64,000 bases of DNA from Asticcacaulis sp. (GTDB lineage Bacteria > Pseudomonadota > Alphaproteobacteria > Caulobacterales > Caulobacteraceae), in contig JASGFL010000003.1 in the NCBI GenBank assembly GCA_047605545.1, forward strand, positions 14,755-78,754. Reading direction: 5' to 3'. Numbering within the stretch: the first letter of the stretch is position 1; every line of letters begins with the position of its first letter. This document shows, one piece after another, positions 1 to 64,000 of the stretch. The notes under the pieces were generated by a model. The model ran no database searches. It worked only from the letters and a program-made list of their open reading frames with translations, and was not told the origin of the DNA. The translations under genes were made by a program, and so were the position numbers.

Positions 1-2
1 AC

Positions 3-635
3 GAGGGCGATGCACGCATTGACGGCGTACCGGGCACGCATGCGCCGGTGATGCTCAATTTTCTGGATGTGGCCGGATCAAGCTGCGGGGCGCTTTTGCC
101 GACGGGCAATGTGGTCGATGAGGTTGACGGCGTTGCGGTGACACTGATCGATAATGGCATGCCGGTGGTGGTGCTGAATGCCGCTGATTTCGGCCTGAGC
201 GGTTTGGAAACGCCTGAGGCATTAGAGGCCAATGGGGAGCTTAAGGCCCGCATCGAGGCCATCAGGCTCAAAGTCGGGCCGATGATGAATCTGGGGGACG
301 TGAGCCAAAAGTCTGTCCCGAAGATGAGCCTGATTTCACCGGCGCAGAATGGCGGCGATATTTCTACCCGCACCTTCATTCCCCATCGTGTGCATGAGGC
401 CATTGGTGTTCTGGGGGCCGTTAGTGTCGCTACGGCGGTGGCGCTGAGGGAAGGCATTACAGGCTCTAAAACCTTTGAAATTGAACATCCGACCGGCTTT
501 TTCAGCGTGGAAATGGATATCGAAGGCGCAGGCGCAGATCTTAAGGTTCGGCGTTCGGCGCTATTGCGCACCGCGCGGCTTCTGATGCGCGGCGAGGTTA
601 TGGTGTCGTCTGCCGTCTGGCCGCAGGAGGTATAG
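3..635 (+). CDS. ligU: 4-oxalomesaconate tautomerase (PrpF/LigU/GalD family), 5'-truncated by the window edge
   Basis: Frame is open from base 3 (EGDARIDGVPGTHAPV). It has PrpF-family motifs IDNGMPVV, KSVPKM, RTFIPHRVH, EHPTG and RTARLLMRG, and heads the lig operon. Confidence 0.88.
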   Translation, partial: EGDARIDGVPGTHAPVMLNFLDVAGSSCGALLPTGNVVDEVDGVAVTLIDNGMPVVVLNAADFGLSGLETPEALEANGELKARIEAIRLKVGPMMNLGDVSQKSVPKMSLISPAQNGGDISTRTFIPHRVHEAIGVLGAVSVATAVALREGITGSKTFEIEHPTGFFSVEMDIEGAGADLKVRRSALLRTARLLMRGEVMVSSAVWPQEV

Positions 636-637
636 AC

Positions 638-1480
638 ATGAGTTTTGAAACCATTGCTCTGATCGGGTTTGGTGAGGTCGGTAAGGCGCTTAAGGCGGAT
701 ATGGTGGCGTCGGGTAAGACCGTGCGGGCCTATGATATTGCCGTTGAGGCCGACGGGTTTGACTCTGCGGCCGAAGCCGTCAAAGGGGCCGGACTGATTA
801 TTTCAGCCGTAACCGCGGCGCGGACGGTGGATGCCGCCAAGTCGGTGATCGGCGGGATTGAAAAGGGCAGCTATTATCTTGATCTCAATTCAGCGGCACC
901 GGCCACGAAACAGCAGGCGGCCCTGATTATTGAACGGGCTGGCGGGCGTTTTGTCGAAGCCTCGGTTATGTCACCTATTTTCCCAAAGCGTATTGCCTCA
1001 CCCATATTGCTGGGCGGGCCGCATGCACGGATGTTTGAAGCGGATATTCAGGCGCTGGGTTTTACGGGTGCGAAGCTGTGCTCGGAGCAGTTGGGTAAGG
1101 CGTCGGCCACCAAGCTGTGTCGTTCGGTGATGATCAAGGGCCTTGAGGCGCTGATTTCAGAATCGCTTTTGTCGGCGCGTTTCTATGGGGTCGAGGCCGA
1201 GGTGCTGGCGTCGCTCAACAACCTGTTTCCGCATCCCGACTGGAGCGGATATGCGCAATATATGATTTCGCGCACGCTGGAGCATGGGGCGCGTCGCTCC
1301 GAAGAAATGTTCGAGGCCGCCAAGACCGTTGAAGGAGCGGGTATTCATCCGCTGATGGCCACGGCGACGGCGCACCGTCAGGCGGAAATGCCTGCCTATG
1401 CCTCGGCCCTGTCAGAGACTGATCTTTTACGGATGCTTGATGCCATTCGCGCACAAATAAATACAACGGAGGACGCCTGA
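638..1480 (+). CDS. NAD(P)-dependent oxidoreductase, 6-phosphogluconate/3-hydroxyisobutyrate dehydrogenase-like with DUF1932-type C-terminus
   Basis: Rossmann motif GFGEVG; ASATKLCRSVMIKGLEAL; HGARRSEEM. Its stop overlaps the ligJ start (TGATG). Confidence 0.8.
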   Translation: MSFETIALIGFGEVGKALKADMVASGKTVRAYDIAVEADGFDSAAEAVKGAGLIISAVTAARTVDAAKSVIGGIEKGSYYLDLNSAAPATKQQAALIIERAGGRFVEASVMSPIFPKRIASPILLGGPHARMFEADIQALGFTGAKLCSEQLGKASATKLCRSVMIKGLEALISESLLSARFYGVEAEVLASLNNLFPHPDWSGYAQYMISRTLEHGARRSEEMFEAAKTVEGAGIHPLMATATAHRQAEMPAYASALSETDLLRMLDAIRAQINTTEDA

Positions 1481-2520
1481 TGAGCCTTGATTCCCCACTA
1501 ATTATTGACTGCCACGGCCATTACACGACGGCACCGGCGCCCCTGACGCAGTTCCGCGAAAGCCAACTGGCGCATTTTCATGATCCGCTGAAACCGGCAC
1601 CCGCCGGTGTTGTGGTCAGCGATGATGAAATTCGTGAATCGATCGAGAAAAACCAGCTGCGCCTGCTTAAAGAGCGCGGCGCAGACATGACCATTTTCAG
1701 CCCGCGTGCCTCGGTAATGGCGCATCACGAAGGTGATGAAGCGGTGTCAAAGCGCTGGACGCGTGAATCCAACGACCTGATCAAGCGGGTCGTGGACATG
1801 TATCCCGACTATTTCATCGGGGTCTGTCAGTTGCCGCAGTCACCGGGTGCGACCTTACAGGGGTCGATTGAAGAACTGGAACGCTGCGTTACCGAACTGG
1901 GCTTCATTGGCTGTAATCTGAACCCTGATCCGTCCGGCGGGCACTTCAACGCCCCGCCGATATACGACAAATACTGGTACCCGTTCTTTGAGAAGATGGT
2001 TGAACTTGATGTGCCGGCCATGATCCACGTGTCGGGTTCGTGCAACAAGGCGTTCCATGCGACCGGTGCCTATTACATCAATGCCGATACGACCGCCTTT
2101 ATGCAGCTTATTCAGGGTGATCTGTTCGCCGATTTCCCTGAACTGCGTCTGATTATTCCGCATGGTGGCGGGGCGGTGCCCTATCACTGGGGGCGGTATC
2201 GCGGTCTGGCGGATATGCTGAAAAAGCCTAATCTGCGCGATCATGTCATGAAGAACGTCTATTTTGACACCTGCGTCTATCACCAGCCGGGCATTGATCT
2301 TCTGTTTGAGGTTATCGACAAGCAGAACATCCTGTTCGGGTCGGAAATGGTCGGGGCAGTGCGCGGTATTGATCCGGAAACCGGCTTCTATTTTGATGAC
2401 ACCAAGCGCTATGTCGATAAGCTCGGCCTGTCGAAGCAGGATCGTTATAATATCTACGAAGGCAATGCCCGTCGCGTCTTCCCGCGTCTGGATGCAGCCC
2501 TTAAGGCACGGGGGCGGTAA
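1480..2520 (+). CDS. ligJ: 4-oxalomesaconate hydratase (amidohydrolase fold)
   Basis: IIDCHGHYTTAP, FSPRAS, CNLNPDPSGG, PAMIHVS, IIPHGGGAVPYHWGRYRG, FDTCVYHQPG and FGSEMVGAV all match the LigJ/PmdE family. Confidence 0.93.
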   Translation: MSLDSPLIIDCHGHYTTAPAPLTQFRESQLAHFHDPLKPAPAGVVVSDDEIRESIEKNQLRLLKERGADMTIFSPRASVMAHHEGDEAVSKRWTRESNDLIKRVVDMYPDYFIGVCQLPQSPGATLQGSIEELERCVTELGFIGCNLNPDPSGGHFNAPPIYDKYWYPFFEKMVELDVPAMIHVSGSCNKAFHATGAYYINADTTAFMQLIQGDLFADFPELRLIIPHGGGAVPYHWGRYRGLADMLKKPNLRDHVMKNVYFDTCVYHQPGIDLLFEVIDKQNILFGSEMVGAVRGIDPETGFYFDDTKRYVDKLGLSKQDRYNIYEGNARRVFPRLDAALKARGR

Positions 2521-3413
2521 TGGCGGCTTTTACCAAAGATGCCGACTGGCTGGACTGGCATCCCAATCCGTCAAAACCGGCGTTTAAATTACCGGCGGGT
2601 GCGGTCGATGCCCATTGTCACGTCTTCGGGCCTGGCGACCAGTTTCCGTTTGCGCCGGAACGCAAATACACGCCTTGCGATGCGTCCTGGCAGCAACTGT
2701 TTGCCCTGCGTGATTTTTTAGGCTTTGAGCGCAATGTCATCGTTCAGGCCACTTGTCATGGCGCGGATAATCGCGCCCTGCTGGATGCCATTGCCCGCTC
2801 CGAAGGCAAGGCGCGCGGGGTTGCCACGGTAAAGCGCAGCGTCACTGATGAAGAGTTACAAGCCCTGCATGACGGCGGTGTGCGCGGGGTGCGTTTCAAC
2901 TTCGTCAAGCGTCTGGTGGATGCTCTGCCGTTCGACAGCCTGTCCGAGATTGCCGAACGGGTGGCAAAGCTTGGGTGGCACATTGTCATCTATTTCGAGG
3001 CGGATGATCTGGCGGAATATTTCGACTTTTTCACCAGCCTGCCGACGACAGTCGTGGTCGATCATATGGGCCGCCCCGATGTCTCCAAAGATGCGTTCGG
3101 GCCGGATTTCGATCTGTTCGTCAAGCTGATGGAAAATGAAAACTTCTGGTGCAAGACGACCTGTCCGGAACGGCTGTCCTTAAGCGGCCCGCCGGCCTAT
3201 GAGGACGTGGTGCCGTTCGCCAGGCGTATCGTCGAAGCCTTCCCCGACCGTGTGTTGTGGGGCACCGACTGGCCGCATCCGAACATGAAAACGCACATGC
3301 CTGATGATGGGCATCTGGTGGATTTCATTCCGAAGATCGCGGTGACACCAGAGCTTCAGAACAAACTTCTGGTTCAGAATCCGCGCCGTCTTTACTGGCC
3401 CGAAGAACAATAA
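2520..3413 (+). CDS. ligI: 2-pyrone-4,6-dicarboxylate lactonase
   Basis: AVDAHCHVFGP, ERKYTPCDA, VIVQATCHGADN, GVRFNFVKRLVD, DHMGRPD, CPERLS, WGTDWPHPN. Confidence 0.93.
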   Translation: MAAFTKDADWLDWHPNPSKPAFKLPAGAVDAHCHVFGPGDQFPFAPERKYTPCDASWQQLFALRDFLGFERNVIVQATCHGADNRALLDAIARSEGKARGVATVKRSVTDEELQALHDGGVRGVRFNFVKRLVDALPFDSLSEIAERVAKLGWHIVIYFEADDLAEYFDFFTSLPTTVVVDHMGRPDVSKDAFGPDFDLFVKLMENENFWCKTTCPERLSLSGPPAYEDVVPFARRIVEAFPDRVLWGTDWPHPNMKTHMPDDGHLVDFIPKIAVTPELQNKLLVQNPRRLYWPEEQ

Positions 3414-3424
3414 GGTATAAGGAA

Positions 3425-4662
<1,238 letters not shown>

Positions 4663-4666
4663 GCAC

Positions 4667-5611
4667 ATGAAAGTCGCACTGGCAGGCGCGGGCGCCTTTG
4701 GCATTAAACATCTTGATGGCATCAAAAATATTGCCGACGTAGAGGTGGTGGCACTGGTCAGCCGTGATCTGGAAAAGACAAAAGCCGTCGCGGACAAATA
4801 TGGCATCGCCCATGCCTTTACCGAGCTTGATCAGGCGCTGGCCCTGCCCGAAGTGGATGCGGTTATTCTTTGTACGCCGACCCAGATGCACGCCGCGCAG
4901 GCTATTGCCTGTATGAAGGCGGGCAAGCATGTTCAGGTGGAAATCCCGCTGGCTGACAGCTGGGCCGATGCCGAAGCTGTGCTGAAGACGCAAGTGGAAA
5001 CCGGACTGGTGTGCATGGTCGGTCATACGCGCCGGTTCAATCCGTCACATCAGTATGTCCATAACCTGATCCGCGACGGTAAGCTGAACATTCAGCAGAT
5101 GGATGTGCAGACCTATTTCTTCAGACGCACCAATATGAATGCGCTGGGTGAGCCACGCTCATGGACGGATCACCTGTTGTGGCATCATGCCGCCCATACG
5201 GTTGACCTGTTTGCCTATCAGGCGGGTTCGCCGGTTGTTAAGGCCAATGCGCTTCAGGGGCCAATCCATCCGGAACTGGGCATTGCCATGGATATGTCCA
5301 TTCAGTTGCTGGCGGCCAACGGGGCTATCTGTACCCTTAGCCTGTCGTTCAACAATGACGGCCCGCTGGGGACCTTCTTCCGCTATATCGGCGACACCGG
5401 CACCTATATTGCCCGTTACGACGATCTGGTGAACGGCAAGGAAGAAAAGATCGACGTATCGAATGTGGATGTGTCGATGAACGGCATTGAGCTTCAGGAT
5501 CGTGAATTCTTCGCTGCGATCCGAGAGGGACGTGAACCTAATTCATCGGTCGCCAAAGTGCTGCCGTGCTATAAGGTTCTGCATGATCTGGAGGTGCAGC
5601 TTCAGAGTTAA
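4667..5611 (+). CDS. ligC: 4-carboxy-2-hydroxymuconate-6-semialdehyde dehydrogenase (Gfo/Idh/MocA family)
   Basis: GAGAFGIKH, CTPTQMHA, KHVQVEIP, GHTRRFNPSHQ, RSWTDHLLWHHAAHTVD, NGIELQDREF. An alternative ATG lies at 4652. Confidence 0.93.
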   Translation: MKVALAGAGAFGIKHLDGIKNIADVEVVALVSRDLEKTKAVADKYGIAHAFTELDQALALPEVDAVILCTPTQMHAAQAIACMKAGKHVQVEIPLADSWADAEAVLKTQVETGLVCMVGHTRRFNPSHQYVHNLIRDGKLNIQQMDVQTYFFRRTNMNALGEPRSWTDHLLWHHAAHTVDLFAYQAGSPVVKANALQGPIHPELGIAMDMSIQLLAANGAICTLSLSFNNDGPLGTFFRYIGDTGTYIARYDDLVNGKEEKIDVSNVDVSMNGIELQDREFFAAIREGREPNSSVAKVLPCYKVLHDLEVQLQS

Positions 5612-5642
5612 GTCACTGTTTCGACAGGGACTTGAAATAAGG

Positions 5643-5681
5643 ATGCCGGCCTGTAAGTCTCCCGCAGGCCGGTATTTTTTT
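5643..5681 (+). terminator. Intrinsic terminator of the lig operon
   Basis: Stem ATGCCGGCCTG / CAGGCCGGTAT, loop TAAGTCTCCCG, followed by a T7 tract. Confidence 0.8.
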
Positions 5682-6591
5682 AAGTTTCGGGGCTATGGGC
5701 CATGCTGTGATGCGCCTGCCGATAGGCGCGCGGAGATTGTCCGGTCGATCGGGTGAACAGGCGTGAGAAATAGGCCGGATCGTCAAAGCCCAGACTGAGG
5801 GCGCAATCGCTGATGCTCATGTCCGAATAGATCAGCAGGCGCTTGGCTTCGATCAGACGGCGATTGAGAATGTGCTGCATCGGTGAGGCTTCGCCCGCCT
5901 TCTGACAGGCATAGCGTAGCTGGGCTTCGCTGACATGAAGATCAGACAGATACTCAGGAAGTGTGCGGCCGCTCTTGTAATATTGTTCGATCTGCTGATG
6001 AAAACGGGCCATCACATGCCGGTAGTTGCCGGGCATCAGATCGGAGGCGCTGCGTTCCGCCTGAGACAGGCGATAGACATCAATCAGCAGTACCGCCAGA
6101 CTGGCTTCTATGGCCGCGCGTTGCGCAGGCGCCTGCCAGCTTTGTTCACGCTCAAGGCGGTGAATGATATGTAGCACATCCTCTGTGCGTGATTTTAGTG
6201 GCAGGGCGCGCATGCGTGACCCCAGGCCATCGATACCTGTGCGCGTGGCGATCAGGTCTTTGAGAAAGGCGTCGGCCAGTGTCAGCACATAGCCTTCGAC
6301 CTGAGCATCAAAATTAAAGCCGTGCACAATGCCTGTGGGGATAAACAATATGTGCGGGCCGTCGAACAGGATTTCACGGTCATCCGCATAAACACTGCCC
6401 GCCCCTTTGAGGATGACGAAGAGGTGCGTCAGGCTGTCGTGTTTGTGTGGTTTGATGCGGCCACGCAGCGGGCCTGAGCGCGCCTTGATGGTTTCGAGGT
6501 GCAGGAAGTGCTGATCGACCGCGCGCGTAGGTTCCCCATAGAGGTAAAAATGCGGAACATAATCCCCCTTAGGGGTGGCGGGAACATTCAT
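5680..6591 (-). CDS. pobR: AraC-family regulator, PobR type (cupin plus AraC helix-turn-helix)
   Basis: N-terminal VPHFYLYGE...HLETI...IKPHKHDSL; C-terminal RRLIEAKRLL...LGFDDPAYFSRLF. Adjacent to pobA. Confidence 0.8.
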   Translation of the reverse strand: MNVPATPKGDYVPHFYLYGEPTRAVDQHFLHLETIKARSGPLRGRIKPHKHDSLTHLFVILKGAGSVYADDREILFDGPHILFIPTGIVHGFNFDAQVEGYVLTLADAFLKDLIATRTGIDGLGSRMRALPLKSRTEDVLHIIHRLEREQSWQAPAQRAAIEASLAVLLIDVYRLSQAERSASDLMPGNYRHVMARFHQQIEQYYKSGRTLPEYLSDLHVSEAQLRYACQKAGEASPMQHILNRRLIEAKRLLIYSDMSISDCALSLGFDDPAYFSRLFTRSTGQSPRAYRQAHHSMAHSPET

Positions 6592-6704
6592 GCGGCTGTG
6601 GTCGGCAATCGACCGCTCCTGACAGGAAAGGGTGTGGCCAGACTATAATATTTGTCCAACAGAGAACAGAAATTTATTGGCGGCAGTAACCGGTCGGTGT
6701 GACA

Positions 6705-6741
6705 ATCGGCAGATGTCGAGGCATTCAGGACATCTGCCGAT
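6705..6741. other. Perfect 13-bp stem-loop just 3' of pobA, without a U tract
   Basis: ATCGGCAGATGTC / GACATCTGCCGAT with an 11-nt loop. Confidence 0.7.
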
Positions 6742-6750
6742 ATGTGTCGG

Positions 6751-7926
6751 TTAGTAGGGCAGGCCGATATAGTTTTCCGCCAGCGAGGTCTGGGCGGCGC
6801 GGCTGGAACGCAGATAGGCCAGCTCGGCTTTTTGCATCTTGCGATCGAACAGGGTCTGGTCAGGGAAGCGGTGCGTCAGCAGGGTCATGGACCATGAAAA
6901 ACGCTCGGCCTTCCAGATGCGGCTTAAGGCGCGTTGCTCATAGCCTTTGAGGCCGGATTCATCGCCTGTCTTGATCTGGTCGATCAGGGCCAGGGCCAGA
7001 TAGGTGACATCCGAAGCGGCCAGATTAAGGCCCTTGGCACCGGCAGGCGGTACGATGTGCGCGGCGTCGCCACACAGGAACAAACGCCCTTCCTGCATCT
7101 TTTCGCAGACATAGGAACGCAGCGGTGCGATCGATTTTTCAATCGAAGGGCCGCGCGTCAGCGTGCCCTTGTCGTTCAGACGCAGCGAAAGCTCATCCCA
7201 GATGCGTTCATCCGACCAGTCCTCGATTTTCTGATCAAGGCCGACCTGAATATAGTAGCGGCTGCGGGTATTGGAGCGCATCGAGGCCAGAGCGAAGCCG
7301 TTTTCATGGTTGGAATAGATCAGTTCATGATCCATTGGCGGGACATCGGCCATGATCCCCAGCCAGCCAAAGGGATAAACTTTTTCCACGGCATAAGATT
7401 CGGCGTTTTTGATGGTCTGGCGGGCAATGCCGTGAAAGCCGTCACAACCGGCAATGTACTGACAGTCCAGACGCTTTTCGACGCCGTCCTTGGTGTAGGT
7501 CACATAGGGGCTTGCGGAATCCACCCCATGCAGGGCGACGTCTTTGGCTTCGAACACCAGAGGAATATGGCGTTCGGCACAGGCATCCATCAGGTCAATC
7601 GTAATCTCGGTCTGGCCATAGACCATTACGTCTGTGCCCACCAGATTGTGCAGATCAATACGGAAGGGGACGTCATCATCCAGAAGCGTAAAGCCCTCAT
7701 GCGGCAGGCCCACCTTGTCCATGCGGGCATTGACACCGACCTTGCGCAGCAATTCGACGGTGCCCTGTTCAAGCACACCGGCGCGAATACGGCCTTCGGT
7801 ATAGGCGCGGGTCTGACGCTCAAGCACCACACAGTCTATGCCTTCGATATGCAGCAGGTGCGACAGCATCAGGCCGGAGACGCCGCCACCAATAATGGCG
7901 ACAGTCGTTTTGGAAGGTACGTCCAT
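6751..7926 (-). CDS. pobA: 4-hydroxybenzoate 3-monooxygenase (flavoprotein)
   Basis: GGGVSG FAD motif, RIRAGVLEQG, IAGCDGFHG, YPFGWLG, ELIYSNH, GDAAHIVPPAGAKGLNLAASD, LAENYIGLPY. Confidence 0.95.
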   Translation of the reverse strand: MDVPSKTTVAIIGGGVSGLMLSHLLHIEGIDCVVLERQTRAYTEGRIRAGVLEQGTVELLRKVGVNARMDKVGLPHEGFTLLDDDVPFRIDLHNLVGTDVMVYGQTEITIDLMDACAERHIPLVFEAKDVALHGVDSASPYVTYTKDGVEKRLDCQYIAGCDGFHGIARQTIKNAESYAVEKVYPFGWLGIMADVPPMDHELIYSNHENGFALASMRSNTRSRYYIQVGLDQKIEDWSDERIWDELSLRLNDKGTLTRGPSIEKSIAPLRSYVCEKMQEGRLFLCGDAAHIVPPAGAKGLNLAASDVTYLALALIDQIKTGDESGLKGYEQRALSRIWKAERFSWSMTLLTHRFPDQTLFDRKMQKAELAYLRSSRAAQTSLAENYIGLPY

Positions 7927-8036
7927 TTTCCATCCCTTTTTAGTTATTTATAATACCTAAAAATATGCCGGAAAATGGAGGGTGTGCCTATGGAGTGAGT
8001 TATCAGAAACTTGGACAAAACTGAGAAATCAGGGCG

Positions 8037-8064
8037 AAAAAAAGCGCGCCATTTCGGGCGCGCT
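8037..8064 (-). terminator. Intrinsic terminator downstream of the marR gene
   Basis: On the minus strand: AGCGCGCC-CGAAAT-GGCGCGCT followed by T7. Confidence 0.7.
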
Positions 8065-8091
8065 GTTTCTGTGGTGGCGTGAGGTGCGGGC

Positions 8092-8532
8092 TTATCTGAA
8101 GCTGCCGAGAACCCGCAGGCCGGTCATGAAGCTGTCGGGGTCCACGCCCGCTTTTTGCAACAGGCCGACCAGTCTGGCCCTGTGTTCAGCCTCGATGCGG
8201 TCGGCTTCGGACAGAATTTCAATGCCCTTTGGCGTCAGGGTGATCTGGTTGGCGCGGCGGTCTTTTTCATCCACCAGACGCTCGGTCAGGCCGCGTTCCT
8301 GAAGGGTGTCGATAAGCTTGACGACATTGGGACGCGCTATGTTCAGGTGGTCGCCGATAATGTGCTGGCGGATGCCGGCATTGGCTTCGATCAGGCGTAG
8401 CGCGGCAATGTCCACAGGGCGCAGATCAAGGTCTTTCAGCTTGTCTATCAGGTCGCTGAAGACATTAAGCTGGGCCAAGCGGAGGTGGAAGCCGAACTGC
8501 TGATCAAGGGCGTCAGGTATGGAAAAAGACAT
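8092..8532 (-). CDS. MarR-family regulator divergent from vdh-ech-fcs (probable hydroxycinnamoyl-CoA-responsive repressor, FerC/CouR-like role)
   Basis: FGFHLRLAQ...IEANAGIRQ...LIDTLQERGL...DRRANQITLT winged-helix pattern. The specific role is inferred from context. Confidence 0.8.
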   Translation of the reverse strand: MSFSIPDALDQQFGFHLRLAQLNVFSDLIDKLKDLDLRPVDIAALRLIEANAGIRQHIIGDHLNIARPNVVKLIDTLQERGLTERLVDEKDRRANQITLTPKGIEILSEADRIEAEHRARLVGLLQKAGVDPDSFMTGLRVLGSFR

Positions 8533-8619
8533 TTATTTATAGGTATCTGTTCTGGATTCTGTGATGTGTGTGACACTTCATATCAGAAAATAACAAGATT
8601 TTTCAAAATAAATAATGAC

Positions 8620-8650
8620 AAATATAATTGTTATGTTTAATATCTAATAT
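8620..8650. promoter_or_regulatory. AT-rich candidate operator in the marR/vdh divergent promoter
   Basis: AAATATAATTG-TTATGTTTAAT-ATCTAATAT. It contains GTTAT-N5-ATATC, and related blocks recur at 15638, 17116 and 31960. Confidence 0.45.
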
Positions 8651-8703
8651 TGAGGATGCACGGGGCGCAATAGGCTCCGGCTTTTAACAGGGAGTATGTA
8701 AGC

Positions 8704-10170
8704 ATGTCTGCACAACAGGCTTCGGTTTTGAATCTGAATATAGCCTCTGAAGCGGTGCCTGCCGAAGGCGGTCGCACCTTTAGCCGGTTGAATCCGATTA
8801 CGGGTGATCTGGCGACTGAGGCAGCGGCAGCGTCTGTCAATGACGCCAATAAGGCGGTTGAAGCGGCGGCAGCGGCGCTTCCGGCCTGGTCAGCGCTTGG
8901 CCCCAATGCGCGTCGCGCTGTGCTTCTGAAAGCGGCGGCTGAGGTCGATGCGCTGGGTAATGAATTTGTCGCGGCCATGAAGGCCGAGATTGGCGCGACC
9001 GAAGGCTGGGCGCGGTTCAATGTCATGCTGGCGGGCAATATGCTGCGCGAAGCGGCAAGCCTGACGACGCTGGTTGCTGGTGAGACGATTCCGTCAGACA
9101 AGCCGGGTTGTGTGTCTCTGGCGGTGCGTCAGCCTGCGGGTGTGGTTCTGGGCATTGCGCCGTGGAATGCGCCGGTTATTCTGGCGACCCGTGCGGTGGC
9201 GACGCCGCTGGCCTGTGGTAACACAGTCGTTCTGAAGGCGGCTGAAGCCTGCCCGCGTACCCACGCCCTGATTGTCGAGGCGATCAACCGCGCAGGCGGC
9301 CCCAAGGGCATCGTCAGTCTGGTATCCAACGCCCCCGAAGATGCTCCCGCCATTGTTGGTGCGTTGATTGATCATCCGGCGGTGCGTCGCGTTAATTTCA
9401 CCGGCTCTACCGGCGTCGGGCGTATCATTGCCGAACGTTCGGCCAAGAATCTGAAGCCTGCCCTGCTTGAGTTGGGTGGCAAGGCCCCGATGCTGATCCT
9501 CAAGGAAGCCGATCTGGATGAGGCGGTTAAGGCCGCTGCCTTTGGCGCCTTCATGAATCAGGGCCAGATATGTATGTCGACCGAACGCATCATTGTCGTC
9601 GAAGACATTGCCGATGCCTTTGTCGAAAAATTCGCCGCCAAGGCCAAAACCCTTGTGGCCGGTGATCCGCGCGAAGGGGCGACTCCACTCGGTTCGGTGG
9701 TTGACCTTAAATCCGCCGATAAGGTGCGCGGCCTGATGAAAGATGCCATCTCCAAGGGTGCAAAGCTTGTGGCCGGTGGTGAAGGCGAGGGCGTGCTTAT
9801 TCCGGCTTCAGTGCTGGATGGGGTCACGCCTGAGATGAACATCTATGCCGAAGAAAGCTTCGGGCCGGTGGTGTCGGTTGTGCGCGTAAAGGATGTCGAG
9901 GAAGCCATCCGTGTTGCCAATGACACCGAATATGGTCTGACGGCATCTGTGTTCACGACCAATATTGCCGAGGCCCTTTCGGTGGCGGCACGCATTCAGT
10001 CGGGTATGTGCCACATCAATGGCGCAACCGTTCATGACGAGGCCCAGATGCCCTTCGGTGGCGTCAAGGATTCGGGTTATGGCCGCTTTGGCGGCAAGGC
10101 CGGTATCGCCGAGTTCACCGAGCTGCGCTGGATCACCATCGAAACCAAGCCCGGCCATTTCCCGATCTAA
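8704..10170 (+). CDS. vdh: Vanillin/aromatic aldehyde dehydrogenase
   Basis: IAPWNAP, NFTGSTGVG, LELGGKAP, NQGQICMSTER, EESFGPV, MPFGGVKDSGYGRFGG. First gene of the ech/fcs operon. Confidence 0.85.
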   Translation: MSAQQASVLNLNIASEAVPAEGGRTFSRLNPITGDLATEAAAASVNDANKAVEAAAAALPAWSALGPNARRAVLLKAAAEVDALGNEFVAAMKAEIGATEGWARFNVMLAGNMLREAASLTTLVAGETIPSDKPGCVSLAVRQPAGVVLGIAPWNAPVILATRAVATPLACGNTVVLKAAEACPRTHALIVEAINRAGGPKGIVSLVSNAPEDAPAIVGALIDHPAVRRVNFTGSTGVGRIIAERSAKNLKPALLELGGKAPMLILKEADLDEAVKAAAFGAFMNQGQICMSTERIIVVEDIADAFVEKFAAKAKTLVAGDPREGATPLGSVVDLKSADKVRGLMKDAISKGAKLVAGGEGEGVLIPASVLDGVTPEMNIYAEESFGPVVSVVRVKDVEEAIRVANDTEYGLTASVFTTNIAEALSVAARIQSGMCHINGATVHDEAQMPFGGVKDSGYGRFGGKAGIAEFTELRWITIETKPGHFPI

Positions 10171-10187
10171 TTTTAAGGTACAGTATT

Positions 10188-11024
10188 ATGAACAATGTCG
10201 TTCGGGCCGAGGAAGATACGGTCAGTTTTGAAGTCGTTGACGGCGTCGCGTGGGTAAAATTTAACCGCCCCGAAAAGCGTAACTGCATGTCCCCGCAGCT
10301 TAACCGCCAGATGATGCGCGTTCTGGATCAGCTTGAATATGATGATGCCGTGCATGTGCTGGTATTGTCAGGTGAGGGCACGGCCTGGTCTGCGGGTATG
10401 GATCTCAAGGAATATTTCCGCGAAAACGAGGAAAAGGGTCTTGGGGCAACCCGCGGCGCACAGCGTGAGGCCTATGGCTGGTGGCGTCGTCTGCGCTGGT
10501 ACCAGAAGCCGACCATCGCCATGATCAATGGCTGGTGCTTTGGTGGCGGCTATGGCCCTCTGTTCGCCTGTGATCTGGCCTTTGCGGCGGATGAGGCGAC
10601 CTTTGGCCTGTCGGAAATCAACTGGGGCATCCTGCCGGGTGGCGGCGCGACCAAGGTGGCCACCGAGCTTCTGCCGTTCCGTAAGGCTATGTATCACGCC
10701 CTGATGGGTGAGAATGTCGATGGCAAGACGGCGGCGGACTGGGGTCTGGTCAATGAATCTGTGCCTCTGGCGCAGCTCAAAGAGCGCGTTACCGCAGTGG
10801 CCAACGTTCTGAAGGCGAAAAATCCCGTGGCGCTCAAGGCGACAAAGGATGCGGTGCGTCGCGTCGGTGTCATGACCTATGATGAGGCAGAAGATTATCT
10901 GATCCGTGCTCAGGAAGCGGCCAATTCCTACGACAACGAAGGCCGTAAGCAGGGCATCAAACAGTTTATCGATGACAAGACCTATAAACCCGGTCTTGGC
11001 GCGTACGATAAGAGTAAGGCGTAA
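10188..11024 (+). CDS. ech: Hydroxycinnamoyl-CoA hydratase/lyase (crotonase family)
   Basis: FNRPEKRNCMSP, AWSAGMDLKEYFRE, WCFGGG, FGLSEINWGILPGG, FIDDKTYKPGLGAY. Confidence 0.93.
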   Translation: MNNVVRAEEDTVSFEVVDGVAWVKFNRPEKRNCMSPQLNRQMMRVLDQLEYDDAVHVLVLSGEGTAWSAGMDLKEYFRENEEKGLGATRGAQREAYGWWRRLRWYQKPTIAMINGWCFGGGYGPLFACDLAFAADEATFGLSEINWGILPGGGATKVATELLPFRKAMYHALMGENVDGKTAADWGLVNESVPLAQLKERVTAVANVLKAKNPVALKATKDAVRRVGVMTYDEAEDYLIRAQEAANSYDNEGRKQGIKQFIDDKTYKPGLGAYDKSKA

Positions 11025-11030
11025 CTGTAA

Positions 11031-11063
11031 GCCTGTCTGTCCGTCTTGTGCGGGCAGACAGGC
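11031..11063. other. 13-bp intergenic stem-loop between ech and fcs, without a U tract
   Basis: GCCTGTCTGTCCG-TCTTGTG-CGGGCAGACAGGC. Confidence 0.7.
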
Positions 11064-11144
11064 GCTCTTCTGAGCTGCGAACCTTAACAAAGGCGCAGTG
11101 CGTCAACGCAACGCAAACAACCGAACAGAGTTGAGGAAAAAGGG

Positions 11145-12644
11145 ATGTCCAGCCTGGCCGCAGATGCCATAGCGTCGCATGCCGCTGCCCAGCCGCACAA
11201 GCTGGCAATCTATGATTACGGGCGCGAACGCGGATTCAGCTATGCGCAGCTGGAGCATCTGATCAATGATGTGGCTGCCGATATTGAGCGCCGCATAGGA
11301 TCGGATTGCGCAAGCCAGCGTATCGCCGTCATCGCCCGCAACAGTATCGAGATCATGGCCGTCATGTATGCGGCTAACCGTTTGGGGGCGATTTTCCTGC
11401 CCCTGAACTGGAGGCTCAGCCCGCATGAAACCGCTACATTGGCGGCTGATTGTGAGCCTGCCCTGACCTATTATCAGCCCGAATTTGCCGCTCAGGCCGA
11501 TGCCATTGCCTCAGGCATAAGGGTTGAGGTCACCGATGCGCTTCTGACGCCGACCCAAAGTCCGGTAAGGGTGTCCGCTGCGACTTCGGATCAGCCGCTG
11601 ATTATTCTTTATACGTCAGGGACGACGGGAACACCCAAGGGCGTGGTCATAACGACGCAAAACGCCCTGAGTTCGTCTGAAAATTTTGCCTCGGTTGCGT
11701 GGGTGAACCGCGAGTCGGTGCTGCTGTGTGATAATCCGTTGTTCCACACGATGGGCCTGATTGCCATCAGCCGGACGACCTTGCAGGTCGGGGCGAGCCT
11801 TTATCTGTCGCCGGTGTTTTCACCGGATACGACACTGGCCAGACTGTCTGATCCCAAGCTGGGTATTACCCATTATTTCTGCGTCCCGCAGATGACACAG
11901 ATGATGCGTCAGTGCGATGGGTTTGACCCTGAGGCGCTGCGTAATCTGGTGGCCCTGTTTGTCGGGGGTGCGCCACTGTCGCCTGAGCTGGCGGCGCGCT
12001 GGCAGGCGGACAATATCCGCATTATCAATGGCTATGGCATGTCGGAAACCGGCACGGCCATTCACATGGAAATCGATGACGATAAGGGTCAGCGCGAAAA
12101 GCCTTCGAGCATAGGTAAGCCTGCGCCCCTGATCGATATTTCGGTAAGAGACAGCGAAGGCAACGAAGTGCCTGATGGTCAGGTGGGCGAGGCCTGGCTG
12201 CGCGGCCCCAATGTGTCGTTACGTTACTGGAACCATACGGCCGCTGCGGCTGATAGCTTTCGTGGGGAATGGTATCGCTCCGGCGATGCGGTGATCCGCG
12301 ACACTGAGGGCTATTACAGCCTCGTCGGGCGGTTTAAGGACATGTATATTTCCGGTGGCGAGAACGTCTATCCGGCGGAAATCGAAGGCGTTATTGCCGA
12401 CATGGACGGCGTGCGCGAAGTGGCGGTTGTCGGTGTGCCTGACGAAAAGTGGGGCGAAATCGGCGTGGCGGTTGTTCAGTGTAAACCTGACGCGGTTCTG
12501 GATGAGGCCCGTATCATCGCCCGATGCCGTGAGCGACTGGCCCACTATAAGGCCCCCAAGCGCGTCACCTTTGTCGAAGATTTACCGCGTACCGGTTCGG
12601 GCAAGGTCAATAAGGTGGAAATCCGCAAGACACTGACCCTCTGA
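11145..12644 (+). CDS. fcs: Acyl-CoA ligase, probable feruloyl/p-coumaroyl-CoA synthetase
   Basis: YTSGTTGTPKG, NGYGMSET, WYRSGD, GRFKDMYISGGENVYPAEIE, LPRTGSGK. The substrate is inferred from the vdh-ech context. Confidence 0.75.
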   Translation: MSSLAADAIASHAAAQPHKLAIYDYGRERGFSYAQLEHLINDVAADIERRIGSDCASQRIAVIARNSIEIMAVMYAANRLGAIFLPLNWRLSPHETATLAADCEPALTYYQPEFAAQADAIASGIRVEVTDALLTPTQSPVRVSAATSDQPLIILYTSGTTGTPKGVVITTQNALSSSENFASVAWVNRESVLLCDNPLFHTMGLIAISRTTLQVGASLYLSPVFSPDTTLARLSDPKLGITHYFCVPQMTQMMRQCDGFDPEALRNLVALFVGGAPLSPELAARWQADNIRIINGYGMSETGTAIHMEIDDDKGQREKPSSIGKPAPLIDISVRDSEGNEVPDGQVGEAWLRGPNVSLRYWNHTAAAADSFRGEWYRSGDAVIRDTEGYYSLVGRFKDMYISGGENVYPAEIEGVIADMDGVREVAVVGVPDEKWGEIGVAVVQCKPDAVLDEARIIARCRERLAHYKAPKRVTFVEDLPRTGSGKVNKVEIRKTLTL

Positions 12645-12673
12645 TCCGTCCCCAATCTCCTCCCTACTCAAGC

Positions 12674-12724
12674 GCGGCGGCCACTCAGCGTCCCCTACCT
12701 CAACTTGGCCGCCGCCTTTTTTTC
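12674..12724 (+). terminator. Intrinsic terminator after fcs with an unusually large C-rich loop
   Basis: GCGGCGGCCA / TGGCCGCCGC stem, 22-nt loop, T8 tail. Confidence 0.7.
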
Positions 12725-12736
12725 CTGAAATTCAGA

Positions 12737-13687
12737 CTACAGATCCAGTATCAGAAGCGGCGATTTCGCACGTGAACAGCAGGGCGTAAACTGTGTGTTT
12801 GACGCCTGTTCCTCTTCGGTCAGATACTGATCACGATGGTCCGGTACACCTTCGATCACGCCGGTCAGGCAGGTGCCACAGATGCCCTGTTCACACGACA
12901 GGGAGATGAAGACTCCGTTCGCTTCCATCGCCTGAGCGACCGTCTGATCCGGTTCGACATCAAATTCCTGACCTGTGGAATTGATGCGTATCTTGAACCA
13001 GCCGTCATCCGCCAGGCTTTGCGTCTGGGGCGTGAAATATTCGCGGTGTAAATCGGCTTCGGCCCAGCCTGCGGCGCGCGAAGCGTCAAGGACATGGTTC
13101 ATGAAGGCGTCAGGGCCGCAGACATAAAGATGGGTACCCGTCTGAGGGGCCTTTACCAGATCACTGACGGGATATTGTGTGTCGGGTTCGGCATCAAAGT
13201 GCAGGTGCACTGATGCTGCATAAGGGGCCTGAGACAGACGCTCCAGAAAGCCCGCCATGTCACGTGCGCGCGCATAGTAATGCAGTTCAAACGGCGCAGA
13301 TCTGGCCCACAGGTCTTCGGCCATGCTGAGAATGGGCGTAATCCCAATACCGCCAGCGATCAGCAGGCTTTTTTGGGCCTCGGATGCCAGCGGGAACAGG
13401 TTGCGCGGCTCAGAGATACGCAGGCGTGTGCCGACGGTGATCTGATCGTGCATGGCCTTTGATCCGCCGCGCGATACCGCTTCCTTAAGCACGCCAATAA
13501 CGTATCGATGGGTTTCCGAAGGTGCATTGGACAGGGAATACTGACGCACAAGACTGTCGGTAATATGCACATCAATGTGCGATCCGGCACCAAAGGCCGG
13601 AAGTGCTGCGCCATTGACGGCCCTTAGCTCAAAACGGCGGATAAGCGCGGTTTCGTCGGTGATATCTGTGACTTCTATCTCAATCAT
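12737..13687 (-). CDS. vanB: Vanillate O-demethylase reductase (PDR/VanB; FMN and 2Fe-2S)
   Basis: GSHIDVH, RQYSL, SRGGS, AGGIGITP, YVCGP, CEQGICGTC...CCS. Confidence 0.92.
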   Translation of the reverse strand: MIEIEVTDITDETALIRRFELRAVNGAALPAFGAGSHIDVHITDSLVRQYSLSNAPSETHRYVIGVLKEAVSRGGSKAMHDQITVGTRLRISEPRNLFPLASEAQKSLLIAGGIGITPILSMAEDLWARSAPFELHYYARARDMAGFLERLSQAPYAASVHLHFDAEPDTQYPVSDLVKAPQTGTHLYVCGPDAFMNHVLDASRAAGWAEADLHREYFTPQTQSLADDGWFKIRINSTGQEFDVEPDQTVAQAMEANGVFISLSCEQGICGTCLTGVIEGVPDHRDQYLTEEEQASNTQFTPCCSRAKSPLLILDL

Positions 13688-14760
13688 TAGCTTGCCATTT
13701 CCGCCGCAATCAGACGGTCTATGATGCGTCGGGACTGTACGCCGCCCGCGTCTATGTTGAGCTTTAGCAGGTTACGCTCTGGCCATGCCAGCAGATTAGC
13801 CTGCTGACGTTCAAGCATTTCAAGGTCTTCGCTGAAAATCTTGCCCTGTCCTTCGCGGATGGAATCCGTCAGTGCGGCATCGTCTGGTTTGAAGTTGCGC
13901 GCCATGCCCCAGAAATACCAGTGAGAGGTCTCTGATTCAGGGGTGATGAAATCCACAACAATGCTCGAAGCCTTGTCTTCGGCAGGGGCTTCGTAGCCGC
14001 CCTTGCCGCTGAGGGCCACGCCTACCTCGATCAGCACATGGCTGGGGGGGCTGAAGTGACAGACCTGCCAGCGGTCAACCACTGCATCTTCGGGCAGGCC
14101 GTTGGCCTTCAACGCCATGCGCCAGAAGGGCGGGGCATGAATAGAGTCCATAAAGCGCGAGGTAATAACCGCGTCTTCATCAACGCGCGTATTTACCGGC
14201 GCTTCGTCGATTTCCTTCTGGCCGATTGAGGTCGCATGCACATAGGTTTCATGCGTCAGATCCATCAGGTTGTCGATCATCAGGCGATAGTCGCATTTGA
14301 TGTGATACAGGCCGCCGCCATAGGCCCACTGGTCGCTTTCGGCCCAGTGCAGTTCGGGCATGCGCGACGCATCTGCGCTGTCGTAGCTGTCGGCCCAGAC
14401 CCAGACAAAGCCGTAACGTTCAATGGCGGCGAATTTGCGAATGGCCGGAAAGCCACGCACCCGTTGCCCCGGCATGGACTCCGCCTTGCCTTCGCACCCC
14501 ATAGACAGGCCATGATAGCCGCACACCAGATTGCCGTTTTCAACATATCCAAGCGACAAAGGCGCGCCCCTGTGGGGGCAGAAATCCTCAAGGGCCACCG
14601 GCTGATTGTCGGCACCGCGATAGATGACCATGCGCTCACCGCAGATCTGGCGGCCCAGCGGACGATTGTCGATCTCATCCGAGGTGCAGGCCACGTACCA
14701 CTGCTGCTTTGGCCATGTTGAAGTCATAGGCTTTTCAGCCTGAGTTTGTGTGCTGGACAT
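13687..14760 (-). CDS. vanA: Vanillate O-demethylase Rieske oxygenase subunit
   Basis: Rieske CPHRGAPLSLG...CGYHG; mononuclear Fe DNLMDLTHETYVH...EDLEMLE; KLNIDAGG. ATG 14760 has an AGAGGA ribosome-binding site, so it is preferred over the track start at 14820. Confidence 0.93.
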   Translation of the reverse strand: MSSTQTQAEKPMTSTWPKQQWYVACTSDEIDNRPLGRQICGERMVIYRGADNQPVALEDFCPHRGAPLSLGYVENGNLVCGYHGLSMGCEGKAESMPGQRVRGFPAIRKFAAIERYGFVWVWADSYDSADASRMPELHWAESDQWAYGGGLYHIKCDYRLMIDNLMDLTHETYVHATSIGQKEIDEAPVNTRVDEDAVITSRFMDSIHAPPFWRMALKANGLPEDAVVDRWQVCHFSPPSHVLIEVGVALSGKGGYEAPAEDKASSIVVDFITPESETSHWYFWGMARNFKPDDAALTDSIREGQGKIFSEDLEMLERQQANLLAWPERNLLKLNIDAGGVQSRRIIDRLIAAEMAS

Positions 14761-14782
14761 GGGGTTTCCTCTGGTGCATTTT

Positions 14783-14794
14783 ATTGGATCCAAT
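14783..14794. promoter_or_regulatory. VanR operator (VanO)
   Basis: Perfect palindrome ATTGGATCCAAT, the known Caulobacter crescentus VanR site. It lies 23 nt upstream of vanA, with a TTGACG -35 box on the minus strand at 14820-14815. Confidence 0.88.
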
Positions 14795-14917
14795 TTGTCG
14801 CACAGAGATGCGGGCGTCAATAAAAAAGTTATAACTTATACTAAATATTCCTGATCTGAGTTTTTGCGGTAATAAGTGTCATTATAGCGCAGATCGGTCG
14901 CAACGGATGGAACAGAT

Positions 14918-15613
14918 ATGAGCAAGGTGGGTGAGCAGGTTCTGGTGACTTTGCGCAAGCTGATCGCTTCGGGCGAGCTGGCGGCCGGTGCGCGTATGGC
15001 CGAGATTCCGACGGCGGAGCGCCTTAATGTATCGCGTCAGCCGGTGCGCATGGCGTTTCGGGCACTGGCGCAGGAAGGGCTGCTGGAACCGTCCGGTGCG
15101 CGTGGTTACAGGGTGCGTCAGGTGACGACCCTTCAGATTGTCGGAGCGGTTGAGGTGCGTGGCGTGCTTGAAGGGCTGGCGGCACGTCAGGTGGCGCAGA
15201 ACGGATTATCGGTCACGCTGAAAAAGGCTTTTTCCGACTGTTTAAAGCTTGGGGATGCGTTGTTTGACAAGGGATATCTTACCGAACCCGACCTTGTCTC
15301 CTATCAGGATATGAACAACCGTTTTCATCAGCTTTTGCTTGAGGCTAGCGCCAATCCGGCCATTGGCAATGCCCTGTCGCGCAATGATCATCTGCCGTTT
15401 GCCTCGGTGCGGGCATTGACCGCGGATCGGGAAAATATGGCGCGGGAATATGTGCGTCTGAAAACCGCACACGCCCAGCACCATCAGGTTTTCGAGGCCC
15501 TTCTGGGCGGTGACGCCGATGTGGCTGAACGCCTTATGCGTGACCATGCCCGTGCGACACTGGCCTATATTGATATCTATGACCGCAGTGTGAGCGATCT
15601 GACCGAGGCGTGA
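14918..15613 (+). CDS. vanR: GntR/FadR-family vanillate-responsive repressor
   Basis: GntR helix-turn-helix (LAAGARMAE...LNVSRQPVRMA) plus FCD domain (NNRFH, AQHHQVFEAL). Divergent from vanA across VanO. Confidence 0.88.
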   Translation: MSKVGEQVLVTLRKLIASGELAAGARMAEIPTAERLNVSRQPVRMAFRALAQEGLLEPSGARGYRVRQVTTLQIVGAVEVRGVLEGLAARQVAQNGLSVTLKKAFSDCLKLGDALFDKGYLTEPDLVSYQDMNNRFHQLLLEASANPAIGNALSRNDHLPFASVRALTADRENMAREYVRLKTAHAQHHQVFEALLGGDADVAERLMRDHARATLAYIDIYDRSVSDLTEA

Positions 15614-15637
15614 AACAACGCTTGTCAAATCCCATAT

Positions 15638-15652
15638 GTTATGATCTATAAT
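15638..15652. promoter_or_regulatory. Imperfect inverted repeat upstream of the MFS gene (candidate MarR operator)
   Basis: GTTAT-GATCT-ATAAT, overlapping a TATAAT box, with TTGTCA at 15622-15627. Confidence 0.45.
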
Positions 15653-15697
15653 TATAAAAAATAATAAAACGCATCACCTGCGTCTCAGGAGAGAAAC

Positions 15698-16936
15698 ATG
15701 ACCGCCCAGCTTAACCAAGCTGCAGATGCGCCTGCGCCCAAGATGTCGCCGGCGATGTTTGCATTTCTGATTTTTGTCTGCATGCTCGTCATGCTGTTCG
15801 AAGGGTTTGACATTCAGGCTCTGGGCGTGGTTGCGCCCATCGTCATGCCGTTGCTGGGGCTTGATCCGGCGCAGGCAGGGCAGGTGTTCAGTGCGGCTCA
15901 GATCGGTGTTGTGCTTGGGGCGCTGATCGGTGGCAAGCTGTCGGATATCTGGGGGCGGCGTAATGTGCTGATCCTTGCGACGGTGATTTTTGGGGCCTTT
16001 ACTTTGGCCACGGCCTTTGCCTTCAATTTCTATTCGCTGCTGCTGGTGCGGGCCATAGCCGGTTTCGGGCTGGGCGCCGCCATGCCCAATGTGATTGGCA
16101 TGGCAGTTGAAGCCGCGCCACCCAAACATCGTATCAAGGCCGTGACCATGATCATGGCCGGTATGCCGATGGGCGGGGCCTGCGTCTCCTTGTTTGCGGC
16201 CCTGTTCATGAAGAACTTCGGATGGGAATCCCTGTTCTGGATCGGGGGCGTACTGCCGATTATTCTGGCGGGCTTTTTGTTCATCCTGCCGGATATCCGT
16301 ATCGCCAGACCTAAGCCCGATGCAGCGGCCACGGCTCGTAAGGATGGTATTGGCGTTTTGTTTTCCGAAGGTCGGGTGCTCAGCACGCTGTTGCTTTGGT
16401 GTGTGCTGCTGATGACCGCCAGTGTGCTCTATATGATGCTGAACTGGCTACCCAGCCTTATGACGGCGCGTGGTTTTGACCTGTCGCTGGCGCAGATGAC
16501 CTCTATGGTCTTCAATCTGGTCAGCGTGGTGGGAACGCTTGCTTTCGGGGTGATCGTCGATCGTTACGGCTATAAGCAGGCCCTGCCGCTGGCGTTTGTC
16601 GGCTTTCTGGCCGGTATCTGCGGCATGGCCTTTACGGGCGATCCGACGCCGCTGCTCATCAGTGTGGGTATAACCGGCTTCTTTATGATGGGGGCGCAAT
16701 ATTCGCTGAATGGCATTACGCCCATGTATTATCCGCCGGCTGTGCGGGGACTTGGTACGGGGGCTGCGCTGGCGGTCGGGCGTATCGGCTCGATCATTGG
16801 CCCGCTGATTGCCGGTTATGTCTTTAAGGCAGGCTATGGGCCGGTGGGCGTAGCCCTGACCATGATTCCGATGGTGGTGATTGCGGGTCTGGCCATGCTG
16901 GTTCTGGCGCGTAAATCCAGAGTGCTCGAATCCTGA
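15698..16936 (+). CDS. MFS aromatic acid:H+ symporter (AAHS; VanK/HcaK/MhpT-like)
   Basis: FEGFDIQ, motif A GKLSDIWGRRNVL, RAIAGFGLGAAMP, RGLGTGAALAVGRIGSIIGP. About 12 transmembrane segments. Confidence 0.88.
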   Translation: MTAQLNQAADAPAPKMSPAMFAFLIFVCMLVMLFEGFDIQALGVVAPIVMPLLGLDPAQAGQVFSAAQIGVVLGALIGGKLSDIWGRRNVLILATVIFGAFTLATAFAFNFYSLLLVRAIAGFGLGAAMPNVIGMAVEAAPPKHRIKAVTMIMAGMPMGGACVSLFAALFMKNFGWESLFWIGGVLPIILAGFLFILPDIRIARPKPDAAATARKDGIGVLFSEGRVLSTLLLWCVLLMTASVLYMMLNWLPSLMTARGFDLSLAQMTSMVFNLVSVVGTLAFGVIVDRYGYKQALPLAFVGFLAGICGMAFTGDPTPLLISVGITGFFMMGAQYSLNGITPMYYPPAVRGLGTGAALAVGRIGSIIGPLIAGYVFKAGYGPVGVALTMIPMVVIAGLAMLVLARKSRVLES

Positions 16937-16984
16937 TTGGCAACAGGTAAAGTAATATATAAGTAAATTTGTCTGTTTTATTGC

Positions 16985-16999
16985 CGCAATATTATTGCG
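16985..16999. promoter_or_regulatory. Perfect palindrome upstream of TBDR-1
   Basis: CGCAATA-T-TATTGCG, followed by CAATATTG at 17002-17009, in an AT-rich spacer. Confidence 0.45.
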
Positions 17000-17188
17000 T
17001 TCAATATTGTGCGCCGAAAATCAGGCAATGTTGCTTTTATAACACTGTATCTGAATTTGTTTATTTAGAAACGACTTGTGGGCAATTGTCGGATTGACCG
17101 TTCCAAATCATAATGATTATCTGAAATATCTAAATGATGGTTCGCCATCTAAAATCACAAAAATAAACTCAGGGATGAAAAGGTAATA

Positions 17189-19861
17189 ATGATGAGCAAA
17201 GGTAAAAGCTATAATCTGAGACTGGCTGTATTGCTGCAAACCACAGCGGTGGCTGCACTTGTACTGGCGGCACCAGCCTATGCCCAGGCCCAGACGGATG
17301 AGACTGAGGCTTCGGATGTGACCGAAGTGGTCGTGACCGGTTCGCGTATTCGCGGCGTGGCAGCGGTTGGCTCCAACCTGGTGTCGCTGGGTGTTGATGA
17401 CATTCAGAAATCCGGTGCCACCTCAACGGCAGACCTTCTGAAAGAAGTGCCGCAAATCACTTCGCTGGGGATCAATGCCGAAGGGTCAATGGGGCCTGCG
17501 GCACCGTCAAACGTGACGCGCGCCACGGCACCGAACCTGCGCGGTATCGGGCCAACCGCGACCCTGACCCTGCTGGATGGTCAGCGCGTATCGAACGCCG
17601 GTACACAGGGTCAATTGGTCGATCCGTCCTTCCTGCCGCCTCTGGCCTTGCAACGCATCGAAGTGATCGCGGACGGCGCTTCGGCCATCTATGGGTCGGA
17701 CGCTGTGGCGGGTGTGGTCAACCTGATCCCGCGCAAGCGTTTTCAGGGACTTGAGGTTTCGGCCCGCGCCGGTTTCGCCGACGGTTATGACGAGCATCAG
17801 TTCGGCGGTATTTTCGGTAAGTCCTGGGAAGGCGGTAATCTGGTTGTTGCCGCTGACTATGTTCACAACAGCTATCTGAGCAATGCGGACCGCGACTTTA
17901 TCTCGTCTGACCGCCGCTGGTTTGGCGGGGCCAATGGCGGGGCGACGACCTGTGCGCCCGGCAATATTCGTCATGGCACGGACACCTATGCCTTGCCGGA
18001 TGGTAATGGTCAGAATGTCCTGATCGGCGGTCTGACGGCCGGTGCGTTCCGTCTGTGTGACCGCGTAGGCTATGACGCCCTGATACCGGAAATGACGCGC
18101 AAAAGCGTCTATGCCTATGTTGAGCAGGAAATTAACGAAGACCTGAAATTCTTCGCGCAGGCCTTCTATTCAGGCCGTGAATCGCAGTCTAGCCGCAGCC
18201 AGTTCAGCGTTTCAAACTACACCCTGCCAACGACCAACGCCTTCTATCCGACCGATGCCACTCAGGCGATCGTCGTCAACTATTCTCTGGCCGAAGAACT
18301 GGGGCCGAACCATGGCACGGGCCTCAGCGATGTCTATCAGGTTCTGATGGGGGTTGAAGGCAATGCCGGTCAGTTCCGGTATAAGCTCAGCGGCTCGGTC
18401 GGTCAGGGCAAGGAACAGGAAATTCAGGACAATCGGATCAATGCCTATGCCCTTGATCAGGCGCTGCGCAGTTCGGATCCGAATACGGCCCTCAATGTGC
18501 TCGGCAGCCCAGGTTCCAACAATCAGTCTGTGCTTGATGCCATCCAGACCGGTTACTGGCGCATTCGCGGCACCAGCGGCCTGCGCACCTTGTCGGCCAG
18601 TTCCGATGGCCCGCTGTTCAGCATTTCCGGCGGTGATGTACGTGTCGCCTTTGGTGCCGAAGTGCGTGAGGAGACCTTTGACTCCTTCCATACCCAGCAT
18701 TCTAACCGCAACTCACCTGAGCCGGTTATTGCGGTCAGCGGCACCCAGCGTCAGGTCAAGGCGGTTTATGGTGAAGTCTTCTTCCCGTTTGTCAGTGCCT
18801 CCAATGCCCTGCCGTTTGTTAAGCGGCTTGATCTGTCGGTCGCCGGTCGCTGGGAAGAATACAGCGACTTTGGTACCACCAGTAATCCGAAGATCGGTGT
18901 GAACTATGCGCCGCTGGATGACCTGACTTTCCGCGCATCCTATGGAACGTCCTTCCGCGCCCCAAGCCTGTCGGAAATCGATCCGAAGGTCAGTGGTTCG
19001 GGTATCTATCAGGGCACCCAGACCATTCCGGGCCGCGGGCTGGTTCAGTATGCGGCGGTCGCCGGTGGTAACCCCGACCTGAAGCCTGAAGAAGCGACGA
19101 CCAAGTCCTTCGGCTTTGACTGGGCACCGAACTATATCAGCGGTCTGAAACTCAGCGTCACCTACTTCGATATCGAGTACAAGGATCAGATCGTTGACGG
19201 CTTTGGTCAGTTGGGTACCTATCTGCGCGAACCGCAGAACTATGTGGGCTTTGTCGCCTATCCCGGTGACAGCGACTACAACCGTATCCGTGACCTGATT
19301 GAAACCTCAGGCTTCATTGAACCGGGCACCATCAACTATACGGGCATTGCGGTTCTTAATGCACGTCGCGCCAATACTGACAGCGTCAAGGTCAATGGTG
19401 TCGATCTTCAGGCCAGCCATGTCTGGTACACCGACACCTATGGTGATTTCACCCTGCGCGGTAACGCCACCAACTATCTGACCTATAAGACCCAGTCGGG
19501 TTCGGGCACCTATGTCAGCCGTCTGAACAATATCGCCTATCCGGCGGAATGGTCAGGCCGCGTTACCGGTGGCTGGGAAAAGGGCGGTCTGAGTGCGCAG
19601 GTGTCGGTTGACTATACCAACAGCTATAACAACACCTTCTCGCTTCTGCTGCCGACGGTGAAATCCTACACCAAGGTGGATGCTGACCTTGCCTATCGCT
19701 TCAATGGTGAAGGCCTGAGAGAAGGTCTGCGGATTGGTCTGAACGTCCGTAACCTGTTCGACAAGAACCCGCCGGTTGTCGATAACGGCAATGGCTATGA
19801 CCCGTCCAAAGCCAGTGCGCTGGGCCGCGTTGTGGCCGTAACCCTCAATAAGAAGTGGTAA
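17189..19861 (+). CDS. TonB-dependent receptor (TBDR-1), 890 aa
   Basis: Signal peptide, TonB box EVVVTGSRI, plug motif ADGASAIYGSDAVAGVVNLI, C-terminal NVRNLFDKNPP...LNKKW. Confidence 0.95.
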   Translation: MMSKGKSYNLRLAVLLQTTAVAALVLAAPAYAQAQTDETEASDVTEVVVTGSRIRGVAAVGSNLVSLGVDDIQKSGATSTADLLKEVPQITSLGINAEGSMGPAAPSNVTRATAPNLRGIGPTATLTLLDGQRVSNAGTQGQLVDPSFLPPLALQRIEVIADGASAIYGSDAVAGVVNLIPRKRFQGLEVSARAGFADGYDEHQFGGIFGKSWEGGNLVVAADYVHNSYLSNADRDFISSDRRWFGGANGGATTCAPGNIRHGTDTYALPDGNGQNVLIGGLTAGAFRLCDRVGYDALIPEMTRKSVYAYVEQEINEDLKFFAQAFYSGRESQSSRSQFSVSNYTLPTTNAFYPTDATQAIVVNYSLAEELGPNHGTGLSDVYQVLMGVEGNAGQFRYKLSGSVGQGKEQEIQDNRINAYALDQALRSSDPNTALNVLGSPGSNNQSVLDAIQTGYWRIRGTSGLRTLSASSDGPLFSISGGDVRVAFGAEVREETFDSFHTQHSNRNSPEPVIAVSGTQRQVKAVYGEVFFPFVSASNALPFVKRLDLSVAGRWEEYSDFGTTSNPKIGVNYAPLDDLTFRASYGTSFRAPSLSEIDPKVSGSGIYQGTQTIPGRGLVQYAAVAGGNPDLKPEEATTKSFGFDWAPNYISGLKLSVTYFDIEYKDQIVDGFGQLGTYLREPQNYVGFVAYPGDSDYNRIRDLIETSGFIEPGTINYTGIAVLNARRANTDSVKVNGVDLQASHVWYTDTYGDFTLRGNATNYLTYKTQSGSGTYVSRLNNIAYPAEWSGRVTGGWEKGGLSAQVSVDYTNSYNNTFSLLLPTVKSYTKVDADLAYRFNGEGLREGLRIGLNVRNLFDKNPPVVDNGNGYDPSKASALGRVVAVTLNKKW

Positions 19862-19866
19862 AACCT

Positions 19867-19899
19867 AAGGCCGCCGTGTTCCGACGCGGCGGCCTTTTT
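19867..19899 (+). terminator. Intrinsic terminator/attenuator after TBDR-1
   Basis: AAGGCCGCCGTG-TTCCGA-CGCGGCGGCCTT followed by T5. Confidence 0.75.
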
Positions 19900-19970
19900 C
19901 AAACCTTTTCAGGATGAATTCAGGGATAGCCGGATCGCGCTCAGACGCGACCGTAAAAAAGGGAAGACAC

Positions 19971-20906
19971 ATGATCCGGACACTTTTAACCGGCGTAATG
20001 GCCGCAGGTTTATTGCTGACGGCACCGGCAATGGCGGAAACCATCTCACCGACCGGCCCGACCAAACGGCTCTATGACGGGCCTGCGCCCGGTTCAGAAA
20101 GCTGGACACGCCCCGAAGTGGCCCAGACTCATGCGCGTGGCGTGGGTCTGTCCTATACCAATGTGCGTGACCCTGAGCTGACCCCTTATCTGCCCGAAGC
20201 CGGTAAGGCCAATGGCGCGGCGGCGATCATCCTGCCGGGCGGGGGGCTAAGGGGCCTGTCGGTTGGGCAGGATACCGAAGACATGATCCGCCTGCTGAAC
20301 GATAAGGGCGTCGCGGTGTTTGTCCTTAAATACCGTACCCTGCAAAGAGAGGTAGAGGCACCGCGTCCACCTGCGCCCGCTGGTGCCGCGCCTGCGCCAT
20401 TCCCCAATATGCCGATTGGCCCGTTGGCGAATGCCAATCCGGCACCGGATGATGCGGGCCTGACCGAGGTGCTGCGACTGGCCGGAGATGATGCGCGGCT
20501 GGCGCTGAAAATGGTGCGGGCGGATGCCAGCGCACTGGGGATTGATCCCAAACGCGTCGGCTTTATCGGTACCTCTGCCGGTGGGGGTGTGGCGATGAAT
20601 GTCATTCTGGATCCGCAAGGCGAAATGCCGGATTTCTTTGTGTCGATCTTTGGCCCGTCGCTTCAGGATGTGGTCGTGCCGGACAATGCTCCGCCTTTGT
20701 TTATCGCGACCGAAACCCCGCACGGACAGGTGACCAACGGCTTGCTGGCGCTTTATCTTCTGTGGAAGAATGCCGGTAAGTCGGCAGAGCTTCATGCCTA
20801 TAATGTGCCGAACTTCACCATGCCGGTATCGCTTTATGGCCCGCGCATGATTGAGTTTCTGGAATCCAGCCATCTGTTCAAACCGGCCACAGCCCCAGCA
20901 CAGTAA
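19971..20906 (+). CDS. Secreted alpha/beta-hydrolase-fold protein (BD-FAE/xylan esterase-like)
   Basis: Signal peptide from MIRTLL (ribosome-binding site GGGAAG), IILPGGG oxyanion loop, VFVLKYR, GFIGTSAGG nucleophile elbow, AGKSAELH. Confidence 0.8.
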   Translation: MIRTLLTGVMAAGLLLTAPAMAETISPTGPTKRLYDGPAPGSESWTRPEVAQTHARGVGLSYTNVRDPELTPYLPEAGKANGAAAIILPGGGLRGLSVGQDTEDMIRLLNDKGVAVFVLKYRTLQREVEAPRPPAPAGAAPAPFPNMPIGPLANANPAPDDAGLTEVLRLAGDDARLALKMVRADASALGIDPKRVGFIGTSAGGGVAMNVILDPQGEMPDFFVSIFGPSLQDVVVPDNAPPLFIATETPHGQVTNGLLALYLLWKNAGKSAELHAYNVPNFTMPVSLYGPRMIEFLESSHLFKPATAPAQ

Positions 20907-20997
20907 TAGCCCGATACCCATAAACAGAACGCCGGAACAGGGGCCGGTAATGGCCCGAAAACGGCGACATAAAAGAAAAAGAATCAGGAGAACAGGG

Positions 20998-22788
20998 ATG
21001 AAAACGAGAACCGCATTACTGACGGCCGTGGCCATGGTCTTTGCCGCACCGGTCTTTGCCCAGACCGCAGCCGTCAGCGCCCCCTATCAGGCGACCGCCA
21101 GCTATAACGGCTATCAGACGGAATCCGTTTATATCGACAGCTATGACGGTACGCGGCTTGCGGTAACGATCCGCAGGCCGTCGCTGAATGGGGTTGTAGC
21201 CACCACGCCCCTGCCGGTTATTGTCACACAGGACCGTACCGGTGAGGCCGAGGAAAGACGCAAACCGGCGATCGATTATTTTACCTCGCACGGCTATGTC
21301 TGGGTGTCGCAGGATCGGCGCGGGACGGGTGCGTCCTTTGGTCTGCAAACCGGCTTTGTTAATCAGGCCGATGCACTGGATGCCAAGGCAGTGATTGAAT
21401 GGGCAGCGGTTCAGGATTTCAGCAACCGCAAGGTTGTGGCCTATGGCTGTTCCAATCAGGCCGCCTGGCAGTATCTGGTGGCGGCACATGACCCTGAGCA
21501 TCTGGTGGCTATGGCGCCGGCCTGCGCTAGCCCGCAGTTCTTTGATCACGGCATGAGCATGAACGGTATTCCGCTCTATCCGGCGTCGGCCACCGGCTAT
21601 ACTGGCGAATGTAAACGTCCGGCAGGTGGTGCGCGTCCGGGCGGTACCGCGCCGCCGCCGGTGCAGCCGGTCGATGCGGATACCGATGGTGCCTTGCTGA
21701 ATATCACCCAGACCAACCAGAGATGTGGTTCCGGCCCGTTTGGTCAGTACTGGCTGAACATGACCCGTGATGCGGTGCATCCCTATCTCAACTATCAGCC
21801 GGCCCTGACGGATACGGTCATTAACCGTCATGAAAAGGTCAAGGCTGCGGGCATTCCTATGTTGCAGATCGGCGGCTGGTTCGATGCTGGTGTCGAAGGT
21901 CAGTTCACCGGTTATCGCCTGTGGGGCGGTCGTATCATTCAGGGGCCGTGGACGCATGGTAATCGTGCCGTTCCTGACACCAATTATCCGGCGGCGACGA
22001 TTGATCTGAATGCGGAAACCCTGCGCTGGTACGACCATTATGCCAAGGGCGTGGACAACGGAGCGGATAAGGCCGGTATTCTCTACTATACCTTCAATGC
22101 CCCTGCCGGAACGGAGTGGCGCGAAACGGCCGTGTGGCCTTTGCCGAATACGCAGGCCACTACCTATTACCTCAATGACAAAGGCCTGAGCGTCAGGGCA
22201 CCGTCAAAATCGGGCAAGCCCGCAACCTATACCCATGACGCTTCGGTCAGTTGGTTCGATGGCAAATATGCCCCGCTGGCGCATGGCTGGGCCGGTGATA
22301 TGCGCGCCAGTGATGCCAAGAGTCTGGTGCACACGCTCAGCCCGCTCGGCAAGGATACCCAGATGACCGGTACGCCGGTGGCCAAGTTGTGGGTCAGTGC
22401 CGATGTCGAGGATATCAACGTCTTTGCCGTCCTTGAGGATGTCGCGCCGGACGGACGTTCAACCTATGTGACGGATGGACGTTTGCGGGCCTCATGGCGT
22501 CAGTTGCACACCCCTGCGTGGGGCGGGCAGGAAAACTGGCACCGCGGCTACAGCGAAGATCTAGTGAAGCTGAAAGCGGGGGAGCCGGTGGAGATGGTGT
22601 TCGACTTTTTCCCCATCTCCTATGTGTTCAAAGCCGGACACAGCCCACGGGTCAGCATCGTTACCCATATCGGACAGGACTATCAGCAACCCGATGCCGT
22701 CAAACAGGCCGCAAAGCCGCCGGTGCTTACGGTCTACCGTGACGCGCAACATCCTTCGGCAGTCATTTTGCCGCTGGTGCAAGAGTAA
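20998..22788 (+). CDS. Secreted CocE/NonD-family serine hydrolase (CocE-1)
   Basis: Signal peptide, DGTRLA, DRRGTGASFG, YGCSNQA, GGWFD, GPWTH, C-terminal jelly-roll (VTDGRLRAS, YVFKAGH). Start follows a CAGGAG ribosome-binding site. Confidence 0.85.
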   Translation: MKTRTALLTAVAMVFAAPVFAQTAAVSAPYQATASYNGYQTESVYIDSYDGTRLAVTIRRPSLNGVVATTPLPVIVTQDRTGEAEERRKPAIDYFTSHGYVWVSQDRRGTGASFGLQTGFVNQADALDAKAVIEWAAVQDFSNRKVVAYGCSNQAAWQYLVAAHDPEHLVAMAPACASPQFFDHGMSMNGIPLYPASATGYTGECKRPAGGARPGGTAPPPVQPVDADTDGALLNITQTNQRCGSGPFGQYWLNMTRDAVHPYLNYQPALTDTVINRHEKVKAAGIPMLQIGGWFDAGVEGQFTGYRLWGGRIIQGPWTHGNRAVPDTNYPAATIDLNAETLRWYDHYAKGVDNGADKAGILYYTFNAPAGTEWRETAVWPLPNTQATTYYLNDKGLSVRAPSKSGKPATYTHDASVSWFDGKYAPLAHGWAGDMRASDAKSLVHTLSPLGKDTQMTGTPVAKLWVSADVEDINVFAVLEDVAPDGRSTYVTDGRLRASWRQLHTPAWGGQENWHRGYSEDLVKLKAGEPVEMVFDFFPISYVFKAGHSPRVSIVTHIGQDYQQPDAVKQAAKPPVLTVYRDAQHPSAVILPLVQE

Positions 22789-22841
22789 TTCGGGAAGCAA
22801 TACTGTGATTGTGCAGAGAACAAGTGTCTTGAGAGGCCCTT

Positions 22842-24332
22842 ATGGCACGTAAAAAATATGTCGTTGCCCTGACGACGGCTCTGGGGTTCCTGACGGCGGG
22901 AGCCTTTGCCGCCGGTGCCCTGTCTGCGCGCCCGTGGTGGGCACCGGGCGACGGGCGACTGTTCAAGGCGCAGGAAGACTATGTCCATGCCGATGGTGTG
23001 CTGCGCACTATACTTGAGGGCGGAGACATTGACACCAAAGGCCATGCCTTCTTTGAGCCGATGGGTAAGGATGGTCGCGCCTGTGTCACCTGTCACCAGC
23101 CTGCCGACGGGATGGGGTTGTCGGTTGAAAGCATCAAGGCCCAGTGGACGGCAACCAAGGGCAAGGATCCGCTGTTTGCGGCCTATGATGGTTCAAACTG
23201 TCTGACCCTGCCTCAGGGCATTGAGGCATCACATTCCCTGCTGCTTGAGCACGGCCTGATCCGTATTCAGCGGCCCTGGCCGCCCAAGGATGTCGCGCCT
23301 GACTTTGACATTGAGGTCGTGCGCGACCCCTATGGCTGTAATACCGGCAAGACCTTTGGCCTGACGGCCAGTACCCCGACCGTGTCGGTTTACCGGCGAC
23401 CGCGTCCGGTGGCCAATATGAAGTTCCTTCTGGCCATGGGCTTTGCCTATGACCCTAAGGACGGCATGCCGTTACGGGTTGATCCGGAAACCGGCAGGCA
23501 GGCGACCGGCAATCTGATGGCGGATGCCCGTCATCCGTCGCTTAAGGCGCAGTTGTTGGATGCCGGTGATACTCACCTTCAGATGTTTGAGGCCTTTACG
23601 CCCGCCCAGCAGGCTCAGATCATCGATTTCGAGAACCGTATCTTTACCGCCCAGATCAAAGGGCCGGGGGGTGTTGATCTTGATCAGGGCGGAGCCATTG
23701 GCGGGCCTAAGGCGCTGATGGAAACGCAGGCCGGACTTCTGGGTGGCTCGACCCGTCCGGTCTGGAGCGAATTTCAGGCATGGGAAAACATGTCGGCCAG
23801 CGAAAAGGCCTCCCTGCCAAAGGATGTGGTTGCCTATCGTGAATCAGTGGCGCGTGGTGCAAGGGTTTTCAGGGAAAAGACCTTCATCATCTATGACAGT
23901 GCCGGTATTAACTCACCCGTAGGCTTCGGCAATCCCGTGCGCAATTCCTGCGTCTTCTGTCACAATATGGCGGGTATGGGCAATGATGTGGCCCCCGGTC
24001 AGGTCGATCTTGGGACCACCACCCAGCCCTTCAGTGATCCGGCACCGCATCTGCCCCTGTTCCGTATTACCTGTAAGGGGCCGCCGCATCCGCACTATGG
24101 CCGCGTTATTCTTACCAGTGACCCCGGCTATGGTCTGACCTCCGGCAAATGCGCCGATGTAGGCAAGATCACCCTGCAATCCCTGCGTGGCCTATCGACG
24201 CGCGCACCCTATTTCGTCAATGGCACCGCCAAGGACCTCAGGGGCGTGATCGATTACTACGAACGCCGGTACAATATCGGCTACACCGAACAGGAAAAGG
24301 TCGATCTGATTAATCTCATGAAGGCATTGTGA
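22842..24332 (+). CDS. Secreted di-haem c-type cytochrome of the bCCP/MauG superfamily
   Basis: Signal peptide; CxxCH at 23082-23096 (CVTCH) and 23949-23963 (CVFCH); C-terminal SDPG...GK...LRGL..RAPYF.NG...L..VIDYY...EK.DLI pattern. Confidence 0.75.
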   Translation: MARKKYVVALTTALGFLTAGAFAAGALSARPWWAPGDGRLFKAQEDYVHADGVLRTILEGGDIDTKGHAFFEPMGKDGRACVTCHQPADGMGLSVESIKAQWTATKGKDPLFAAYDGSNCLTLPQGIEASHSLLLEHGLIRIQRPWPPKDVAPDFDIEVVRDPYGCNTGKTFGLTASTPTVSVYRRPRPVANMKFLLAMGFAYDPKDGMPLRVDPETGRQATGNLMADARHPSLKAQLLDAGDTHLQMFEAFTPAQQAQIIDFENRIFTAQIKGPGGVDLDQGGAIGGPKALMETQAGLLGGSTRPVWSEFQAWENMSASEKASLPKDVVAYRESVARGARVFREKTFIIYDSAGINSPVGFGNPVRNSCVFCHNMAGMGNDVAPGQVDLGTTTQPFSDPAPHLPLFRITCKGPPHPHYGRVILTSDPGYGLTSGKCADVGKITLQSLRGLSTRAPYFVNGTAKDLRGVIDYYERRYNIGYTEQEKVDLINLMKAL

Positions 24333-25150
24333 TGCAGGCTCCGTCTTTTTTCAAAATGAACCTGCCTTCGGGCAAAAGCCTTGCGGCTACGGGTCTTCTG
24401 ATGGCCATGATCCTGTCGGCCACTCAGGCGGCGGCTACGGACATCAAGGTTCTGGCCTGCCCCATATATCGCGACGCCAATCTGATGCGGGTGGCGGGGT
24501 GCTGGCTGGTGGATGATCCGCTGACGGGCATACGTTATGATGTGTCCGACACGGTTTCACGTCCCGACTGGAACTATGCGGTTCTGGTTGAGGGGCGTCT
24601 GGCGAAGGATACCAACGGGGGCTGCGGCGGGCTGAGGCTTGAGTCCCTAAGAACCTCGGTCATGTATGACATGCCCTGTACCCGACATATGCTGCCGGCG
24701 GATGGCTATTCCGGACGTGACCGCTATCGGGCGGCGCGCAATGTTCAGCCGACCCATGCCTTAAGGCCTGAGATCGCCAAACCCCATACCGACAAGAGCT
24801 TTTATCTTTACTACGATTTCAACAAGAGCTTCGGCATCTATCAGTATGATGACTATCTTCTGGACGTGGCGATCCACCATATCCGTTCGGTGAAACCGGC
24901 GCGGATTATCGTTACGGGCTATGCCGATACGCGAAAGCAGATCGTCTCAGGCACCGAGATTTCAGAGACGGAGCAAATCGCCAGAGATCGTGCGGAAATG
25001 ACCGTCGAATCCCTGATAAGGCTTGGGGTCAAACCTGAGATGATCGAGATGCGTATTGCCGTCGATTCTCAGCCCATTGATGACGAAGGCGCGGACGGAC
25101 TGCCGGATCAGTCACGTCGGCGTTCCGAAATCCGCGTCCTGATGAATTAA
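24332..25150 (+). CDS. Secreted protein: N-terminal four-Cys domain of unknown function plus C-terminal OmpA-like domain
   Basis: YYDFNKS...IIVTGYAD...ARDRAEMTVESLIRLGV...RRRSEI resembles OmpA_C. Translationally coupled to the cytochrome (TGATG). Confidence 0.65.
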   Translation: MQAPSFFKMNLPSGKSLAATGLLMAMILSATQAAATDIKVLACPIYRDANLMRVAGCWLVDDPLTGIRYDVSDTVSRPDWNYAVLVEGRLAKDTNGGCGGLRLESLRTSVMYDMPCTRHMLPADGYSGRDRYRAARNVQPTHALRPEIAKPHTDKSFYLYYDFNKSFGIYQYDDYLLDVAIHHIRSVKPARIIVTGYADTRKQIVSGTEISETEQIARDRAEMTVESLIRLGVKPEMIEMRIAVDSQPIDDEGADGLPDQSRRRSEIRVLMN

Positions 25151-25284
25151 ACAGTTTGTGATGTCAGGAGGTGGTAATTCTGTTTCCTGATGGGGATGAG
25201 CGGACTAAAATCCTGAGATGAACAATCCCGCCGTCCTCAGTGATGTGCGGGATTTTACACGTCATATTTTTCAAGGACAGACCT

Positions 25285-26265
25285 GTGCCTAATGCCTCAA
25301 TTGCCGGAAGCCCTGTAAATCCCCTTGGTCTGGGGGCGATGAATTTGTGTCATGCCTATGGCGTGGCCCCCACTTACGAAGACGGCATCAGGCTGTTGCA
25401 GCGGGCGCTGGATCTGGGGGTAAACCACATTGATACCGCTGCATTGTACGGGTTTGGTAAGAGCGAAACCATGGTCGGTGAGGCCCTGAAAGGGCGGCGG
25501 CAGTCTGCGTTTCTGGCCTCAAAATGCGGCATGACCGGTGTGAACGGCAAGCGGGTCATCGACGGTCGGCCTGAGACGCTTAAGGCGACCATAGATGAGG
25601 CGCTGACGCGTCTTCAGACTGACTATGTCGATCTTTATTATCTGCATCGGCTGGACCCGAACGTGCCGATCGAAGAGTCGGTGGGGGCGATGGCCGATAT
25701 GGTTTCTGCGGGTAAGGTCAGGGCGCTTGGTCTGTCCGAAGTCTCAGCAGATACGCTGAAGCGGGCGCATGCCGTGCATCCGATTGCCGCCTTACAGACC
25801 GAATATTCCCTGTGGTCACGTAATGCAGAGATTGCGGTGTTAGAGGCCACCCAAGCCATAGGGGCCGCGTTTGTGGCCTTTTCGCCGGTCGGTCGCGGGT
25901 TTCTGGCCGGAGGGGTCACAGATCTGAATTTTGCCGAACGCGATATTCGTATCCCTATGCCGAGATTTCAAAGCCCGAATTTTGAAAAGAACCTTGAGCT
26001 GTATCGCGCCCTGAAAAATCTGGCGGATCTGTCAGGAGTCACACCGGCGCAACTGTCCTTGCGTTGGGTATTGGCTCAGGCGGCGCACATCCATGTTATC
26101 CCCGGCACAAGATCAGTGCCTCATCTTGAGGAAAACGCGGCGACGCCTGAGATTGATGCGGCGGTGCTTGAGGCCGCAGGTCGCCTGATTAATCAGCAGA
26201 CCGTGTCCGGCCCCCGCTATCCGGCAGATGTGCAAAAGGATATTGATACCGAAGAATTTACCTGA
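25285..26265 (+). CDS. Aldo/keto reductase
   Basis: LGLGAM, catalytic tetrad in IDTAALYG, LASKCG and YYLHRLD, LQTEYSLW, IPGTRSVPHLEEN. GTG start after AAGGAC. Confidence 0.9.
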   Translation: MPNASIAGSPVNPLGLGAMNLCHAYGVAPTYEDGIRLLQRALDLGVNHIDTAALYGFGKSETMVGEALKGRRQSAFLASKCGMTGVNGKRVIDGRPETLKATIDEALTRLQTDYVDLYYLHRLDPNVPIEESVGAMADMVSAGKVRALGLSEVSADTLKRAHAVHPIAALQTEYSLWSRNAEIAVLEATQAIGAAFVAFSPVGRGFLAGGVTDLNFAERDIRIPMPRFQSPNFEKNLELYRALKNLADLSGVTPAQLSLRWVLAQAAHIHVIPGTRSVPHLEENAATPEIDAAVLEAAGRLINQQTVSGPRYPADVQKDIDTEEFT

Positions 26266-26291
26266 GGACGGTCTGTGCCGTCCGAAACGTC

Positions 26292-26325
26292 AAAAAAAAG
26301 GGGGCGAACATGAAAATTCGCCCCC
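26292..26325 (-). terminator. Intrinsic terminator of the CoA-transferase / dehydratase-like / CocE-2 operon
   Basis: Stem GGGGGCGAA / TTCGCCCCC with T8 on the minus strand. Confidence 0.8.
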
Positions 26326-26335
26326 ACAGGATGAA

Positions 26336-28201
26336 CTATTTGACGGGTTTGCCGATCATGTTCGGCCGATTGTAGCCACCCAGCACCTTATCGAGCGCGG
26401 CGTCGCGTGTATCGACATCGGGAACCTCAAGGTAGGACGGATGGTTGGCATCAAGGTGCAGCTTCACCGGTGCCGGAGACTCAGGCCCTGCCAGAGGGGG
26501 GCGCGTCGTCACGGCCAGACGCAGAAGATCGCCCGGACGGAAGGTGAAAGCCGTCGGTGTCAGGGCAATATCAATGGCCACAGGCGCATCTGAGGTCAGT
26601 GGCTGATGGTCAGCGCGGGCATGGGTTTGCCAGGGGACACCATCCACCTTGTAAGGGGCGGTGCCGGTTTTACGGTGCGATACGCGCAAAGCGCCACGGG
26701 CGATGGTCTCGGTGCCGCCCATAACGTGCGCGCTTTCGAGATAGACATAGATGTCCGCATCGGCCTGTTCGGAGGAGACCCACAGACGCACCGTCGGAGA
26801 GCCTATGATCTCGCGCCAGTCTTCCTGAGCGGGTAGGGTAAAGGTCGCGCTGTAAGGATCAATGCCAGTACGCGGCAGGCCGTAATAGACGTGCGGCGTG
26901 GTCGTCGGCACATTGGCCAGCTCAACCGCCGGAAGGTCAGAGGCCGGTTTATCTGCCGACAATGAGCCGCCGATCAGCGAAGGCTGAAGGACGCGCGCAC
27001 GCGGCTGACCCGGCGGGGTATCCATATTGAGATAGTAGCGTGTGCGCGGCACATCCTGCGTCCAGTGTTCCAGCGCCCGCCATTCGGTGCCGTCTGCTGC
27101 GCGGGTGACATAGGTATGGATCGGCGGGCCGTCCATTACACCGTTCGGTGTCCCTTTCAGCCAGTAATCAAAAAAGCGCAGGCGTTCGGTATCCAGCGCA
27201 AAACCGGGCGATTCACAGTGATGCCAGTTGCCGAAGGTCAGTTTGGTATTGGGGCCGGCATTCAGATAATGATGGATCGTCTGGTCGGGATAGACATCAT
27301 AATAGCCGCCATAAAGATAAAGGGCAGCCCCTGCTTTCATGGTTTCGGCATCCGGATAGAAGCTGCCGGTCTTCCACCACTGATCCTTGGTGTAGGGGTT
27401 GATGTCATCACGAAACGGCGTTGACGCAAAAAACTGACCGGTCGGCGTATTCAGCTTGCGACCTTCGAGTGCCTTGGCCAGTTCTGTGCGGTTAGGGTCA
27501 GCATCGACTTCAACCACGCGTTCGCTGGCGGTGACTTCATCCGCCAGTCCTTTGGAGGCGATCCCGCCCTTACCAAAGGTATTGTACTGATCAAAGGTCG
27601 TCGTACCGGCGAAAACCGCCTTAAGGTGCGGCGGGCGTGACTTAAGCGCCTGAAGGGCGGTGGCCCCATAGTAAGAACAGCCCATCATGCCGATATTGCC
27701 ATTGCTCCACGGCTGAGCCGCCAGCCATTCGGTAATGTCATAGGCATCGGTGGTTTCATTGCGGTCGGCGGGGCCTGCGCGCACCCCGAACGAGGCGCCT
27801 TTGCCGCGTACATCGGCGACGGCAAAGGCATAGCCGTGGTTCAGCATATCCAGCGGCAGGCGCGAGCCGGTCTCAAGCTTGCCGTCAGAACGGCGTGTAG
27901 ACCGGTTATAGGGGGTGAAAATCCAGACTGTCGGAAAGGCTTCGTTGGTGAGTTGCCCGTTACGGGTCGGACGGTAAATATCGACCGCCAGCCGCGTACC
28001 GTCGCGTGCGGTCATATATTCAGAGGTGCGGACATGACCATCATAGGTGGGAATGGAATAGCCGCTGTAACGGCCAAATTCAGAAATCTTTTCGGTCTTT
28101 GCGGCGGGACTTTCCTGCGCGCTGACTATGGTCGCAGACAGGGCAAGGGCTGTGCCGAGGCACAGGGCCAGACGCCAGCCTTTTCGGTTAGATACAGGCA
28201 T
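26336..28201 (-). CDS. Secreted CocE/NonD-family serine hydrolase (CocE-2)
   Basis: Signal peptide, RDGTRLAVDIYRP, FTPY, DVRGKGASFG, WSNGNIGMMGCSYYG, GGYYD, GNWHHC. Confidence 0.88.
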   Translation of the reverse strand: MPVSNRKGWRLALCLGTALALSATIVSAQESPAAKTEKISEFGRYSGYSIPTYDGHVRTSEYMTARDGTRLAVDIYRPTRNGQLTNEAFPTVWIFTPYNRSTRRSDGKLETGSRLPLDMLNHGYAFAVADVRGKGASFGVRAGPADRNETTDAYDITEWLAAQPWSNGNIGMMGCSYYGATALQALKSRPPHLKAVFAGTTTFDQYNTFGKGGIASKGLADEVTASERVVEVDADPNRTELAKALEGRKLNTPTGQFFASTPFRDDINPYTKDQWWKTGSFYPDAETMKAGAALYLYGGYYDVYPDQTIHHYLNAGPNTKLTFGNWHHCESPGFALDTERLRFFDYWLKGTPNGVMDGPPIHTYVTRAADGTEWRALEHWTQDVPRTRYYLNMDTPPGQPRARVLQPSLIGGSLSADKPASDLPAVELANVPTTTPHVYYGLPRTGIDPYSATFTLPAQEDWREIIGSPTVRLWVSSEQADADIYVYLESAHVMGGTETIARGALRVSHRKTGTAPYKVDGVPWQTHARADHQPLTSDAPVAIDIALTPTAFTFRPGDLLRLAVTTRPPLAGPESPAPVKLHLDANHPSYLEVPDVDTRDAALDKVLGGYNRPNMIGKPVK

Positions 28202-28217
28202 TTCTTTTTCCTCCGGA

Positions 28218-30656
28218 TTATTGTTTTTTATTCCTTATGCACTGGTCAAGAAATTGCGTGACCAGAGTTTCTATCGGGCCGTTTTCCGGCTGGCCCAGAT
28301 TTGACATAGGCAGTCTGAGTACCGGTATTCCGGAGGCCTCAAGCGCCCTGAGAACGAACGGATCGGCGTCATCAATGGCAATGGCGGCATCCACTTTGTT
28401 TGTGCGGGCCTCCTTGACGTGCCAGGCTCCGGCCCATGTCGGCATACGCAGTTCGTCACCCATGGTAATAAAGCGCGCCGCCAGTGAACGCATGGGGTCG
28501 CGTTCATCCGTATGTTCACGAATATAGCCGTCGGCCGCCAGCGCCAGATACATCGACCACACGAAGACCGCGCCGTGGCTGTCCTGCCATTTCTGATAGA
28601 AGGCGGTATCGCTCCACAGGCCGCGCCCGACCCACATCAGCCTCAGACGCTCGGTTTCACAGACCCCCTGACCGGCATCGACGCGGGCCTTGACCTCCTC
28701 ATAGAAAGCCTTGGCCGCATCACGCGCCCAGACCGTGCCCCTGTGCCACTGAGGCACCATGGTGGCAGGCATGGTGTCAACCACACTAACCGGTGCGGGT
28801 ACGGTTTCGGCAATCAGGTCACGCGTGCGGCGGTAATAGCTTTCCTGTGAATTGACCAGATCAAGTATGTCGATGAATTTTTGCGGGTCCCATGTCCGGC
28901 CCGTAGCGGCACTAAGACGCCTGACCATCGCGTTCAGTTCGGCGGTCATCAGATCAAGGCGCTCTGGCTGAAGGGCGGTGTCCCAGTGATCGGGCAGGGC
29001 ATCCCACCAGTTCTCGGGCAAATCCCAGCGTGTTTCGACTGAGCGCTCGTAGATATAAAGGTCGCTGCCGGAGGCTTCGGCCCAGGCATCAAACAACGGA
29101 CGCGTGGCATCACTTTCGGGAACCGTGTGCAGCATGTCAGGCTTGGGCAGTCCGCCCCACGGTGCCTGATCTGCGTCGTCGTCATAAAGGGCGGCCAGTC
29201 CCTGCGCGCTGTAGGGTTCGACATCAGCCGGATGATCATGGGCGGTCAGCAGGGCCGCGTAACGCTTTGATTGGCGTTTGGCGGCAACGATTGAGGCCCA
29301 CCACTGATTGACGACAAAAGGAATATCCAGCGCCCGCAATATCTCCTGAGGGGCATTGGCATTGACCAGTGCAAACGGGCTGCCGGATGCGACGGCGGCC
29401 TGTACGTCAGCGAACCAGCTTTTCTGATAGGCCCCGAAATCAGCGGTGGAGGTCAGAGATTTCTGGCTTCGGGTTTGCGGGGCGCGGGCAGGTCGTGCGG
29501 CGGCTGGCTTTTCAGGCTTGGGTGCAGCGGCATCGACAACAGGTGATATGTCGCTGTTTGATATAGTGGCTGCCGACGGGGCGGCAGCGAAGCTCAGGAC
29601 ATGTGCGGGCAGATCAGAACTGTATCGGGCCGCAAGGAAGGGCACGCCTGTATCGGCACAGGTACGGCCCAGAGGCTTGGCAAGCCACGGGCTGGTTTCA
29701 TCGCCGCTCAGGCTGAGGTGCAGCACGCCGTCGGGCTGATAATGTGCCAGCGTGCGGGCCAGGCTGGACTGCAATGATTTGGCGTCGGAAAAGGCACCGC
29801 CCTTCCATTCGCTGACGCTGTTGAGCAGGCGCTCACGTGGTGGCGTGTCCGAAGCTTTAAGTTCAGGCACGTGCACCAGAGCCTCGGCGACGATGGTGGC
29901 CCCATCGGCCTCTATGGCGGCATAGGCTTCGGGTGGCAGGTCAACCGAACCGCTTAAGACCAGACGCGGGCCGGTGCGGGCGACGGGTAGTGGGCCATCG
30001 GCCCAGCCGCGTAGCAGATCGGCGTAAGCGTCGGCGGGCAGATAATCAGCGGCGCGGCGCGCCAGCGCGGCATCCGTACCCGATATCAGTCCCTGTGCGC
30101 GCCATTCACGGATGGCACGCCCCAGTTTCTGGTGGCTGGCGGCGGTATCAAGGGCCTGCGTAAGATCATCATCGCTAAAAGGTTGGCCCAGATTTGTGCA
30201 CCACGACTCAAGCCGTTCAAGCTGATGCCGGTTATAGGCCTGAGTAGACGGAGTATTCAGACGCAGAAGGTCGCAGAAAATGACCGTGTCTGCGGTCAGA
30301 CCCAGTTCCGGCAATTCACGCAAGGCGGCAAAAAGCTGAACCTGAATGGCGGCGCTGTGCGACAGGATCAGGCCGCTTAAAGGGGCCGTATGCGTCAGAC
30401 CGTCACTGATCTGCTGCAACAGGCTGCGGCCCTGCCAGCTTAAGGTAATCCCAAGGCCGCGTGCGTCGGCGAAGGGCGTCGGCTGACCGGTAATCGGCCT
30501 CAGTCTGACCGGTGTCAGTCCCGCAGCCCGTATCAGAGGAAAGGGGAGGTCATCCCCGATACAGGCCACGACCCGCGCCCCTGAGGCCGTCAGGCGGGTA
30601 AGGGCGGCGGTCAGGCCCGCGTTAATGATGTCACGTGCCGTATCCGCCGGTGTCAT
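28218..30656 (-). CDS. Fused two-domain 2-hydroxyacyl-CoA dehydratase (HGD-D/FldBC/BcrBC)-like protein, 812 aa, Fe-S cysteines apparently absent
   Basis: Domain 1 is beta-like (LPFPLIRAAGLTPVRL, RLVLSGS, PDGVL, GVPFL). An Ala/Pro/Ser linker lies at about aa 355-400. Domain 2 is alpha-like (PQEILRALDIP, GGLPKPD, TGRTWD, ERLRLMW, GAVFV, DPMRSLA, GIPVL). Confidence 0.72.
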   Translation of the reverse strand: MTPADTARDIINAGLTAALTRLTASGARVVACIGDDLPFPLIRAAGLTPVRLRPITGQPTPFADARGLGITLSWQGRSLLQQISDGLTHTAPLSGLILSHSAAIQVQLFAALRELPELGLTADTVIFCDLLRLNTPSTQAYNRHQLERLESWCTNLGQPFSDDDLTQALDTAASHQKLGRAIREWRAQGLISGTDAALARRAADYLPADAYADLLRGWADGPLPVARTGPRLVLSGSVDLPPEAYAAIEADGATIVAEALVHVPELKASDTPPRERLLNSVSEWKGGAFSDAKSLQSSLARTLAHYQPDGVLHLSLSGDETSPWLAKPLGRTCADTGVPFLAARYSSDLPAHVLSFAAAPSAATISNSDISPVVDAAAPKPEKPAAARPARAPQTRSQKSLTSTADFGAYQKSWFADVQAAVASGSPFALVNANAPQEILRALDIPFVVNQWWASIVAAKRQSKRYAALLTAHDHPADVEPYSAQGLAALYDDDADQAPWGGLPKPDMLHTVPESDATRPLFDAWAEASGSDLYIYERSVETRWDLPENWWDALPDHWDTALQPERLDLMTAELNAMVRRLSAATGRTWDPQKFIDILDLVNSQESYYRRTRDLIAETVPAPVSVVDTMPATMVPQWHRGTVWARDAAKAFYEEVKARVDAGQGVCETERLRLMWVGRGLWSDTAFYQKWQDSHGAVFVWSMYLALAADGYIREHTDERDPMRSLAARFITMGDELRMPTWAGAWHVKEARTNKVDAAIAIDDADPFVLRALEASGIPVLRLPMSNLGQPENGPIETLVTQFLDQCIRNKKQ

Positions 30657-31927
30657 TATATGGCTCCCGCAGCCTTGAGTTCGGCAATGCGTTCGGGGCT
30701 GTAGTTCAGAAGGTCGGTATAGACGCGGTCATTATGTTCACCGATATGAACCGGCAGGACATCATCGAAACCGGTGCGGCTGTCCGAAAACCGGATCGGG
30801 ACGCCTGCGGTGCGCAGCTGATCATCGACCTCATAATAGGGGTGGCGGGTTTGCTCGGTTTCACCACGGGCAATAACGCGCGGATCCTTAAGGGCGTCTT
30901 CAGGGGTGCGCACCGGTGCCACGGGCACGCCTTCGGCCTCAAGGGCGGCCACGGCTTCGGCAACCGTGATCTGGCTCGACCAGGCGGTGATGCGTTCTTC
31001 AAGCGGCTGGAAATTGGCCACACGTGCGTCACGGCGGGCATAGCGTTCATCCGCCAGAAGGTCTTCGGCCCCCATGGCCCGCATCAGCCCTTCGGCCAGC
31101 GGATCGTGGGTCGCCACAATGGCAATATAGCCGTCGCTGCACTTAAAGACGCCAAAAGGCGACAGGCGCTGTACCGTCAAGCCAGTACGGCGCGGCATGC
31201 CGGACAGGCGCATGGCCCGCCAGTTTTCAATGGCCACGAACGAGGTCAGTGCCCCCAGCATAGAGACATCGACCTTCTGGCCGACACCGGTTTTGTGACG
31301 CTGTTCAATTGCCGCCAGAATACCGATAACGCTGAAGACAGGGGCCAGCATGTCGGCCATAGGGATGCCCATGCGCACCGGCGGGGTGCCGGTTTCACCG
31401 CTGGCGTACATGGCACCGCTCAGGGCCTGAATGATCACATCCATTGCCTTGGTGCCTTCGTCCACACCCTGACCGAAACCGCTGAGGGCGCAATAGACGA
31501 CGCGGGGATTAATGGCGTGTACGGCCTCATAACCGATGCCAAGGCGGTCGGCCGTGCCGCTGGTGAAATTTTCAATGACGATATCGGCGCTGCGCACCAG
31601 ATCGGCAAAAACATCCAGAGCGCCGGGGCGCTTGAAGTTCAGCGAAATGCCGTATTTACCGCGTGCGCGCGACAGGTGTGAAACCGAGACATCGTCATCA
31701 TGCACCTTTTGCACCACCACGCCGTCACGGCCAATATAAGGACTGTTTTCACGCGCCAGATCGCCGTGGCGAGGGTCTTCGACCTTAATGACCTCTGCGC
31801 CGAGGCCTGCCAGAAGAAGCGTGGCATAGGGGCCGGCAAGGGCGCGCGTCAGGTCGATAACTCTCAGGCCTTCGAGTGGGCGCGCAAGGGCTTCCCCGGT
31901 CGTGGTGCCAGATGGCTGAGTGTCCAT
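30656..31927 (-). CDS. Family III CoA-transferase (CaiB/BaiF)
   Basis: LEGLRVIDLTRALAGPY, GAEVIKVE, ADIVIENF, YCALSGFG, catalytic Asp in AMDVIIQALSG, GVPIRFS, IGEHN. Its stop overlaps the next start (TAATG). Confidence 0.93.
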   Translation of the reverse strand: MDTQPSGTTTGEALARPLEGLRVIDLTRALAGPYATLLLAGLGAEVIKVEDPRHGDLARENSPYIGRDGVVVQKVHDDDVSVSHLSRARGKYGISLNFKRPGALDVFADLVRSADIVIENFTSGTADRLGIGYEAVHAINPRVVYCALSGFGQGVDEGTKAMDVIIQALSGAMYASGETGTPPVRMGIPMADMLAPVFSVIGILAAIEQRHKTGVGQKVDVSMLGALTSFVAIENWRAMRLSGMPRRTGLTVQRLSPFGVFKCSDGYIAIVATHDPLAEGLMRAMGAEDLLADERYARRDARVANFQPLEERITAWSSQITVAEAVAALEAEGVPVAPVRTPEDALKDPRVIARGETEQTRHPYYEVDDQLRTAGVPIRFSDSRTGFDDVLPVHIGEHNDRVYTDLLNYSPERIAELKAAGAI

Positions 31928-31959
31928 ATTGTGTCGTCCCTGAGGTAAGTGTGTTGTGT

Positions 31960-31987
31960 AAATATAATTGCATTATTCATCTAATAT
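31960..31987. promoter_or_regulatory. Candidate operator upstream of the CoA-transferase
   Basis: AAATATAATTG-CATTATTC-ATCTAATAT shares both blocks with 8620-8650 and contains the palindrome ATAAT-TGC-ATTAT. Confidence 0.45.
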
Positions 31988-32117
31988 CTGGCGCGCGTCA
32001 ATAGGGGGTTTTTTGAAAAAAGGCGATATTTTGAGCAATTATCATCATTTTGCGGTGCAAAATAAGCGGGAACTGCGTATTCTGAACGAAAGATTAAGTT
32101 GGTTTACGGAAATTTGC

Positions 32118-32144
32118 TTGACACATTAAATTTATTCCTACAAC
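32118..32144 (+). promoter_or_regulatory. Housekeeping-sigma promoter of TBDR-2
   Basis: TTGACAC-N12-CCTACAAC fits the Caulobacter consensus TTGaCgS-N11-14-GCtANAWC. Confidence 0.55.
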
Positions 32145-32231
32145 TATTATACCCAAGAACAGGGTGTCGGTCGTGATCGTGAACCCTGCGATAAGGTCAA
32201 GAGATGAGAAACGTTCCTGGAGGTATATTCT

Positions 32232-34910
32232 ATGCGGTATATTAATCGCGCAATGCCCGTCCGTGCCCTGTTGGCAACGGTCGCCCTGACTGCCCTGTCC
32301 GCCGGCGTGGCAAGCGCCCAGCAGTCAGATGAGAGTGAATCAGCGTCAGATGCCAATGTAACCGAAGTCGTGGTGACCGGAAGCCGTATTCGCGGCGTGG
32401 CCCCCGTGGGTTCGAACCTGATTTCCGTAACGCGTGACGAGTTTACCAAATCCGCAGCCGTGTCCACGGCCGAGCTGTTTAAGGATGTGCCTCAGGCGAT
32501 CAATATTGGTGTCAATGAAACCAACCGCGGCGCACAGGGTGGTTCGGGTAACATTACCTATGTGAACTCGGTTAACCTACGCGGTATCGGGCCATCGGCG
32601 ACCCTGACGCTTCTGGACGGGCACCGCCTGCCGGGCAGCGGCACCGGCGGCGCCTATTCTGATACGTCGGTGGTGCCTATTCTGGCGCTGCGCCGTATGG
32701 AAATTATTGCTGACGGTGCGTCGGCTATCTACGGTTCGGACGCTGTGGCCGGTGTGGTCAACCTGATCCTGCGTCGTGACCTGAATGGCGTTGAAGCCAA
32801 TGCCCGTTATGGCGTTGCTGACGGCTATGATACGCGTCAGTTCGGTGTCGCTGCCGGTAAGACCTGGAGCACAGGTCAGTTCATGGCGACTTTTGAACAC
32901 AGCTATCACTCGGCCCTGCGCAGCCGTGACCGTGACTTCATCGTCTCTGATCAGCGCGAAATGGGCGGGCCTGACTTCCGTGTCACCAACTGTAATCCGG
33001 GTAACATCATTCAGGGCGGCGTCAGCTATGCCATACCTGAAGGCGGCATCACGGCGGGCAATGCCGGTTCGCTGGTGGGCGGTACGTCCAACCGCTGCGA
33101 TCTGGGACAATATGTTGATGTTATTCCTGAAATCGAAAAGAACGGTCTGGTTCTTACCTTTACGCAGGAACTGGCACCCGGTCTGAAGATTGTCGGTGAC
33201 GCCTTCTATTACAAGCGCGAATTCCTGCGCAATGTAGCGACCTCGGCTCAGGTGCTGACGGTGCCGCGCAGCAACGCGTTCTTTGTCGATCCGACCGGTA
33301 CCAACCCGGCGTCGCATCAGGTTCAATATTACTTCGGTAAGGACTATGGTCTGACCACGCCTAACCTTGGGGAATCCGAAACCTATCAGGGGACTGTGGC
33401 CCTGCACATGGACTTCAACGCCGACTGGAAAGGCGAAGTCAGCTATTCGGCAGGCTATAACAAGGACACGGCCTATAACTACGGCATTTACGCGGCGGGT
33501 CTGACGGCGGCTCTGGCCTCAAGCAATACGGCTACCGCCTTTAACCCTTATGGCGGCACCAATTCTCAGGCCGTGATTGACACCTTTGCCAACGGCTATG
33601 TCAGCCTTGGTGCGATTGGTGGCACCGGACATCGCCAACTGCAGTTCAAGACGGATGGCCCGCTGTTCAGCCTGCCTGCCGGTCAGGTACGTCTGGCTCT
33701 GGGTGTTGAGCACATCACCCTGACCAACAAGAACGGTTCCTATACGGGCTGGGATGATGCCCTGACCGGACGGGCCAATGACCTGTCGCGTAACATCAAG
33801 TCGGGTTATTTCGAAGTCCTGATCCCTGTGTTCAGCGAAGCTAATGCTATTCCCGGCTTCCGCCGTCTGGATATCAATATTGCCGGTCGTTACGACGAAT
33901 ATAGTGACGTTGGTGCAACCCGTAATCCTAAGGTCGGGATCAACTGGGTGCCAGTTAACGGCCTGACCCTGACCGGTTCCTATGGTACGTCCTTCCGTGC
34001 GCCGAACCTTGGAAGCCTTGTGTCATCCAATCCGGCTCTGACGGTGCAGAACTTTGTCGATCCTGAATCTTCGACCGGTTACACGCAGGGCTATGCCTGG
34101 AGCGAAGGCAATCCGAACCTGAAGCCGGAAACGGCGGAAACATGGTCGGTGGGTGCGGATATCCGTCCGCCTGCATTGCCCGGCCTCGGGATCACGGTCA
34201 GCTACTTTAACGTCAAGTACGAGAACCAGATTTCCAACCTTCTGGGTAACCTGACGGCGCTGCAGTATCCAGACATCTACGGCGACTATATTATCCGCAA
34301 CCCGTCTCAGGCTCTGGTGGATGAACTGACCGGTCGCCTGCGTATCTCCGGCGTGCCTTTGACGACAGTTCCGGTTATTGTTGATGCACGTTCGGCCAAT
34401 ATGGGCGTGACGGAAATCGACGGTGTTGACTTCAATGTCCGCTATAACTTCAGCACCGATAACTATGGTGACTTCCGCGTCGGCGTGAACGGTATCTGGT
34501 ACAACAGCTATAAGGTGGCTCAGACCCCAACCGCCGATCTGGTGGAACGTCTTGGTCTTCTGAACTATCCGGTGGAATACCGTCTGCGCGCCAATGCCAC
34601 ATGGACCTATGGCGATCTGACGACGACCGCCTATGTCAGCCATGTGCCGTCCTATAAGAACGACAGCGTCAATCCGGCGCAAACGGTCGATAGCTGGACG
34701 ACGGCTGATCTCAACCTGTCCTATGCCCCTGCACACTGGGAAGGCATTCTGGGCGGCACGACGCTTGATGTGAACATCACCAACCTGTTCGATCAGGATC
34801 CGCCCTATGCGGCGCTGGCCCCAAGCACCAACCAGAGCGGTGGCTTTGACGTGCAAAATGCCAACCCGCTGGGTCGCCTGATTACCTTCGGTATTACCAA
34901 GCGCTTCTGA
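32232..34910 (+). CDS. TonB-dependent receptor (TBDR-2), 892 aa, paralog of TBDR-1
   Basis: GGAGG ribosome-binding site, signal peptide, VTEVVVTGSRIRGVA, NLRGIGPSATLTLLDG, ADGASAIYGSDAVAGVVNLI, C-terminal NLFDQDPP...ITKRF. Confidence 0.95.
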   Translation: MRYINRAMPVRALLATVALTALSAGVASAQQSDESESASDANVTEVVVTGSRIRGVAPVGSNLISVTRDEFTKSAAVSTAELFKDVPQAINIGVNETNRGAQGGSGNITYVNSVNLRGIGPSATLTLLDGHRLPGSGTGGAYSDTSVVPILALRRMEIIADGASAIYGSDAVAGVVNLILRRDLNGVEANARYGVADGYDTRQFGVAAGKTWSTGQFMATFEHSYHSALRSRDRDFIVSDQREMGGPDFRVTNCNPGNIIQGGVSYAIPEGGITAGNAGSLVGGTSNRCDLGQYVDVIPEIEKNGLVLTFTQELAPGLKIVGDAFYYKREFLRNVATSAQVLTVPRSNAFFVDPTGTNPASHQVQYYFGKDYGLTTPNLGESETYQGTVALHMDFNADWKGEVSYSAGYNKDTAYNYGIYAAGLTAALASSNTATAFNPYGGTNSQAVIDTFANGYVSLGAIGGTGHRQLQFKTDGPLFSLPAGQVRLALGVEHITLTNKNGSYTGWDDALTGRANDLSRNIKSGYFEVLIPVFSEANAIPGFRRLDINIAGRYDEYSDVGATRNPKVGINWVPVNGLTLTGSYGTSFRAPNLGSLVSSNPALTVQNFVDPESSTGYTQGYAWSEGNPNLKPETAETWSVGADIRPPALPGLGITVSYFNVKYENQISNLLGNLTALQYPDIYGDYIIRNPSQALVDELTGRLRISGVPLTTVPVIVDARSANMGVTEIDGVDFNVRYNFSTDNYGDFRVGVNGIWYNSYKVAQTPTADLVERLGLLNYPVEYRLRANATWTYGDLTTTAYVSHVPSYKNDSVNPAQTVDSWTTADLNLSYAPAHWEGILGGTTLDVNITNLFDQDPPYAALAPSTNQSGGFDVQNANPLGRLITFGITKRF

Positions 34911-34917
34911 TAGAGTA

Positions 34918-34956
34918 AAAAACCTCTCGTACCTTAACCGGCCGCGAGAGGTTTTT
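34918..34956 (+). terminator. Stem-loop terminator/attenuator after TBDR-2
   Basis: AAAAACCTCTCG / CGAGAGGTTTTT. Confidence 0.7.
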
Positions 34957-35032
34957 ATCTTCGGCCGGAAAACCGGTCACACGGTTCTTGAATAAATATA
35001 ACGCATCGTAAGCGTACTCAGGGAAAACGACA

Positions 35033-36874
35033 ATGAAGTCTGCCGGTATGGGTCTGTTCATGGGGGTGGCTGTTGCGACCCTGACTTTGCCTTTCGCCGC
35101 TGTGGCCAAGCCCGGCGAATATGCGGCAACGCCACAATATAACAGTTTCGTTCGCACCACTGAACTGGTGGAGGTGCGCGACGGGGTGCGTCTGGCGGCA
35201 ACGGTTTATCGGCCGGCAATCAATGGCGTGGCGGTCGATAAGCCCCTGCCGGTGCTTTTCAACCTCACCCCCTATCTGTCACGGCGCATTGATGCGGACG
35301 GCAAGATCACAGGCTCGATCGAGGTCGAGAACCGCCGTAACCGTCCGTTCGCGCAACTTACCTATTATGGCTATGTGGTGGTGGTTGCCGATGTACGCGG
35401 CAAGGGCTCATCGTTTGGCACGCGCTGGGCCTATGCCGATCAGCACGAAGGCGAAGACGGCCACGATCTGGTACAGTGGATGGGCAAGCAGGGCTGGTCC
35501 GACGGTAAGGTCGGCATGTTCGGTTGTTCCTATGTCGGTGGAACCCAGTGGGCCACGGCGCGTAACACGCCTTCGCACCTAAAAGCGATTTTCCCGCAGG
35601 CAGCGCAATTCGACAGCTATCGCAATGTGCGGCGCGGCGGCATTTCCGGTCAGTACAATACCCGTCCGCAGAAGATCGACGAAGACTTCCCTACGGCTCC
35701 GGTCGATATTGATAAGGACGGCAGCCTGAAGGCGGCGGCGCTGAAACAACATGAGGCCAATGGCCAGATGATGGATCTGGTGTCGTCTCTGGTCAATCGT
35801 GACGACCGGACGGACAAGGATATATTGTACTGGGCCTTGTCATCGCCCTATCCGAAGATCGAAGACATGCGCAAGGCGGGCATTTCGGTCTATCTGTGGG
35901 GTAACTGGCGCGATGAGCCGGTCGATCAGGCCTATATTGCCTATGAGAATATGAAGGATGGCACGGGTCTGACCAAGATGATTGTCGGGCCGGGCGACCA
36001 CTGCGATACGGACACCATCGACTCGTTCAATGAGCATCTGCGTTACTTTGATTACACCCTTAAGGGCATTGAAAACGGCATCGCCAGCGAACCGCCGATC
36101 TATTACAAGACCATAGGTCTGCCCGAAGATCAGGCGTGGCGTTTTGCCGATGATCTGCCGCTGAATGACGCTCCGGCAACGCGGTTCTATCTGGGGCCAA
36201 AGGCAAGCCTCAGCCAGACAATCGCCTCAAAGCCTGCCTTTGATCGCTATAATGTGACCTATCGCGTCGGCTGTCAGCCACCGGCCTTTGCGCGTGGGAC
36301 ATCGATGATGACCTTCACGCCGTCAGACAGTGACGAACTGCCCGAACCGGGCATGTGGCCATGCGTCAATTCGCAGGCCGCGAAGCTTTATGAAACCAAG
36401 GCCATGCCCGAAGATATGTGGCTGTCCGGTTTTTCGATTGTCAGCCTGACGCTGAAAAGCTCGGCCCCTGAAGCCTATGTTTTTGCCTATCTGGAAAAGG
36501 TTGCGCCTGACGGTAAGGCTGAGATTATCGGCCACGGACGTTTGCTGGGGTCGCAACGCGCTCTTGGTGAAGCGCCCTATAAAAATCTTGGGCTGCCCTG
36601 GCATCCGTTCAGCCGCGACACCCATGAAGCTGTGCCGGTCAATGAGCCGGTCAACCTGACCTTTGAGCTTAATCCGACTTCGGAAGTCATCCCCAAAGGC
36701 CACAAATTGCGCCTGTCGTTCACCGGCGTCGATCAGCGTCAGCGCAACTGGAAGGCGCTGCGGATCGATCCGGCACCGGTCTGGGATATTGCCGTTGGCG
36801 GTAAGGACGGCTCCTATATTGATATGAAACTGGTCTCGGCCAAACAACTGACGAAGGGAACGGCCAATGACTAA
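35033..36874 (+). CDS. Secreted CocE/NonD-family serine hydrolase (CocE-3)
   Basis: Signal peptide, RDGVRLAATVYRP, LTPY, DVRGKGSSFG, WSDGKVGMFGCSYVG, GNWRD, GPGDHC. Confidence 0.88.
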   Translation: MKSAGMGLFMGVAVATLTLPFAAVAKPGEYAATPQYNSFVRTTELVEVRDGVRLAATVYRPAINGVAVDKPLPVLFNLTPYLSRRIDADGKITGSIEVENRRNRPFAQLTYYGYVVVVADVRGKGSSFGTRWAYADQHEGEDGHDLVQWMGKQGWSDGKVGMFGCSYVGGTQWATARNTPSHLKAIFPQAAQFDSYRNVRRGGISGQYNTRPQKIDEDFPTAPVDIDKDGSLKAAALKQHEANGQMMDLVSSLVNRDDRTDKDILYWALSSPYPKIEDMRKAGISVYLWGNWRDEPVDQAYIAYENMKDGTGLTKMIVGPGDHCDTDTIDSFNEHLRYFDYTLKGIENGIASEPPIYYKTIGLPEDQAWRFADDLPLNDAPATRFYLGPKASLSQTIASKPAFDRYNVTYRVGCQPPAFARGTSMMTFTPSDSDELPEPGMWPCVNSQAAKLYETKAMPEDMWLSGFSIVSLTLKSSAPEAYVFAYLEKVAPDGKAEIIGHGRLLGSQRALGEAPYKNLGLPWHPFSRDTHEAVPVNEPVNLTFELNPTSEVIPKGHKLRLSFTGVDQRQRNWKALRIDPAPVWDIAVGGKDGSYIDMKLVSAKQLTKGTAND

Positions 36875-38300
36875 CCGGCATATGTCACGACGTACATTAT
36901 TTGGCAGTGTGGCAGCGCTGGCGGCCCTGACGGCGATGCCGGTGACGGCAAGTGCACGCCCCCTGCCGCGCGTAACCCAACTCCCTGATGCAGGTGCAAA
37001 AGGTCTGCTGATCTGGGACGTGACGGGTCTGGGCTATATCGCCGAAGAATTCATGATTGAAGGCAAGGCCGATGTGCTTGAGTCCGTATCGATGGCCGAT
37101 GCCGTGGATATGTCCAAGCGTAATGGTCTTGAGGATTTTCTGCGCCGCGATTTCAACCGTACGGTTGTTGCCGAAGCCCGCCCCTATGCGACACGCGTGG
37201 TCGTCTATCGCCCGATAGACATGAGCCGATTCAGCGGCCGGATTTTGCTTGAGGTGCTGCACCCAAGCGGCGGCGGTCGGGCCAATGTCTGGCAACGTAC
37301 CTATGACCTGCTGGCGGATCGCGGCGACATCACCATCGGTATTCAGCCGCCATTCAACGTCAAGGAACTGCGCGAAGGCGATCCGGTACGTTATGGAAAG
37401 CTGCATGCCGAACACCCGACCCAGCTTTGGGATGTGGTGACGGATGTCGCACGTCTGACCAAGACCGTAGGTGAGGGCGGATTGCTGGGCGGGGCCGTGG
37501 CGCGGCATCAGGTGCTGGCCGGTTTCTCCTATACCGGTGTGGCCACGGCAAACTATGCCAATTTCCAGCATGACCGTGCCCGTCTGGCGGATGGCCGGCC
37601 ACTGATTGACGGCTATATGCCTATGGGTTCGGCGACCTTTGTGCGTCCATTGGATGTGCCGGTGATACGCATGACAACCCAGAGCGAATTTGACGGTATT
37701 CAGGGCATCCGCGCCCGTGTACCTGACAGCGATGACCCCAAGGGTCGGTGCCGTCTGTACGAAGTCGCCGGTGCGCCGCACTCGACCGTACCTTTGCCGG
37801 TCGGGGCCGCGCTTGCGCCCACCAAGACGGTGCCTGAGCCTGCCGGCCTGCCGCGTTTCTCGCCTGAAACCTGTCAGCAGGGATTTCCGGAAACATCCTA
37901 CCGCAATGACTTTCCGCTGCATCTGGTGATCGAAGGTATCTATGTGAATATCTTTGAGTGGATCGAAAACGGCGTCGTGCCGCCTCATGCGCCCCTCATT
38001 GAGGTGGACGCCGAGGGACGGACACTGGTGGACGAATTTGGCAATGCCAGGGGCGGTCTGAGGCTTCCGGAAGTGACCGTGCCGATTGCCACCTATGGCG
38101 TAGGCGCAAAGGGCCCCTGCGGTAATTTTGGTTACACCAAGCCCTTCACGATTGAGGAAAAGCGCCGCCTGTACGGCAACAAGGCGGCCTATGTCTCACG
38201 CGTGCGTCAGGCCTCCGAAACCTTGTTTACAGAACGTTTTGTGACGGCCAAAGGCAAGAACAGACTGATTGGTTTAGCGGCAGCGACTGAGGCATTTTAA
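36867..38300 (+). CDS. Tat-exported alpha/beta-hydrolase-domain protein
   Basis: Tat signal SRRTLF; TRVVVYRP...FSGRILLE, LAGFSYTG elbow, YEVAGAPH, DEFGNARGGLRLP, LYGNKAAY. Confidence 0.75.
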   Translation: MTNRHMSRRTLFGSVAALAALTAMPVTASARPLPRVTQLPDAGAKGLLIWDVTGLGYIAEEFMIEGKADVLESVSMADAVDMSKRNGLEDFLRRDFNRTVVAEARPYATRVVVYRPIDMSRFSGRILLEVLHPSGGGRANVWQRTYDLLADRGDITIGIQPPFNVKELREGDPVRYGKLHAEHPTQLWDVVTDVARLTKTVGEGGLLGGAVARHQVLAGFSYTGVATANYANFQHDRARLADGRPLIDGYMPMGSATFVRPLDVPVIRMTTQSEFDGIQGIRARVPDSDDPKGRCRLYEVAGAPHSTVPLPVGAALAPTKTVPEPAGLPRFSPETCQQGFPETSYRNDFPLHLVIEGIYVNIFEWIENGVVPPHAPLIEVDAEGRTLVDEFGNARGGLRLPEVTVPIATYGVGAKGPCGNFGYTKPFTIEEKRRLYGNKAAYVSRVRQASETLFTERFVTAKGKNRLIGLAAATEAF

Positions 38301-38800
38301 TGGGCGGATCAATAAAATCATCTGATGAGCCGGAACGCCCGCTGCACTGGGCGGCGAAGATTCCGCTGTTTCTGGGATCCGTGGCCATACTGGTGGCCAT
38401 GACGGCGGATTCGCTGGCGGTTGTGGGGCGTCATGCCAACATCCCTCTGCTTGGCACGGTTGAGATTGTGCAGCTTGCGGCCAGTATTGCCGGTGGTGCC
38501 ACTATTATCTGTGCCACGATTGCCGGTGCTCATGCCTCGATCCACGTGTTGACCGATCGGGTATCACCTGAGGTGCGGCACAGGTTGTTGACCTTTGCCC
38601 GCCTGATGACGGCCATCTTCTTCGTCGCCCTGACGATAGGTTGCGGCTGGTTGATGGTGGACATGCTGGGGCAGGGCGAGCGTACCGAACTGACGGGTAT
38701 GCCACTTATGCCGTTCCGTCTTTTGGCGACATTGGCGTTCGGGGCTACGGCCCTGTTGTATGTGATCGCGTTATTCAAACCTGAAAAGAGTAAGCAATGA
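38300..38800 (+). CDS. dctQ: TRAP transporter small permease
   Basis: Four transmembrane segments, DSLAVVGR...P..GTVEIVQ, AHASIHVL. Upstream of dctM. Confidence 0.85.
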   Translation: MGGSIKSSDEPERPLHWAAKIPLFLGSVAILVAMTADSLAVVGRHANIPLLGTVEIVQLAASIAGGATIICATIAGAHASIHVLTDRVSPEVRHRLLTFARLMTAIFFVALTIGCGWLMVDMLGQGERTELTGMPLMPFRLLATLAFGATALLYVIALFKPEKSKQ

Positions 38801-40098
38801 CCCCCGAAGTCGTTGGTATATTAGGCGTTATTGTCCTTCTGGCGTTGCTGACGACGGGTATTCCCATTGCTGCGGCGCTGGGGCTTGTTGGCTGTGTTGG
38901 TCTGGCCATTCTGATTTCACCCGAAGCCGCCCTCATCAAGTCGGGCGTGGTCGCGTGGGAAACCATTTCAAAATACGAACTGGCGGTGTTGCCGCTGTTC
39001 CTGTTGATGGCGCATCTGTGTTTTGCGGCGGGGGCCAGTAGGGACTTCTTTGATGCAGCCGCCAAGATGCTGGGGCATCGAAAAGGCGGTCTGGCTACGG
39101 CGTCGATTGCCGGTTGCGCCGGTTTTGGTACCATCAGTGGCTCCAGTCTGGCGACAGCGGCGACCATCGGGCTTGTGGCCCTGCCGGAGATGCGCAAGCG
39201 TAACTATTCGCCGGGTCTGGCGACCGGTGCGATTGCAGCGGGCGGTACGCTGGGGGCGCTTATCCCCCCAAGCGGTATGCTGATTGTCTATGGCATTATT
39301 GCCGAACAACCGATCAGCAAGCTGTTTGCGGCGGCGATTATTCCCGCAGCTACACAAGCACTCTTTTACATCATTACCGTGATGATCATGTGCCGTATCA
39401 AGCCGGAACTGGGGCCGGTGACGGAACGGTTCAGCTGGCGTGAACGCGGTCAGGCCCTGTGGCGGATCGTCGATCTGGTGGTGCTGATTGCTGTGGTTAT
39501 CGGTGGTCTGGCTATTGGCTGGTTTACACCGACCGAAGCGGCTTCAGTAGGGTGTGTGCTGGCGATGATCCTGTGTATCAAGCGCCGCGCCCTTAGCCTT
39601 AAGGTGCTTGGGGACTCACTGCGTGAGACCATGCGCACCTCCGGTCTGATCTATGCCATTATTGTGGGCGCGGTGATTTTCAGTAAGTTTCTGGGCACCA
39701 CAGGCGTAGCCGAGCAACTGACCAATGTGGTGCTGGATGCGCAGTTCGGGCCGATTGCGGCGGCGATATTTGTGGTGATCATTCTGCTGCTGCTGGGGTC
39801 TGTGCTGGATGGTATGGCGCTGATGCTGCTGACCGTGCCGATCTTCCTGCCGATGATGGAAGAACTGGGTATGAGCGCGATCTGGTTCGGGATTTTCGTC
39901 ATCCGCACGATTGAGGTCGGGCTGGTGCATCCGCCACTGGGGATGAACGTCTATGTCATCCAGAGTATCGCCAAGGATATCCCGCTTGGGACTATCTTTA
40001 AGGGTGTGTTGCCGTTCATCGCGGCGGACTTTGTTCACATTGCCCTCATCATTGCTGTACCGGCGATTGTGATGTGGCTGCCCGGTATTCTGTCATGA
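38797..40098 (+). CDS. dctM: TRAP transporter large permease
   Basis: LAVLPLFLLM, FGTISGSS, AAGGTLGALIPPS, GWFTPTEAAS, HPPLGMNVYV. Confidence 0.93.
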   Translation: MTPEVVGILGVIVLLALLTTGIPIAAALGLVGCVGLAILISPEAALIKSGVVAWETISKYELAVLPLFLLMAHLCFAAGASRDFFDAAAKMLGHRKGGLATASIAGCAGFGTISGSSLATAATIGLVALPEMRKRNYSPGLATGAIAAGGTLGALIPPSGMLIVYGIIAEQPISKLFAAAIIPAATQALFYIITVMIMCRIKPELGPVTERFSWRERGQALWRIVDLVVLIAVVIGGLAIGWFTPTEAASVGCVLAMILCIKRRALSLKVLGDSLRETMRTSGLIYAIIVGAVIFSKFLGTTGVAEQLTNVVLDAQFGPIAAAIFVVIILLLLGSVLDGMALMLLTVPIFLPMMEELGMSAIWFGIFVIRTIEVGLVHPPLGMNVYVIQSIAKDIPLGTIFKGVLPFIAADFVHIALIIAVPAIVMWLPGILS

Positions 40099-41246
40099 GC
40101 CTGAAACCTGACCTGAGATTTGTACAGAGACGTAACATGCGTAAACCTATGTGTCTGAACGCTGCCGTTTTGGCCGGTGCGGTATTGGCTTTGGTGATGT
40201 CCGTCAGTGCCTGTGCGCCAACGGCTCCGAAAACCGAAGCGGGCGAAGTGGTGCATGTTCTGCGCTATGCTTCGCCCTATACGCCGGGCCATCCTTTAAG
40301 TCAGGCGGACATGGCATGGATCGATTACATCCACACCGCCAGTAAAGGCCGTTTGAAGGTGGAGCCGTTGTGGGCGGGGGGGCTTATTTCTTCTGAGCAC
40401 AATATGATCGAGCTGCGTCATGGCGTGGCCGATATTGCCACCATTACGCCGATCTATGCCAAGGGCGGCACACATGCCATTCGGGTGCAGTCGGGCTTCT
40501 ATGGTGGTGAGCGGTCAATCGATCAGCAGGTTGCCGTCTATAAATGCCTGTCGACGCACTACCCGGAACTGAACCGTGAGATTGAAGGTCTGGAGCTTCT
40601 GGCGGTGCAGGGCGGGAACGTTCTGGGTCTGATTACGCGCGACCGCAAGGTGACGAAACTGTCTGACCTCAGGGGCCTGAGAATCCGCGTGCCGGCGGAA
40701 CTGGTGCCAACCATGCGCAAGCTGGGGGCCGATCCGCTGGATATGCCCATGTCGGATGTCTATTCGTCACTGGCCAAGGGCGTGATTGACGGTGTGGTGG
40801 CTCCGGCAGACACATTGCGCAGCCTGCACTTCGGTGAGGTCGCCCGCTATTTCAACGAACTGCACATCAGCCGCGGGGCCTATCCGGCCCGTGCCATGTC
40901 GCAAAAGAAATTCAACACCCTGCCCAAGGACCTTCAGGACTTGCTGCGCAACAGCCAGTCCGTCTGGGAAGAGGCGATCAAGGACAAGATGACCGCCGCC
41001 CAGACAAGCGGCGCAGACTATGCCCGTGAACAGGGCATGGAGTTCTTACCCTTTGATGCAGCAGAACAAATCCGCTTTGATGGCCTGTATAACGAGCAGG
41101 CGGCAGAGACGGCGCGTCTGGCGCAGAGTGATCATCTGAATGCGGAAGGAATGTTTACCCTTGCGCAGCGCGTGGTTAAACTGTTGAACTCTGAGCAGGG
41201 CCAAAACATCGGATATGACACCGCAAGCGTCTGTCCGAAAGCCTGA
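40095..41246 (+). CDS. dctP: TRAP substrate-binding protein (DctP family), probable lipoprotein
   Basis: Lipobox VSAC, SKGRLKVE, DLRGLRIRVP (carboxylate-binding Arg), DVYSSLAKGVIDG. An alternative start lies at 40137. Confidence 0.88.
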   Translation: MSLKPDLRFVQRRNMRKPMCLNAAVLAGAVLALVMSVSACAPTAPKTEAGEVVHVLRYASPYTPGHPLSQADMAWIDYIHTASKGRLKVEPLWAGGLISSEHNMIELRHGVADIATITPIYAKGGTHAIRVQSGFYGGERSIDQQVAVYKCLSTHYPELNREIEGLELLAVQGGNVLGLITRDRKVTKLSDLRGLRIRVPAELVPTMRKLGADPLDMPMSDVYSSLAKGVIDGVVAPADTLRSLHFGEVARYFNELHISRGAYPARAMSQKKFNTLPKDLQDLLRNSQSVWEEAIKDKMTAAQTSGADYAREQGMEFLPFDAAEQIRFDGLYNEQAAETARLAQSDHLNAEGMFTLAQRVVKLLNSEQGQNIGYDTASVCPKA

Positions 41247-41248
41247 AT

Positions 41249-41785
41249 ATGTCAACCAGCACACGGTCAATCATGAGTGTACGCCAAACGCCGCCCGAGC
41301 CTGAACTATTGTCGGAAAATCTGAATGACTCAGATATCGGGCTGGGGCGCCTCAGTGGCTTTATCGGTTTCCGCTTTCGCCGGATTCAGAACTATCTGTC
41401 GCGGCAGTTTGCGGGGCTTACGCAGGAATATGGCCTGCGCTCAGGTGCCCTAAGCTCGCTGGCGATCATTGAGGAAAATCCGGGTATTTCTCAGGCGGTG
41501 CTGGCCAAGGCCATCGGCATGGATGCCACGGCTGCGGTGGCTCTTCTGGAGGAACTGGGGCGCAAGGGCTGGATCGAACGTCGCCGTACCGAACAGGATC
41601 GTCGCCGCTATGCCATTTTCCTTAGCGACAAGGGGCAGGCGGTGCTGAACCACCTGCTTGAGGTGCTGAGCGGGACAGAGGATGAGGCCCTCAGGGTGCT
41701 GAGTGTGCATGAACTTCTGGTGCTTAATCGGGCGCTGGAAAAAATCTATGACCATTGCTTTCACGGCGACAGCGCCGACGGCTAG
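41249..41785 (+). CDS. MarR-family regulator (last gene of the island)
   Basis: IGFRFRRIQ, IEENPGISQAVLA, GWIERRRTEQDRRRYAIFLSDKG. Confidence 0.88.
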   Translation: MSTSTRSIMSVRQTPPEPELLSENLNDSDIGLGRLSGFIGFRFRRIQNYLSRQFAGLTQEYGLRSGALSSLAIIEENPGISQAVLAKAIGMDATAAVALLEELGRKGWIERRRTEQDRRRYAIFLSDKGQAVLNHLLEVLSGTEDEALRVLSVHELLVLNRALEKIYDHCFHGDSADG

Positions 41786-41891
41786 GCGCGACGAAGCCTG
41801 AAGACGCAGGAAAAGACTTTACGTGTGCAGGCGGGCCTTTTAACCTGTAAGGCCTGTTATCATTGCGCCTGCTACACAAAGACGTCTGCCC

Positions 41892-42863
41892 TTGTCCCTC
41901 ATACAGCTAAAAAACGTCCGTAAGACTTTTGCGGTCAAAGGCGGTCATCAGACCGCGCTTGATGGTGTGGATATTGACATCAGACGCGGCGAAATCTTTG
42001 GCATTATCGGGCCGTCAGGTTCGGGTAAGTCAACCCTGATCCGGTTGATCAACCGGCTTGAGACCCCCACCGAAGGCACGGTCGAGATTGATGGCGTACC
42101 GCTTGCTAATCTGGGGGCGAAAGCCCTGTCGAAGCTGCGTCACCGACTGGGGATGATCTTTCAGCAGTTCGGCCTGTTGTCGTCAAAAACCGCGCGTCAG
42201 AACGTAGCCTTTGCGCTTGAACTGGCGGGGCAGGGCACGCCTCAGTCACGACGGGCCTTGGCGGATGAGTGGCTTGAGCGCGTGGGTTTAAGCTTACATG
42301 CCGATAAGTATCCGGCGCAGCTTTCCGGCGGCCAGAAACAACGCGTGGCCATTGCCCGCGCCCTGATTAATCAGCCGGATATATTGCTCTGTGACGAGGC
42401 GACCAGCGCCCTTGATCCGCAATCGACCCAAGGGATTCTCGATCTGATCCTTGAGTTAAACCGCGAACTGGGGCTGACGGTTGTCGTGGTAACGCACGAA
42501 ATGGAAGTGGTGCGTCAGGTCTGTGATCGCGTGGCGGTGCTGGAAAAGGGCAAGGTTGTGGAAACCGGTGAGGTGGCGCAGGTGCTGCTGACGCCCCATA
42601 GTCAGGCGGCACAAGGTTTGTCAGATGCGTTGAATCCGCCACCGTCGGACAGGGCGGATCTGGTGCGTCTCACCTGGAGTGGGGAGGACCCGCTAAGTGA
42701 GGCCTTGTCGGGCCTTGAGGCGCGTGTGCGATTGCAGTCAGGCCAGATATCGGCGCTGAAATCCGGCCCGTTCGGTGATGTCTGGGTGGCCATTGATGGT
42801 GTCGATCGTGATGTCGCCATAGGGCGGCTCAGAACCATCGGCGTGCAGGTGCGGGGGCTGTGA
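41892..42863 (+). CDS. metN: Methionine ABC transporter ATP-binding protein
   Basis: Walker [50 protein letters not shown] start. Confidence 0.92.
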
Positions 42864-43537
42864 TGACCGGATTAAGCAGTTTCTTTGTCAATATCGATAC
42901 CGCCGAAATCCTCAGGGCCTCCTGGGAAACCCTGGGCATGCTGGCGGGGTCATTGTCCTTGAGCATACTGATCGGCTTGCCCGTCGGCGTGTGGTTGTCC
43001 GTGACCGGACGCGGGGGGCTGTCGCCTCAGCCGGTCGTCTATGGGGCATTGAGCTTTATCGTCAATGTCATGCGTTCAGTGCCGTTTGTCATTCTGTTTA
43101 TCCTGTTGATTCCGGTGACGATTGCATTGGTGGGGACATCGTTGGGCGTGCGTGGGGCGATCCCGCCGCTGGTGCTTGGGGCCGCACCGTTTTTTGCGCG
43201 TCTGGTCGAAAGCGCCCTGCGTGAAGTGGATCGCTCGGTTATCGAAGCCACGCAAGCCTTAGGGGCGACACGGCGTCAGATTATCCTGCGTACCCTTCTG
43301 CCCGAAGCCCTGCCGTCACTGATTGCGGCCGCAACCGTTACGGCGATTGCGCTGGTGTCCTATACGGCCATGGCCGGTGTCGTGGGGGCCGGTGGGCTTG
43401 GGGATCTGGCGGTGCGCTACGGCTATCAGCGCTTCCAGACGGATGTTATGCTGGTGACGGTTGTGTTGATTATACTGCTGGTGCAGGGGCTGCAAATGGC
43501 CGGTGATGCGCTGGTGGCGCGGTTTTCGCGCAAATAG
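42860..43537 (+). CDS. metI: Methionine ABC transporter permease
   Basis: NVMRSVPFVIL, APFFARLVE, TAMAGVVGAGGLGDLAVRYGYQRF. Confidence 0.95.
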   Translation: MMTGLSSFFVNIDTAEILRASWETLGMLAGSLSLSILIGLPVGVWLSVTGRGGLSPQPVVYGALSFIVNVMRSVPFVILFILLIPVTIALVGTSLGVRGAIPPLVLGAAPFFARLVESALREVDRSVIEATQALGATRRQIILRTLLPEALPSLIAAATVTAIALVSYTAMAGVVGAGGLGDLAVRYGYQRFQTDVMLVTVVLIILLVQGLQMAGDALVARFSRK

Positions 43538-43550
43538 AAAGAGGTTGAAT

Positions 43551-44345
43551 ATGCTGTCACGTCGTTTGATGCTTATGGCGGGTCTGGTGGCGGTTTTGGC
43601 GGGTTGTGGTAAGCCACAAACCGATAAAAATACCCTGACGGTCGCGGCGACGGCTATTCCGCATGCCGAGATTTTACAGCAGATTGTGCCTGATCTGGCG
43701 GCGCAGGGCATCACGCTTGAGGTCAAGGTGTTCAATGACTATGTTCAGCCAAATCTTCAGGTTGATCAGGGACTTATTGACGCCAACTATTTCCAGCATC
43801 TGCCTTATCTCGAAAGTTTTAATCGCGACCATGGCACCAAACTGATGGCGCTTCAGGGGGTGCATATTGAACCCTTCGGTGGCTATTCGCGTAAGGTGAA
43901 AGCTATTTCTGACCTTAAGCAAGGAGCCGTGATCGCAATTCCCAACGATCCGTCCAATGCCGGTCGTGCCCTGATATTGCTGCACCATTCGGGCCTGATT
44001 AAGCTGAAGGACGCAGGCAATATTAATGCGACCGTCAAGGATATTACCGAGAACCCAAAAGGGTTTGTTATCCGCGAGTTAGAGTCGCCGTCCCTGCCGC
44101 GTGTACTGCCTGAGGTCGATCTGGCGCTGATCAACACTAACTATGCGCTGGATGCAGGCCTTGATCCGCAAAAGGATGCGCTGATCATCGAAGGCTCGGA
44201 CAGCCCCTATGTCAATTATCTGGTGATCCGCGAAGATCGTGCCGAAGATGCGCGGCTTAAGGCGCTGGCGGCGGCATTGGCCTCTCAGAAGGTCAAGGAT
44301 TTCATTGCCGAGAAATACAAAGGCGCTGTGTTGCCCGCGTTTTGA
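43551..44345 (+). CDS. metQ: Methionine ABC transporter substrate-binding lipoprotein (MetQ/NlpA)
   Basis: Lipobox LAGC, PHAEIL, FNDYVQPN, DANYFQHLPYL, IPNDPSNAGRAL, INTNYA. Confidence 0.95.
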   Translation: MLSRRLMLMAGLVAVLAGCGKPQTDKNTLTVAATAIPHAEILQQIVPDLAAQGITLEVKVFNDYVQPNLQVDQGLIDANYFQHLPYLESFNRDHGTKLMALQGVHIEPFGGYSRKVKAISDLKQGAVIAIPNDPSNAGRALILLHHSGLIKLKDAGNINATVKDITENPKGFVIRELESPSLPRVLPEVDLALINTNYALDAGLDPQKDALIIEGSDSPYVNYLVIREDRAEDARLKALAAALASQKVKDFIAEKYKGAVLPAF

Positions 44346-44354
44346 TCGGGTGTC

Positions 44355-44392
44355 TTGACATGGACGGTCTGCAACATTATGAACATTGTTCA
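44355..44392 (+). promoter_or_regulatory. Promoter with palindromic operator upstream of the KAS III-like operon
   Basis: TTGACA at 44355-44360; perfect inverted repeat TGAACA-T-TGTTCA at 44380-44392. Confidence 0.55.
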
Positions 44393-44416
44393 ATATTTTG
44401 TTGAAGGCGCGTATCC

Positions 44417-45415
44417 ATGTCTGAGCCTGTGGGTTTAAAGATTGTCGGCAGTGGTATTTACCGTCCGCGTGAGGCCCGAAATTCCTCTGTGTTTGACAGC
44501 ACTTACGGTCAGGCGGCGGGCTGGACTCAAGGCCGCTTTGGAATTGCCTCGCGCGCTGTCGCCGATGAGACAGAAACCACGTCGGTCATGGCGGCGATGG
44601 CCTGTCGGCAGGCATTGGCCGAGGCCGGTTGGGATGCTGATTTTGATGTGCTGATCGGTGGTTGCGCGGTGATGGAGCAGCCGATTCCGGGGACATCGGT
44701 TCTGGTGTCGCATGAATTGGGTTTGGGTAAGTCCGGCATCCATTGTTTTGACGTCAACATGACCTGTCTTTCGTTTCTGACGGCGCTGGATGTGGTTAGT
44801 CTGGGGTTTCGGGCAGGGCGCTGGCGGCGGGCATTGATTTTCGCCAGCGATATTGCATCGGCAGGTCTGGATTATCAGCATCCTGAAATGTCTGCTATTT
44901 TTGGCGACGGTGCGGCGGCGATCTGTGTTGAGGCCGGTGATAGTGACGGGCCTGCTGTATTATCCGCAGGGTTCAAAACCTTCAGTGCGGGTAAGGATTT
45001 GGGGCATTTGAAATCGGGCGGTACCCGCGTGCGTATTGCCGATGGTTTTGAGGCCTTAAAGACCGGTTCAAGGTTCCATATGGATGCTTTTGGCATCTTC
45101 AAAGCGGCCGGAAAACACATGCCGGCGCTGATGAAGCAGGTGGCTGGCGAAGCGGGGCTGGAATTGGGTGAAATTGACCTGTTTATCCCGCATCAGGCCA
45201 GTCATCCGGCGCTGGAATATGTGCGTCATGTCATCGGTGAGCGGCCTGAGCGGGTAGTGGATATTTTTGCGACCTATGGCAACCAGATTGCGGCCTCTTT
45301 GCCAACGGCGTTATGTGTGGCGCGGGCCGAAGGGCGGCTTAAGGCCGGTCAGCCGGTGATGTTATTAGGTACATCGGCAGGCGTCAGCTTAGGGGTTATG
45401 GTGCTGCGATGCTGA
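44417..45415 (+). CDS. 3-oxoacyl-ACP synthase III-like (FabH/OleA superfamily) condensing enzyme
   Basis: Catalytic Cys-His-Asn triad in FDVNMTCLSF, FIPHQAS and YGNQIAAS; also FGDGAAA and GTSAG. Confidence 0.9.
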   Translation: MSEPVGLKIVGSGIYRPREARNSSVFDSTYGQAAGWTQGRFGIASRAVADETETTSVMAAMACRQALAEAGWDADFDVLIGGCAVMEQPIPGTSVLVSHELGLGKSGIHCFDVNMTCLSFLTALDVVSLGFRAGRWRRALIFASDIASAGLDYQHPEMSAIFGDGAAAICVEAGDSDGPAVLSAGFKTFSAGKDLGHLKSGGTRVRIADGFEALKTGSRFHMDAFGIFKAAGKHMPALMKQVAGEAGLELGEIDLFIPHQASHPALEYVRHVIGERPERVVDIFATYGNQIAASLPTALCVARAEGRLKAGQPVMLLGTSAGVSLGVMVLRC

Positions 45416-46386
45416 GGCCGGTTCTGGTTACGGGTGCCAGCGGCGGGTTGGGGGCCGCTGTGTGCGAAGCACTGATCGGGCGGGGATACAGGGTGCGTGC
45501 CACGGGGCGCAAGGCATCGGCGCGGGTTGAGGGTCTGGGGTGTGATTATGTGTCCGCTGACCTGACAGATGCGGGGGTATTAGCGGCCCTGACCGAAGGG
45601 ACACAAGGCGTGATCCATTGCGCTGCCCTGTCGTCACCGTGGGATCTTTATGCGGATTTTTATGACATCAATGTGCGGGCGACGCGTAACCTTTTGAATG
45701 CTGCCAGAGATGCACGTGTGCGCCGCTTTGTCTTTGTGTCTTCGCCTTCGGTCTATGGCCGGCCGGTGGATCAGTTGGGGCTGAGTGAGGCCGATCCGGT
45801 CACAGATCATCCGTTAAATGCCTATGCGGCGACCAAAATTCTGGCGGAAACCGAGGTGTGTCTGGCGGCGGCCAATGGTCTGGCGGCCCTGAGCGTCCGT
45901 CCACGCGCTTTGGTGGGGCCTGAGGATCAGGTATTATTGCCGCGAGTGTTGCGCTTGCTTGCGAAGGGGCGGTTTCCTTTGTGGCGCGGGGGGCAGGCGC
46001 TGATTGAGCTGACGGATGTGCGCGACGTGGCGCAGGCTTTGGTGAGCGCGTTTGAACGGGCCGAAGCCCTGTCGGGTGAGGTGATCAATATATCCGGTGG
46101 TCAGGCCGTGCCTGTGCGCGATATGGTGCAGACCCTTGCTGACGGTATTGGTGCGCCGGTGCAGTTTGTCCGCCTGCCCTATGGTTTGACGGCGTCAGTG
46201 GCGCGGGCGGCGGAGGTGATTTGCGGGCGCTTGCCATCGCGACCAGAGCCGCCGGTGACGCCCTATTCATTGGCAACACTGGCTTTCTCGCAGACCTTTG
46301 ATCTTAGTAAGGCGAGGCGGGTTCTGGATTACAAACCCCAATATGACGCCTTGAAAACGGCGGTGGAGGTGGCGCGTGGGCGATAG
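45409..46386 (+). CDS. Extended SDR (3-beta-HSD/NAD-dependent epimerase-dehydratase family)
   Basis: TGASGGLG, VIHCAALSSPW, FVSSPSVY, YAATK, RPRALVGP. Confidence 0.9.
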   Translation: MLRPVLVTGASGGLGAAVCEALIGRGYRVRATGRKASARVEGLGCDYVSADLTDAGVLAALTEGTQGVIHCAALSSPWDLYADFYDINVRATRNLLNAARDARVRRFVFVSSPSVYGRPVDQLGLSEADPVTDHPLNAYAATKILAETEVCLAAANGLAALSVRPRALVGPEDQVLLPRVLRLLAKGRFPLWRGGQALIELTDVRDVAQALVSAFERAEALSGEVINISGGQAVPVRDMVQTLADGIGAPVQFVRLPYGLTASVARAAEVICGRLPSRPEPPVTPYSLATLAFSQTFDLSKARRVLDYKPQYDALKTAVEVARGR

Positions 46387-47209
46387 GGGCCTTAGCTGGC
46401 AAGTGCTGCGCGTCGGGGCCTGTCGGCACCCTGAGATATTAAGCCGTCGTCGCGGCCATATCTGCCCCATCGGCTTTCCGGCGTTGGTGGGGTTGATCCA
46501 CCATCCGACCTTTGGCGCGATCCTGTTTGATACCGGCTATGCGCCACGTTTCTTTACCGCCACCGAAGCCTTCCCTGAGCGGCTTTATCGCTGGGCAACG
46601 CCGGTGCAGTACGGGCCGGAAGATGATCTGGTGACGCAACTGGATCGCTTAGGCCTGAAGTCATCGGACATAAGGGCGGTGATTGTATCGCATTTCCACG
46701 GTGATCATGTGGCGGGTCTGGCTGATTTTGCTAAGGCGCAGGTATTTTGCGCCCGTGCCGGATATGCGCAGATTCAGGGCGGCACTCGGTTCGGACGGGT
46801 GCGGCGGGGTTTGCTTAAAACGCTGGTGCCGGAAAGCCTTAAGCCGGTATTTTTCGAGGATCGGCCGCTGGTGGCGTTACCGGCGCAACTGGCACCGTTT
46901 GACCGTGGCGTGGATGTGTTTGGAGACGGGTCTTTGATGGCAGTTGAGCTGCCCGGACACTGTGCCGGTCATTGGGGGCTGTGGGTCGGTTCTGAGACGG
47001 AGGCCCTGTTTATCGGTGATGCCGCCTGGTCGATGCAGGCCATTGTTGACGACGATCCGCCACCGGCCTTTACGACGGGGCTATTGGGCGACACCAAGGC
47101 CTATCGGCGCACGCTCAAAGGACTTGCGGCGGTGGCGCAACGCCTTGAGGTCATACCGTCCCATTGTGAGGTGACGGCGCGTAAATGGGTGGCGGGCTAT
47201 GGGGTTTGA
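46376..47209 (+). CDS. Metallo-beta-lactamase-fold hydrolase
   Basis: LFDTG, SHFHGDHVAG (HxHxDH), LPGHCAGH, GDAAW, PSH. Confidence 0.88.
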   Translation: MGDRGLSWQVLRVGACRHPEILSRRRGHICPIGFPALVGLIHHPTFGAILFDTGYAPRFFTATEAFPERLYRWATPVQYGPEDDLVTQLDRLGLKSSDIRAVIVSHFHGDHVAGLADFAKAQVFCARAGYAQIQGGTRFGRVRRGLLKTLVPESLKPVFFEDRPLVALPAQLAPFDRGVDVFGDGSLMAVELPGHCAGHWGLWVGSETEALFIGDAAWSMQAIVDDDPPPAFTTGLLGDTKAYRRTLKGLAAVAQRLEVIPSHCEVTARKWVAGYGV

Positions 47210-48386
47210 GGCCGCGCAAACCTTTGTGCAGACCTGTTTCAGTCCGCGCACCCCCGAAGGATTAAGGCGGCGTCAGGCGCGTCTGTGGGGCGAACTTAGG
47301 GCGCAGTTCAGCAGGGCACCGGCGCTGAAGGCCTTTGTCGGCGCTGAGTTAGGTGACATTCCGGTTATTGATACGGCCTGTTTTCGTGCGCGTTTTGCGG
47401 ACTATAACACGCTGGGCCTGTCGCTTGAGGCGGCTGTTGAGGCGGCGCAACGGGCCGAGGCCGGTGAAGCGGATGATCTGGGAAACGGTGTCAGTGCCGG
47501 TTTTTCGACCGGTACCGGCGGCGGTTTGCGAGGGTTATTTGTCACGACCAGAGACGAACGTCAGGCCTATGGGGCCATGCTGGCGGGGCGGCTGTTTGGG
47601 CCTGCGGACTGGCTGCATCTGGGACGTATTGCTGTCTGTCTCAGGGCCGGGAACCGGCTGTATAACCGGCGTGGCGTGCGCTTCTTTGGTCTGGCGCAGG
47701 CTGATCGTGATCCGGCGATTGCCGCCTTTGATCCCAAGGTGTTGATTGCGCCGCCGCAGGTATTGCTTGAACTGGCGCAAAGCGGTCATAATTTACCATC
47801 TCTGAGGCGGTTGTTTTATGGTGCGGAAACGCTGAATGAGACTGAACGCGCGTTTGTAACCAAAGCTTTGGGGGGGCGGCCTGATCCGATCTATCAGGCC
47901 ACCGAAGGCTTTGTGGGCGCGCCGTGCCGGTTCGGGACTTTGCACCTGAATGACGATCAGATGATCATCGAACGCGAAGACATTGGCGGCGGCAGATTCA
48001 GGCCGGTGATCACGGATCTGATGCGTCGGTCGCAACTGGTTGTGCGGCTACGTCTTGAGGATATTTTGCGACCAACCGTTTGCGCCTGTGGCAGTCCGCG
48101 TCAGGCGGTGATGCCGGTCGAGGGACGTACCTCCGATGTCTGGCGCTGGGGGGATAAGGTGGTCTGGCCGGCGGAGGTTGAGGCTTTGGTCGCGCCTTTG
48201 TTGCCAGCGGCGCATCGCTGGGTGGCGACCGGATCGGCGCAGGGGATAGAGTTTGCCTGCGCGCATGAAAACGATGCCGAAGTAATGAAGCAGGCCTTGC
48301 GCAGATTGGGTCAGCCGGTCAGGCGTGTGGCCTATGATCCGGCGTCGGATTTTCCCAAACGCCGTCATGTGCGGTGGCGATCATGA
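47199..48386 (+). CDS. F390-synthetase/PaaK-like adenylate-forming enzyme
   Basis: P-loop AGFSTGTGGGLRGLF, AETL, IYQATEG, LHLNDD, RPVITDL.R, CACGS...EGR, terminal PKRRHV. Confidence 0.8.
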   Translation: MGFEAAQTFVQTCFSPRTPEGLRRRQARLWGELRAQFSRAPALKAFVGAELGDIPVIDTACFRARFADYNTLGLSLEAAVEAAQRAEAGEADDLGNGVSAGFSTGTGGGLRGLFVTTRDERQAYGAMLAGRLFGPADWLHLGRIAVCLRAGNRLYNRRGVRFFGLAQADRDPAIAAFDPKVLIAPPQVLLELAQSGHNLPSLRRLFYGAETLNETERAFVTKALGGRPDPIYQATEGFVGAPCRFGTLHLNDDQMIIEREDIGGGRFRPVITDLMRRSQLVVRLRLEDILRPTVCACGSPRQAVMPVEGRTSDVWRWGDKVVWPAEVEALVAPLLPAAHRWVATGSAQGIEFACAHENDAEVMKQALRRLGQPVRRVAYDPASDFPKRRHVRWRS

Positions 48387-49504
48387 GGATTTTGCTGACC
48401 GGTGTGCGCGCCCCTGTGGCGATGGATCTGGTGGCGGCCCTGAGTGCGGGCGGGCATCAGGTGTGGGGGATAGACAGCCTGCCGCGTCCGGTGGTCGGGC
48501 CGTATCTCAACGGGTTTTATCTCTGTGCCTCGCCCAGATTTATGCCCGATGCGTTTTTGCGTGATATATGCGCCGCCGTTGAGGCCGTTCAGCCCGATAT
48601 TATTATCCCCCTCTGCGAAGACGTATTCTATTGGGCCAAAGCGTCCGAGGCGCACGGATGGCCTTTGTTTGCAACGGATTTAGCCACCCTGATGCGGCTG
48701 CATTCCAAATATGCCTTTGTCGGGGTGGCGGCAAAATACGGACTAAAAGTGCCAAAAACGGTACGTTTTCAGGCGGGGTGGGTCGGTGAGCGGGGACAAG
48801 ACCATGTGTTCAAGCCGGAATATTCGCGTTTCGGGGCCAAGCTGCATATTCGCCCGCTTCAGGTACCGGATTTGACGTCTGAGCCGACGAATCCCTGGTT
48901 GCGGCAGGACTGGGTGGCGGGCGAGGATATCAGCACCTTTGTGGTCGCGCACGAGGGGAGGATAACGGCCTTTAGTGCGTATCGCTCAGGCTGGCGTATG
49001 CCCGGCGGGGTCAGCTATTATTTTGACCCGCTGGAGCCGGAACTGATGACCACCCTTGAGGGGCTGATGGGGCAGCTTGTGGCCGGTTTGGGGTTCACCG
49101 GACAGTTGGGGTGTGACCTGAGGCATGATCCAGACGGTCAGTTGTGGTTCATTGAGGCCAATCCGCGTGCCACCAGCGGCCTGCATCTGCTGGCGCATGA
49201 TCCTGAGGCCTTGAGTGCGGCCTATACGGACAAGGCGGCGCCACTGTTGCGGACTTCGCCTCAGGCGGCCTGTGTCGGGCCGGTTATGTATCTGTCGGGC
49301 TGGCCGCAGGCGCTGCGTAACGGTCGGGTGGCCTTATGGCAGGCCGATATGCGTCGGGCGCGTGATGTGACCGGAAGGGGGGCGTTGCGGCTCATGACCA
49401 GGGGGGCGGGTCTGATGGCGCAGGCCGTGGTCAGGGGGATGCCTCTGGCGCAGTTTCTGACCGTAGATATTGAGTGTAACCATGACCTGAGCGGTTCAGT
49501 TTAG
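48383..49504 (+). CDS. ATP-grasp domain protein
   Basis: RILLTGVRAPVA, DIIIPLCED, LHSKYAF, VFKPEYSRFG, WLRQDWVAG, FTGQLGCD, FIEANPRATSG. Confidence 0.85.
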   Translation: MRILLTGVRAPVAMDLVAALSAGGHQVWGIDSLPRPVVGPYLNGFYLCASPRFMPDAFLRDICAAVEAVQPDIIIPLCEDVFYWAKASEAHGWPLFATDLATLMRLHSKYAFVGVAAKYGLKVPKTVRFQAGWVGERGQDHVFKPEYSRFGAKLHIRPLQVPDLTSEPTNPWLRQDWVAGEDISTFVVAHEGRITAFSAYRSGWRMPGGVSYYFDPLEPELMTTLEGLMGQLVAGLGFTGQLGCDLRHDPDGQLWFIEANPRATSGLHLLAHDPEALSAAYTDKAAPLLRTSPQAACVGPVMYLSGWPQALRNGRVALWQADMRRARDVTGRGALRLMTRGAGLMAQAVVRGMPLAQFLTVDIECNHDLSGSV

Positions 49505-51373
49505 GGTCAGGCGTTCCTTATCGAGATAGGCACTGATGTCGTCTTCGGGCATGGGACGGCTGAAGAGATAGCCCTGCACATTTACGGCACCGGCGGATTT
49601 GAGCTGATGCAGTTCGGACTCGGTTTCGACGCCTTCGACGACGTGCTCCATACCCAGATTGTCGGCCAGTTCGATCATGGATTTGATGATCTTCATGGCG
49701 CGGTCATTGCGGCCCAGCTCAAGCACGAAGGAGCGGTCGATCTTAACCGTATCGACCTTGACGCGGTTGATATGGCTGAAATTGGTATAGCCGGAGCCAA
49801 AGTCATCCAGCGCGATGCGGCAACCCATATCCGCCAGTCGCCGGATGCCGTTTTCCGCCTGAGTAAAATCGGTGATCATGGCGGTTTCGGTGATCTCGAA
49901 CTCAATGCGCGTCGGGCAAACCTGTGAGGCATGTACCACATCGACGATGCGGCTGACGGCGACCGGAGACAATATGTCCCGTGCCGACAGGTTGAAGGCC
50001 AGACGGATGTCTTCGGGCCAGTCTTTGGCCACCTGAAGGGCCTTTTCCAGCAGGATCGGCGTCAGGCCGGTAATCAGGCCGGAGCGTTCCGCCGCGCGGA
50101 TGAACATGTCGGGCGAGACGACCCCCAGACGTTCGCTGTGCCAGCGGGCGAGGGCCTCAAAAGCGACGGTCTTACCGGCCCTGATGTCGTATTGCGGCTG
50201 AAAGGCCAGTGTCAGTTCCTTTTGGCCATCAATGGCGCGCAGGGCCTGCTCAACCTCTTTGGTGGCGCGGATCAGGTCTTCGTGGGTGCGATCAAACAGG
50301 ACGGCTATGCCGCGTCCGCGTTCCTTGGCCTCATAAAGGGCATAGTCGGCGCGCTCAAGCAGGCGCGAGGCCGTAACCTCCATATCTGCCGCGCGGAAGG
50401 TAAAGCCAAGGGATGCCGACAGGTGCGCGGTTTCGTTCTCAAGCGGATATGGGCGCGACAGAGCGGCCACCAGCTTATCGGCGCATTCCTGTAGCTGGGT
50501 GTTGTCCTGTGGTGCCATCAGCATCACGGCAAATTCGTCGCCGCCAAGACGGGCGATCAAAGAACCCTCGGTGCAGGTCTGTTTCAGACGCTGGGCTACC
50601 TGAGACAGGACGCTGTCACCGGCGGCATGGCCATAGATGTCATTGATCGGCTTAAATCCGTCCAGATCCACAAGCCCCAGATAGAAAGAATCAGGCTGGG
50701 CCAGACGGCTGTTGATCTGCGTGAGGAAGGCGCGGCGATTGGCCAGTCCGGTAAGGGAGTCATAGGTGGCAAGGGTCAGGGCCTGATCACGGTGGCGGTC
50801 AGCGGCCAGCTTTGCGTGTAGCGCCCTGAGCATGGTCGAGCGGATAATGATCGATAGGGCTATGCCGACGACTGATCCGCAAAAGGCTACCCAGATACAA
50901 TCGGCAAAGCTGTCGGGGTCAAAGCGCCAGGCGGCGTACAGAAAGGCGACGATCGTGACTACGGAACAGGTCACAGTTACCCGCAAACGTACCGCCGCCA
51001 GCGCCAGCGCCGGTAGCAGCAACAGCAGGTACATCAGTTTGACGGGACGGTATTCGAGGAAAATATCCAGACAACCGTTGAACACCAGAAGCAGGCTGCA
51101 AACATAGCCGGTCAGTTCAAGGCGGAACATCGAGGCTTTGTTATGGTTGTAGAACCAGAAGCCAATGAGCACCAAAAGCGTAAAAAGCGAAAGCGCCGGA
51201 ATATAGCCCGGATCGCCTTCGACGCGGTAAAACACGGTATTGACCGTAAAAAAGGCAATGGCGAACAGGATGAAACGGTTGAGGTTGCCGCGCAGAATGA
51301 CCGCCAGTTCGTCTTCGACCGCGCGGTCGGCACTATCCGGAGCCAGAAGATTAGGAAACGCGACTTTCAACAT
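49496..51373 (-). CDS. Membrane-anchored GGDEF-EAL protein (putative bifunctional diguanylate cyclase/phosphodiesterase)
   Basis: About 5-6 N-terminal transmembrane segments; DSLTGLANRR, DLDGFKPIND, RLGGDEF; FEALARW, DDFGSGY, EGVET, QGYLFSRP. Confidence 0.93.
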   Translation of the reverse strand: MLKVAFPNLLAPDSADRAVEDELAVILRGNLNRFILFAIAFFTVNTVFYRVEGDPGYIPALSLFTLLVLIGFWFYNHNKASMFRLELTGYVCSLLLVFNGCLDIFLEYRPVKLMYLLLLLPALALAAVRLRVTVTCSVVTIVAFLYAAWRFDPDSFADCIWVAFCGSVVGIALSIIIRSTMLRALHAKLAADRHRDQALTLATYDSLTGLANRRAFLTQINSRLAQPDSFYLGLVDLDGFKPINDIYGHAAGDSVLSQVAQRLKQTCTEGSLIARLGGDEFAVMLMAPQDNTQLQECADKLVAALSRPYPLENETAHLSASLGFTFRAADMEVTASRLLERADYALYEAKERGRGIAVLFDRTHEDLIRATKEVEQALRAIDGQKELTLAFQPQYDIRAGKTVAFEALARWHSERLGVVSPDMFIRAAERSGLITGLTPILLEKALQVAKDWPEDIRLAFNLSARDILSPVAVSRIVDVVHASQVCPTRIEFEITETAMITDFTQAENGIRRLADMGCRIALDDFGSGYTNFSHINRVKVDTVKIDRSFVLELGRNDRAMKIIKSMIELADNLGMEHVVEGVETESELHQLKSAGAVNVQGYLFSRPMPEDDISAYLDKERLTLN

Positions 51374-51494
51374 ACCTGACGCCTTCTACGGTACAGGGGA
51401 ACGGCTTCAGGTGCCTGTGGTGCGGACTTAATACAGACGAACAATAATATTTACCTAAGAAAGGCGCAAACGAGAAGCAGATGCGAAGGGCGTG

Positions 51495-51522
51495 CCCTAC
51501 AGAACCGGCCCTATAGAACCGG
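51495..51522. repeat. Tandem 14-bp direct repeat
   Basis: CCCTACAGAACCGG followed immediately by CCCTATAGAACCGG. Confidence 0.7.
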
Positions 51523-51604
51523 TATGACAATTTTATGCGTCAGGCATTAGCATCGGCCCGTCCGTCTGTTTCACGGATGGTGATCAGCGCACGGGGGTCA
51601 AACC

Positions 51605-52075
51605 ATGTTGGAAAGCTATGATATTGTGCTGCGTCTTTTGGCGGCGACGGCCATAGGCATGATAATCGGCCTTGATCGGGATGCGCGGGCGCGTCCGGCG
51701 GGCATGAGAACCATGGGTCTGGTGGCGCTGGGGGCCGCAATGATTGCCGTGACCGCCACCCATGTCACCTTGCTGCAAAATCAGCCGGACGCCACCAGCC
51801 GTACCATTCAGGGCGTGATACAAGGCGTTATGGCCGGTATCGGCTTTCTGGGGGCAGGGGTACTTTTGAAGCAGGAAGCGACATCCGAAATACATGGCAT
51901 GACGACGGCGGCGGCTATCTGGGCGACGGCGGCGCTGGGTATAACGGCAGGGCTGGCGCTATGGTCGGTATTTTTTACAGGGGCGGCGGTGACACTGCTG
52001 TTGCTGGTGGTAGCGCACCCGCTGGAGCAGCGGGTTGAGCGCTGGGCCGAGAAAAAGGGCCGCAAACGCCGATAA
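51605..52075 (+). CDS. MgtC/SapB-family membrane protein (membrane domain only)
   Basis: IGLDR..R.RPAGMRT, GIGFLGAG, GMTTAAAIW.TAALG. Confidence 0.88.
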   Translation: MLESYDIVLRLLAATAIGMIIGLDRDARARPAGMRTMGLVALGAAMIAVTATHVTLLQNQPDATSRTIQGVIQGVMAGIGFLGAGVLLKQEATSEIHGMTTAAAIWATAALGITAGLALWSVFFTGAAVTLLLLVVAHPLEQRVERWAEKKGRKRR

Positions 52076-52109
52076 AAAAAGGGCGTACGCGGGATAGTGC
52101 GTACGCCCT
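52074..52109 (-). terminator. Intrinsic terminator of the TBDR-3 transcript
   Basis: On the minus strand: AGGGCGTACGC-ACTATCCC-GCGTACGCCCT followed by a T-run. Confidence 0.85.
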
Positions 52110-52209
52110 GAGTAGGCTTCGGTTTGCGGTGCATACGAGGGAGGTGTGCACCACAGAAGCCATCAGAAGGGTGACCGGAGACGGGATGAGCCTCCGGTCG
52201 GGGGAGGAA
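52074..52209 (-). ncRNA. Candidate 3'-UTR-derived three-hairpin sRNA with C-rich (anti-Shine-Dalgarno-like) loops
   Basis: After the stop codon: UUCCUCCCCC, then hairpins with loops GCUCAUCCCGU, CACCUCCCUCGUA and ACUAUCCC, ending in the terminator. Expression as an sRNA is not shown. Confidence 0.35.
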
Positions 52210-55200
52210 CTAGAACTTCATACGCAGACCGAGCTGGATGCGACGGTCATAACGGAACCAGCCGGCGGGCAGGTACTTGTATTCCTGATCCGGATTGGCT
52301 TCGGTTGGCCCCTTGACCTGTTGACGGATACGGATTTCCGTCGCCAGCAGGTTGTTGGCCTGAAGGTTGATTTCCAGATTGTCCGTTACGGCATAGCGCA
52401 TGGAGGCATCGAGGAAGCCTTCGGATTCGTTCCAGACGTGGAAGCGAACACAGCAGTCATTGATCGAGCTGATATATTCCGAGCGCCAGTTATAGGCCAG
52501 ACGGCTGCCGAACTTGCCCTTTTCGTACATCAGAATGAAGTTGTACGAATTATCGGACATGTTCTCCAGACGGGCCGGAATCATGTTTCCGTCCAGTGCC
52601 GAAGCGGCCACCGCATCACCACCATCCGTATCAATCACCAGATTGGCGTTCTTGATGCCGGAGTTATGCAGCATGGTGTAGTTGGCCTGTACGCCCAGAC
52701 CATCCCACGGTGACGGCAGGAAGGTGAAGTAGCGCTGGTAAGACATTTCCCAGCCTTTGATCGCCGCGCCATCGCCATTGACCGGACCACGAATGACGAC
52801 GTCACGTGTCACGCCATTATTGGTGATCGGAACATTAAACACGCCGTTCTGGATGTAGTCGTAGAACTTTTTGTAGAACAGGGTGAACGTGAACGAACCG
52901 ACGCTGTCGAAGTAGTTTTCGAACGACAGGTCGAACTGATCGGCCGTGACAGGCTTCAGGCGCGGATTGCCTGTGTTGCCGGTGTAGCCATAGATATAGC
53001 TGACCGGATTACCGGCATTGTCGAGCACGATGTTCGGATTGCCGACGCGGATATCGCTTTGTGGCACGAACGAGCGGTTCATGGTCACGAAGTTACGCAG
53101 CAGGCCGATATCGGGCTTTGACATGGCCCGTGACGCCGCAAAACGCACCAGCCATTCGTCATTCAGATCAATCTTGATGTTGAAGCTTGGCAGGGTGTTT
53201 TTATGCTTGGTCGATACCGTGGACAGCGTGCTGCTGCCGTTGGAGAAGGCCTGATCGTCAACCGAACCCAGCGCCAGACAGCCCGGTGAAATCGCATATT
53301 GATCAGGATCGAGATTATCGATTATGTCCTGAGACAGCGGATTACAGACCAGCTGGGCTTCTGTGAATGCCGAGGCGTAGTTCAAAGCACCGGCTGATTT
53401 GATAGTGGTTTCGACATAGCGCACCCCAATGTTACCTGAGACGCGGAAGCGGTCAAAGATAACGGCGTCAGGGCCACCAAAGTTGAGCATGATATAGGCG
53501 GCATTGCTCTTTTCTTCGACCTTGAGCACTTCACCCTGTCTGAAGCAGCTGTTTTCCAGCTCGTCAGGACGTTCGCAGACCGGATTCCATGCGGTTGAGG
53601 CCACGCCACCTTCGTCGGTCTGGCCGCGAACGCTGAAGCGTTTGGCCATTTCTTCACGGTTGGAGAGGATGTCGCGTTTCATGAACACGAATTCGTCCTG
53701 ACCGATCAGGCCGTCCAGCAGCTTGCCGCCGAACTTGCGGGTTTCATAATAGCCCTGTTCATAGCCCTGGAAGCGGATGCTGCCGTCATCATTATAGGTC
53801 GGGCCGGAATCGACGAACCATGCGTCTGCCGGATTGACGCCCCAGTCCGAAGCCACGCTGGCCCAGTTATACAGCGACCAGCCATGTTCCTGTTCGCGCT
53901 TGTTCGTACGTACACCGGCACGCAGCTCATTGAGCCATGTGTTATCAAAGGCATAGGCAACATCAAGGCGACCGGCTGTCGATTCACCGCGTGAAACCGT
54001 CATGTGATCCATGGCGGATTCAGGATTGTAGTTGCGGTAGTCGGACAGAGGGTCGCTGCCGATTACATTATAGCCGCTGGGGTAGCTGAAGCCGACCGTA
54101 GGGCGCTTGCCGCTCAGGTCGAGATCGACGTTAGTATAGGTGCCGAGTTCGAAGGTCAGGTCATACTTGTCGGTCGAAGCCTTGACGTGTTGCAGGTCAA
54201 GATTGAAGCTGAGCTTCTCGGTCGGACGCCAGACAAAGTTGAAGGATACGTCATCAATTTTGCGGACTTCTTCGCTGTGGCGGCTGACGGTATTCAGGAA
54301 GGTGCCGCCGCGGCACGGCAGACCGCCGTTGACATAGGTGACGCAAGGTTCAATGACCGGCAGGTTGATGCCATGCTTGGCATAGGTGCCGTACTGGTCA
54401 GTAGAACCGGGGATCATGGTGCCGGTGCTCCAGTCAACCAGACCGTAACCCCAGTCCCCCTTTGAGCGCGTAATCACGCCGCGCTGGAACATGCCGTTTT
54501 CGTCAAACGTATAGGGCGTGCCACCGGTCGGCGGGGCCAGCAGCAGAGGGTTGTCCCAGACCGTTGAGTGGTTGGTGCTGGCCGGATCAACCCACATCCA
54601 GTAATTGATCAGCTGGTCTTCGGTCCACACATTGTCATATTTGGCGTGGTTATATTGCAGGCTGGCCTTCATGCTGCGGTCGTTATTTTGCCACTGGGCG
54701 GCAAAACCGGCGCCGGTACGCTTACGCTCATAGAGCGTGTCATTATAGGCTACGCCCGAAGGAATGTAGTTTTCCTGATCCGTGTAGGTGCCCGGTGCAT
54801 AGACCACCATACGGGGCAGGGTCGCAGCTTCGGAATTGGTCTCAACAACCGAATAGGCACCGTTCACCAGAAGGCCGAACTCACCATATTCTGTGTCCCA
54901 GCGATCGCTGAACAGACCGGAAATGTTTGGCGTTGTCTTTTTGGACATGTCGCCATAGTTGGCTTCGATGGTGCCGCTGATGACGCGACCGCGCTGGTCG
55001 AAGGGCTGACGGGTGCGCAGATCGACGCTGCCGGCGATACCGCCTTCGATAAGTTCAGCAGACTGGTTCTTATAGGTATCGACGCGGGACATCAGTTCCG
55101 GCGATACGTCCGACCAGGACAGGCCATAGCCTGAGGTTGCCGAGAACATGTCGCGGCCGTTAAATTCAGAACGTACCTGCGGCAGGCCGCGGATAATCAC

Positions 55201-55545
55201 GCCTGCGGGCTCGGCGGAATAGTGCATCACGTCGTCCCGGGCGGCAGAGCGGATAACGGTTACACCCGGTACGCGCTGAAGCGCTTCGGCAACCGATTTA
55301 TCGGGGAAGGCGCCAATATCGTTGGCGGTAATGGAATCAACAATTGTGCTGGAACTGCGCTTGATGTCCTGCGCATTCTTCAGTGCCTGACGGGTGCCGG
55401 TGACGATGACTTCGGTGGTGTCGCTGTCGTCGGTGGTGGTACCTTGCGCGGTCGCGGTCTGAACGGTGGCAACCTGACCCATCATCAGGGTGGCTGCGAC
55501 GATCAGCGCTGTGCGCGATACGCTGTTACTTGCCTCGGTTTTCAT
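52210..55545 (-). CDS. TonB-dependent receptor (TBDR-3), glycan-uptake type, 1111 aa
   Basis: EVIVTGTR, DSITANDIGAFPDKSVAEALQRVPGV, ELMSRVDTYK, IEGGIAGSVDLRT, C-terminal LGLRMKF. Confidence 0.95.
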   Translation of the reverse strand: MKTEASNSVSRTALIVAATLMMGQVATVQTATAQGTTTDDSDTTEVIVTGTRQALKNAQDIKRSSSTIVDSITANDIGAFPDKSVAEALQRVPGVTVIRSAARDDVMHYSAEPAGVIIRGLPQVRSEFNGRDMFSATSGYGLSWSDVSPELMSRVDTYKNQSAELIEGGIAGSVDLRTRQPFDQRGRVISGTIEANYGDMSKKTTPNISGLFSDRWDTEYGEFGLLVNGAYSVVETNSEAATLPRMVVYAPGTYTDQENYIPSGVAYNDTLYERKRTGAGFAAQWQNNDRSMKASLQYNHAKYDNVWTEDQLINYWMWVDPASTNHSTVWDNPLLLAPPTGGTPYTFDENGMFQRGVITRSKGDWGYGLVDWSTGTMIPGSTDQYGTYAKHGINLPVIEPCVTYVNGGLPCRGGTFLNTVSRHSEEVRKIDDVSFNFVWRPTEKLSFNLDLQHVKASTDKYDLTFELGTYTNVDLDLSGKRPTVGFSYPSGYNVIGSDPLSDYRNYNPESAMDHMTVSRGESTAGRLDVAYAFDNTWLNELRAGVRTNKREQEHGWSLYNWASVASDWGVNPADAWFVDSGPTYNDDGSIRFQGYEQGYYETRKFGGKLLDGLIGQDEFVFMKRDILSNREEMAKRFSVRGQTDEGGVASTAWNPVCERPDELENSCFRQGEVLKVEEKSNAAYIMLNFGGPDAVIFDRFRVSGNIGVRYVETTIKSAGALNYASAFTEAQLVCNPLSQDIIDNLDPDQYAISPGCLALGSVDDQAFSNGSSTLSTVSTKHKNTLPSFNIKIDLNDEWLVRFAASRAMSKPDIGLLRNFVTMNRSFVPQSDIRVGNPNIVLDNAGNPVSYIYGYTGNTGNPRLKPVTADQFDLSFENYFDSVGSFTFTLFYKKFYDYIQNGVFNVPITNNGVTRDVVIRGPVNGDGAAIKGWEMSYQRYFTFLPSPWDGLGVQANYTMLHNSGIKNANLVIDTDGGDAVAASALDGNMIPARLENMSDNSYNFILMYEKGKFGSRLAYNWRSEYISSINDCCVRFHVWNESEGFLDASMRYAVTDNLEINLQANNLLATEIRIRQQVKGPTEANPDQEYKYLPAGWFRYDRRIQLGLRMKF

Positions 55546-55620
55546 TTCTAGCCCCTATTTGTAATTTAAGCACACGGGTGGGTCGTCTGCACCCGCTGGT
55601 GAAGCCTTATGGGCAGGCGG

Positions 55621-55722
55621 TCAGTGTGACCGTCCGCGTTCGGGTAAGTGGTGGGGAACCCAGGTGTCGGGGGCACAGAATTGCGGGCATGTCGCTCTTC
55701 GGTACTTAGCCTTATGTGTCAT
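55621..55722 (-). CDS. Candidate 33-aa small ORF/leader peptide upstream of TBDR-3 (MTHKAKYRRATCPQFCAPDTWVPHHLPERGRSH)
   Basis: GAGGAG lies 8 nt before the ATG; TGA stop is 75 nt before the TBDR-3 start. Below the ORF-track size cut-off. Confidence 0.4.
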   Translation of the reverse strand: MTHKAKYRRATCPQFCAPDTWVPHHLPERGRSH

Positions 55723-55808
55723 AACCTAAACTCCTCACGAAATATGCGGGCTTATCGCCTCTTTATGTTGCGATTTAGGTTCATTTTTCTTTCCCTGTCT
55801 ACATTATC

Positions 55809-55981
55809 TTTCGTTTTATATCTCAATCGAAACCAAAAAGAAACAAATATGACACATTTTTTGTAACATTCCGTCATTGTGCAACGGACAAAACGCGCGA
55901 AAAGTGTCGGAATATATGAATGGTTGAATTTTTTGTCCTGTCAGGCGATAAGCGGACATCAAAGCGAAAGATAAGTTTTCG
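55809..55981. promoter_or_regulatory. Candidate AgaR operators in the TBDR-3/agaR divergent region
   Basis: TTTCG at 55809, CGAAA at 55828 and CGAAA-N7-TTTCG at 55965-55981. The same elements recur at 60015-60051 and 63380-63413. Confidence 0.55.
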
Positions 55982-56008
55982 GCTCTCGAAACCGCTTGAG
56001 TAAGAAAG

Positions 56009-56812
56009 ATGAGAGATATGGCGGAAGGATCCGTTCGGATAATGCGGGATACCTCAGAGCGCAGACGCCAGATCAGCGCTATGCTGAAGACCCGCGGCAG
56101 CGTTCAGGTGATTGCCCTTTCAGAGCAATTCGGCGTCTCTATGCAGACCATCCGCAAGGACCTGCATTACCTTGAAGAGCACGGGATAGCGACGCGCGCC
56201 TATGGCGGCGCGATTTCTTCGGAAGTGGTGACGGTCAATGCCGAGCCTGCGATCGAAACCAAGCGTGTGGCCCATACCGAAGAAAAGGAACGAATCGGTC
56301 AACTGGCGGCATCGCTGGTGAAGCCCGGTGAGTCGATCATGCTCGATTCCGGTACGACGGCGTTGCAAATCGCGCGTTTTCTTGCGGATGAGGAAGATAT
56401 TACGGTCGTTACCAATGATTTTGATGTGCTGTCGGCGCTGGCGCAGAAGCGTAATCTGAAGATCATCATGCTGGGTGGCGAACTGCGCCGCAAGAGCATG
56501 GCGTTCTATGGGGCGCAGACCGTGGCGGCGCTGGATGAGCTGTTGCTCGACAAGCTGTTTTTAGGGGTTGATGGCTTTGATGTCGAACGCGGCATCACCA
56601 CCCACTATGAGCCGGAAGCGCAACTGAACCGCAAGATGGTCGAGACGGCGCGTCAGGTGATCGCCGTGACCGACTCATCGAAGTTTGGCAAGGTGTGTCT
56701 GAACCGGATTATCGACATCAGCGAGCTGGATGTGCTGATTACCGATTCGGCGGCGCCAGAATTCATTGATGACGCAGCGGAAAAGCTGAATATCAAGCTG
56801 TATAAGGCCTGA
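56009..56812 (+). CDS. agaR: DeoR-family repressor of galactosamine/galactoside catabolism
   Basis: ERRRQI...SMQTIRKDL...RAYGGA, LDSGTT, VTND, DKLFLGVDGFD, DSSKFG. Sits beside GH27/GH36/agaZ. The true start may be 56018 or 56042. Confidence 0.85.
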   Translation: MRDMAEGSVRIMRDTSERRRQISAMLKTRGSVQVIALSEQFGVSMQTIRKDLHYLEEHGIATRAYGGAISSEVVTVNAEPAIETKRVAHTEEKERIGQLAASLVKPGESIMLDSGTTALQIARFLADEEDITVVTNDFDVLSALAQKRNLKIIMLGGELRRKSMAFYGAQTVAALDELLLDKLFLGVDGFDVERGITTHYEPEAQLNRKMVETARQVIAVTDSSKFGKVCLNRIIDISELDVLITDSAAPEFIDDAAEKLNIKLYKA

Positions 56813-56822
56813 AGACAGGCAA

Positions 56823-56858
56823 TCTGGCACAGGGTTTGAACCTAAATCCTGTGCCAGA
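56823..56858. terminator. 15-bp hairpin between convergent agaR and GH27 (probably bidirectional terminator)
   Basis: TCTGGCACAGGGTTT-GAACCT-AAATCCTGTGCCAGA. Confidence 0.75.
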
Positions 56859-56878
56859 TATTTATTAGCGCCTATTTA

Positions 56879-58831
56879 TTAGCGCCTCAGAGCCGCTTCG
56901 GCCCATGTGGTGATCAGCGGCAGGTCGCTTTGGCGATTGTCGGCACGCACCACCAGTTCAACAATCTTCACACCGGTAATATCCGCGCTCAGCGGCTGAA
57001 CGGCGGTGCCGAATCCGACTTCGGCGCTTTGGGCCAGAAGCTTGCCGTCGCCATAGACGAGGAAGCGCACCTTATCGGTGGTATTTTGTGTGGAGTCGTC
57101 CAGACCAATCTGCGCCTCAAAGCGGGTGTGGCCTGCGGTGTTGCGAACCTCAAGGCGCGAGCCGGCCTGAATGCCGATGCCGGTATCGAACCTTTGTCCG
57201 GCGACCTGAAGGTTTTGATCGTATGGCGTAGAGTCGGCTTGTGCGCCGCCCCAGCCCGTATAGGCCGGACGTTCGCCCGTGCCGCGTGTGCCACTCCATT
57301 GTCCGGTCATGCGGTGTACGGTGGGGTCAGCCATAGGGGCGATGACGCCATCTTCGGCGACATTGATGTGGCCCGGTATTTCCGACAGATAGACGCCGTC
57401 CGACAGGCGGCGCGTACCGTCTGCGGTAAAGATGCGGGTCTCATAGGGTGCCAGCGTGAAGGTGGTTTCACCGGTAAAGGCGGGCAGGGCTTCTTTTGAC
57501 CACAGATCCTTAAGGTGCACCGGCTTGTCGCCCAGATATTTCAGATGATCAGCCGTCAGGTTGACCGTGACCGGTTCGCCGGTGCGGTTGAACAGTGCGG
57601 CGGCCTTCTGGCCTGACGAGAGATTTTTGACAAGAATCTGAACATCATCAGAGGCATAGGCGAGGACGGCCTGATGGCTACCCTTGTCCTGATTGAGGGC
57701 GATGATGTCGGTATTGCCCCAGATATCCATCAGGCTTTGGGGGGCGCTGCGCAGGTCATAGCTGATGAGCAGGGGCGCATTGATCATGGCCCAAAGCGCG
57801 AAATGGGCGCGGGCCTGAGTGAGGTGATTGGCGTCAAATTCACCGTGGCCGATAAACAGAATGTCAGGGTCGTTCCAGCCGCCGGATTGCGCATAGAGGG
57901 CGCGGGTCGAGGCGCTATCGAAATTGTGCAGCATGCGCGTCCATGTCGGGGTGATGTCGCCGCTGGTGCGCCACATATGACCGGTTTGCTTGCCCCATTT
58001 GCGCACATCGGCGGTGCCCCAGTTACACAGGGCCAGAATATAGTCGCCATCCGGATTATGTTTATCGAGTGCGGTGGCCACTTCGTCATACAGATTGCGC
58101 ACACCGGCAATATCGGTGCGGGCAATGGCGTTCTGGTCGATCAGAGGCTCAATACCGTTATAGGCATGGGTTTTCACCAGATCGCTGCCGGGGGCATAGA
58201 CATTGATCCCGCAGGCATCGACCTTGATGTAATCAAAGCCCCATTCGGCGAAATAGAGGGCAATATCCTGATCGACATGGCCATATAGCCCGACTTCGCG
58301 TTCCGCCGTCGTGCCTTCGGGCAGGTTGGGCGAATGCAGGTCATAGGCCTGAGAGCAGGCATTGTGCCCGACATCCGTATAGATACCGGCCTTAAGCCCC
58401 ATGCCGTGCAGTTTGTCGGTAAAGGGTTTGAAGCTGGTGCCCGCTGCGCCGCCGGTCTTGGCCGAAGGGAACAGGTTGGTGCGGATCTGCATGCGGTTGT
58501 CCGACTGACGGCGTTTCAGCCACCAGCCGTCATCCAGATTGACATAGACATAGCCCTTTGACGCCAGACCGCTGTCTACCAGCTTTTGCGCCGCGCCCAT
58601 GACCTTGGCTTCGTCAATTTCTGTACGGAAGGCATTCCATGAATTCCAGCCCATAGGCGGGGTCTGGGCCTGCTGACGCTGCGGCAGGCTCCAGCGGCCG
58701 GAGGGCTGGAGCGGGTCTGTCGCGGTTGCCTCGGCATGGGCAAGCACGGGGACAAGTGTGCCCCCAAGCGGCAGGAACAGGCTTAAGGAAGCCAGCAGTG
58801 ACAGACGGGCAAGGCGTGAGCGTACAGACAT
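56879..58831 (-). CDS. GH27 alpha-galactosidase/alpha-N-acetylgalactosaminidase with C-terminal NPCBM/NEW2-like module
   Basis: Signal peptide, PPMGWNSWN, VNLDDGW, DYIKVDAC, WRTSGDI, WNDPD; C-terminal GIGIQAGS...RFEAQIGLDD...VYGDG...VELVV. Confidence 0.9.
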   Translation of the reverse strand: MSVRSRLARLSLLASLSLFLPLGGTLVPVLAHAEATATDPLQPSGRWSLPQRQQAQTPPMGWNSWNAFRTEIDEAKVMGAAQKLVDSGLASKGYVYVNLDDGWWLKRRQSDNRMQIRTNLFPSAKTGGAAGTSFKPFTDKLHGMGLKAGIYTDVGHNACSQAYDLHSPNLPEGTTAEREVGLYGHVDQDIALYFAEWGFDYIKVDACGINVYAPGSDLVKTHAYNGIEPLIDQNAIARTDIAGVRNLYDEVATALDKHNPDGDYILALCNWGTADVRKWGKQTGHMWRTSGDITPTWTRMLHNFDSASTRALYAQSGGWNDPDILFIGHGEFDANHLTQARAHFALWAMINAPLLISYDLRSAPQSLMDIWGNTDIIALNQDKGSHQAVLAYASDDVQILVKNLSSGQKAAALFNRTGEPVTVNLTADHLKYLGDKPVHLKDLWSKEALPAFTGETTFTLAPYETRIFTADGTRRLSDGVYLSEIPGHINVAEDGVIAPMADPTVHRMTGQWSGTRGTGERPAYTGWGGAQADSTPYDQNLQVAGQRFDTGIGIQAGSRLEVRNTAGHTRFEAQIGLDDSTQNTTDKVRFLVYGDGKLLAQSAEVGFGTAVQPLSADITGVKIVELVVRADNRQSDLPLITTWAEAALRR

Positions 58832-58869
58832 GGAATTTCCCCGATTTTCAGAACCTGATGTTGGTCGTG

Positions 58870-59997
58870 TTAGTTTTTGTTGTTTTTGAAAAAGACGCGT
58901 TTGGCATTGGTGTAATAGAGCTTGTCTATCACGCTTTTGGGCAGATTCAGGCCCGTGACATCGGCTTCGATATCATCGACGCGGCGCACCGTATCGGTGG
59001 CCAGATAGGCCCAGTCATTGCGCCAGTATTCATGCGCTGTCGCACGGAAAGCGGCGGGGTCATCACCCGGATTTAAGGTCAGGTCAGTGCCGTACATCAG
59101 ACGATCCTGATATTTGATGAAGAAGTTGCGCACCTTTTGGTAATCACGCACGGACTGATACTGAATTTGCGTGATACGCGCGGCCAGTTCAAGCGTGGCG
59201 TTGGGGTGGGCATCAAGGAATTTGGCGGCCTCATCGACGCTCCATTCCAGACTGCCCATATGTGCGCCGATAAAGTTCAGTTCGGGATGTCTGGTCACAA
59301 AGCGGTCGCGGTGCTGGATCAGCTCTTCGTAGCGCGGCATCTGCGGCTGCTTGTACATATGATATTCGGGGAAGTTGCCGAAATAGAGCTTGTCATTGGT
59401 CGTGGTCATTTCCTCGACCGGCAGCCAGGCGTTCTTCGGTTCGGCCTGATGGGCAATGAAGGCCAGACCGCGCTTTTCGATATGGGCAATCACCGGATCG
59501 AAACCGGCATCGTCGATAAAGATCAGCTTGCCGTTCTTGTCGCGCTCGACCATGCCGACGTTTTTCCAGACCTTGACGCCCAGAGCGCCCTGATCGGCTT
59601 CGGAGTCGATATAGGCATTGGTTTTACCGGCCCATTCCGGTGTGCCGAAGCCCTGCATGCTGAAGGTGGCGGCATAGTGGAAATGTTTGGGGTCAGCCTT
59701 ATGGAACAGGTGGGCCGCATCTGCCTGATCGGCAATCGACGGAAAGGCCGGATAATCGACATTAATCGTCAGAAGCTCGAAATTGTCGGCCTTCGCCTGA
59801 TCGACAAAGGCTGAGTCCTTCACATTCAGGTGTACGTGCGCATCGAACTTGCGCACCTTGGTGAAATCTTCGAGGGTATAATGTGCCTCTGCGGTTTCGG
59901 TTGCCGTGTCCGAGGCGGGGGTGGTGCAGCCGGTCAGCAGAAGGCCGGTAGCGCCCAGAGCCAGACAGATATAATGGGGCAGGCGGTTTGAAAGCAT
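58870..59997 (-). CDS. Amidohydrolase-family lipoprotein
   Basis: GGAGG ribosome-binding site before ATG 59997, lipobox LTGC, FDAHVH, GVKVWK, AHQAEP, IGAHMGS, RLMYGTD. Confidence 0.8.
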   Translation of the reverse strand: MLSNRLPHYICLALGATGLLLTGCTTPASDTATETAEAHYTLEDFTKVRKFDAHVHLNVKDSAFVDQAKADNFELLTINVDYPAFPSIADQADAAHLFHKADPKHFHYAATFSMQGFGTPEWAGKTNAYIDSEADQGALGVKVWKNVGMVERDKNGKLIFIDDAGFDPVIAHIEKRGLAFIAHQAEPKNAWLPVEEMTTTNDKLYFGNFPEYHMYKQPQMPRYEELIQHRDRFVTRHPELNFIGAHMGSLEWSVDEAAKFLDAHPNATLELAARITQIQYQSVRDYQKVRNFFIKYQDRLMYGTDLTLNPGDDPAAFRATAHEYWRNDWAYLATDTVRRVDDIEADVTGLNLPKSVIDKLYYTNAKRVFFKNNKN

Positions 59998-60014
59998 CGC
60001 AGCGACCTCCTTAG

Positions 60015-60051
60015 TTTCGCAAAAACAACGAAAACGAAATTTAATGTTTCG
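60015..60051. promoter_or_regulatory. Candidate AgaR operator in the amidohydrolase/GH36 divergent region
   Basis: TTTCG...CGAAAACGAAA-TTTAATG-TTTCG, containing CGAAA-N7-TTTCG at 60035-60051. Confidence 0.55.
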
Positions 60052-60178
60052 ATTATATGTCTTTTTGTTTGCCTTTTTATTTTGACTTGTGCAACATGAA
60101 AATGATCGCACAGCCCCATCACCTATAAGAATACAGCGTTTACTCGGGGCAGGCAGGCGCAGAGGAGTTACAGCACCA

Positions 60179-62266
60179 ATGATCCCCAAACCGCTTACGA
60201 CCCAAATGAAACGACGTAATTTCCTGAAGCTGATGACCGGTACGGTCGTGGCGTCAGGTCTGGCGGGCGCAGTGCCTGCTATGGCGCAACTGGCGCTGGC
60301 GTCCGTCACAGACGGTACGATAACCATTGAATTTGATACGGCGCTACATAGCCGCATCATTTCCGGTCTTGGTGGCAAGTCAACGGTACTGACCGATTTC
60401 GCCCCTTCGGATACGCTTTCGCTGGTTGATGGCAAGCGCATTGATAATTTCAGCTTTGCCGGTCATTCGCGCGCGGCGGTCAATGATATTCACGGCAAGG
60501 GCACAGCCCATACGGTGCGCGGCGTTTCCGCCGAAGGCATCGAAAAGGTGCTGGTGATTACCCTTTATGACCGTTATCCGGGCTTTGCCCTGACGCGGAC
60601 GACCTATCGCAACCGCGGGGCTGAGGCCGTTTCGGTACAGCGCTGGCGCGGCCATGCCTATGCGCTGAAGTCTTCGGGCGTAGGCTTCTGGTCATGGTCA
60701 GGGGCGACGCACGAAAACCGCCGCGACTGGGTGCAGCCGGTGGGCGAAGGCTTTGATCAGCCGAACTTTATGGGCATGAATGCCTCTGACTACGGGTCGG
60801 GGACGCCGATCGTTGACGCCTGGCGGCCTGATGCCGGTCTGGCGGTCGGTCACGTCGAAACGCGGCCCAAGCTGGTGTCGCTGCCGCTGCTGGGTACGGC
60901 GGCAGGCGCTTCGGTGGCCATTGAAGAGAGCCGTGCCTTTGAACTGGCGGGCGGTGATAGCTTCACCACGCTTGAGACCTTTGTGACCGTTCACCAGCGC
61001 GACTATTATGCGACGCTTGATACCTATCGCCGGATCATGGCCGATAAGGGCATGGCGGCACCGAAGCCGACCGAGGGCTGCTATGAGGCCATCTGGTGTG
61101 CATGGGGTTATGATCGCGATTTCACCATTGCCGAGATCGAAGGCTCGCTGTCTAAGGTCAAGGATATGGGCCTTGAGTGGGCGGTGATCGATGACGGCTG
61201 GCAGACCTCGGAAGGGGACTGGTATCTGGATGTCGCCAAGTTCCCGCGTAAAGACGAGGACATGATCGCCCTTGTGCAGATGATCCGTGCGGCGGGCCTT
61301 AAACCCAAGCTGTGGCTGGCGCCGCTGGCGGTTGATCCGGGCACCGATCTGCTGCGTTATAATACCGATCAGCTTGTGCTCAATGAATGGGGCGCGGTGC
61401 AGGATGTCAGCTGGTGGAACGCCTTCTATCTGTGTCCGGCCTATGGTCCTGTGCGTGACTTCACCAAGGCGCTGATCACCAAGATTATCGGTGAGTGGGG
61501 CTTTGATGGCATCAAGCTGGATGGCCAGCATATGAACGCCGTGGCCCCTTGTTATAACCCGAAGCACAATCACGTCCATCCGACGGATTCGGTTGAGCAG
61601 ATTCAGGACTTCTGGAAGATGGTCTATGATACGGCCATTGCCATTAAACCACATGCGGTCATCGAGTTCTGCCCGTGCGGTACGGCCTATGCCTTCTATA
61701 ACCTGCCCTATACCAATCAGGTGCCGTCATCTGATCCGCTGTCGTCCTGGCAGATCCGTCACAAGGGCAAGTCGCTCAAGGCGCTTATGGGCGGTGATGC
61801 GGCCTATGCCGGTGACCATGTGGAGCTGAGTGACAACGGTACGGACTTCGCTTCAAGCGTCGGTATCGGGGCCATTGTCTCGACCAAGTTCACCTATCCG
61901 CACGAAGGACGTGGCAAGGATGCCAACTTCCTGCTGACGCCGGAACGTGAAGTGGTGTGGCGCAAGTGGATCGATATCTATAACCAGAAGATGCTGCCCA
62001 AGGGCCAGTATCGCGGTGAGCTTTATGATATCGGCTTCGATAAGCCCGAAGCCCATGCCATCGAAAAGGACGGCAAGCTCTATTACGCCTTCTATGCACC
62101 GACATGGAATGGTGAAGTTGAGTTGCGCGGCCTGCAAAAGGGCAATTATGCCATCCGCGACTATTTCAACGACACCAATCTGGGGCGCGCCAATGCCTCG
62201 GGCAATCGCATCAATGCGGCGTTTGACGGCTTCCTGCTGCTCGAAGCCACGCCGGTCAGGGGGTAG
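60179..62266 (+). CDS. Tat-exported GH36-like alpha-galactosidase/alpha-N-acetylgalactosaminidase
   Basis: GAGGAG ribosome-binding site, Tat motif KRRNFLK, WCAWGY, VIDDGWQ, PKLWLAP, GFDGIKLDG, EFCPCG. Confidence 0.85.
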   Translation: MIPKPLTTQMKRRNFLKLMTGTVVASGLAGAVPAMAQLALASVTDGTITIEFDTALHSRIISGLGGKSTVLTDFAPSDTLSLVDGKRIDNFSFAGHSRAAVNDIHGKGTAHTVRGVSAEGIEKVLVITLYDRYPGFALTRTTYRNRGAEAVSVQRWRGHAYALKSSGVGFWSWSGATHENRRDWVQPVGEGFDQPNFMGMNASDYGSGTPIVDAWRPDAGLAVGHVETRPKLVSLPLLGTAAGASVAIEESRAFELAGGDSFTTLETFVTVHQRDYYATLDTYRRIMADKGMAAPKPTEGCYEAIWCAWGYDRDFTIAEIEGSLSKVKDMGLEWAVIDDGWQTSEGDWYLDVAKFPRKDEDMIALVQMIRAAGLKPKLWLAPLAVDPGTDLLRYNTDQLVLNEWGAVQDVSWWNAFYLCPAYGPVRDFTKALITKIIGEWGFDGIKLDGQHMNAVAPCYNPKHNHVHPTDSVEQIQDFWKMVYDTAIAIKPHAVIEFCPCGTAYAFYNLPYTNQVPSSDPLSSWQIRHKGKSLKALMGGDAAYAGDHVELSDNGTDFASSVGIGAIVSTKFTYPHEGRGKDANFLLTPEREVVWRKWIDIYNQKMLPKGQYRGELYDIGFDKPEAHAIEKDGKLYYAFYAPTWNGEVELRGLQKGNYAIRDYFNDTNLGRANASGNRINAAFDGFLLLEATPVRG

Positions 62267-62268
62267 TT

Positions 62269-63162
62269 ATGGACGTTGCCGTCAATACGGATGTTGGCCA
62301 TAAGCGCTGGCTTTGGTTTGCCTTTGCGACCGTTGCCCTGTGGGGGGTATGGGGGGCGTTTGCCGGCATTTCGGCGGCGCGCGGTTTCCCTGAGACTCTG
62401 GTCTATTGCGTCTGGGCTTTGACCATGATCCTGCCGGCGGTCTATGTGCTGGCCAAGGCGGGGTGGAAGCTGGATCGTGATCCGATGGCCATTCTTTATG
62501 GGCTGATCATCGGCTTTACCGGTGCGGGGGGGCAGATGATTCTGTTCTATACCGTCAGCACCGGTCCGGCCTATCTGATCTTTCCGGTCATTTCCCTGTC
62601 GCCGCTGGTGACCATTATCCTGTCGTTCTTTTTGTTGCGTGAGCGGACAAGCTGGCTGGGAGCGCTGGGGGTGGTTCTGGCGCTTGTGGCCCTGCCGATG
62701 TTTGATTTTTCGCCCGAAAGCGGCTTTTCGGCCCTGAGCGGCGGCAGCTGGTTCCCTCTGGCCCTGATCATCATGGCCTGCTGGGGTGTGCAGGCCTATT
62801 TCATGAAGCTGGCCAATGGCCGCATGAGCGCGGAAAGTATCTTTTTCTATATGATGTTGACAGGGCTGATGCTGATTCCGGTCGCGCTGCTGATGACCGA
62901 TTTCAGCCAGCCGATTAACTGGGGCTGGGACGGGCCGCTTCTGACGGCGGGTATCCAGATCCTGAACGCGATTGGGGCGCTTTGTCTGGTGTTTGCGTTC
63001 CGTTATGGCAAGGCGATTGTTGTGTCGCCTCTGACCAATGCGGGCGGGCCTTTGGTGACGGCGGTGATTTCGCTGCTGATTGCCGGTATCGTGCCCGGAT
63101 GGCTTAAGACAGTCGGGCTTGTGCTCGCCTTTATTGCGTCAGCTTTACTGGCATTGACCTGA
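62269..63162 (+). CDS. DMT/EamA-family transporter
   Basis: Two EamA repeats (LWGVWG...PLVTIILS; CWGVQAYFMK...PLVTAVIS), about 10 transmembrane segments. Confidence 0.85.
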   Translation: MDVAVNTDVGHKRWLWFAFATVALWGVWGAFAGISAARGFPETLVYCVWALTMILPAVYVLAKAGWKLDRDPMAILYGLIIGFTGAGGQMILFYTVSTGPAYLIFPVISLSPLVTIILSFFLLRERTSWLGALGVVLALVALPMFDFSPESGFSALSGGSWFPLALIIMACWGVQAYFMKLANGRMSAESIFFYMMLTGLMLIPVALLMTDFSQPINWGWDGPLLTAGIQILNAIGALCLVFAFRYGKAIVVSPLTNAGGPLVTAVISLLIAGIVPGWLKTVGLVLAFIASALLALT

Positions 63163-63167
63163 CGCAT

Positions 63168-63208
63168 GCCGGCCCTGACGCCCCCCTTCTCGTGTCGGGC
63201 CGGTTTTT
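63168..63208 (+). terminator. Intrinsic terminator 1 after eamA
   Basis: GCCGGCCC / GGGCCGGT stem, loop CCCCCCTTCT, T5. Confidence 0.65.
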
Positions 63209-63254
63209 CAGCGTATCCTGAACCTTTTGATGTGGATGCGTGACGTGCACCTTA

Positions 63255-63284
63255 GCCGCCCTTTTTCGAAAGGGCGGCCTTTTT
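63255..63284 (+). terminator. Intrinsic terminator 2 after eamA
   Basis: GCCGCCCTTT-TTCG-AAAGGGCGGC followed by T5. Confidence 0.75.
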
Positions 63285-63379
63285 GTGCGTTTTGTTTGCG
63301 CGATATGTTTCATTTTGTCGTGTCATGGGGGCATGGGTGAGGTTATTTTTGGATTTTTTGTCTAATTGTAATACTAAAG

Positions 63380-63413
63380 CGAAATTTTATATGTTTCGTT
63401 TTCATTGTTTTCG
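63380..63413. promoter_or_regulatory. Candidate AgaR operator upstream of agaZ
   Basis: CGAAATTTTATATGTTTCGTTTTCATTGTTTTCG has tandem TTTCR repeats resembling the E. coli AgaR consensus. Confidence 0.6.
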
Positions 63414-63485
63414 TTGCGTTTAGATTGTCGATCGGTTAGGCTTGGGGCAGTTATCTGGAGTCACTGCTTTCTGAAAGGACTTGTC

Positions 63486-64000
63486 ATGAAGGCGATGCTC
63501 GATCTGGTCGCCCGCCATAAGGCGGGGGAGGCCTGCGGCATATATTCGGTCTGTTCGGCCCATCCGCTGGTTATCAGCGCCACCTTCCGTCACGCACTGA
63601 AAACGGGTGCCGATGTCACCCTGATCGAAGCCACCTGCAATCAGGTCAATCAGGACGGCGGCTATACGGGTATGACGCCTGAGGCGTTCCGTAATTTTGT
63701 CTATGCACTGGCTGACCGTGCCGGTTTGCCGCGTGAAAAAGTTTTGCTGGGCGGCGACCATCTGGGGCCGAATCCGTGGACCAATATGAGCGCCGAAGAG
63801 GCGATGAAAAAGGCCGACGTGCTGATTGAGCAATATGTCGCTGCCGGTTTCCGCAAGATTCACGCCGACTGTTCCATGTCCTGTGCTGATGATCCTGTGC
63901 CCTTGCCGGAAGAAACCATTGCCAGTCGTGCGGCACGTCTGATTGCCATTGCCGAGGCTACGCAAAAGCGGGTAGGCGGAGAGCCGTGCGTTTATGTTAT
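63486..64000 (+). CDS. agaZ: AgaZ/KbaZ/GatZ-family protein (tagatose-6-phosphate metabolism), 3'-truncated by the window edge
   Basis: Manual translation [29 protein letters not shown]...[20 protein letters not shown]...[12 protein letters not shown]...[12 protein letters not shown]. Absent from the ORF track because it has no stop in the window. Confidence 0.92.

Follow-up and report, generated by a model that had tools for sequence, protein, structure and literature searches.

A modular Asticcacaulis gene cluster beside the hydroxycinnamate genes probably serves an uncharacterised pathway for esters of plant phenolics

The presence of a 24.6-kb stretch crowded with TonB-dependent transporters and exported hydrolases next to lignin-monomer genes in Asticcacaulis sp. 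(positions 17189-41785 of the window, the whole 64,000-nucleotide stretch of DNA that was analysed) raises the question as to whether these genes form one system and, if so, for which substrate. The original prediction read them as a single island for an aromatic conjugate. Pfam and NCBIfam scans found all 16 of its listed genes in place, and the gene junctions are tight, in agreement with its three transcription units: the distances are -1, -4, -8, -25, +2 and +16 nt inside the right-hand pair of operons, as against 52-91 nt in the left operon. Its placing beside the lignin-monomer funnel also holds, with protocatechuate (PCA) 4,5-cleavage genes, pobA, MarR1, vdh-ech-fcs, vanAB, a GntR and an MFS gene lying upstream. 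The GC and GC3 of the stretch equal those of its flanks, so that base composition does not independently mark it as an island. As had been claimed, no characterised pathway corresponds to it: no paper on the system was found in the literature searched, no NCBIfam equivalog model reached its cut-off for the island proteins, no curated family describes the system and product names in the source annotation are generic, so that the system as a whole is uncharacterised. The features are as follows, with export signals called by eye from the N-termini; in this way DctP, the dihaem protein, its OmpA-like partner and each of the five hydrolases were seen to carry signal-like sequences.

8092-8532, - strand: MarR1, divergent from vdh
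8704-10170, 10188-11024 and 11145-12644: vdh, ech and fcs, hydroxycinnamate side-chain cleavage operon (context 8092-12644)
17189-19861, + strand: TBDR1, TonB-dependent outer-membrane transporter (plug and beta-barrel domains, signal peptide)
19914-20906, + strand: Est, exported alpha/beta esterase, Abhydrolase_3 / BD-FAE-like (Pfam BD-FAE, GTSAG motif)
20851-22788, + strand: S15a, exported CocE/NonD-family serine hydrolase (Peptidase_S15, PepX_C, TIGR00976, GMSMNG motif)
22842-24332, + strand: exported dihaem protein of 496 aa with two CxxCH motifs (no Pfam family)
24329-25150, + strand: exported OmpA-like partner with a degenerate OmpA-like C-terminal domain (OmpA 22.7 bits, below cut-off)
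25240-26265, + strand: AKR, cytoplasmic aldo/keto reductase (Aldo_ket_red, 231 bits)
26300-26325, - strand: strong intrinsic terminator closing the CoAT-HGD-S15b operon (10-bp GC-rich stem, then a T8 run)
26336-28201, - strand: S15b, exported CocE/NonD hydrolase (Peptidase_S15, PepX_C, TIGR00976)
28218-30656, - strand: HGD, 812-aa fused HadC-like (beta) and HadB-like (alpha) protein of the HGD-D family (PF06050 in two stretches)
30656-31927, - strand: CoAT, family III CoA-transferase (CoA_transf_3, 354 bits, full length)
31928-32231: AT-rich divergent control region between CoAT and TBDR2 (promoter match and conserved blocks)
32232-34910, + strand: TBDR2, TonB-dependent transporter of the conserved core (plug and barrel domains)
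34918-34956, + strand: perfect 12-bp hairpin (AAAAACCTCTCG/CGAGAGGTTTTT) 3' of TBDR2
35033-36874, + strand: S15c, exported CocE/NonD hydrolase of the conserved core (Peptidase_S15, PepX_C, TIGR00976 at 254 bits)
36867-38300, + strand: Abh10, Tat-exported Abhydrolase_10 hydrolase (PF20091, 302 bits)
38300-38800, 38797-40098 and 40074-41246, + strand: DctQ, DctM and DctP, TRAP transporter (38300-41246; DctQ, DctM and DctP domains)
41249-41785, + strand: MarR2, CouR-like MarR regulator (MarR domains), final gene of the TBDR2 operon

Gene order in other genomes indicates that the 24.6 kb is a mosaic of sub-modules and not the single unit that had been proposed. A self-contained core of 13.6 kb (28218-41785), in which CoAT-HGD is divergent from TBDR-S15 hydrolase-Abhydrolase_10-DctQMP-MarR, keeps its gene order, between unrelated flanks, on three metagenome contigs and in Sphingomonas sp. 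Leaf357; larger versions of this core occupy about 75 of 80 loci, in the Sphingomonadales, Steroidobacterales-like MAGs, Niveispirillum, Alteromonas, Rubrivivax and Hydrogenophaga. The Est-S15a-TBDR trio, the dihaem/OmpA-like pair and the AKR are each conserved elsewhere as a separate sub-module, and no operator common to the left operon (TBDR1 promoter) and the core promoter was found. Core and sub-modules do therefore recur in other genomes, and the prediction does not fail for want of co-occurrence. The larger clusters add two to three CoA-transferase paralogues and an epimerase-like PGA_cap protein, whose best match, the C-alpha epimerase MslH, would fit an alpha-chiral acid. Where the island has a TRAP system, Gram-positive relatives have HGD/CoAT together with Opp-type (SBP_bac_5) ABC importers; in Clostridiales and Pseudolysinimonas these importers occur with HGD/CoAT and PGA_cap or Abh10.

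Within the left operon TBDR1 is a paralogue of TBDR2 (39%). Est scores 28.1 bits against BD-FAE (Pfam cut-off 26.8) and weakly matches AxeA1 and PaeX (NCBIfam), S15a scores 249 bits against TIGR00976, and the true starts of both are likely internal, at about 19971 and at 20998 respectively. Orthologues of S15a (50-61% identity) are common among sphingomonads: the Est and S15a orthologues form one fused protein in Pelagerythrobacter marensis P0201, Est adjoins and overlaps S15a in Sphingopyxis indica with the Est-S15a-TBDR trio conserved, and other sphingomonads have an Est-S15a fusion as well as an Est-S15a-TBDR-tannase-PGA_cap-MmgE/PrpD array. The dihaem protein (haem motifs CVTCH at residue 81 and CVFCH at residue 370) has only a faint match to the MbnH family, and its gene is translationally coupled to that of the OmpA-like protein by a 4-nt overlap (GTGATG). 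Its orthologues (56-67% identity) are present in 35 of 50 HGD-positive genomes, at least 23 of these having it 8.5-39 kb from HGD, as against a background frequency of 3-6% for the pair. Orthologues of the AKR (~61% identity) lie directly 3' of HGD in 11 Sphingomonas-type loci.

The association of these modules with hydroxycinnamate breakdown was assessed against an even sample of 251 Sphingomonadaceae genomes. Ech orthologues (>=67% identity) are present in 47 of the 50 HGD-positive genomes and in 55 (22%) of the sample, while HGD occurs in six of the sampled genomes, all six Ech-positive, and the 14 dihaem matches in the sample all fall in Ech-positive genomes; the HGD-Ech association has a Fisher p of 7e-24, uncorrected for phylogeny, genome size or habitat. 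The linkage is also physical, with Ech within 40 kb of HGD on the same contig in at least 20 of the 50 genomes where about one would be expected by chance. In Sphingomonas, Novosphingobium, Niveispirillum, Hydrogenophaga and Alteromonas the island modules are joined to vdh-ech in super-islands, of which the six fetched span Alpha-, Beta- and Gammaproteobacteria and contain vdh-ech (with or without fcs or a ferA-type synthetase), the dihaem/OmpA-like pair (6/6), MarR2-DctQMP-CoATs-HGD, and TBDR2 with S15, Abh10 or tannase. On a Croceicoccus marinus plasmid a paralogous alpha-only HGD cluster adjoins a ferA-type synthetase, HCHL, DUF3237, ALDH and MarR, and in the genus of the window Ech is found in only 3 of 36 other genomes, two of which carry paralogous HGD. 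In at least seven loci the TBDR has a tannase/feruloyl-esterase gene beside it, and the flanks repeatedly carry genes of the GDSL, GH43 and GH115 families. Ech is absent from module-bearing Steroidobacter and Povalibacter genomes, and in Leaf357 it lies 157 kb from HGD. Taken as genomic evidence, this indicates that the link between island and hydroxycinnamate funnel is conserved and not accidental, and it gives good support for a connection with plant phenolic esters. Together with the CouR-like MarR regulators it supports the aromatic side of the original reading, that of a single 24.6-kb unit having fallen away. As the modules recur beside ferulate/coumarate breakdown genes in three proteobacterial classes, the stretch probably encodes a so far uncharacterised way of using plant phenolic esters.

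The chemistry of such a route would centre on CoAT and HGD. The predicted fusion of a CoA-transferase with a dehydratase-like protein proved to be two ORFs overlapping in TAATG, and the real fusion is that of the beta-like and alpha-like HGD-D halves inside the 812-aa HGD. CoAT shares 64-74% identity with the copy next to HGD in ~75 loci, and among solved structures 4ed9, a formyl-CoA transferase, SUGCT and YfdE come nearest to it. The AlphaFold model of HGD (pLDDT 89, pTM 0.89, disordered linker 368-398) confidently predicts a HadBC fold, with HadB and HadC as top PDB folds (TM 0.80-0.81) followed by BzdNO, MbdON and DCCP. No cysteine is conserved in HGD across 48 homologues, in contrast to a clostridial homologue (48% identical) that retains its cysteines; these and those of HadB align to E480, S483 and ESDA of the island protein. 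No activator gene lies near HGD, and the BcrAD_BadFG matches of the genome, none of them near HGD, resemble sugar kinases. Lacking both Fe-S cluster and activator, HGD is chemically implausible as a canonical 2-hydroxyacyl-CoA dehydratase, and the key step would therefore be without known precedent. About 100 residues of the alpha-like half are invariant, and many of these carry a charge. S15b, third gene of the operon with a GGAGG ribosome-binding site 16 nt past the HGD stop, has no counterpart at this position in related loci and is found there in this genome only. The best sigma-70-like match of the control region is TTGACG-18-AATAAT (31972-32001, - strand), and the TTGACG box with the following AGxTGAAxAxT..CAAxTAxT block is conserved with loci L084-L087.

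On the other side of this region, TBDR2 orthologues (40-46% identity) adjoin the module in 53 loci and S15c adjoins TBDR2 in 35, the hairpin between the two being a possible attenuator or partial terminator. The nearest structure to S15c is cocaine esterase (E = 3e-25). Abh10, in which a twin-arginine signal (SRRTLF) and the motif GFSYTG were seen by eye, holds an identical position in Leaf357, L086, L087 and Novosphingobium TCA1, and its weak model (pLDDT 61) gives generic cutinase and dienelactone-hydrolase matches only. DctPQM, whose DctP bears a lipobox, is the sole TRAP system found in the genome, and DctM and DctP are 60-66% and 41-55% identical across 66-67 loci. MarR2 adjoins the module in 57 loci, and its best PDB match is CouR (6C28, E = 1e-11; next match 1e-8), which is also the best match of MarR1 in the ferulate operon; against the Saro_0803 family it scores 69 bits, below the cut-off of 200.

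The strong co-occurrence and linkage with ech-vdh would also be expected if TRAP-CoAT-HGD imported free hydroxycinnamates (ferulate, p-coumarate, caffeate) in an ATP-saving loop, CoAT recycling the acetyl-CoA released by Ech and HGD serving as a mere structural or regulatory partner of CoAT, with no new chemistry or unusual substrate. FldA forms a complex with FldBC, and the TAATG coupling suggests a stoichiometric complex of CoAT and HGD; the CouR-like MarR2 and several super-islands with ech-vdh and no Fcs homologue nearby also speak for this account. We consider it rather unlikely, since the sphingomonad super-islands have a ferA-type synthetase beside ech and the window has fcs, so that a second activation route is unneeded, the invariant residues of the alpha-like half exceed the needs of a scaffold, and the extra CoA-transferase paralogues and PGA_cap of larger clusters point to a more complex acid. 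A common plant-litter habitat might instead be all that ties the island to aromatic genes, the substrate being an amide or peptide-like conjugate (for example an N-acyl amino acid or gamma-glutamyl-type compound) or else an alpha-chiral 2-hydroxy or dicarboxylic acid that is not aromatic, for example a malate-, tartrate- or glutarate-type moiety. Habitat alone would not predict that at least 20 of 50 genomes, with three classes represented, have ech linked within 10-40 kb, the regulators are CouR-like and the recurrent neighbouring esterases are of tannase/feruloyl-esterase, BD-FAE and GDSL types; we judge this account unlikely even with the Xaa-Pro dipeptidyl peptidases and amino-acid ester hydrolases of the S15 family, the Opp-type importers of Clostridiales and Pseudolysinimonas, the small-dicarboxylate relatives of CoAT, the relation of PGA_cap to a peptide C-terminal epimerase and the Ech-less Steroidobacter and Povalibacter carriers in its favour.

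It is very unlikely that the stretch is no system at all, with three independent accessory operons set side by side by chance in a catabolic region and the core alone functional. The core is found by itself between unrelated flanks, left and right promoters have no common operator, and TBDR1, Est, S15a and S15b are without counterparts in the six super-islands; against this stand the frequency of the dihaem/OmpA-like pair (usually <40 kb from HGD), the AKR directly after HGD in 11 loci, the tannase, PGA_cap and MmgE/PrpD genes (super-island families) that accompany the Est-S15a-TBDR trio, and the paralogy of TBDR1 and S15a/S15b to the core TBDR2 and S15c. A role in metal or siderophore acquisition, or in the degradation of aliphatic or aromatic polyesters (cutin, suberin, synthetic) in place of soluble phenolic conjugates, is scarcely credible, as it leaves the TRAP importer, CoA-transferase, HGD, CouR-like regulator and ech linkage unexplained. 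Weak TBDR matches to FepA/CirA/BtuB models, the faint MbnH match and the cutinases and PETases nearest to the Abh10 model point that way, and the tannase family includes MHETase; all the TBDR matches are however far under their cut-offs and the Abh10 model is poor, with TM-scores of 0.2-0.4.

For the phenolic ester route we infer the following sequence of events. The paralogous TBDR1 and TBDR2 would carry conjugates beyond porin size into the periplasm, where the five exported serine hydrolases (the BD-FAE-like esterase, three CocE/NonD enzymes and the Tat-exported Abhydrolase_10) would free the acid moiety for import of the carboxylate by DctPQM. CoAT would then turn the carboxylate into a CoA thioester at no cost in ATP, with succinyl- or acetyl-CoA as the donor, and the HadCB-like HGD, no longer bearing the iron-sulfur ligands that its anaerobic ancestors had, may convert this thioester by non-radical chemistry into a product usable by the neighbouring Ech/Vdh/Van/protocatechuate funnel. 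MarR2 probably senses the CoA thioester, de-repressing the divergent promoters, and the AKR and dihaem/OmpA-like pair would be conserved accessory parts of this super-island. Counting against such a route, the enzymes closest to CoAT are those for small dicarboxylates (SUGCT, YfdE and the formyl-, mesaconate- and glutarate-CoA transferases), benzylsuccinate CoA-transferase, the sole aryl-acid member among its PDB matches, being less close, and an amide or peptide-like substrate is possible because the S15 family also contains peptidases. The Gram-positive Opp-type importers, the Ech-less genera, the distant Ech of Leaf357 and the lack of a common operator were counted on the same side.

The conjugates originally proposed, rosmarinate, chlorogenate or a lignin dimer, may be substrates, with their CoA esters flowing into Ech. 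Our most specific guess, a tentative one with a good deal less than an even chance, is an arylpropanoic acid that is chiral or oxygenated at the alpha position, for example the (hydroxy)phenyllactate of rosmarinate-type depsides. With moderate confidence, the stretch may be regarded as one local copy of a horizontally mobile, modular 'hydroxycinnamate super-island', which most likely imports and degrades esterified plant phenylpropanoid acids.

The island at 17189-41785 consists of three units, and ORF listing together with Pfam and NCBIfam scans recovered every gene named in the original prediction at its coordinates.

Left unit, + strand: TBDR1 (TonB-dependent transporter), an Abhydrolase_3/BD-FAE-like esterase (Est), S15a, a 496-aa protein with two CxxCH motifs (the dihaem protein) and its OmpA-like partner (22842-25150), and an AKR (25240-26265)
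Middle unit, - strand: the family III CoA-transferase CoAT (30656-31927), an 812-aa protein with two HGD-D stretches (HGD; 28218-30656) and S15b (26336-28201)
Right unit, + strand: TBDR2 (TonB-dependent transporter), S15c (35033-36874), an Abhydrolase_10 protein (Abh10), DctQ, DctM, DctP and a MarR (MarR2)
Upstream context: PCA 4,5-cleavage genes, pobA, a second MarR (MarR1; 8092-8532, - strand), vdh-ech-fcs, vanAB, GntR and an MFS gene

The tight operon coupling claimed for these units was borne out, with CoAT and HGD overlapping in a TAATG and with overlaps of -1 to -25 nt along S15c-Abh10-DctQMP. A fusion of the CoA-transferase to a dehydratase had also been predicted; CoAT is a separate ORF and it is the beta-like and alpha-like halves that are fused, inside the 812-aa protein. 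The strongest promoter match lies upstream of CoAT, and a strong terminator is found 3' of S15b. Between TBDR2 and S15c there is a perfect inverted repeat of 12 bp whose loop measures 15 nt (34918-34956), which may be a partial terminator setting the ratio of transporter to downstream enzymes.

Both TonB-dependent transporters carry Plug and TonB_dep_Rec_b-barrel Pfam domains and, by eye, a signal peptide; they are paralogues (39% identity) and no substrate-specific NCBIfam model matched either of them at cut-off. Inspection of N-termini by eye likewise gave predicted export signals for all five hydrolases, the dihaem protein, its OmpA-like partner and DctP, with a twin-arginine motif on Abh10. 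The CocE/NonD hydrolases S15a, S15b and S15c contain Peptidase_S15 and PepX_C domains (TIGR00976 at 247-255 bits against a cut-off of 66), S15a and S15b being paralogues of S15c at 26-32% identity. Their GxSxxG nucleophile motifs read GMSMNG, GCSYYG and GCSYVG respectively, and the non-canonical, tannase-like CS motif reported earlier is present in S15b and S15c as a Cys directly before the nucleophile Ser. PDB sequence searches returned only weak matches for Est and none for Abh10 or the dihaem protein, and the predicted structure of Abh10 was weak (shallow alignment, pLDDT 61) with matches to generic alpha/beta-hydrolases only. The TRAP system is encoded by consecutive, overlapping genes for DctP, DctQ and DctM (PF03480, PF04290 and PF06808), and as the closest PDB structures of DctP bear generic titles no ligand can be read from them. 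The rest of the source genome holds no PGA_cap, no tannase, one other family III transferase and no second TRAP system.

The protein at the centre of the module is HGD, which matches PF06050 in two stretches. Its AlphaFold model (pLDDT 89, pTM 0.89) has two domains separated by a disordered linker (368-398) and gave significant PDB matches only to HadB and HadC (TM 0.80-0.81), BzdNO, MbdON and double-cubane proteins, all of them Fe-S enzymes of the radical dehydratase/reductase superfamily. Around 100 residues are invariant in the alpha-like half, and the invariant positions of HGD include E438, S483, D492, E605, H694 and D734/E735; no conserved Cys column was found in HGD across 48 aerobic homologues. 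The alpha subunit of a Clostridiales locus (L079), 48% identical to the C-terminal half of HGD, has Cys at the positions of V456, E480, S483, S515/A517 and a gap, and two of these positions coincide with Cys-rich motifs of HadB in the alignment. Three matches to the BcrAD_BadFG activator family (HgdC/HadI/FldI) were detected in the source genome, none of them near HGD; all three resemble sugar kinases and the best, NagK-like and beside AgaS, lies outside the window. Its presence on the same contig is due to an amino-sugar utilisation cluster encoded there, comprising an AgaR repressor, an AgaS-family isomerase, a NagK-like kinase and another TBDR (56009-56812 of the window and 79.5-82.5 kb of the contig). 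An activator gene was also absent from every related locus inspected. As both the Cys ligands and the activator are missing, we do not class HGD as a 2-hydroxyacyl-CoA dehydratase; judged from its sequence it is presumably a superfamily relative with non-radical chemistry.

CoAT (CoA_transf_3, 354 bits) remains adjacent to HGD in about 75 loci. Its nearest relatives are SUGCT, YfdE and formyl-, mesaconate- and glutarate-CoA transferases, which suggests succinyl- or acetyl-CoA as the donor. The Clostridiales MAG locus L079 (9800-20537) is an anaerobic counterpart in which separate subunits keep the cluster-type cysteines. It encodes PucR; HGD-beta, HGD-alpha and CoAT; an Opp-type ABC importer (SBP_bac_5); and PGA_cap, a layout shared by L077, and no activator gene was found within 22 kb in L079.

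In order to follow the module through other genomes, HGD homologues were scanned in one genome per prokaryotic species, giving 197 relatives of which 80 loci were kept. Most of these belong to Sphingomonas and Novosphingobium, the remaining carriers being Steroidobacter/Povalibacter, Niveispirillum, Alteromonas confluentis, Rubrivivax, Hydrogenophaga, one actinobacterium and two Clostridiales MAGs. The conserved block comprises MarR, DctQMP, CoAT (64-74% identity), HGD (45-66%), TBDR2 (40-46%) and an S15c-type hydrolase, and many versions also encode a cytoplasmic PGA_cap protein and two to three additional members of the CoA_transf_3 family. The window's precise layout, [CoAT-HGD] divergent from [TBDR-S15-Abh10-DctQMP] and free of extra paralogues, recurs in Sphingomonas sp. 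Leaf357 and three metagenome contigs. The flanks of these three contigs are unrelated (bc1 complex genes, phage genes), and 28218-41785 is therefore a self-contained 13.6-kb module. The single 24.6-kb island originally proposed thus survives only in part: it is a mosaic of separately conserved modules rather than one unit, within which the 13.6-kb core recurs. The island genes do not differ in GC or GC3 from their flanks or from the genome, and composition thus shows no sign of recent transfer.

Genes outside the core have conservation patterns of their own. In 11 Sphingomonas-type loci the AKR gene comes immediately after HGD, S15a has many orthologues (50-61% identity), and S15b has no counterpart at the same position in related loci. 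In a Pelagerythrobacter marensis protein (P0201, 830 aa) an Abhydrolase_3/BD-FAE esterase is fused to an S15a-type CocE/NonD hydrolase, a Rosetta-stone arrangement. In Sphingopyxis indica an array of Est-S15a-TBDR-tannase-PGA_cap-unknown-MmgE/PrpD lies beside an integrase fragment (L113, 8970-19876); its families are those that recur in the super-islands, the combinations of the module with vdh-ech in other genomes. The PGA_cap (CapA-family) protein of the larger clusters (L011 14690-15808 and 41 other loci) has no signal peptide, and its best NCBIfam match is MslH, a lasso-peptide C-terminal Trp epimerase (97 bits, below cut-off), which suggests a role as a C-alpha epimerase rather than in capsule synthesis and hints at an alpha-chiral acid.

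A link to hydroxycinnamate catabolism was the main inference of the original prediction, and it is upheld by both co-occurrence and physical linkage with Ech across genomes. Orthologues of Ech (p-hydroxycinnamoyl-CoA hydratase-lyase type, at least 67% identity) were present in 47 of 50 HGD-carrying genomes, the three negatives being Steroidobacter/Povalibacter. Of 251 genomes sampled evenly from Sphingomonadaceae, the family to which one carrier belongs, 55 (22%) have Ech and 6 have HGD, all 6 of them Ech-positive; the association of HGD with Ech gave a Fisher p of 7e-24 with phylogeny ignored. The two genes lie 17 kb apart in the window. Across the 50 genomes they share a contig at a distance of no more than 40 kb in at least 20, against a chance expectation of about 1, and of no more than 25 kb in at least 13; these counts are lower bounds, the matching of contig numbers to accessions having been checked in nine genomes. 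Within the genus itself, full-length HGD was absent from all 36 other species and Ech was present in three, two of which have a paralogous HGD; in three congeners HGD is matched solely by an alpha-only paralogue with 41% identity to its C-terminal half.

Maps of 45-60 kb around HGD were drawn for six super-islands, in two Sphingomonas, Novosphingobium sp. MW5, Niveispirillum irakense, a Hydrogenophaga MAG and Alteromonas confluentis. They have in common vdh-ech, accompanied by fcs or a ferA-type ADP-forming synthetase and DUF3237; the dihaem/OmpA pair; MarR2-DctQMP-CoATs-HGD; and TBDR2, together with S15c, Abh10 or a tannase/feruloyl-esterase. This set frequently comes with P450 and PGA_cap genes, the P450 having only generic relatives in a PDB sequence search; Niveispirillum additionally holds vanAB/GntR/pobA, and further neighbours include a GDSL esterase, GH43, GH115 and, in Novosphingobium, vanA-GntR. 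Three protein families of about 320, 450-540 and 340 aa, matched by no Pfam or NCBIfam model, are shared by three to four super-islands (G100, G102, G084, G082; for example L104 13157-14128, 15079-16698 and 8691-9719), alongside an MmgE/PrpD protein and one to two P450s. A paralogous cluster is carried on sphingomonad megaplasmids, in Croceicoccus marinus (plasmid pCME4A9I, L088 4315-16473) and Novosphingobium sp. EMRT-2 (L089), with GntR set apart from CocE/NonD-(TBDR)-CapA-DctQ-DctM-hypothetical-CoAT (~700 aa)-alpha-only HGD (~430 aa)-DctP-hypothetical-CoAT. In Croceicoccus marinus this cluster directly adjoins genes for a ferA-type synthetase, HCHL, DUF3237, ALDH, MFS and MarR.

The dihaem protein and its OmpA-like partner have orthologues (56-67% identity) in 35 of the 50 HGD-carrying genomes, in at least 23 of which they are 8.5-39 kb from HGD. 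Among the 251 Sphingomonadaceae the pair was found in 7 genomes at 60% identity or more and in 14 irrespective of identity, every one of which is Ech-positive. The pair (22842-25150; super-islands L091-L108) lies 5-20 kb from ech even in HGD-free genomes, and in three super-islands it is preceded by a TBDR of its own (707-760 aa). This distribution suggests a separate periplasmic redox function tied to hydroxycinnamate use, and the conserved linkage of the pair to ech represents a second lead.

The best PDB match of MarR2 is CouR (6C28, E = 1e-11; next match 1e-8), the p-coumaroyl-CoA-responsive regulator of R. palustris. CouR is likewise the best match of MarR1 of the ferulate operon, a 146-aa CouR-like protein divergent from vdh-ech-fcs that falls below the 150-aa threshold of the ORF listing and is thus easily overlooked. 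The two MarR proteins are 29% identical, and MarR2 scored 69 bits with the Saro_0803 family model (cut-off 200). The core promoter region is conserved with Leaf357-type loci. No operator shared by the left promoter and the core promoter was found, and 18-mer matches between the CoAT/TBDR2 region and the regions upstream of TBDR1, AKR, S15c, fcs, vdh, vanA and MFS were no better than those of shuffles.

The general kind of system, in which a TBDR, periplasmic hydrolases and an importer are joined to cytoplasmic CoA chemistry, is familiar; its composition is new. Clostridial FldA/FldBC/FldI (Clostridium sporogenes) and HadA/HadBC/HadI (Clostridioides difficile) similarly place a family III CoA-transferase beside HGD-D alpha/beta subunits, whereas in the window the subunits are fused beta-alpha, lack conserved Cys and hence [4Fe-4S] ligands, and have no activator ATPase nearby. 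Window-type hosts are also aerobic, the genes found alongside encode a TBDR, periplasmic hydrolases, a TRAP importer and a MarR, and CoAT is closer to SUGCT/YfdE-type enzymes. The cou cluster of Rhodopseudomonas palustris serves hydroxycinnamate catabolism with a CouR repressor and the TarPQM TRAP importer. It shares with the window a CouR-like MarR, a DctP-type TRAP importer and a genomic association with hydroxycinnamoyl-CoA hydratase-lyase, but the window has a CoA-transferase and HGD-like protein instead of or besides a ligase, together with TBDRs and five exported hydrolases. In Sphingobium sp. SYK-6, DdvT mediates TonB-dependent uptake of the lignin-derived dimer 5,5'-dehydrodivanillate and is also a sphingomonad-type TBDR in an aromatic catabolic cluster, presumably importing an aromatic too large for porins. 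The TBDRs of the window, unlike DdvT, are coupled to periplasmic hydrolases and a TRAP system, and the imported species is therefore probably an ester cleaved before it crosses the inner membrane.

Bacteroidota PULs with feruloyl/acetyl esterases (BD-FAE) follow the same sequence of TBDR uptake, periplasmic esterases and an inner-membrane importer; Est is barely at the BD-FAE Pfam cut-off, and GH43 and GH115 flank the module in Hydrogenophaga. In contrast to these PULs, the window has no SusD-like gene (the SusC signature TIGR04057 reached 16 bits, cut-off 46) and no glycoside hydrolases, and its cytoplasmic part is CoA-dependent. The cocaine esterase CocE of Rhodococcus sp. MB1 shares Peptidase_S15, PepX_C and GxSxxG and is the closest solved structure to S15c, but the two show low identity (E = 3e-25 for a match to part of the sequence), the window enzymes are predicted to be exported, and S15b and S15c have a Cys before the Ser. 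A full-text literature search found no description of this system and no curated NCBIfam model describes it, in keeping with its original designation as uncharacterised.

The reading we favour is a route for plant phenylpropanoid esters. Esterified acids would be imported by the TBDRs and cleaved in the periplasm by the exported serine hydrolases, and the released carboxylate would be taken up by the TRAP system. CoAT would then transfer CoA to it, and the HGD-like protein would convert the thioester, which MarR2 would sense, into a compound on which the Ech/Vdh/Van/PCA funnel can act. Support is good for the architecture and for the link to hydroxycinnamates; we infer the substrate, the donor of CoA, the reaction of HGD and the MarR2 effector, and the mechanism as a whole is somewhat more probable than its competitors taken together. 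One of these holds that free hydroxycinnamates are simply taken up and activated, with HGD as a passive partner. It would accommodate the linkage to ech and the CouR-like MarR2, and has to be set against the fcs and ferA-type synthetase genes near ech and the invariant residues of HGD; we consider it unlikely.

An amide, a peptide-like compound or a non-aromatic alpha-chiral acid as substrate, with the aromatic link holding at the level of habitat only, is similarly unlikely: in its favour is the relation of PGA_cap to a peptide C-terminal epimerase, and on the other side stands the physical proximity of HGD to ech. That three independent operons are adjacent by chance is improbable, the recurrence of the core on its own and the lack of a shared operator being weighed here against the linkage of the dihaem/OmpA pair and the AKR to HGD in other genomes. 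Siderophore or polyester use, for which the TBDRs and Abh10 might be invoked, can very nearly be dismissed beside the Ech association. The Steroidobacter matches also raised a steroid or bile-acid role, which was rejected as no neighbours support it; published bile-salt work in Sphingomonadaceae is unrelated to the island. Novosphingobium TCA1 is described in the literature as a calcium-dependent isolate, which tells nothing about the role of the module.

The funnelling of lignin- and plant-derived aromatics by bacteria is a target of biomass valorisation, and to our knowledge little is established on how esterified and dimeric phenolics enter this route. The present analysis defines a modular system of a TBDR, exported esterases, a TRAP importer, a CoA-transferase, an Fe-S-free HadBC homologue and a CouR-like repressor. 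The module is tied to ech/vdh in three proteobacterial classes, and its culturable carriers, including Arabidopsis-leaf isolates and rice-rhizosphere bacteria, make it directly testable. From its residues the central enzyme, HGD, should not be able to work as its relatives do, raising the question for enzymology of what role the radical 2-hydroxyacyl-CoA dehydratase/benzoyl-CoA reductase fold plays without cofactor, cluster ligands or activator. A tentative answer, which we hold to be rather doubtful, is that CoAT and the Cys-free HGD are an O2-tolerant, non-radical descendant of clostridial aryl-lactate/2-hydroxyacyl-CoA dehydratases that would turn a phenylpropanoid acid, oxygenated or substituted at the alpha carbon, into hydroxycinnamoyl-CoA for Ech. 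The acid might be (hydroxy)phenyllactate from rosmarinate-type depsides, or 8-O-4/alpha-aryloxy cinnamate from diferulates or lignin fragments. If true, this conversion would represent new enzyme chemistry and would give the bacterial lignin/phenylpropanoid funnel a new and widespread entry branch, supplied through the TBDR-esterase-TRAP line.

Follow-up and report, generated by a model that had tools for sequence, protein, structure and literature searches.

The dehydratases HadBC of Clostridioides difficile and FldBC of Clostridium sporogenes each pair an alpha-type with a beta-type subunit and carry 3+3 Cys ligands for their [4Fe-4S] clusters. They work with a family III CoA-transferase (HadA or FldA) and an ASKHA-type activator (HadI or FldI). 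The same fold is used by the class I benzoyl-CoA reductases BzdNO and MbdON, which bind aromatic acyl-CoA and need both their cluster Cys and the ATP-dependent BzdPQ module. Enzymes of this BCR/HAD family are oxygen-labile, belong to anaerobes, and catalyze the syn-dehydration of (R)-2-hydroxyacyl-CoA or reduce an aroyl-CoA. In its canonical members, three Cys per cluster are required (PMC7317905, PMC11971306). BzdO requires Cys95/128/380, and the [8Fe-9S] cluster of BzdN needs six Cys (PMC11971306). Double-cubane cluster proteins (DCCP), likewise with six ligating Cys, have a motif of seven Cys and pair with an ATP-dependent reductase (PMC7317905).

The window analyzed here is a stretch of 64,000 nucleotides from Asticcacaulis sp. 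An earlier note, made from the sequence alone, described within it a family III CoA-transferase gene overlapping, through TAATG, an 812-aa open reading frame in which a beta-like and an alpha-like HGD-D domain are joined by an Ala/Pro linker. The open reading frames, the PF02515 and PF06050 matches, and the linker composition bear out this description (Table 1). On the minus strand, the transferase stop codon and the fusion start codon share one base (junction ...GCC ATA TAATG ACA). The third gene of the operon encodes a CocE/NonD hydrolase whose nearest PDB match is cocaine esterase, and the closest relative (L084) has the same gene order, with a CocE/NonD hydrolase also downstream of the fusion. 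A promoter-like site sits in the 304-bp, AT-rich intergenic region that separates this operon from the divergently transcribed TonB-receptor operon. The features of the locus are the same in 75 full-length homologs and are not due to chance. No description of the fusion family was found in the literature searched.

Table 1. Features of the fusion locus and the adjoining operon (positions in the window)
Feature	Position	Strand	Basis
Aldo/keto reductase adjoining operon, possible accessory gene	25240..26265	+	PF00248
Terminator-like hairpin and T-run, end of three-gene operon	26300..26325	-	10-bp stem, 7 GC pairs, T8
CocE/NonD-family (S15) hydrolase, exported, 621 aa, signal peptide	26336..28201	-	PF02129, PF08530, TIGR00976
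HGD-D fusion, 812 aa	28218..30656	-	PF06050 HGD-D in two stretches, E 8e-48
Alpha-type HGD-D module, C-terminal, residues 398-812	28221..29465	-	Profile and Foldseek
D763-A764-D765-P766 codons, remnant of deleted third-Cys loop	28359..28370	-	Alignment gap
S515-D516 codons; S515 is the second alpha Cys-ligand position	29109..29114	-	Alignments to HadB, MbdO, and Cys-bearing relatives; column statistics
E480 codon, first alpha-subunit Cys-ligand position	29217..29219	-	Alignments to HadB, MbdO, and Cys-bearing relatives
Linker, residues 368-397, Ala/Pro-rich, predicted disordered	29466..29555	-	Composition, pLDDT <50
Beta-type HGD-D module, N-terminal, residues 1-367, without cluster Cys	29556..30656	-	Profile and Foldseek
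Family III CoA-transferase, 423 aa (P0002)	30656..31927	-	PF02515 CoA_transf_3 full length, E 1e-105
Promoter-like site TTGACG-18-AATAAT	31972..32001	-	Consensus scan only, 10/12 consensus matches
TonB-dependent receptor, first gene of divergent operon	32232..34910	+	PF07715, PF00593
CocE/NonD hydrolase, 613 aa, apparent signal peptide	35033-36874	+	Signal read from N-terminus
Abhydrolase_10 hydrolase, apparent Tat-type signal	36867-38300	+	Signal read from N-terminus
TRAP transporter (38300..41246): DctQ	38300-38800	+	DctQ, DctM, DctP matches: PF04290, PF06808, PF03480
TRAP transporter DctM	38797-40098	+	
TRAP transporter DctP-type binding protein	40074-41246	+	
MarR-family regulator	41249..41785	+	PF01047

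The AlphaFold model of the fusion (pLDDT 86.5) matched only the BCR/HAD family (HadBC, BzdNO, MbdON, and DCCP) in Foldseek at E <1e-2. Profile-to-PDB alignments assigned the N-domain to the beta type (BzdN, E 6e-21; HadC, 1.5e-14) and the C-domain to the alpha type (MbdO, E 5e-17; HadB, 9e-17), with TM-scores of 0.74-0.79 against BzdN, HadC, and MbdN and of 0.73-0.80 against HadB, BzdO, and MbdO, respectively. Both modules share the fold of HadBC (TM 0.76-0.80 against the 3o3m chains), and DCCP and YjiM also have this fold (TM 0.63-0.70). The fusion is therefore a BCR/HAD family member by the sequence and fold homology of its alpha- and beta-type modules, which here form one chain rather than a pair of subunits. 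Its best profile matches are the class I benzoyl-CoA reductases, and it scores 50 bits against the NCBIfam HadB model, whose cut-off is 750. Residues 358-397 are rich in Ala and Pro, and residues 368-397 are the sole long disordered stretch of the model; this linker differs between homologs in both length and sequence.

The six Cys of the fusion (residues 32, 128, 153, 333, 666, and 806) all lie away from the canonical cluster-ligand positions, none of which holds a Cys. The earlier note had reached the same result by eye, and profile-to-PDB alignments and Cys-bearing relatives indicate that its alignment was essentially right; the non-Cys motifs that it listed are located at residues 72 (LSWQGRS), 99 (SHSAA), 316 (LSGDE), 478 (DVEPY), 513 (PESDA), and 761 (IDDADP). 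The beta-type ligands (C73/C100/C327 of BzdN and their HadC equivalents) align with L72, A102/A103, and G318/D319, and the first two alpha-type ligands align with E480 and S515. At the first alpha site, Cys-bearing relatives have 'CxYC' where the fusion has 'EPYS'. The loop carrying the third alpha-type Cys is deleted, as judged from a gap where Cys-bearing relatives have their 'C[KRT]x' loop, leaving D763-A764-D765-P766. No Cys, Cys/Asp, or Cys/His triad was found by alignment at either cluster site. The 75 full-length homologs likewise contain no conserved Cys triad; some have only 1-2 Cys in total, and the single Cys-rich column is that of C666 (76%). Thus, the fusion has none of the 3+3 ligands of HadBC/FldBC and hence presumably no [4Fe-4S] cluster, and it also lacks the seven-Cys motif of DCCP. 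Elements common to the canonical enzymes are nonetheless retained, namely, the PQE motif (E438) and the Arg of the 'R-x-M' motif of HadB (R672).

In place of the lost ligands, the alpha site carries a conserved acidic set. Position 480 is E or D in 75/75 homologs, position 515 is S/T in 100% and position 516 is D/E in 99% of them, and D763-A764-D765-P766 is invariant (75/75). Judging from the alignments, E480, S/T515-D516, and D763-A-D765 would lie together at the old alpha cluster site. In the N-domain, D319, E320, and W324 are near-invariant, while column statistics show that the beta-site positions are not conserved. The acidic set is confined to the fused family and absent from other Cys-less clades; it may therefore not be a general solution to the loss of the cluster.

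No activator that could serve an Fe-S cluster was detected. As the earlier note observed, the window contains no activator gene, and a search of the organism's own genome with TIGR00241 gave no match to an HgdC/HadI-type activase, an absence that is not absolute because the genome is 92% complete. No activase exceeded the TIGR00241 cut-off in any of 121 genomes of the same order or in any of 28 isolate genomes carrying the fusion; among 14 well-known control genomes, the model matched in 7, 6 of them over the cut-off. Three PF01869 matches in the genome were considered as activators and rejected, since they look like GlcNAc kinases and stand beside apparent nagA-, SIS-, and MFS-type genes. The fusion thus has no detected counterpart of HadI/FldI, of the BzdPQ module, or of the reductase partner of DCCP. 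The host respires oxygen, as indicated by two haem-copper oxidase subunit I genes, and the window encodes O2-dependent aromatic oxygenases, in agreement with the aerobic host proposed earlier. Other carriers include Sphingomonas, Novosphingobium, and Caulobacter, and the carrier hosts are obligate or predominant aerobes. The fusion might still bind an Fe-S or other redox cofactor through Asp, Glu, or Ser and perform radical chemistry, its electron donor having escaped recognition. The acidic residues at old ligand positions fit this scenario, and a few proteins are known in which a carboxylate ligates a single iron of a [4Fe-4S] cluster. However, no cubane is known to us that lacks Cys ligands altogether, the loop for the third ligand is missing, and the beta site shows no conservation. 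The carrier hosts are aerobes, and none of the carrier genomes searched gave an activase over the cut-off. Together, these points make a non-Cys cofactor very improbable.

Full-length copies of the fusion are encoded by at least 308 species, and the gene is under purifying selection that is strongest on the alpha-like domain. Against the closest relative (79% identical, dS 0.85), dN/dS is 0.16 for the fusion, 0.09 for the C-domain, and 0.25 for the N-domain. In 14 other pairs the fusion value is 0.08-0.21, and across comparisons the N-domain ranges over 0.12-0.28 and the C-domain over 0.03-0.13. Mean column identity in the C-domain is 75%, the N-domain being less conserved, and most of the 80 near-invariant polar or aromatic residues fall in the C-domain. 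These data refute the idea that an anaerobic dehydratase gene was acquired horizontally and is now a relic in decay. Of the two refuting observations named in the earlier note, neither a Cys set at a cluster site nor relaxed selection was seen, and its interpretation is supported. Such a relic might have been suspected from the patchy distribution in the order (2/121 genomes) and from the sub-clade of this copy, which departs from the family consensus in the N-domain at R75Q, D102A, and E104I, but the frame is intact and the operon is conserved. The distribution also modifies the earlier proposal that an aerobe kept the dehydratase architecture and dropped the radical machinery: the ligands are indeed gone and no activator was detected, but by the sequence comparisons the loss is old and family-wide rather than local to this host.

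The CoA-transferase is a near-constant companion of the fusion. Its ortholog adjoins the fusion in 78/80 loci, with a median identity of 71% versus 47% for the fusion, and its dN/dS is 0.075. The protein covers positions 1-366 of the 366 in PF02515, and P0002 and 10/12 aligned paralogs keep the Asp in 'G-I-P-M-A-D-M-L-A-P', which we take to be the column of Asp169 of Frc or YfdW and thus a putative catalytic nucleophile; one paralog type has Tyr. The best curated models, succinyl-CoA:mesaconate and succinate-glutarate CoA-transferases, score ~250 bits against cut-offs of 700-750, and the PDB matches are 4ed9, SUGCT 9br7, and YfdE 4hl6. By these matches, the transferase is a generic family III enzyme nearest the Mct, SUGCT, and YfdE types. 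Coupling to a transferase, which HadABC and FldABC also show, holds for the FldA/FldBC-like module that the note proposed, but the best matches of the transferase do not point specifically to the FldA/HadA type.

With every canonical catalytic cofactor ligand lost, the fusion could instead be a noncatalytic pseudoenzyme that keeps the CoA-ester-binding scaffold and either serves the transferase(s) as a subunit for specificity, stabilisation, or channelling or senses acyl-CoA. The transferase is conserved above the fusion, the N-domain evolves comparatively fast, and operons of relatives hold 3-4 transferase paralogs, one without the conserved Asp, suggesting multisubunit assemblies. We nevertheless consider this explanation unlikely, because the C-domain is extremely conserved, many invariant charged residues sit exactly at the former active site, above what a scaffold usually retains, and both subunits persist in the split versions of different phyla.

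These split relatives form a series of unfused proteins that includes Cys-less alpha/beta pairs (Sphingomonas soli L087 and contig L089) and pairs of a Cys-bearing alpha with a Cys-less beta (L085 and L088). They are 36-44% identical to the fusion C-domain and share with it the motifs NQWW, PWGGLP, RLMW-G-G-W, and AVFVWS-YL but lack the E480/S-D/D-A-D set. Some of the stand-alone alphas retain all three Cys, while their beta partners already lack the cluster Cys, which argues against a need for electron delivery via a beta cluster anywhere in this clade. Their partners are a family III CoA-transferase (family I in L086), a PGA_cap protein, an alpha/beta hydrolase, MarR, PaaX, or LysR regulators, and TRAP or MFS transporters.

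A similar set of genes accompanies the fusion. TRAP homologs occur in 64-65/80 loci, mostly directly upstream of the transferase and fusion genes, and here all three components (DctPQM) are encoded by consecutive genes. MarR homologs are present in 50/80 loci and TonB-receptor homologs in 46/80; exported hydrolases co-occur as well, as does a PGA_cap protein in many cases; in relatives, the neighbours include GH43, GDSL, and HSL-type esterases. Aldo/keto reductase homologs (61% identity) occur in 7 loci, directly 3' of the fusion in Sphingomonas locus L061. The PGA_cap partner and the extra transferase paralogs found in most relatives are absent from the Asticcacaulis genome, so the pathway may be a trimmed version here. 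PGA_cap proteins of the MslH type are metal-dependent C-alpha epimerases of a C-terminal residue (PMC10406935). Such partners, together with the hydrolases, leave room for an enzyme acting on a non-CoA substrate (a free acid, ester, or peptide-like compound) while the transferase handles another intermediate at an earlier or later step; CoA binding by the fusion is presumed, and an acidic pocket could take a cationic substrate. This arrangement is improbable given the translational coupling and constant adjacency of the transferase, with a CoA-transferase also adjoining every split relative examined, and given that every characterised member of the family found here binds CoA esters, except DCCP, which binds small molecules.

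We therefore favor, with a probability of roughly 0.55, a reading in which the fusion converts an acyl-CoA by nonradical, Fe-S-free catalysis and partners the transferase in acting on a carboxylic acid that is imported and may be aromatic. It would be a BCR/HAD-fold protein with its cofactor swapped and with its beta and alpha halves forming a 'heterodimer' in one chain; with neither Fe-S clusters nor ATP-driven electron injection, it should not perform ketyl-radical chemistry. A compound would enter through the TonB receptor and be cleaved by the exported esterase/peptidase-fold hydrolases, and the released acid would be imported by the TRAP system and converted to its CoA thioester by the transferase, which may act with the fusion as a unit, possibly a complex, as FldA does with FldBC. 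The alpha-like C-domain, presumably the substrate-binding and catalytic module, would bind the thioester and catalyze a nonredox, oxygen-insensitive beta-elimination or hydration, or an isomerisation. The acidic set, replacing the [4Fe-4S] cluster at the thioester carbonyl, would supply acid/base residues or ligands of a divalent metal, although its partner could be a cationic group of the substrate rather than a metal. The product CoA ester might in turn donate CoA to the following substrate molecule. MarR is probably a sensor of the acid or its CoA ester, and its operator likely lies in the divergent intergenic region. Against this reading, crotonase and MaoC hydratases are cheap, and the need for an 812-aa protein in a simple beta-elimination is not obvious.

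A few observations hint weakly at an aromatic, phenylpropanoid-type substrate: the best PDB match of MarR is CouR (6c28, E 1e-11), with SlyA behind it, relatives carry the esterase genes noted above, and positions 1-14820 of the window hold ferulate/vanillate/protocatechuate genes, a canonical ferulate/vanillate funnel that lies outside the core and is not conserved in the loci of relatives. The aryl-lactyl-CoA substrate suggested earlier draws on the same CouR likeness and adjoining funnel and is at best weakly indicated.

A conceptual parallel is provided by the fumarases, in which the oxygen-labile, class I Fe-S enzyme is replaced in aerobes by the Fe-S-free class II enzyme. The two fumarase classes have unrelated folds, whereas here the replacement would fall within one fold. 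If the favored reading is true, a well-conserved dehydratase fold, otherwise that of oxygen-sensitive Fe-S radical enzymes, would be doing different chemistry in an aerobe.

The fusion is encoded in a three-gene minus-strand operon, bounded by a promoter-like site (32001-31972) and a strong terminator-like hairpin (26325-26300), next to a divergent operon on the plus strand. ORF calls and the junction sequence confirmed the TAATG overlap of the transferase gene with the two-module ORF reported in the earlier note, in which the stop codon of the transferase and the start codon of the fusion have one base in common. A search of the intergenic region for a MarR operator returned one weak inverted repeat and no more. 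The source genome carries a minimal version of the module, with only one further PF02515 gene and no PGA_cap (CapA/MslH-like) gene. CocE/NonD (S15) hydrolases occur as three paralogs within 16 kb (20851-22788, 26336-28201, and 35033-36874), beside two TonB-dependent receptors, and signal peptides are clear by eye in at least the second and third. At 22842-25150, a 496-aa protein without a Pfam match overlaps the start of a degenerate OmpA-domain protein gene.

Features of the window discussed in the text (window coordinates)
Feature	Coordinates	Strand	Remarks
Canonical lignin-monomer funnel	1-14820		ferulate, vanillate, protocatechuate genes
Two Amidohydro_2 proteins, LigB-type extradiol dioxygenase, GFO/IDH/MocA-family oxidoreductase	within 1-14820		
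FAD-binding (FAD_binding_3) monooxygenase	within 1-14820		may be PobA-like
Aldehyde dehydrogenase	8704-10170		
Enoyl-CoA hydratase	10188-11024		
AMP-binding CoA ligase	11145-12644		
Reductase and Rieske-motif oxygenase	12737-14820		read as VanB- and VanA-like
Probable GntR-type regulator, MFS-type transporter	after 14820		sequence reading only
Exported CocE/NonD hydrolase	28201-26336	-	third gene of operon
Fusion, 812 aa	30656-28218	-	two HGD-D stretches, PF06050, E 8e-48
Family III CoA-transferase, 423 aa	31927-30656	-	PF02515 full length, E 1e-105
TonB-dependent receptor, second CocE/NonD hydrolase, Abhydrolase_10, DctQ, DctM, DctP, MarR	32232-41785	+	divergent operon

The assignment of the fusion to the HGD-D fold, made previously from the sequence alone, held in the PF06050 profile search, which was positive over both stretches. 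By profile search, the N-domain is beta-type (BzdN, 6e-21; HadC, 1.5e-14) and the C-domain is alpha-type, the kind of the substrate-binding subunit (MbdO, 5e-17; HadB, 9e-17). The fusion thus corresponds to the HadBC/BzdNO heterodimer joined into one beta-alpha chain. With 28 homologs as input, AlphaFold2 gave a confident model (mean pLDDT of 86.5, pTM of 0.89), with disorder confined to the linker (residues 368-397). When the model was compared to the PDB with Foldseek, it matched HadB/HadC, BzdO/BzdN, MbdO/MbdN, and double-cubane proteins (target-normalised TM 0.63-0.80, E 1e-10 to 1e-15), and nothing outside these groups matched below an E of 1e-2.

In HadBC, three Cys hold a [4Fe-4S] cluster in each subunit (PMC7317905), and the ligands reported for BzdNO are BzdO Cys95/128/380 and BzdN Cys36/73/100/263/293/327 (PMC11971306). 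The fusion has six Cys in total (residues 32, 128, 153, 333, 666, and 806), and the six non-Cys motifs that the earlier note had read at the ligand positions were all found in place. In the alignment, the beta-ligand positions fall on L72, A102/A103, and G318/D319 and the first and second alpha-ligand positions on E480 and S515; the loop of the third alpha Cys is deleted, with D763-A764-D765-P766 remaining. The alternative that homologs retain the cluster Cys was not borne out: among 78 aligned sequences (the window protein and 77 locus homologs), several of which have one or two Cys in total, the sole Cys-rich column is C666 (76%). The old alpha site instead has an invariant set of acidic and hydroxyl residues in 75 full-length homologs, with E/D at 480 (100%), S/T at 515 (100%), D/E at 516 (99%), and D763, A764, D765, and P766 at 100% each, and the old beta site retains only D319, E320, and W324. 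In the window copy and the relatives nearest to it (P0004, P0005, P0008, and P0011), the N-domain departs from the family consensus at R75 (Q), D102 (A), and E104 (I); the C-domain site is intact.

A word-indexed search returned 439 homologs of the fusion. When one genome per species was scanned, 308 loci emerged, most of them in Sphingomonadales, Caulobacterales, Niveispirillum, and Steroidobacteraceae and a small number in Alteromonas, Hydrogenophaga, and Rubrivivax. The closest named relatives are ∼54% identical. Across 14 pairs, dN/dS was 0.08-0.21 for the entire fusion, with ranges of 0.12-0.28 in the N-domain and 0.03-0.13 in the C-domain. Compared to its closest relative (locus L084, 79% identical, with an identical gene order), the window fusion had a dN/dS of 0.16 and the transferase 0.075, which argues for purifying selection and against the view that the Cys were lost from a decaying gene. 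The fusion is common in Sphingomonadales and Caulobacterales and was found in 2 of the 121 sampled genomes of its own order; because so few of the latter carry it, the fusion and its island were probably acquired horizontally.

The absence of an activator, previously noted for the window, held in the source genome. The activase-specific model TIGR00241 had no match in the source genome (3.27 Mb, 92% complete) and exceeded the cut-off in 0/121 genomes of the order and in 0/28 isolate genomes carrying the fusion; in control genomes, it gave a signal in 7/14, 6 of these over the cut-off. The three PF01869 genes of the source genome were considered as hidden activators and rejected, since each is next to genes that appear to be of the nagA, SIS, or MFS type and all three resemble GlcNAc kinases. 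Two haem-copper oxidases are encoded in the host genome.

The transferase ortholog adjoins the fusion in 78 of 80 loci, at a median identity of 71%. DctQ, DctM, and DctP are present in 64-65/80, MarR in 50/80, the TonB receptor in 46/80, and a CocE/NonD hydrolase in at least 13/80; further neighbours in relatives include GDSL- and HSL-type esterases, a GH43 glycosidase, an aldo/keto reductase, a P450, and MFS transporters. Fuller operons are arranged as DctQ-DctM-DctP, transferase, fusion, two transferases, and PGA_cap or as DctQ-DctM-DctP, four transferases, and fusion. One family III paralog of the four-transferase operons has Tyr ('QAYAL') where the others have Asp ('MADML') (L033:4344-5519; L055:4409-5467); it scores weakly against all curated models and is probably a non-catalytic subunit. 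A PGA_cap protein occurs in about 32-35 of the 80 fused loci (about 40%) and also accompanies split Cys-less and Cys-bearing relatives (for example, L014:12678-13790, L085:2-835, and L089:1231-2427). As MslH catalyses metal-dependent C-alpha epimerisation (PMC10406935), this partner hints at a stereo-centre beside a carboxylate in the pathway substrate.

The C-domain profile was searched against 1.8 billion representatives, yielding 147 proteins at an E of ≤1e-30; some are fused forms of about 750-845 aa and others stand alone, at about 410-447 aa. Most members of one stand-alone group have Cys at all three alpha sites (e.g., P0135, 44% identical to the C-domain), and a few of its Cys-bearing proteins are missing the second; a further stand-alone group, including P0140 and P0143, is Cys-less when aligned with the C-domain. 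The split genes lie in similar surroundings: PGA_cap, beta, alpha, CoA-transferase, and DctQ at loci L085 and L086; beta and alpha with DctPQM, LysR, a family III transferase, and a large hydrolase at L088; hydrolase, PGA_cap, CoA-transferase, beta, and alpha with MarR and MFS at L089; and TonB receptor, RPE65, beta, alpha, CoA-transferase, and PaaX at L087 (Sphingomonas soli). All three beta Cys are gone in beta partners of three-Cys alphas (L085:850-2016; L088:611-1744). Such a Cys-less beta beside a Cys-bearing alpha indicates that cluster loss in the clade appears to have been stepwise, beta first. The HadC cluster is generally regarded as the relay for the electron from the activator. HadC binds no substrate, and its cluster is regarded as accessory, not catalytic (PMC7317905). 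Since the beta cluster is already lost, the whole clade is probably independent of the beta-cluster electron route, and any alpha cluster that is retained may have just a Lewis-acid role.

S. soli has both a fused copy (L058, with DctQ-DctM-DctP and four transferases) and the split Cys-less pair, whose neighbours include RPE65 and PaaX; the two paralogous modules suggest two distinct substrates. Four genes 3′ of the split pair, after the CoA-transferase, PaaX, and MFS genes, lies a gene whose 842-aa product matches the PFL-like (E 4e-157) and Gly_radical (E 6e-23) domains in full (L087:12791-15319; strain NBRC 100801, BCTZ01000001), a layout repeated in a second Logan contig. Sphingomonas is generally regarded as aerobic; judged by these domain matches, the protein is a predicted further case of an "anaerobic radical" fold in an aerobe.

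An aromatic-acid substrate is weakly suggested by the MarR protein, which is nearest to CouR (whose effector is p-coumaroyl-CoA), by the plant-cell-wall esterases and GH43 that adjoin the module in relatives, and by the ferulate-region genes of the window. Ferulate was rejected as the direct substrate, as a canonical set of CoA ligase, enoyl-CoA hydratase, and aldehyde dehydrogenase is already present at 8704-12644 and the adjacency of this region to the module is not conserved in relatives. No substrate could be read from the TRAP binding protein, whose best PDB matches were weak (64-70 bits; 4n6d, 5im2, 7nsw, and 7nrr); the 7n entries, presumably TarP-type hydroxycinnamate binders, were not relied on. 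AcuN/AcuK (acrylate to 3-hydroxypropionate) was considered as a parallel pair of family III transferase and dehydratase. It was ruled out on the published descriptions: AcuK is described as a hydratase and grouped with AcuH, an acryloyl-CoA hydratase, and the papers draw no link to the HGD-D fold.

The FldA/FldBC likeness put forward in the earlier note stood as to architecture, since the transferase and the alpha/beta dehydratase fold are common to the window module, FldABC, and HadABC. The fusion nevertheless differs from those systems, as that note had said, in having neither Cys ligands, activator, nor anaerobiosis. Because these three defining features of the family are missing, the label 2-hydroxyacyl-CoA dehydratase should not be applied to the fusion.

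Since clusters and activator are absent, we propose non-radical chemistry. Gene linkage suggests a route from the hydrolases through the TRAP transporter and the transferase to the fusion, in which the C-domain would be the working module, given its conservation and its homology to the substrate-binding subunit. The acidic site, invariant and placed at the old ligand loops, could be a metal or acid/base centre. Under a further-reaching reading, to which we assign roughly a one-in-five chance, an oxygen-labile [4Fe-4S] cluster polarising the thioester carbonyl would have been swapped, within one fold, for a carboxylate site (E480, D516, D763, and D765, with a divalent metal or as acid/base), allowing oxygen-proof conversion of 2- or 3-substituted, possibly aryl, acyl-CoAs in aerobes. 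Together with the CoA-transferase, this would form a CoA-recycling, ATP-free catabolic shunt, and the clade would preserve the intermediates, from an alpha with a cluster and a beta without, through neither, to the fused form.

In published accounts, the BCR/HAD family consists of iron-sulfur radical enzymes that are strictly anaerobic and activated by ATP (PMC7317905, PMC11971306), and a review of its sequence space covers Cys-containing clusters only. The full-text literature searched does not describe a Cys-less HAD/BCR branch or this operon, and a paper on bile salts in Sphingomonadaceae makes no mention of such a gene. The results reveal a large branch that lacks both clusters and activator and is strongly selected in aerobic Alpha-, Beta-, and Gammaproteobacteria, but that annotation pipelines currently mislabel as "2-hydroxyacyl-CoA dehydratase." It belongs to a widespread, uncharacterised catabolic module of plant- and soil-associated bacteria, in which the HAD-like protein and one to four family III CoA-transferases are joined by a TonB receptor, exported hydrolases, a TRAP transporter, MarR, and often PGA_cap. 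Biocatalysis might profit from an oxygen-stable enzyme for hydroxyacyl- or enoyl-CoA esters. The relatives trace a stepwise cluster loss, which would mean a second, non-radical chemistry within the fold and opens to test how Fe-S enzymes are substituted once a lineage enters air.
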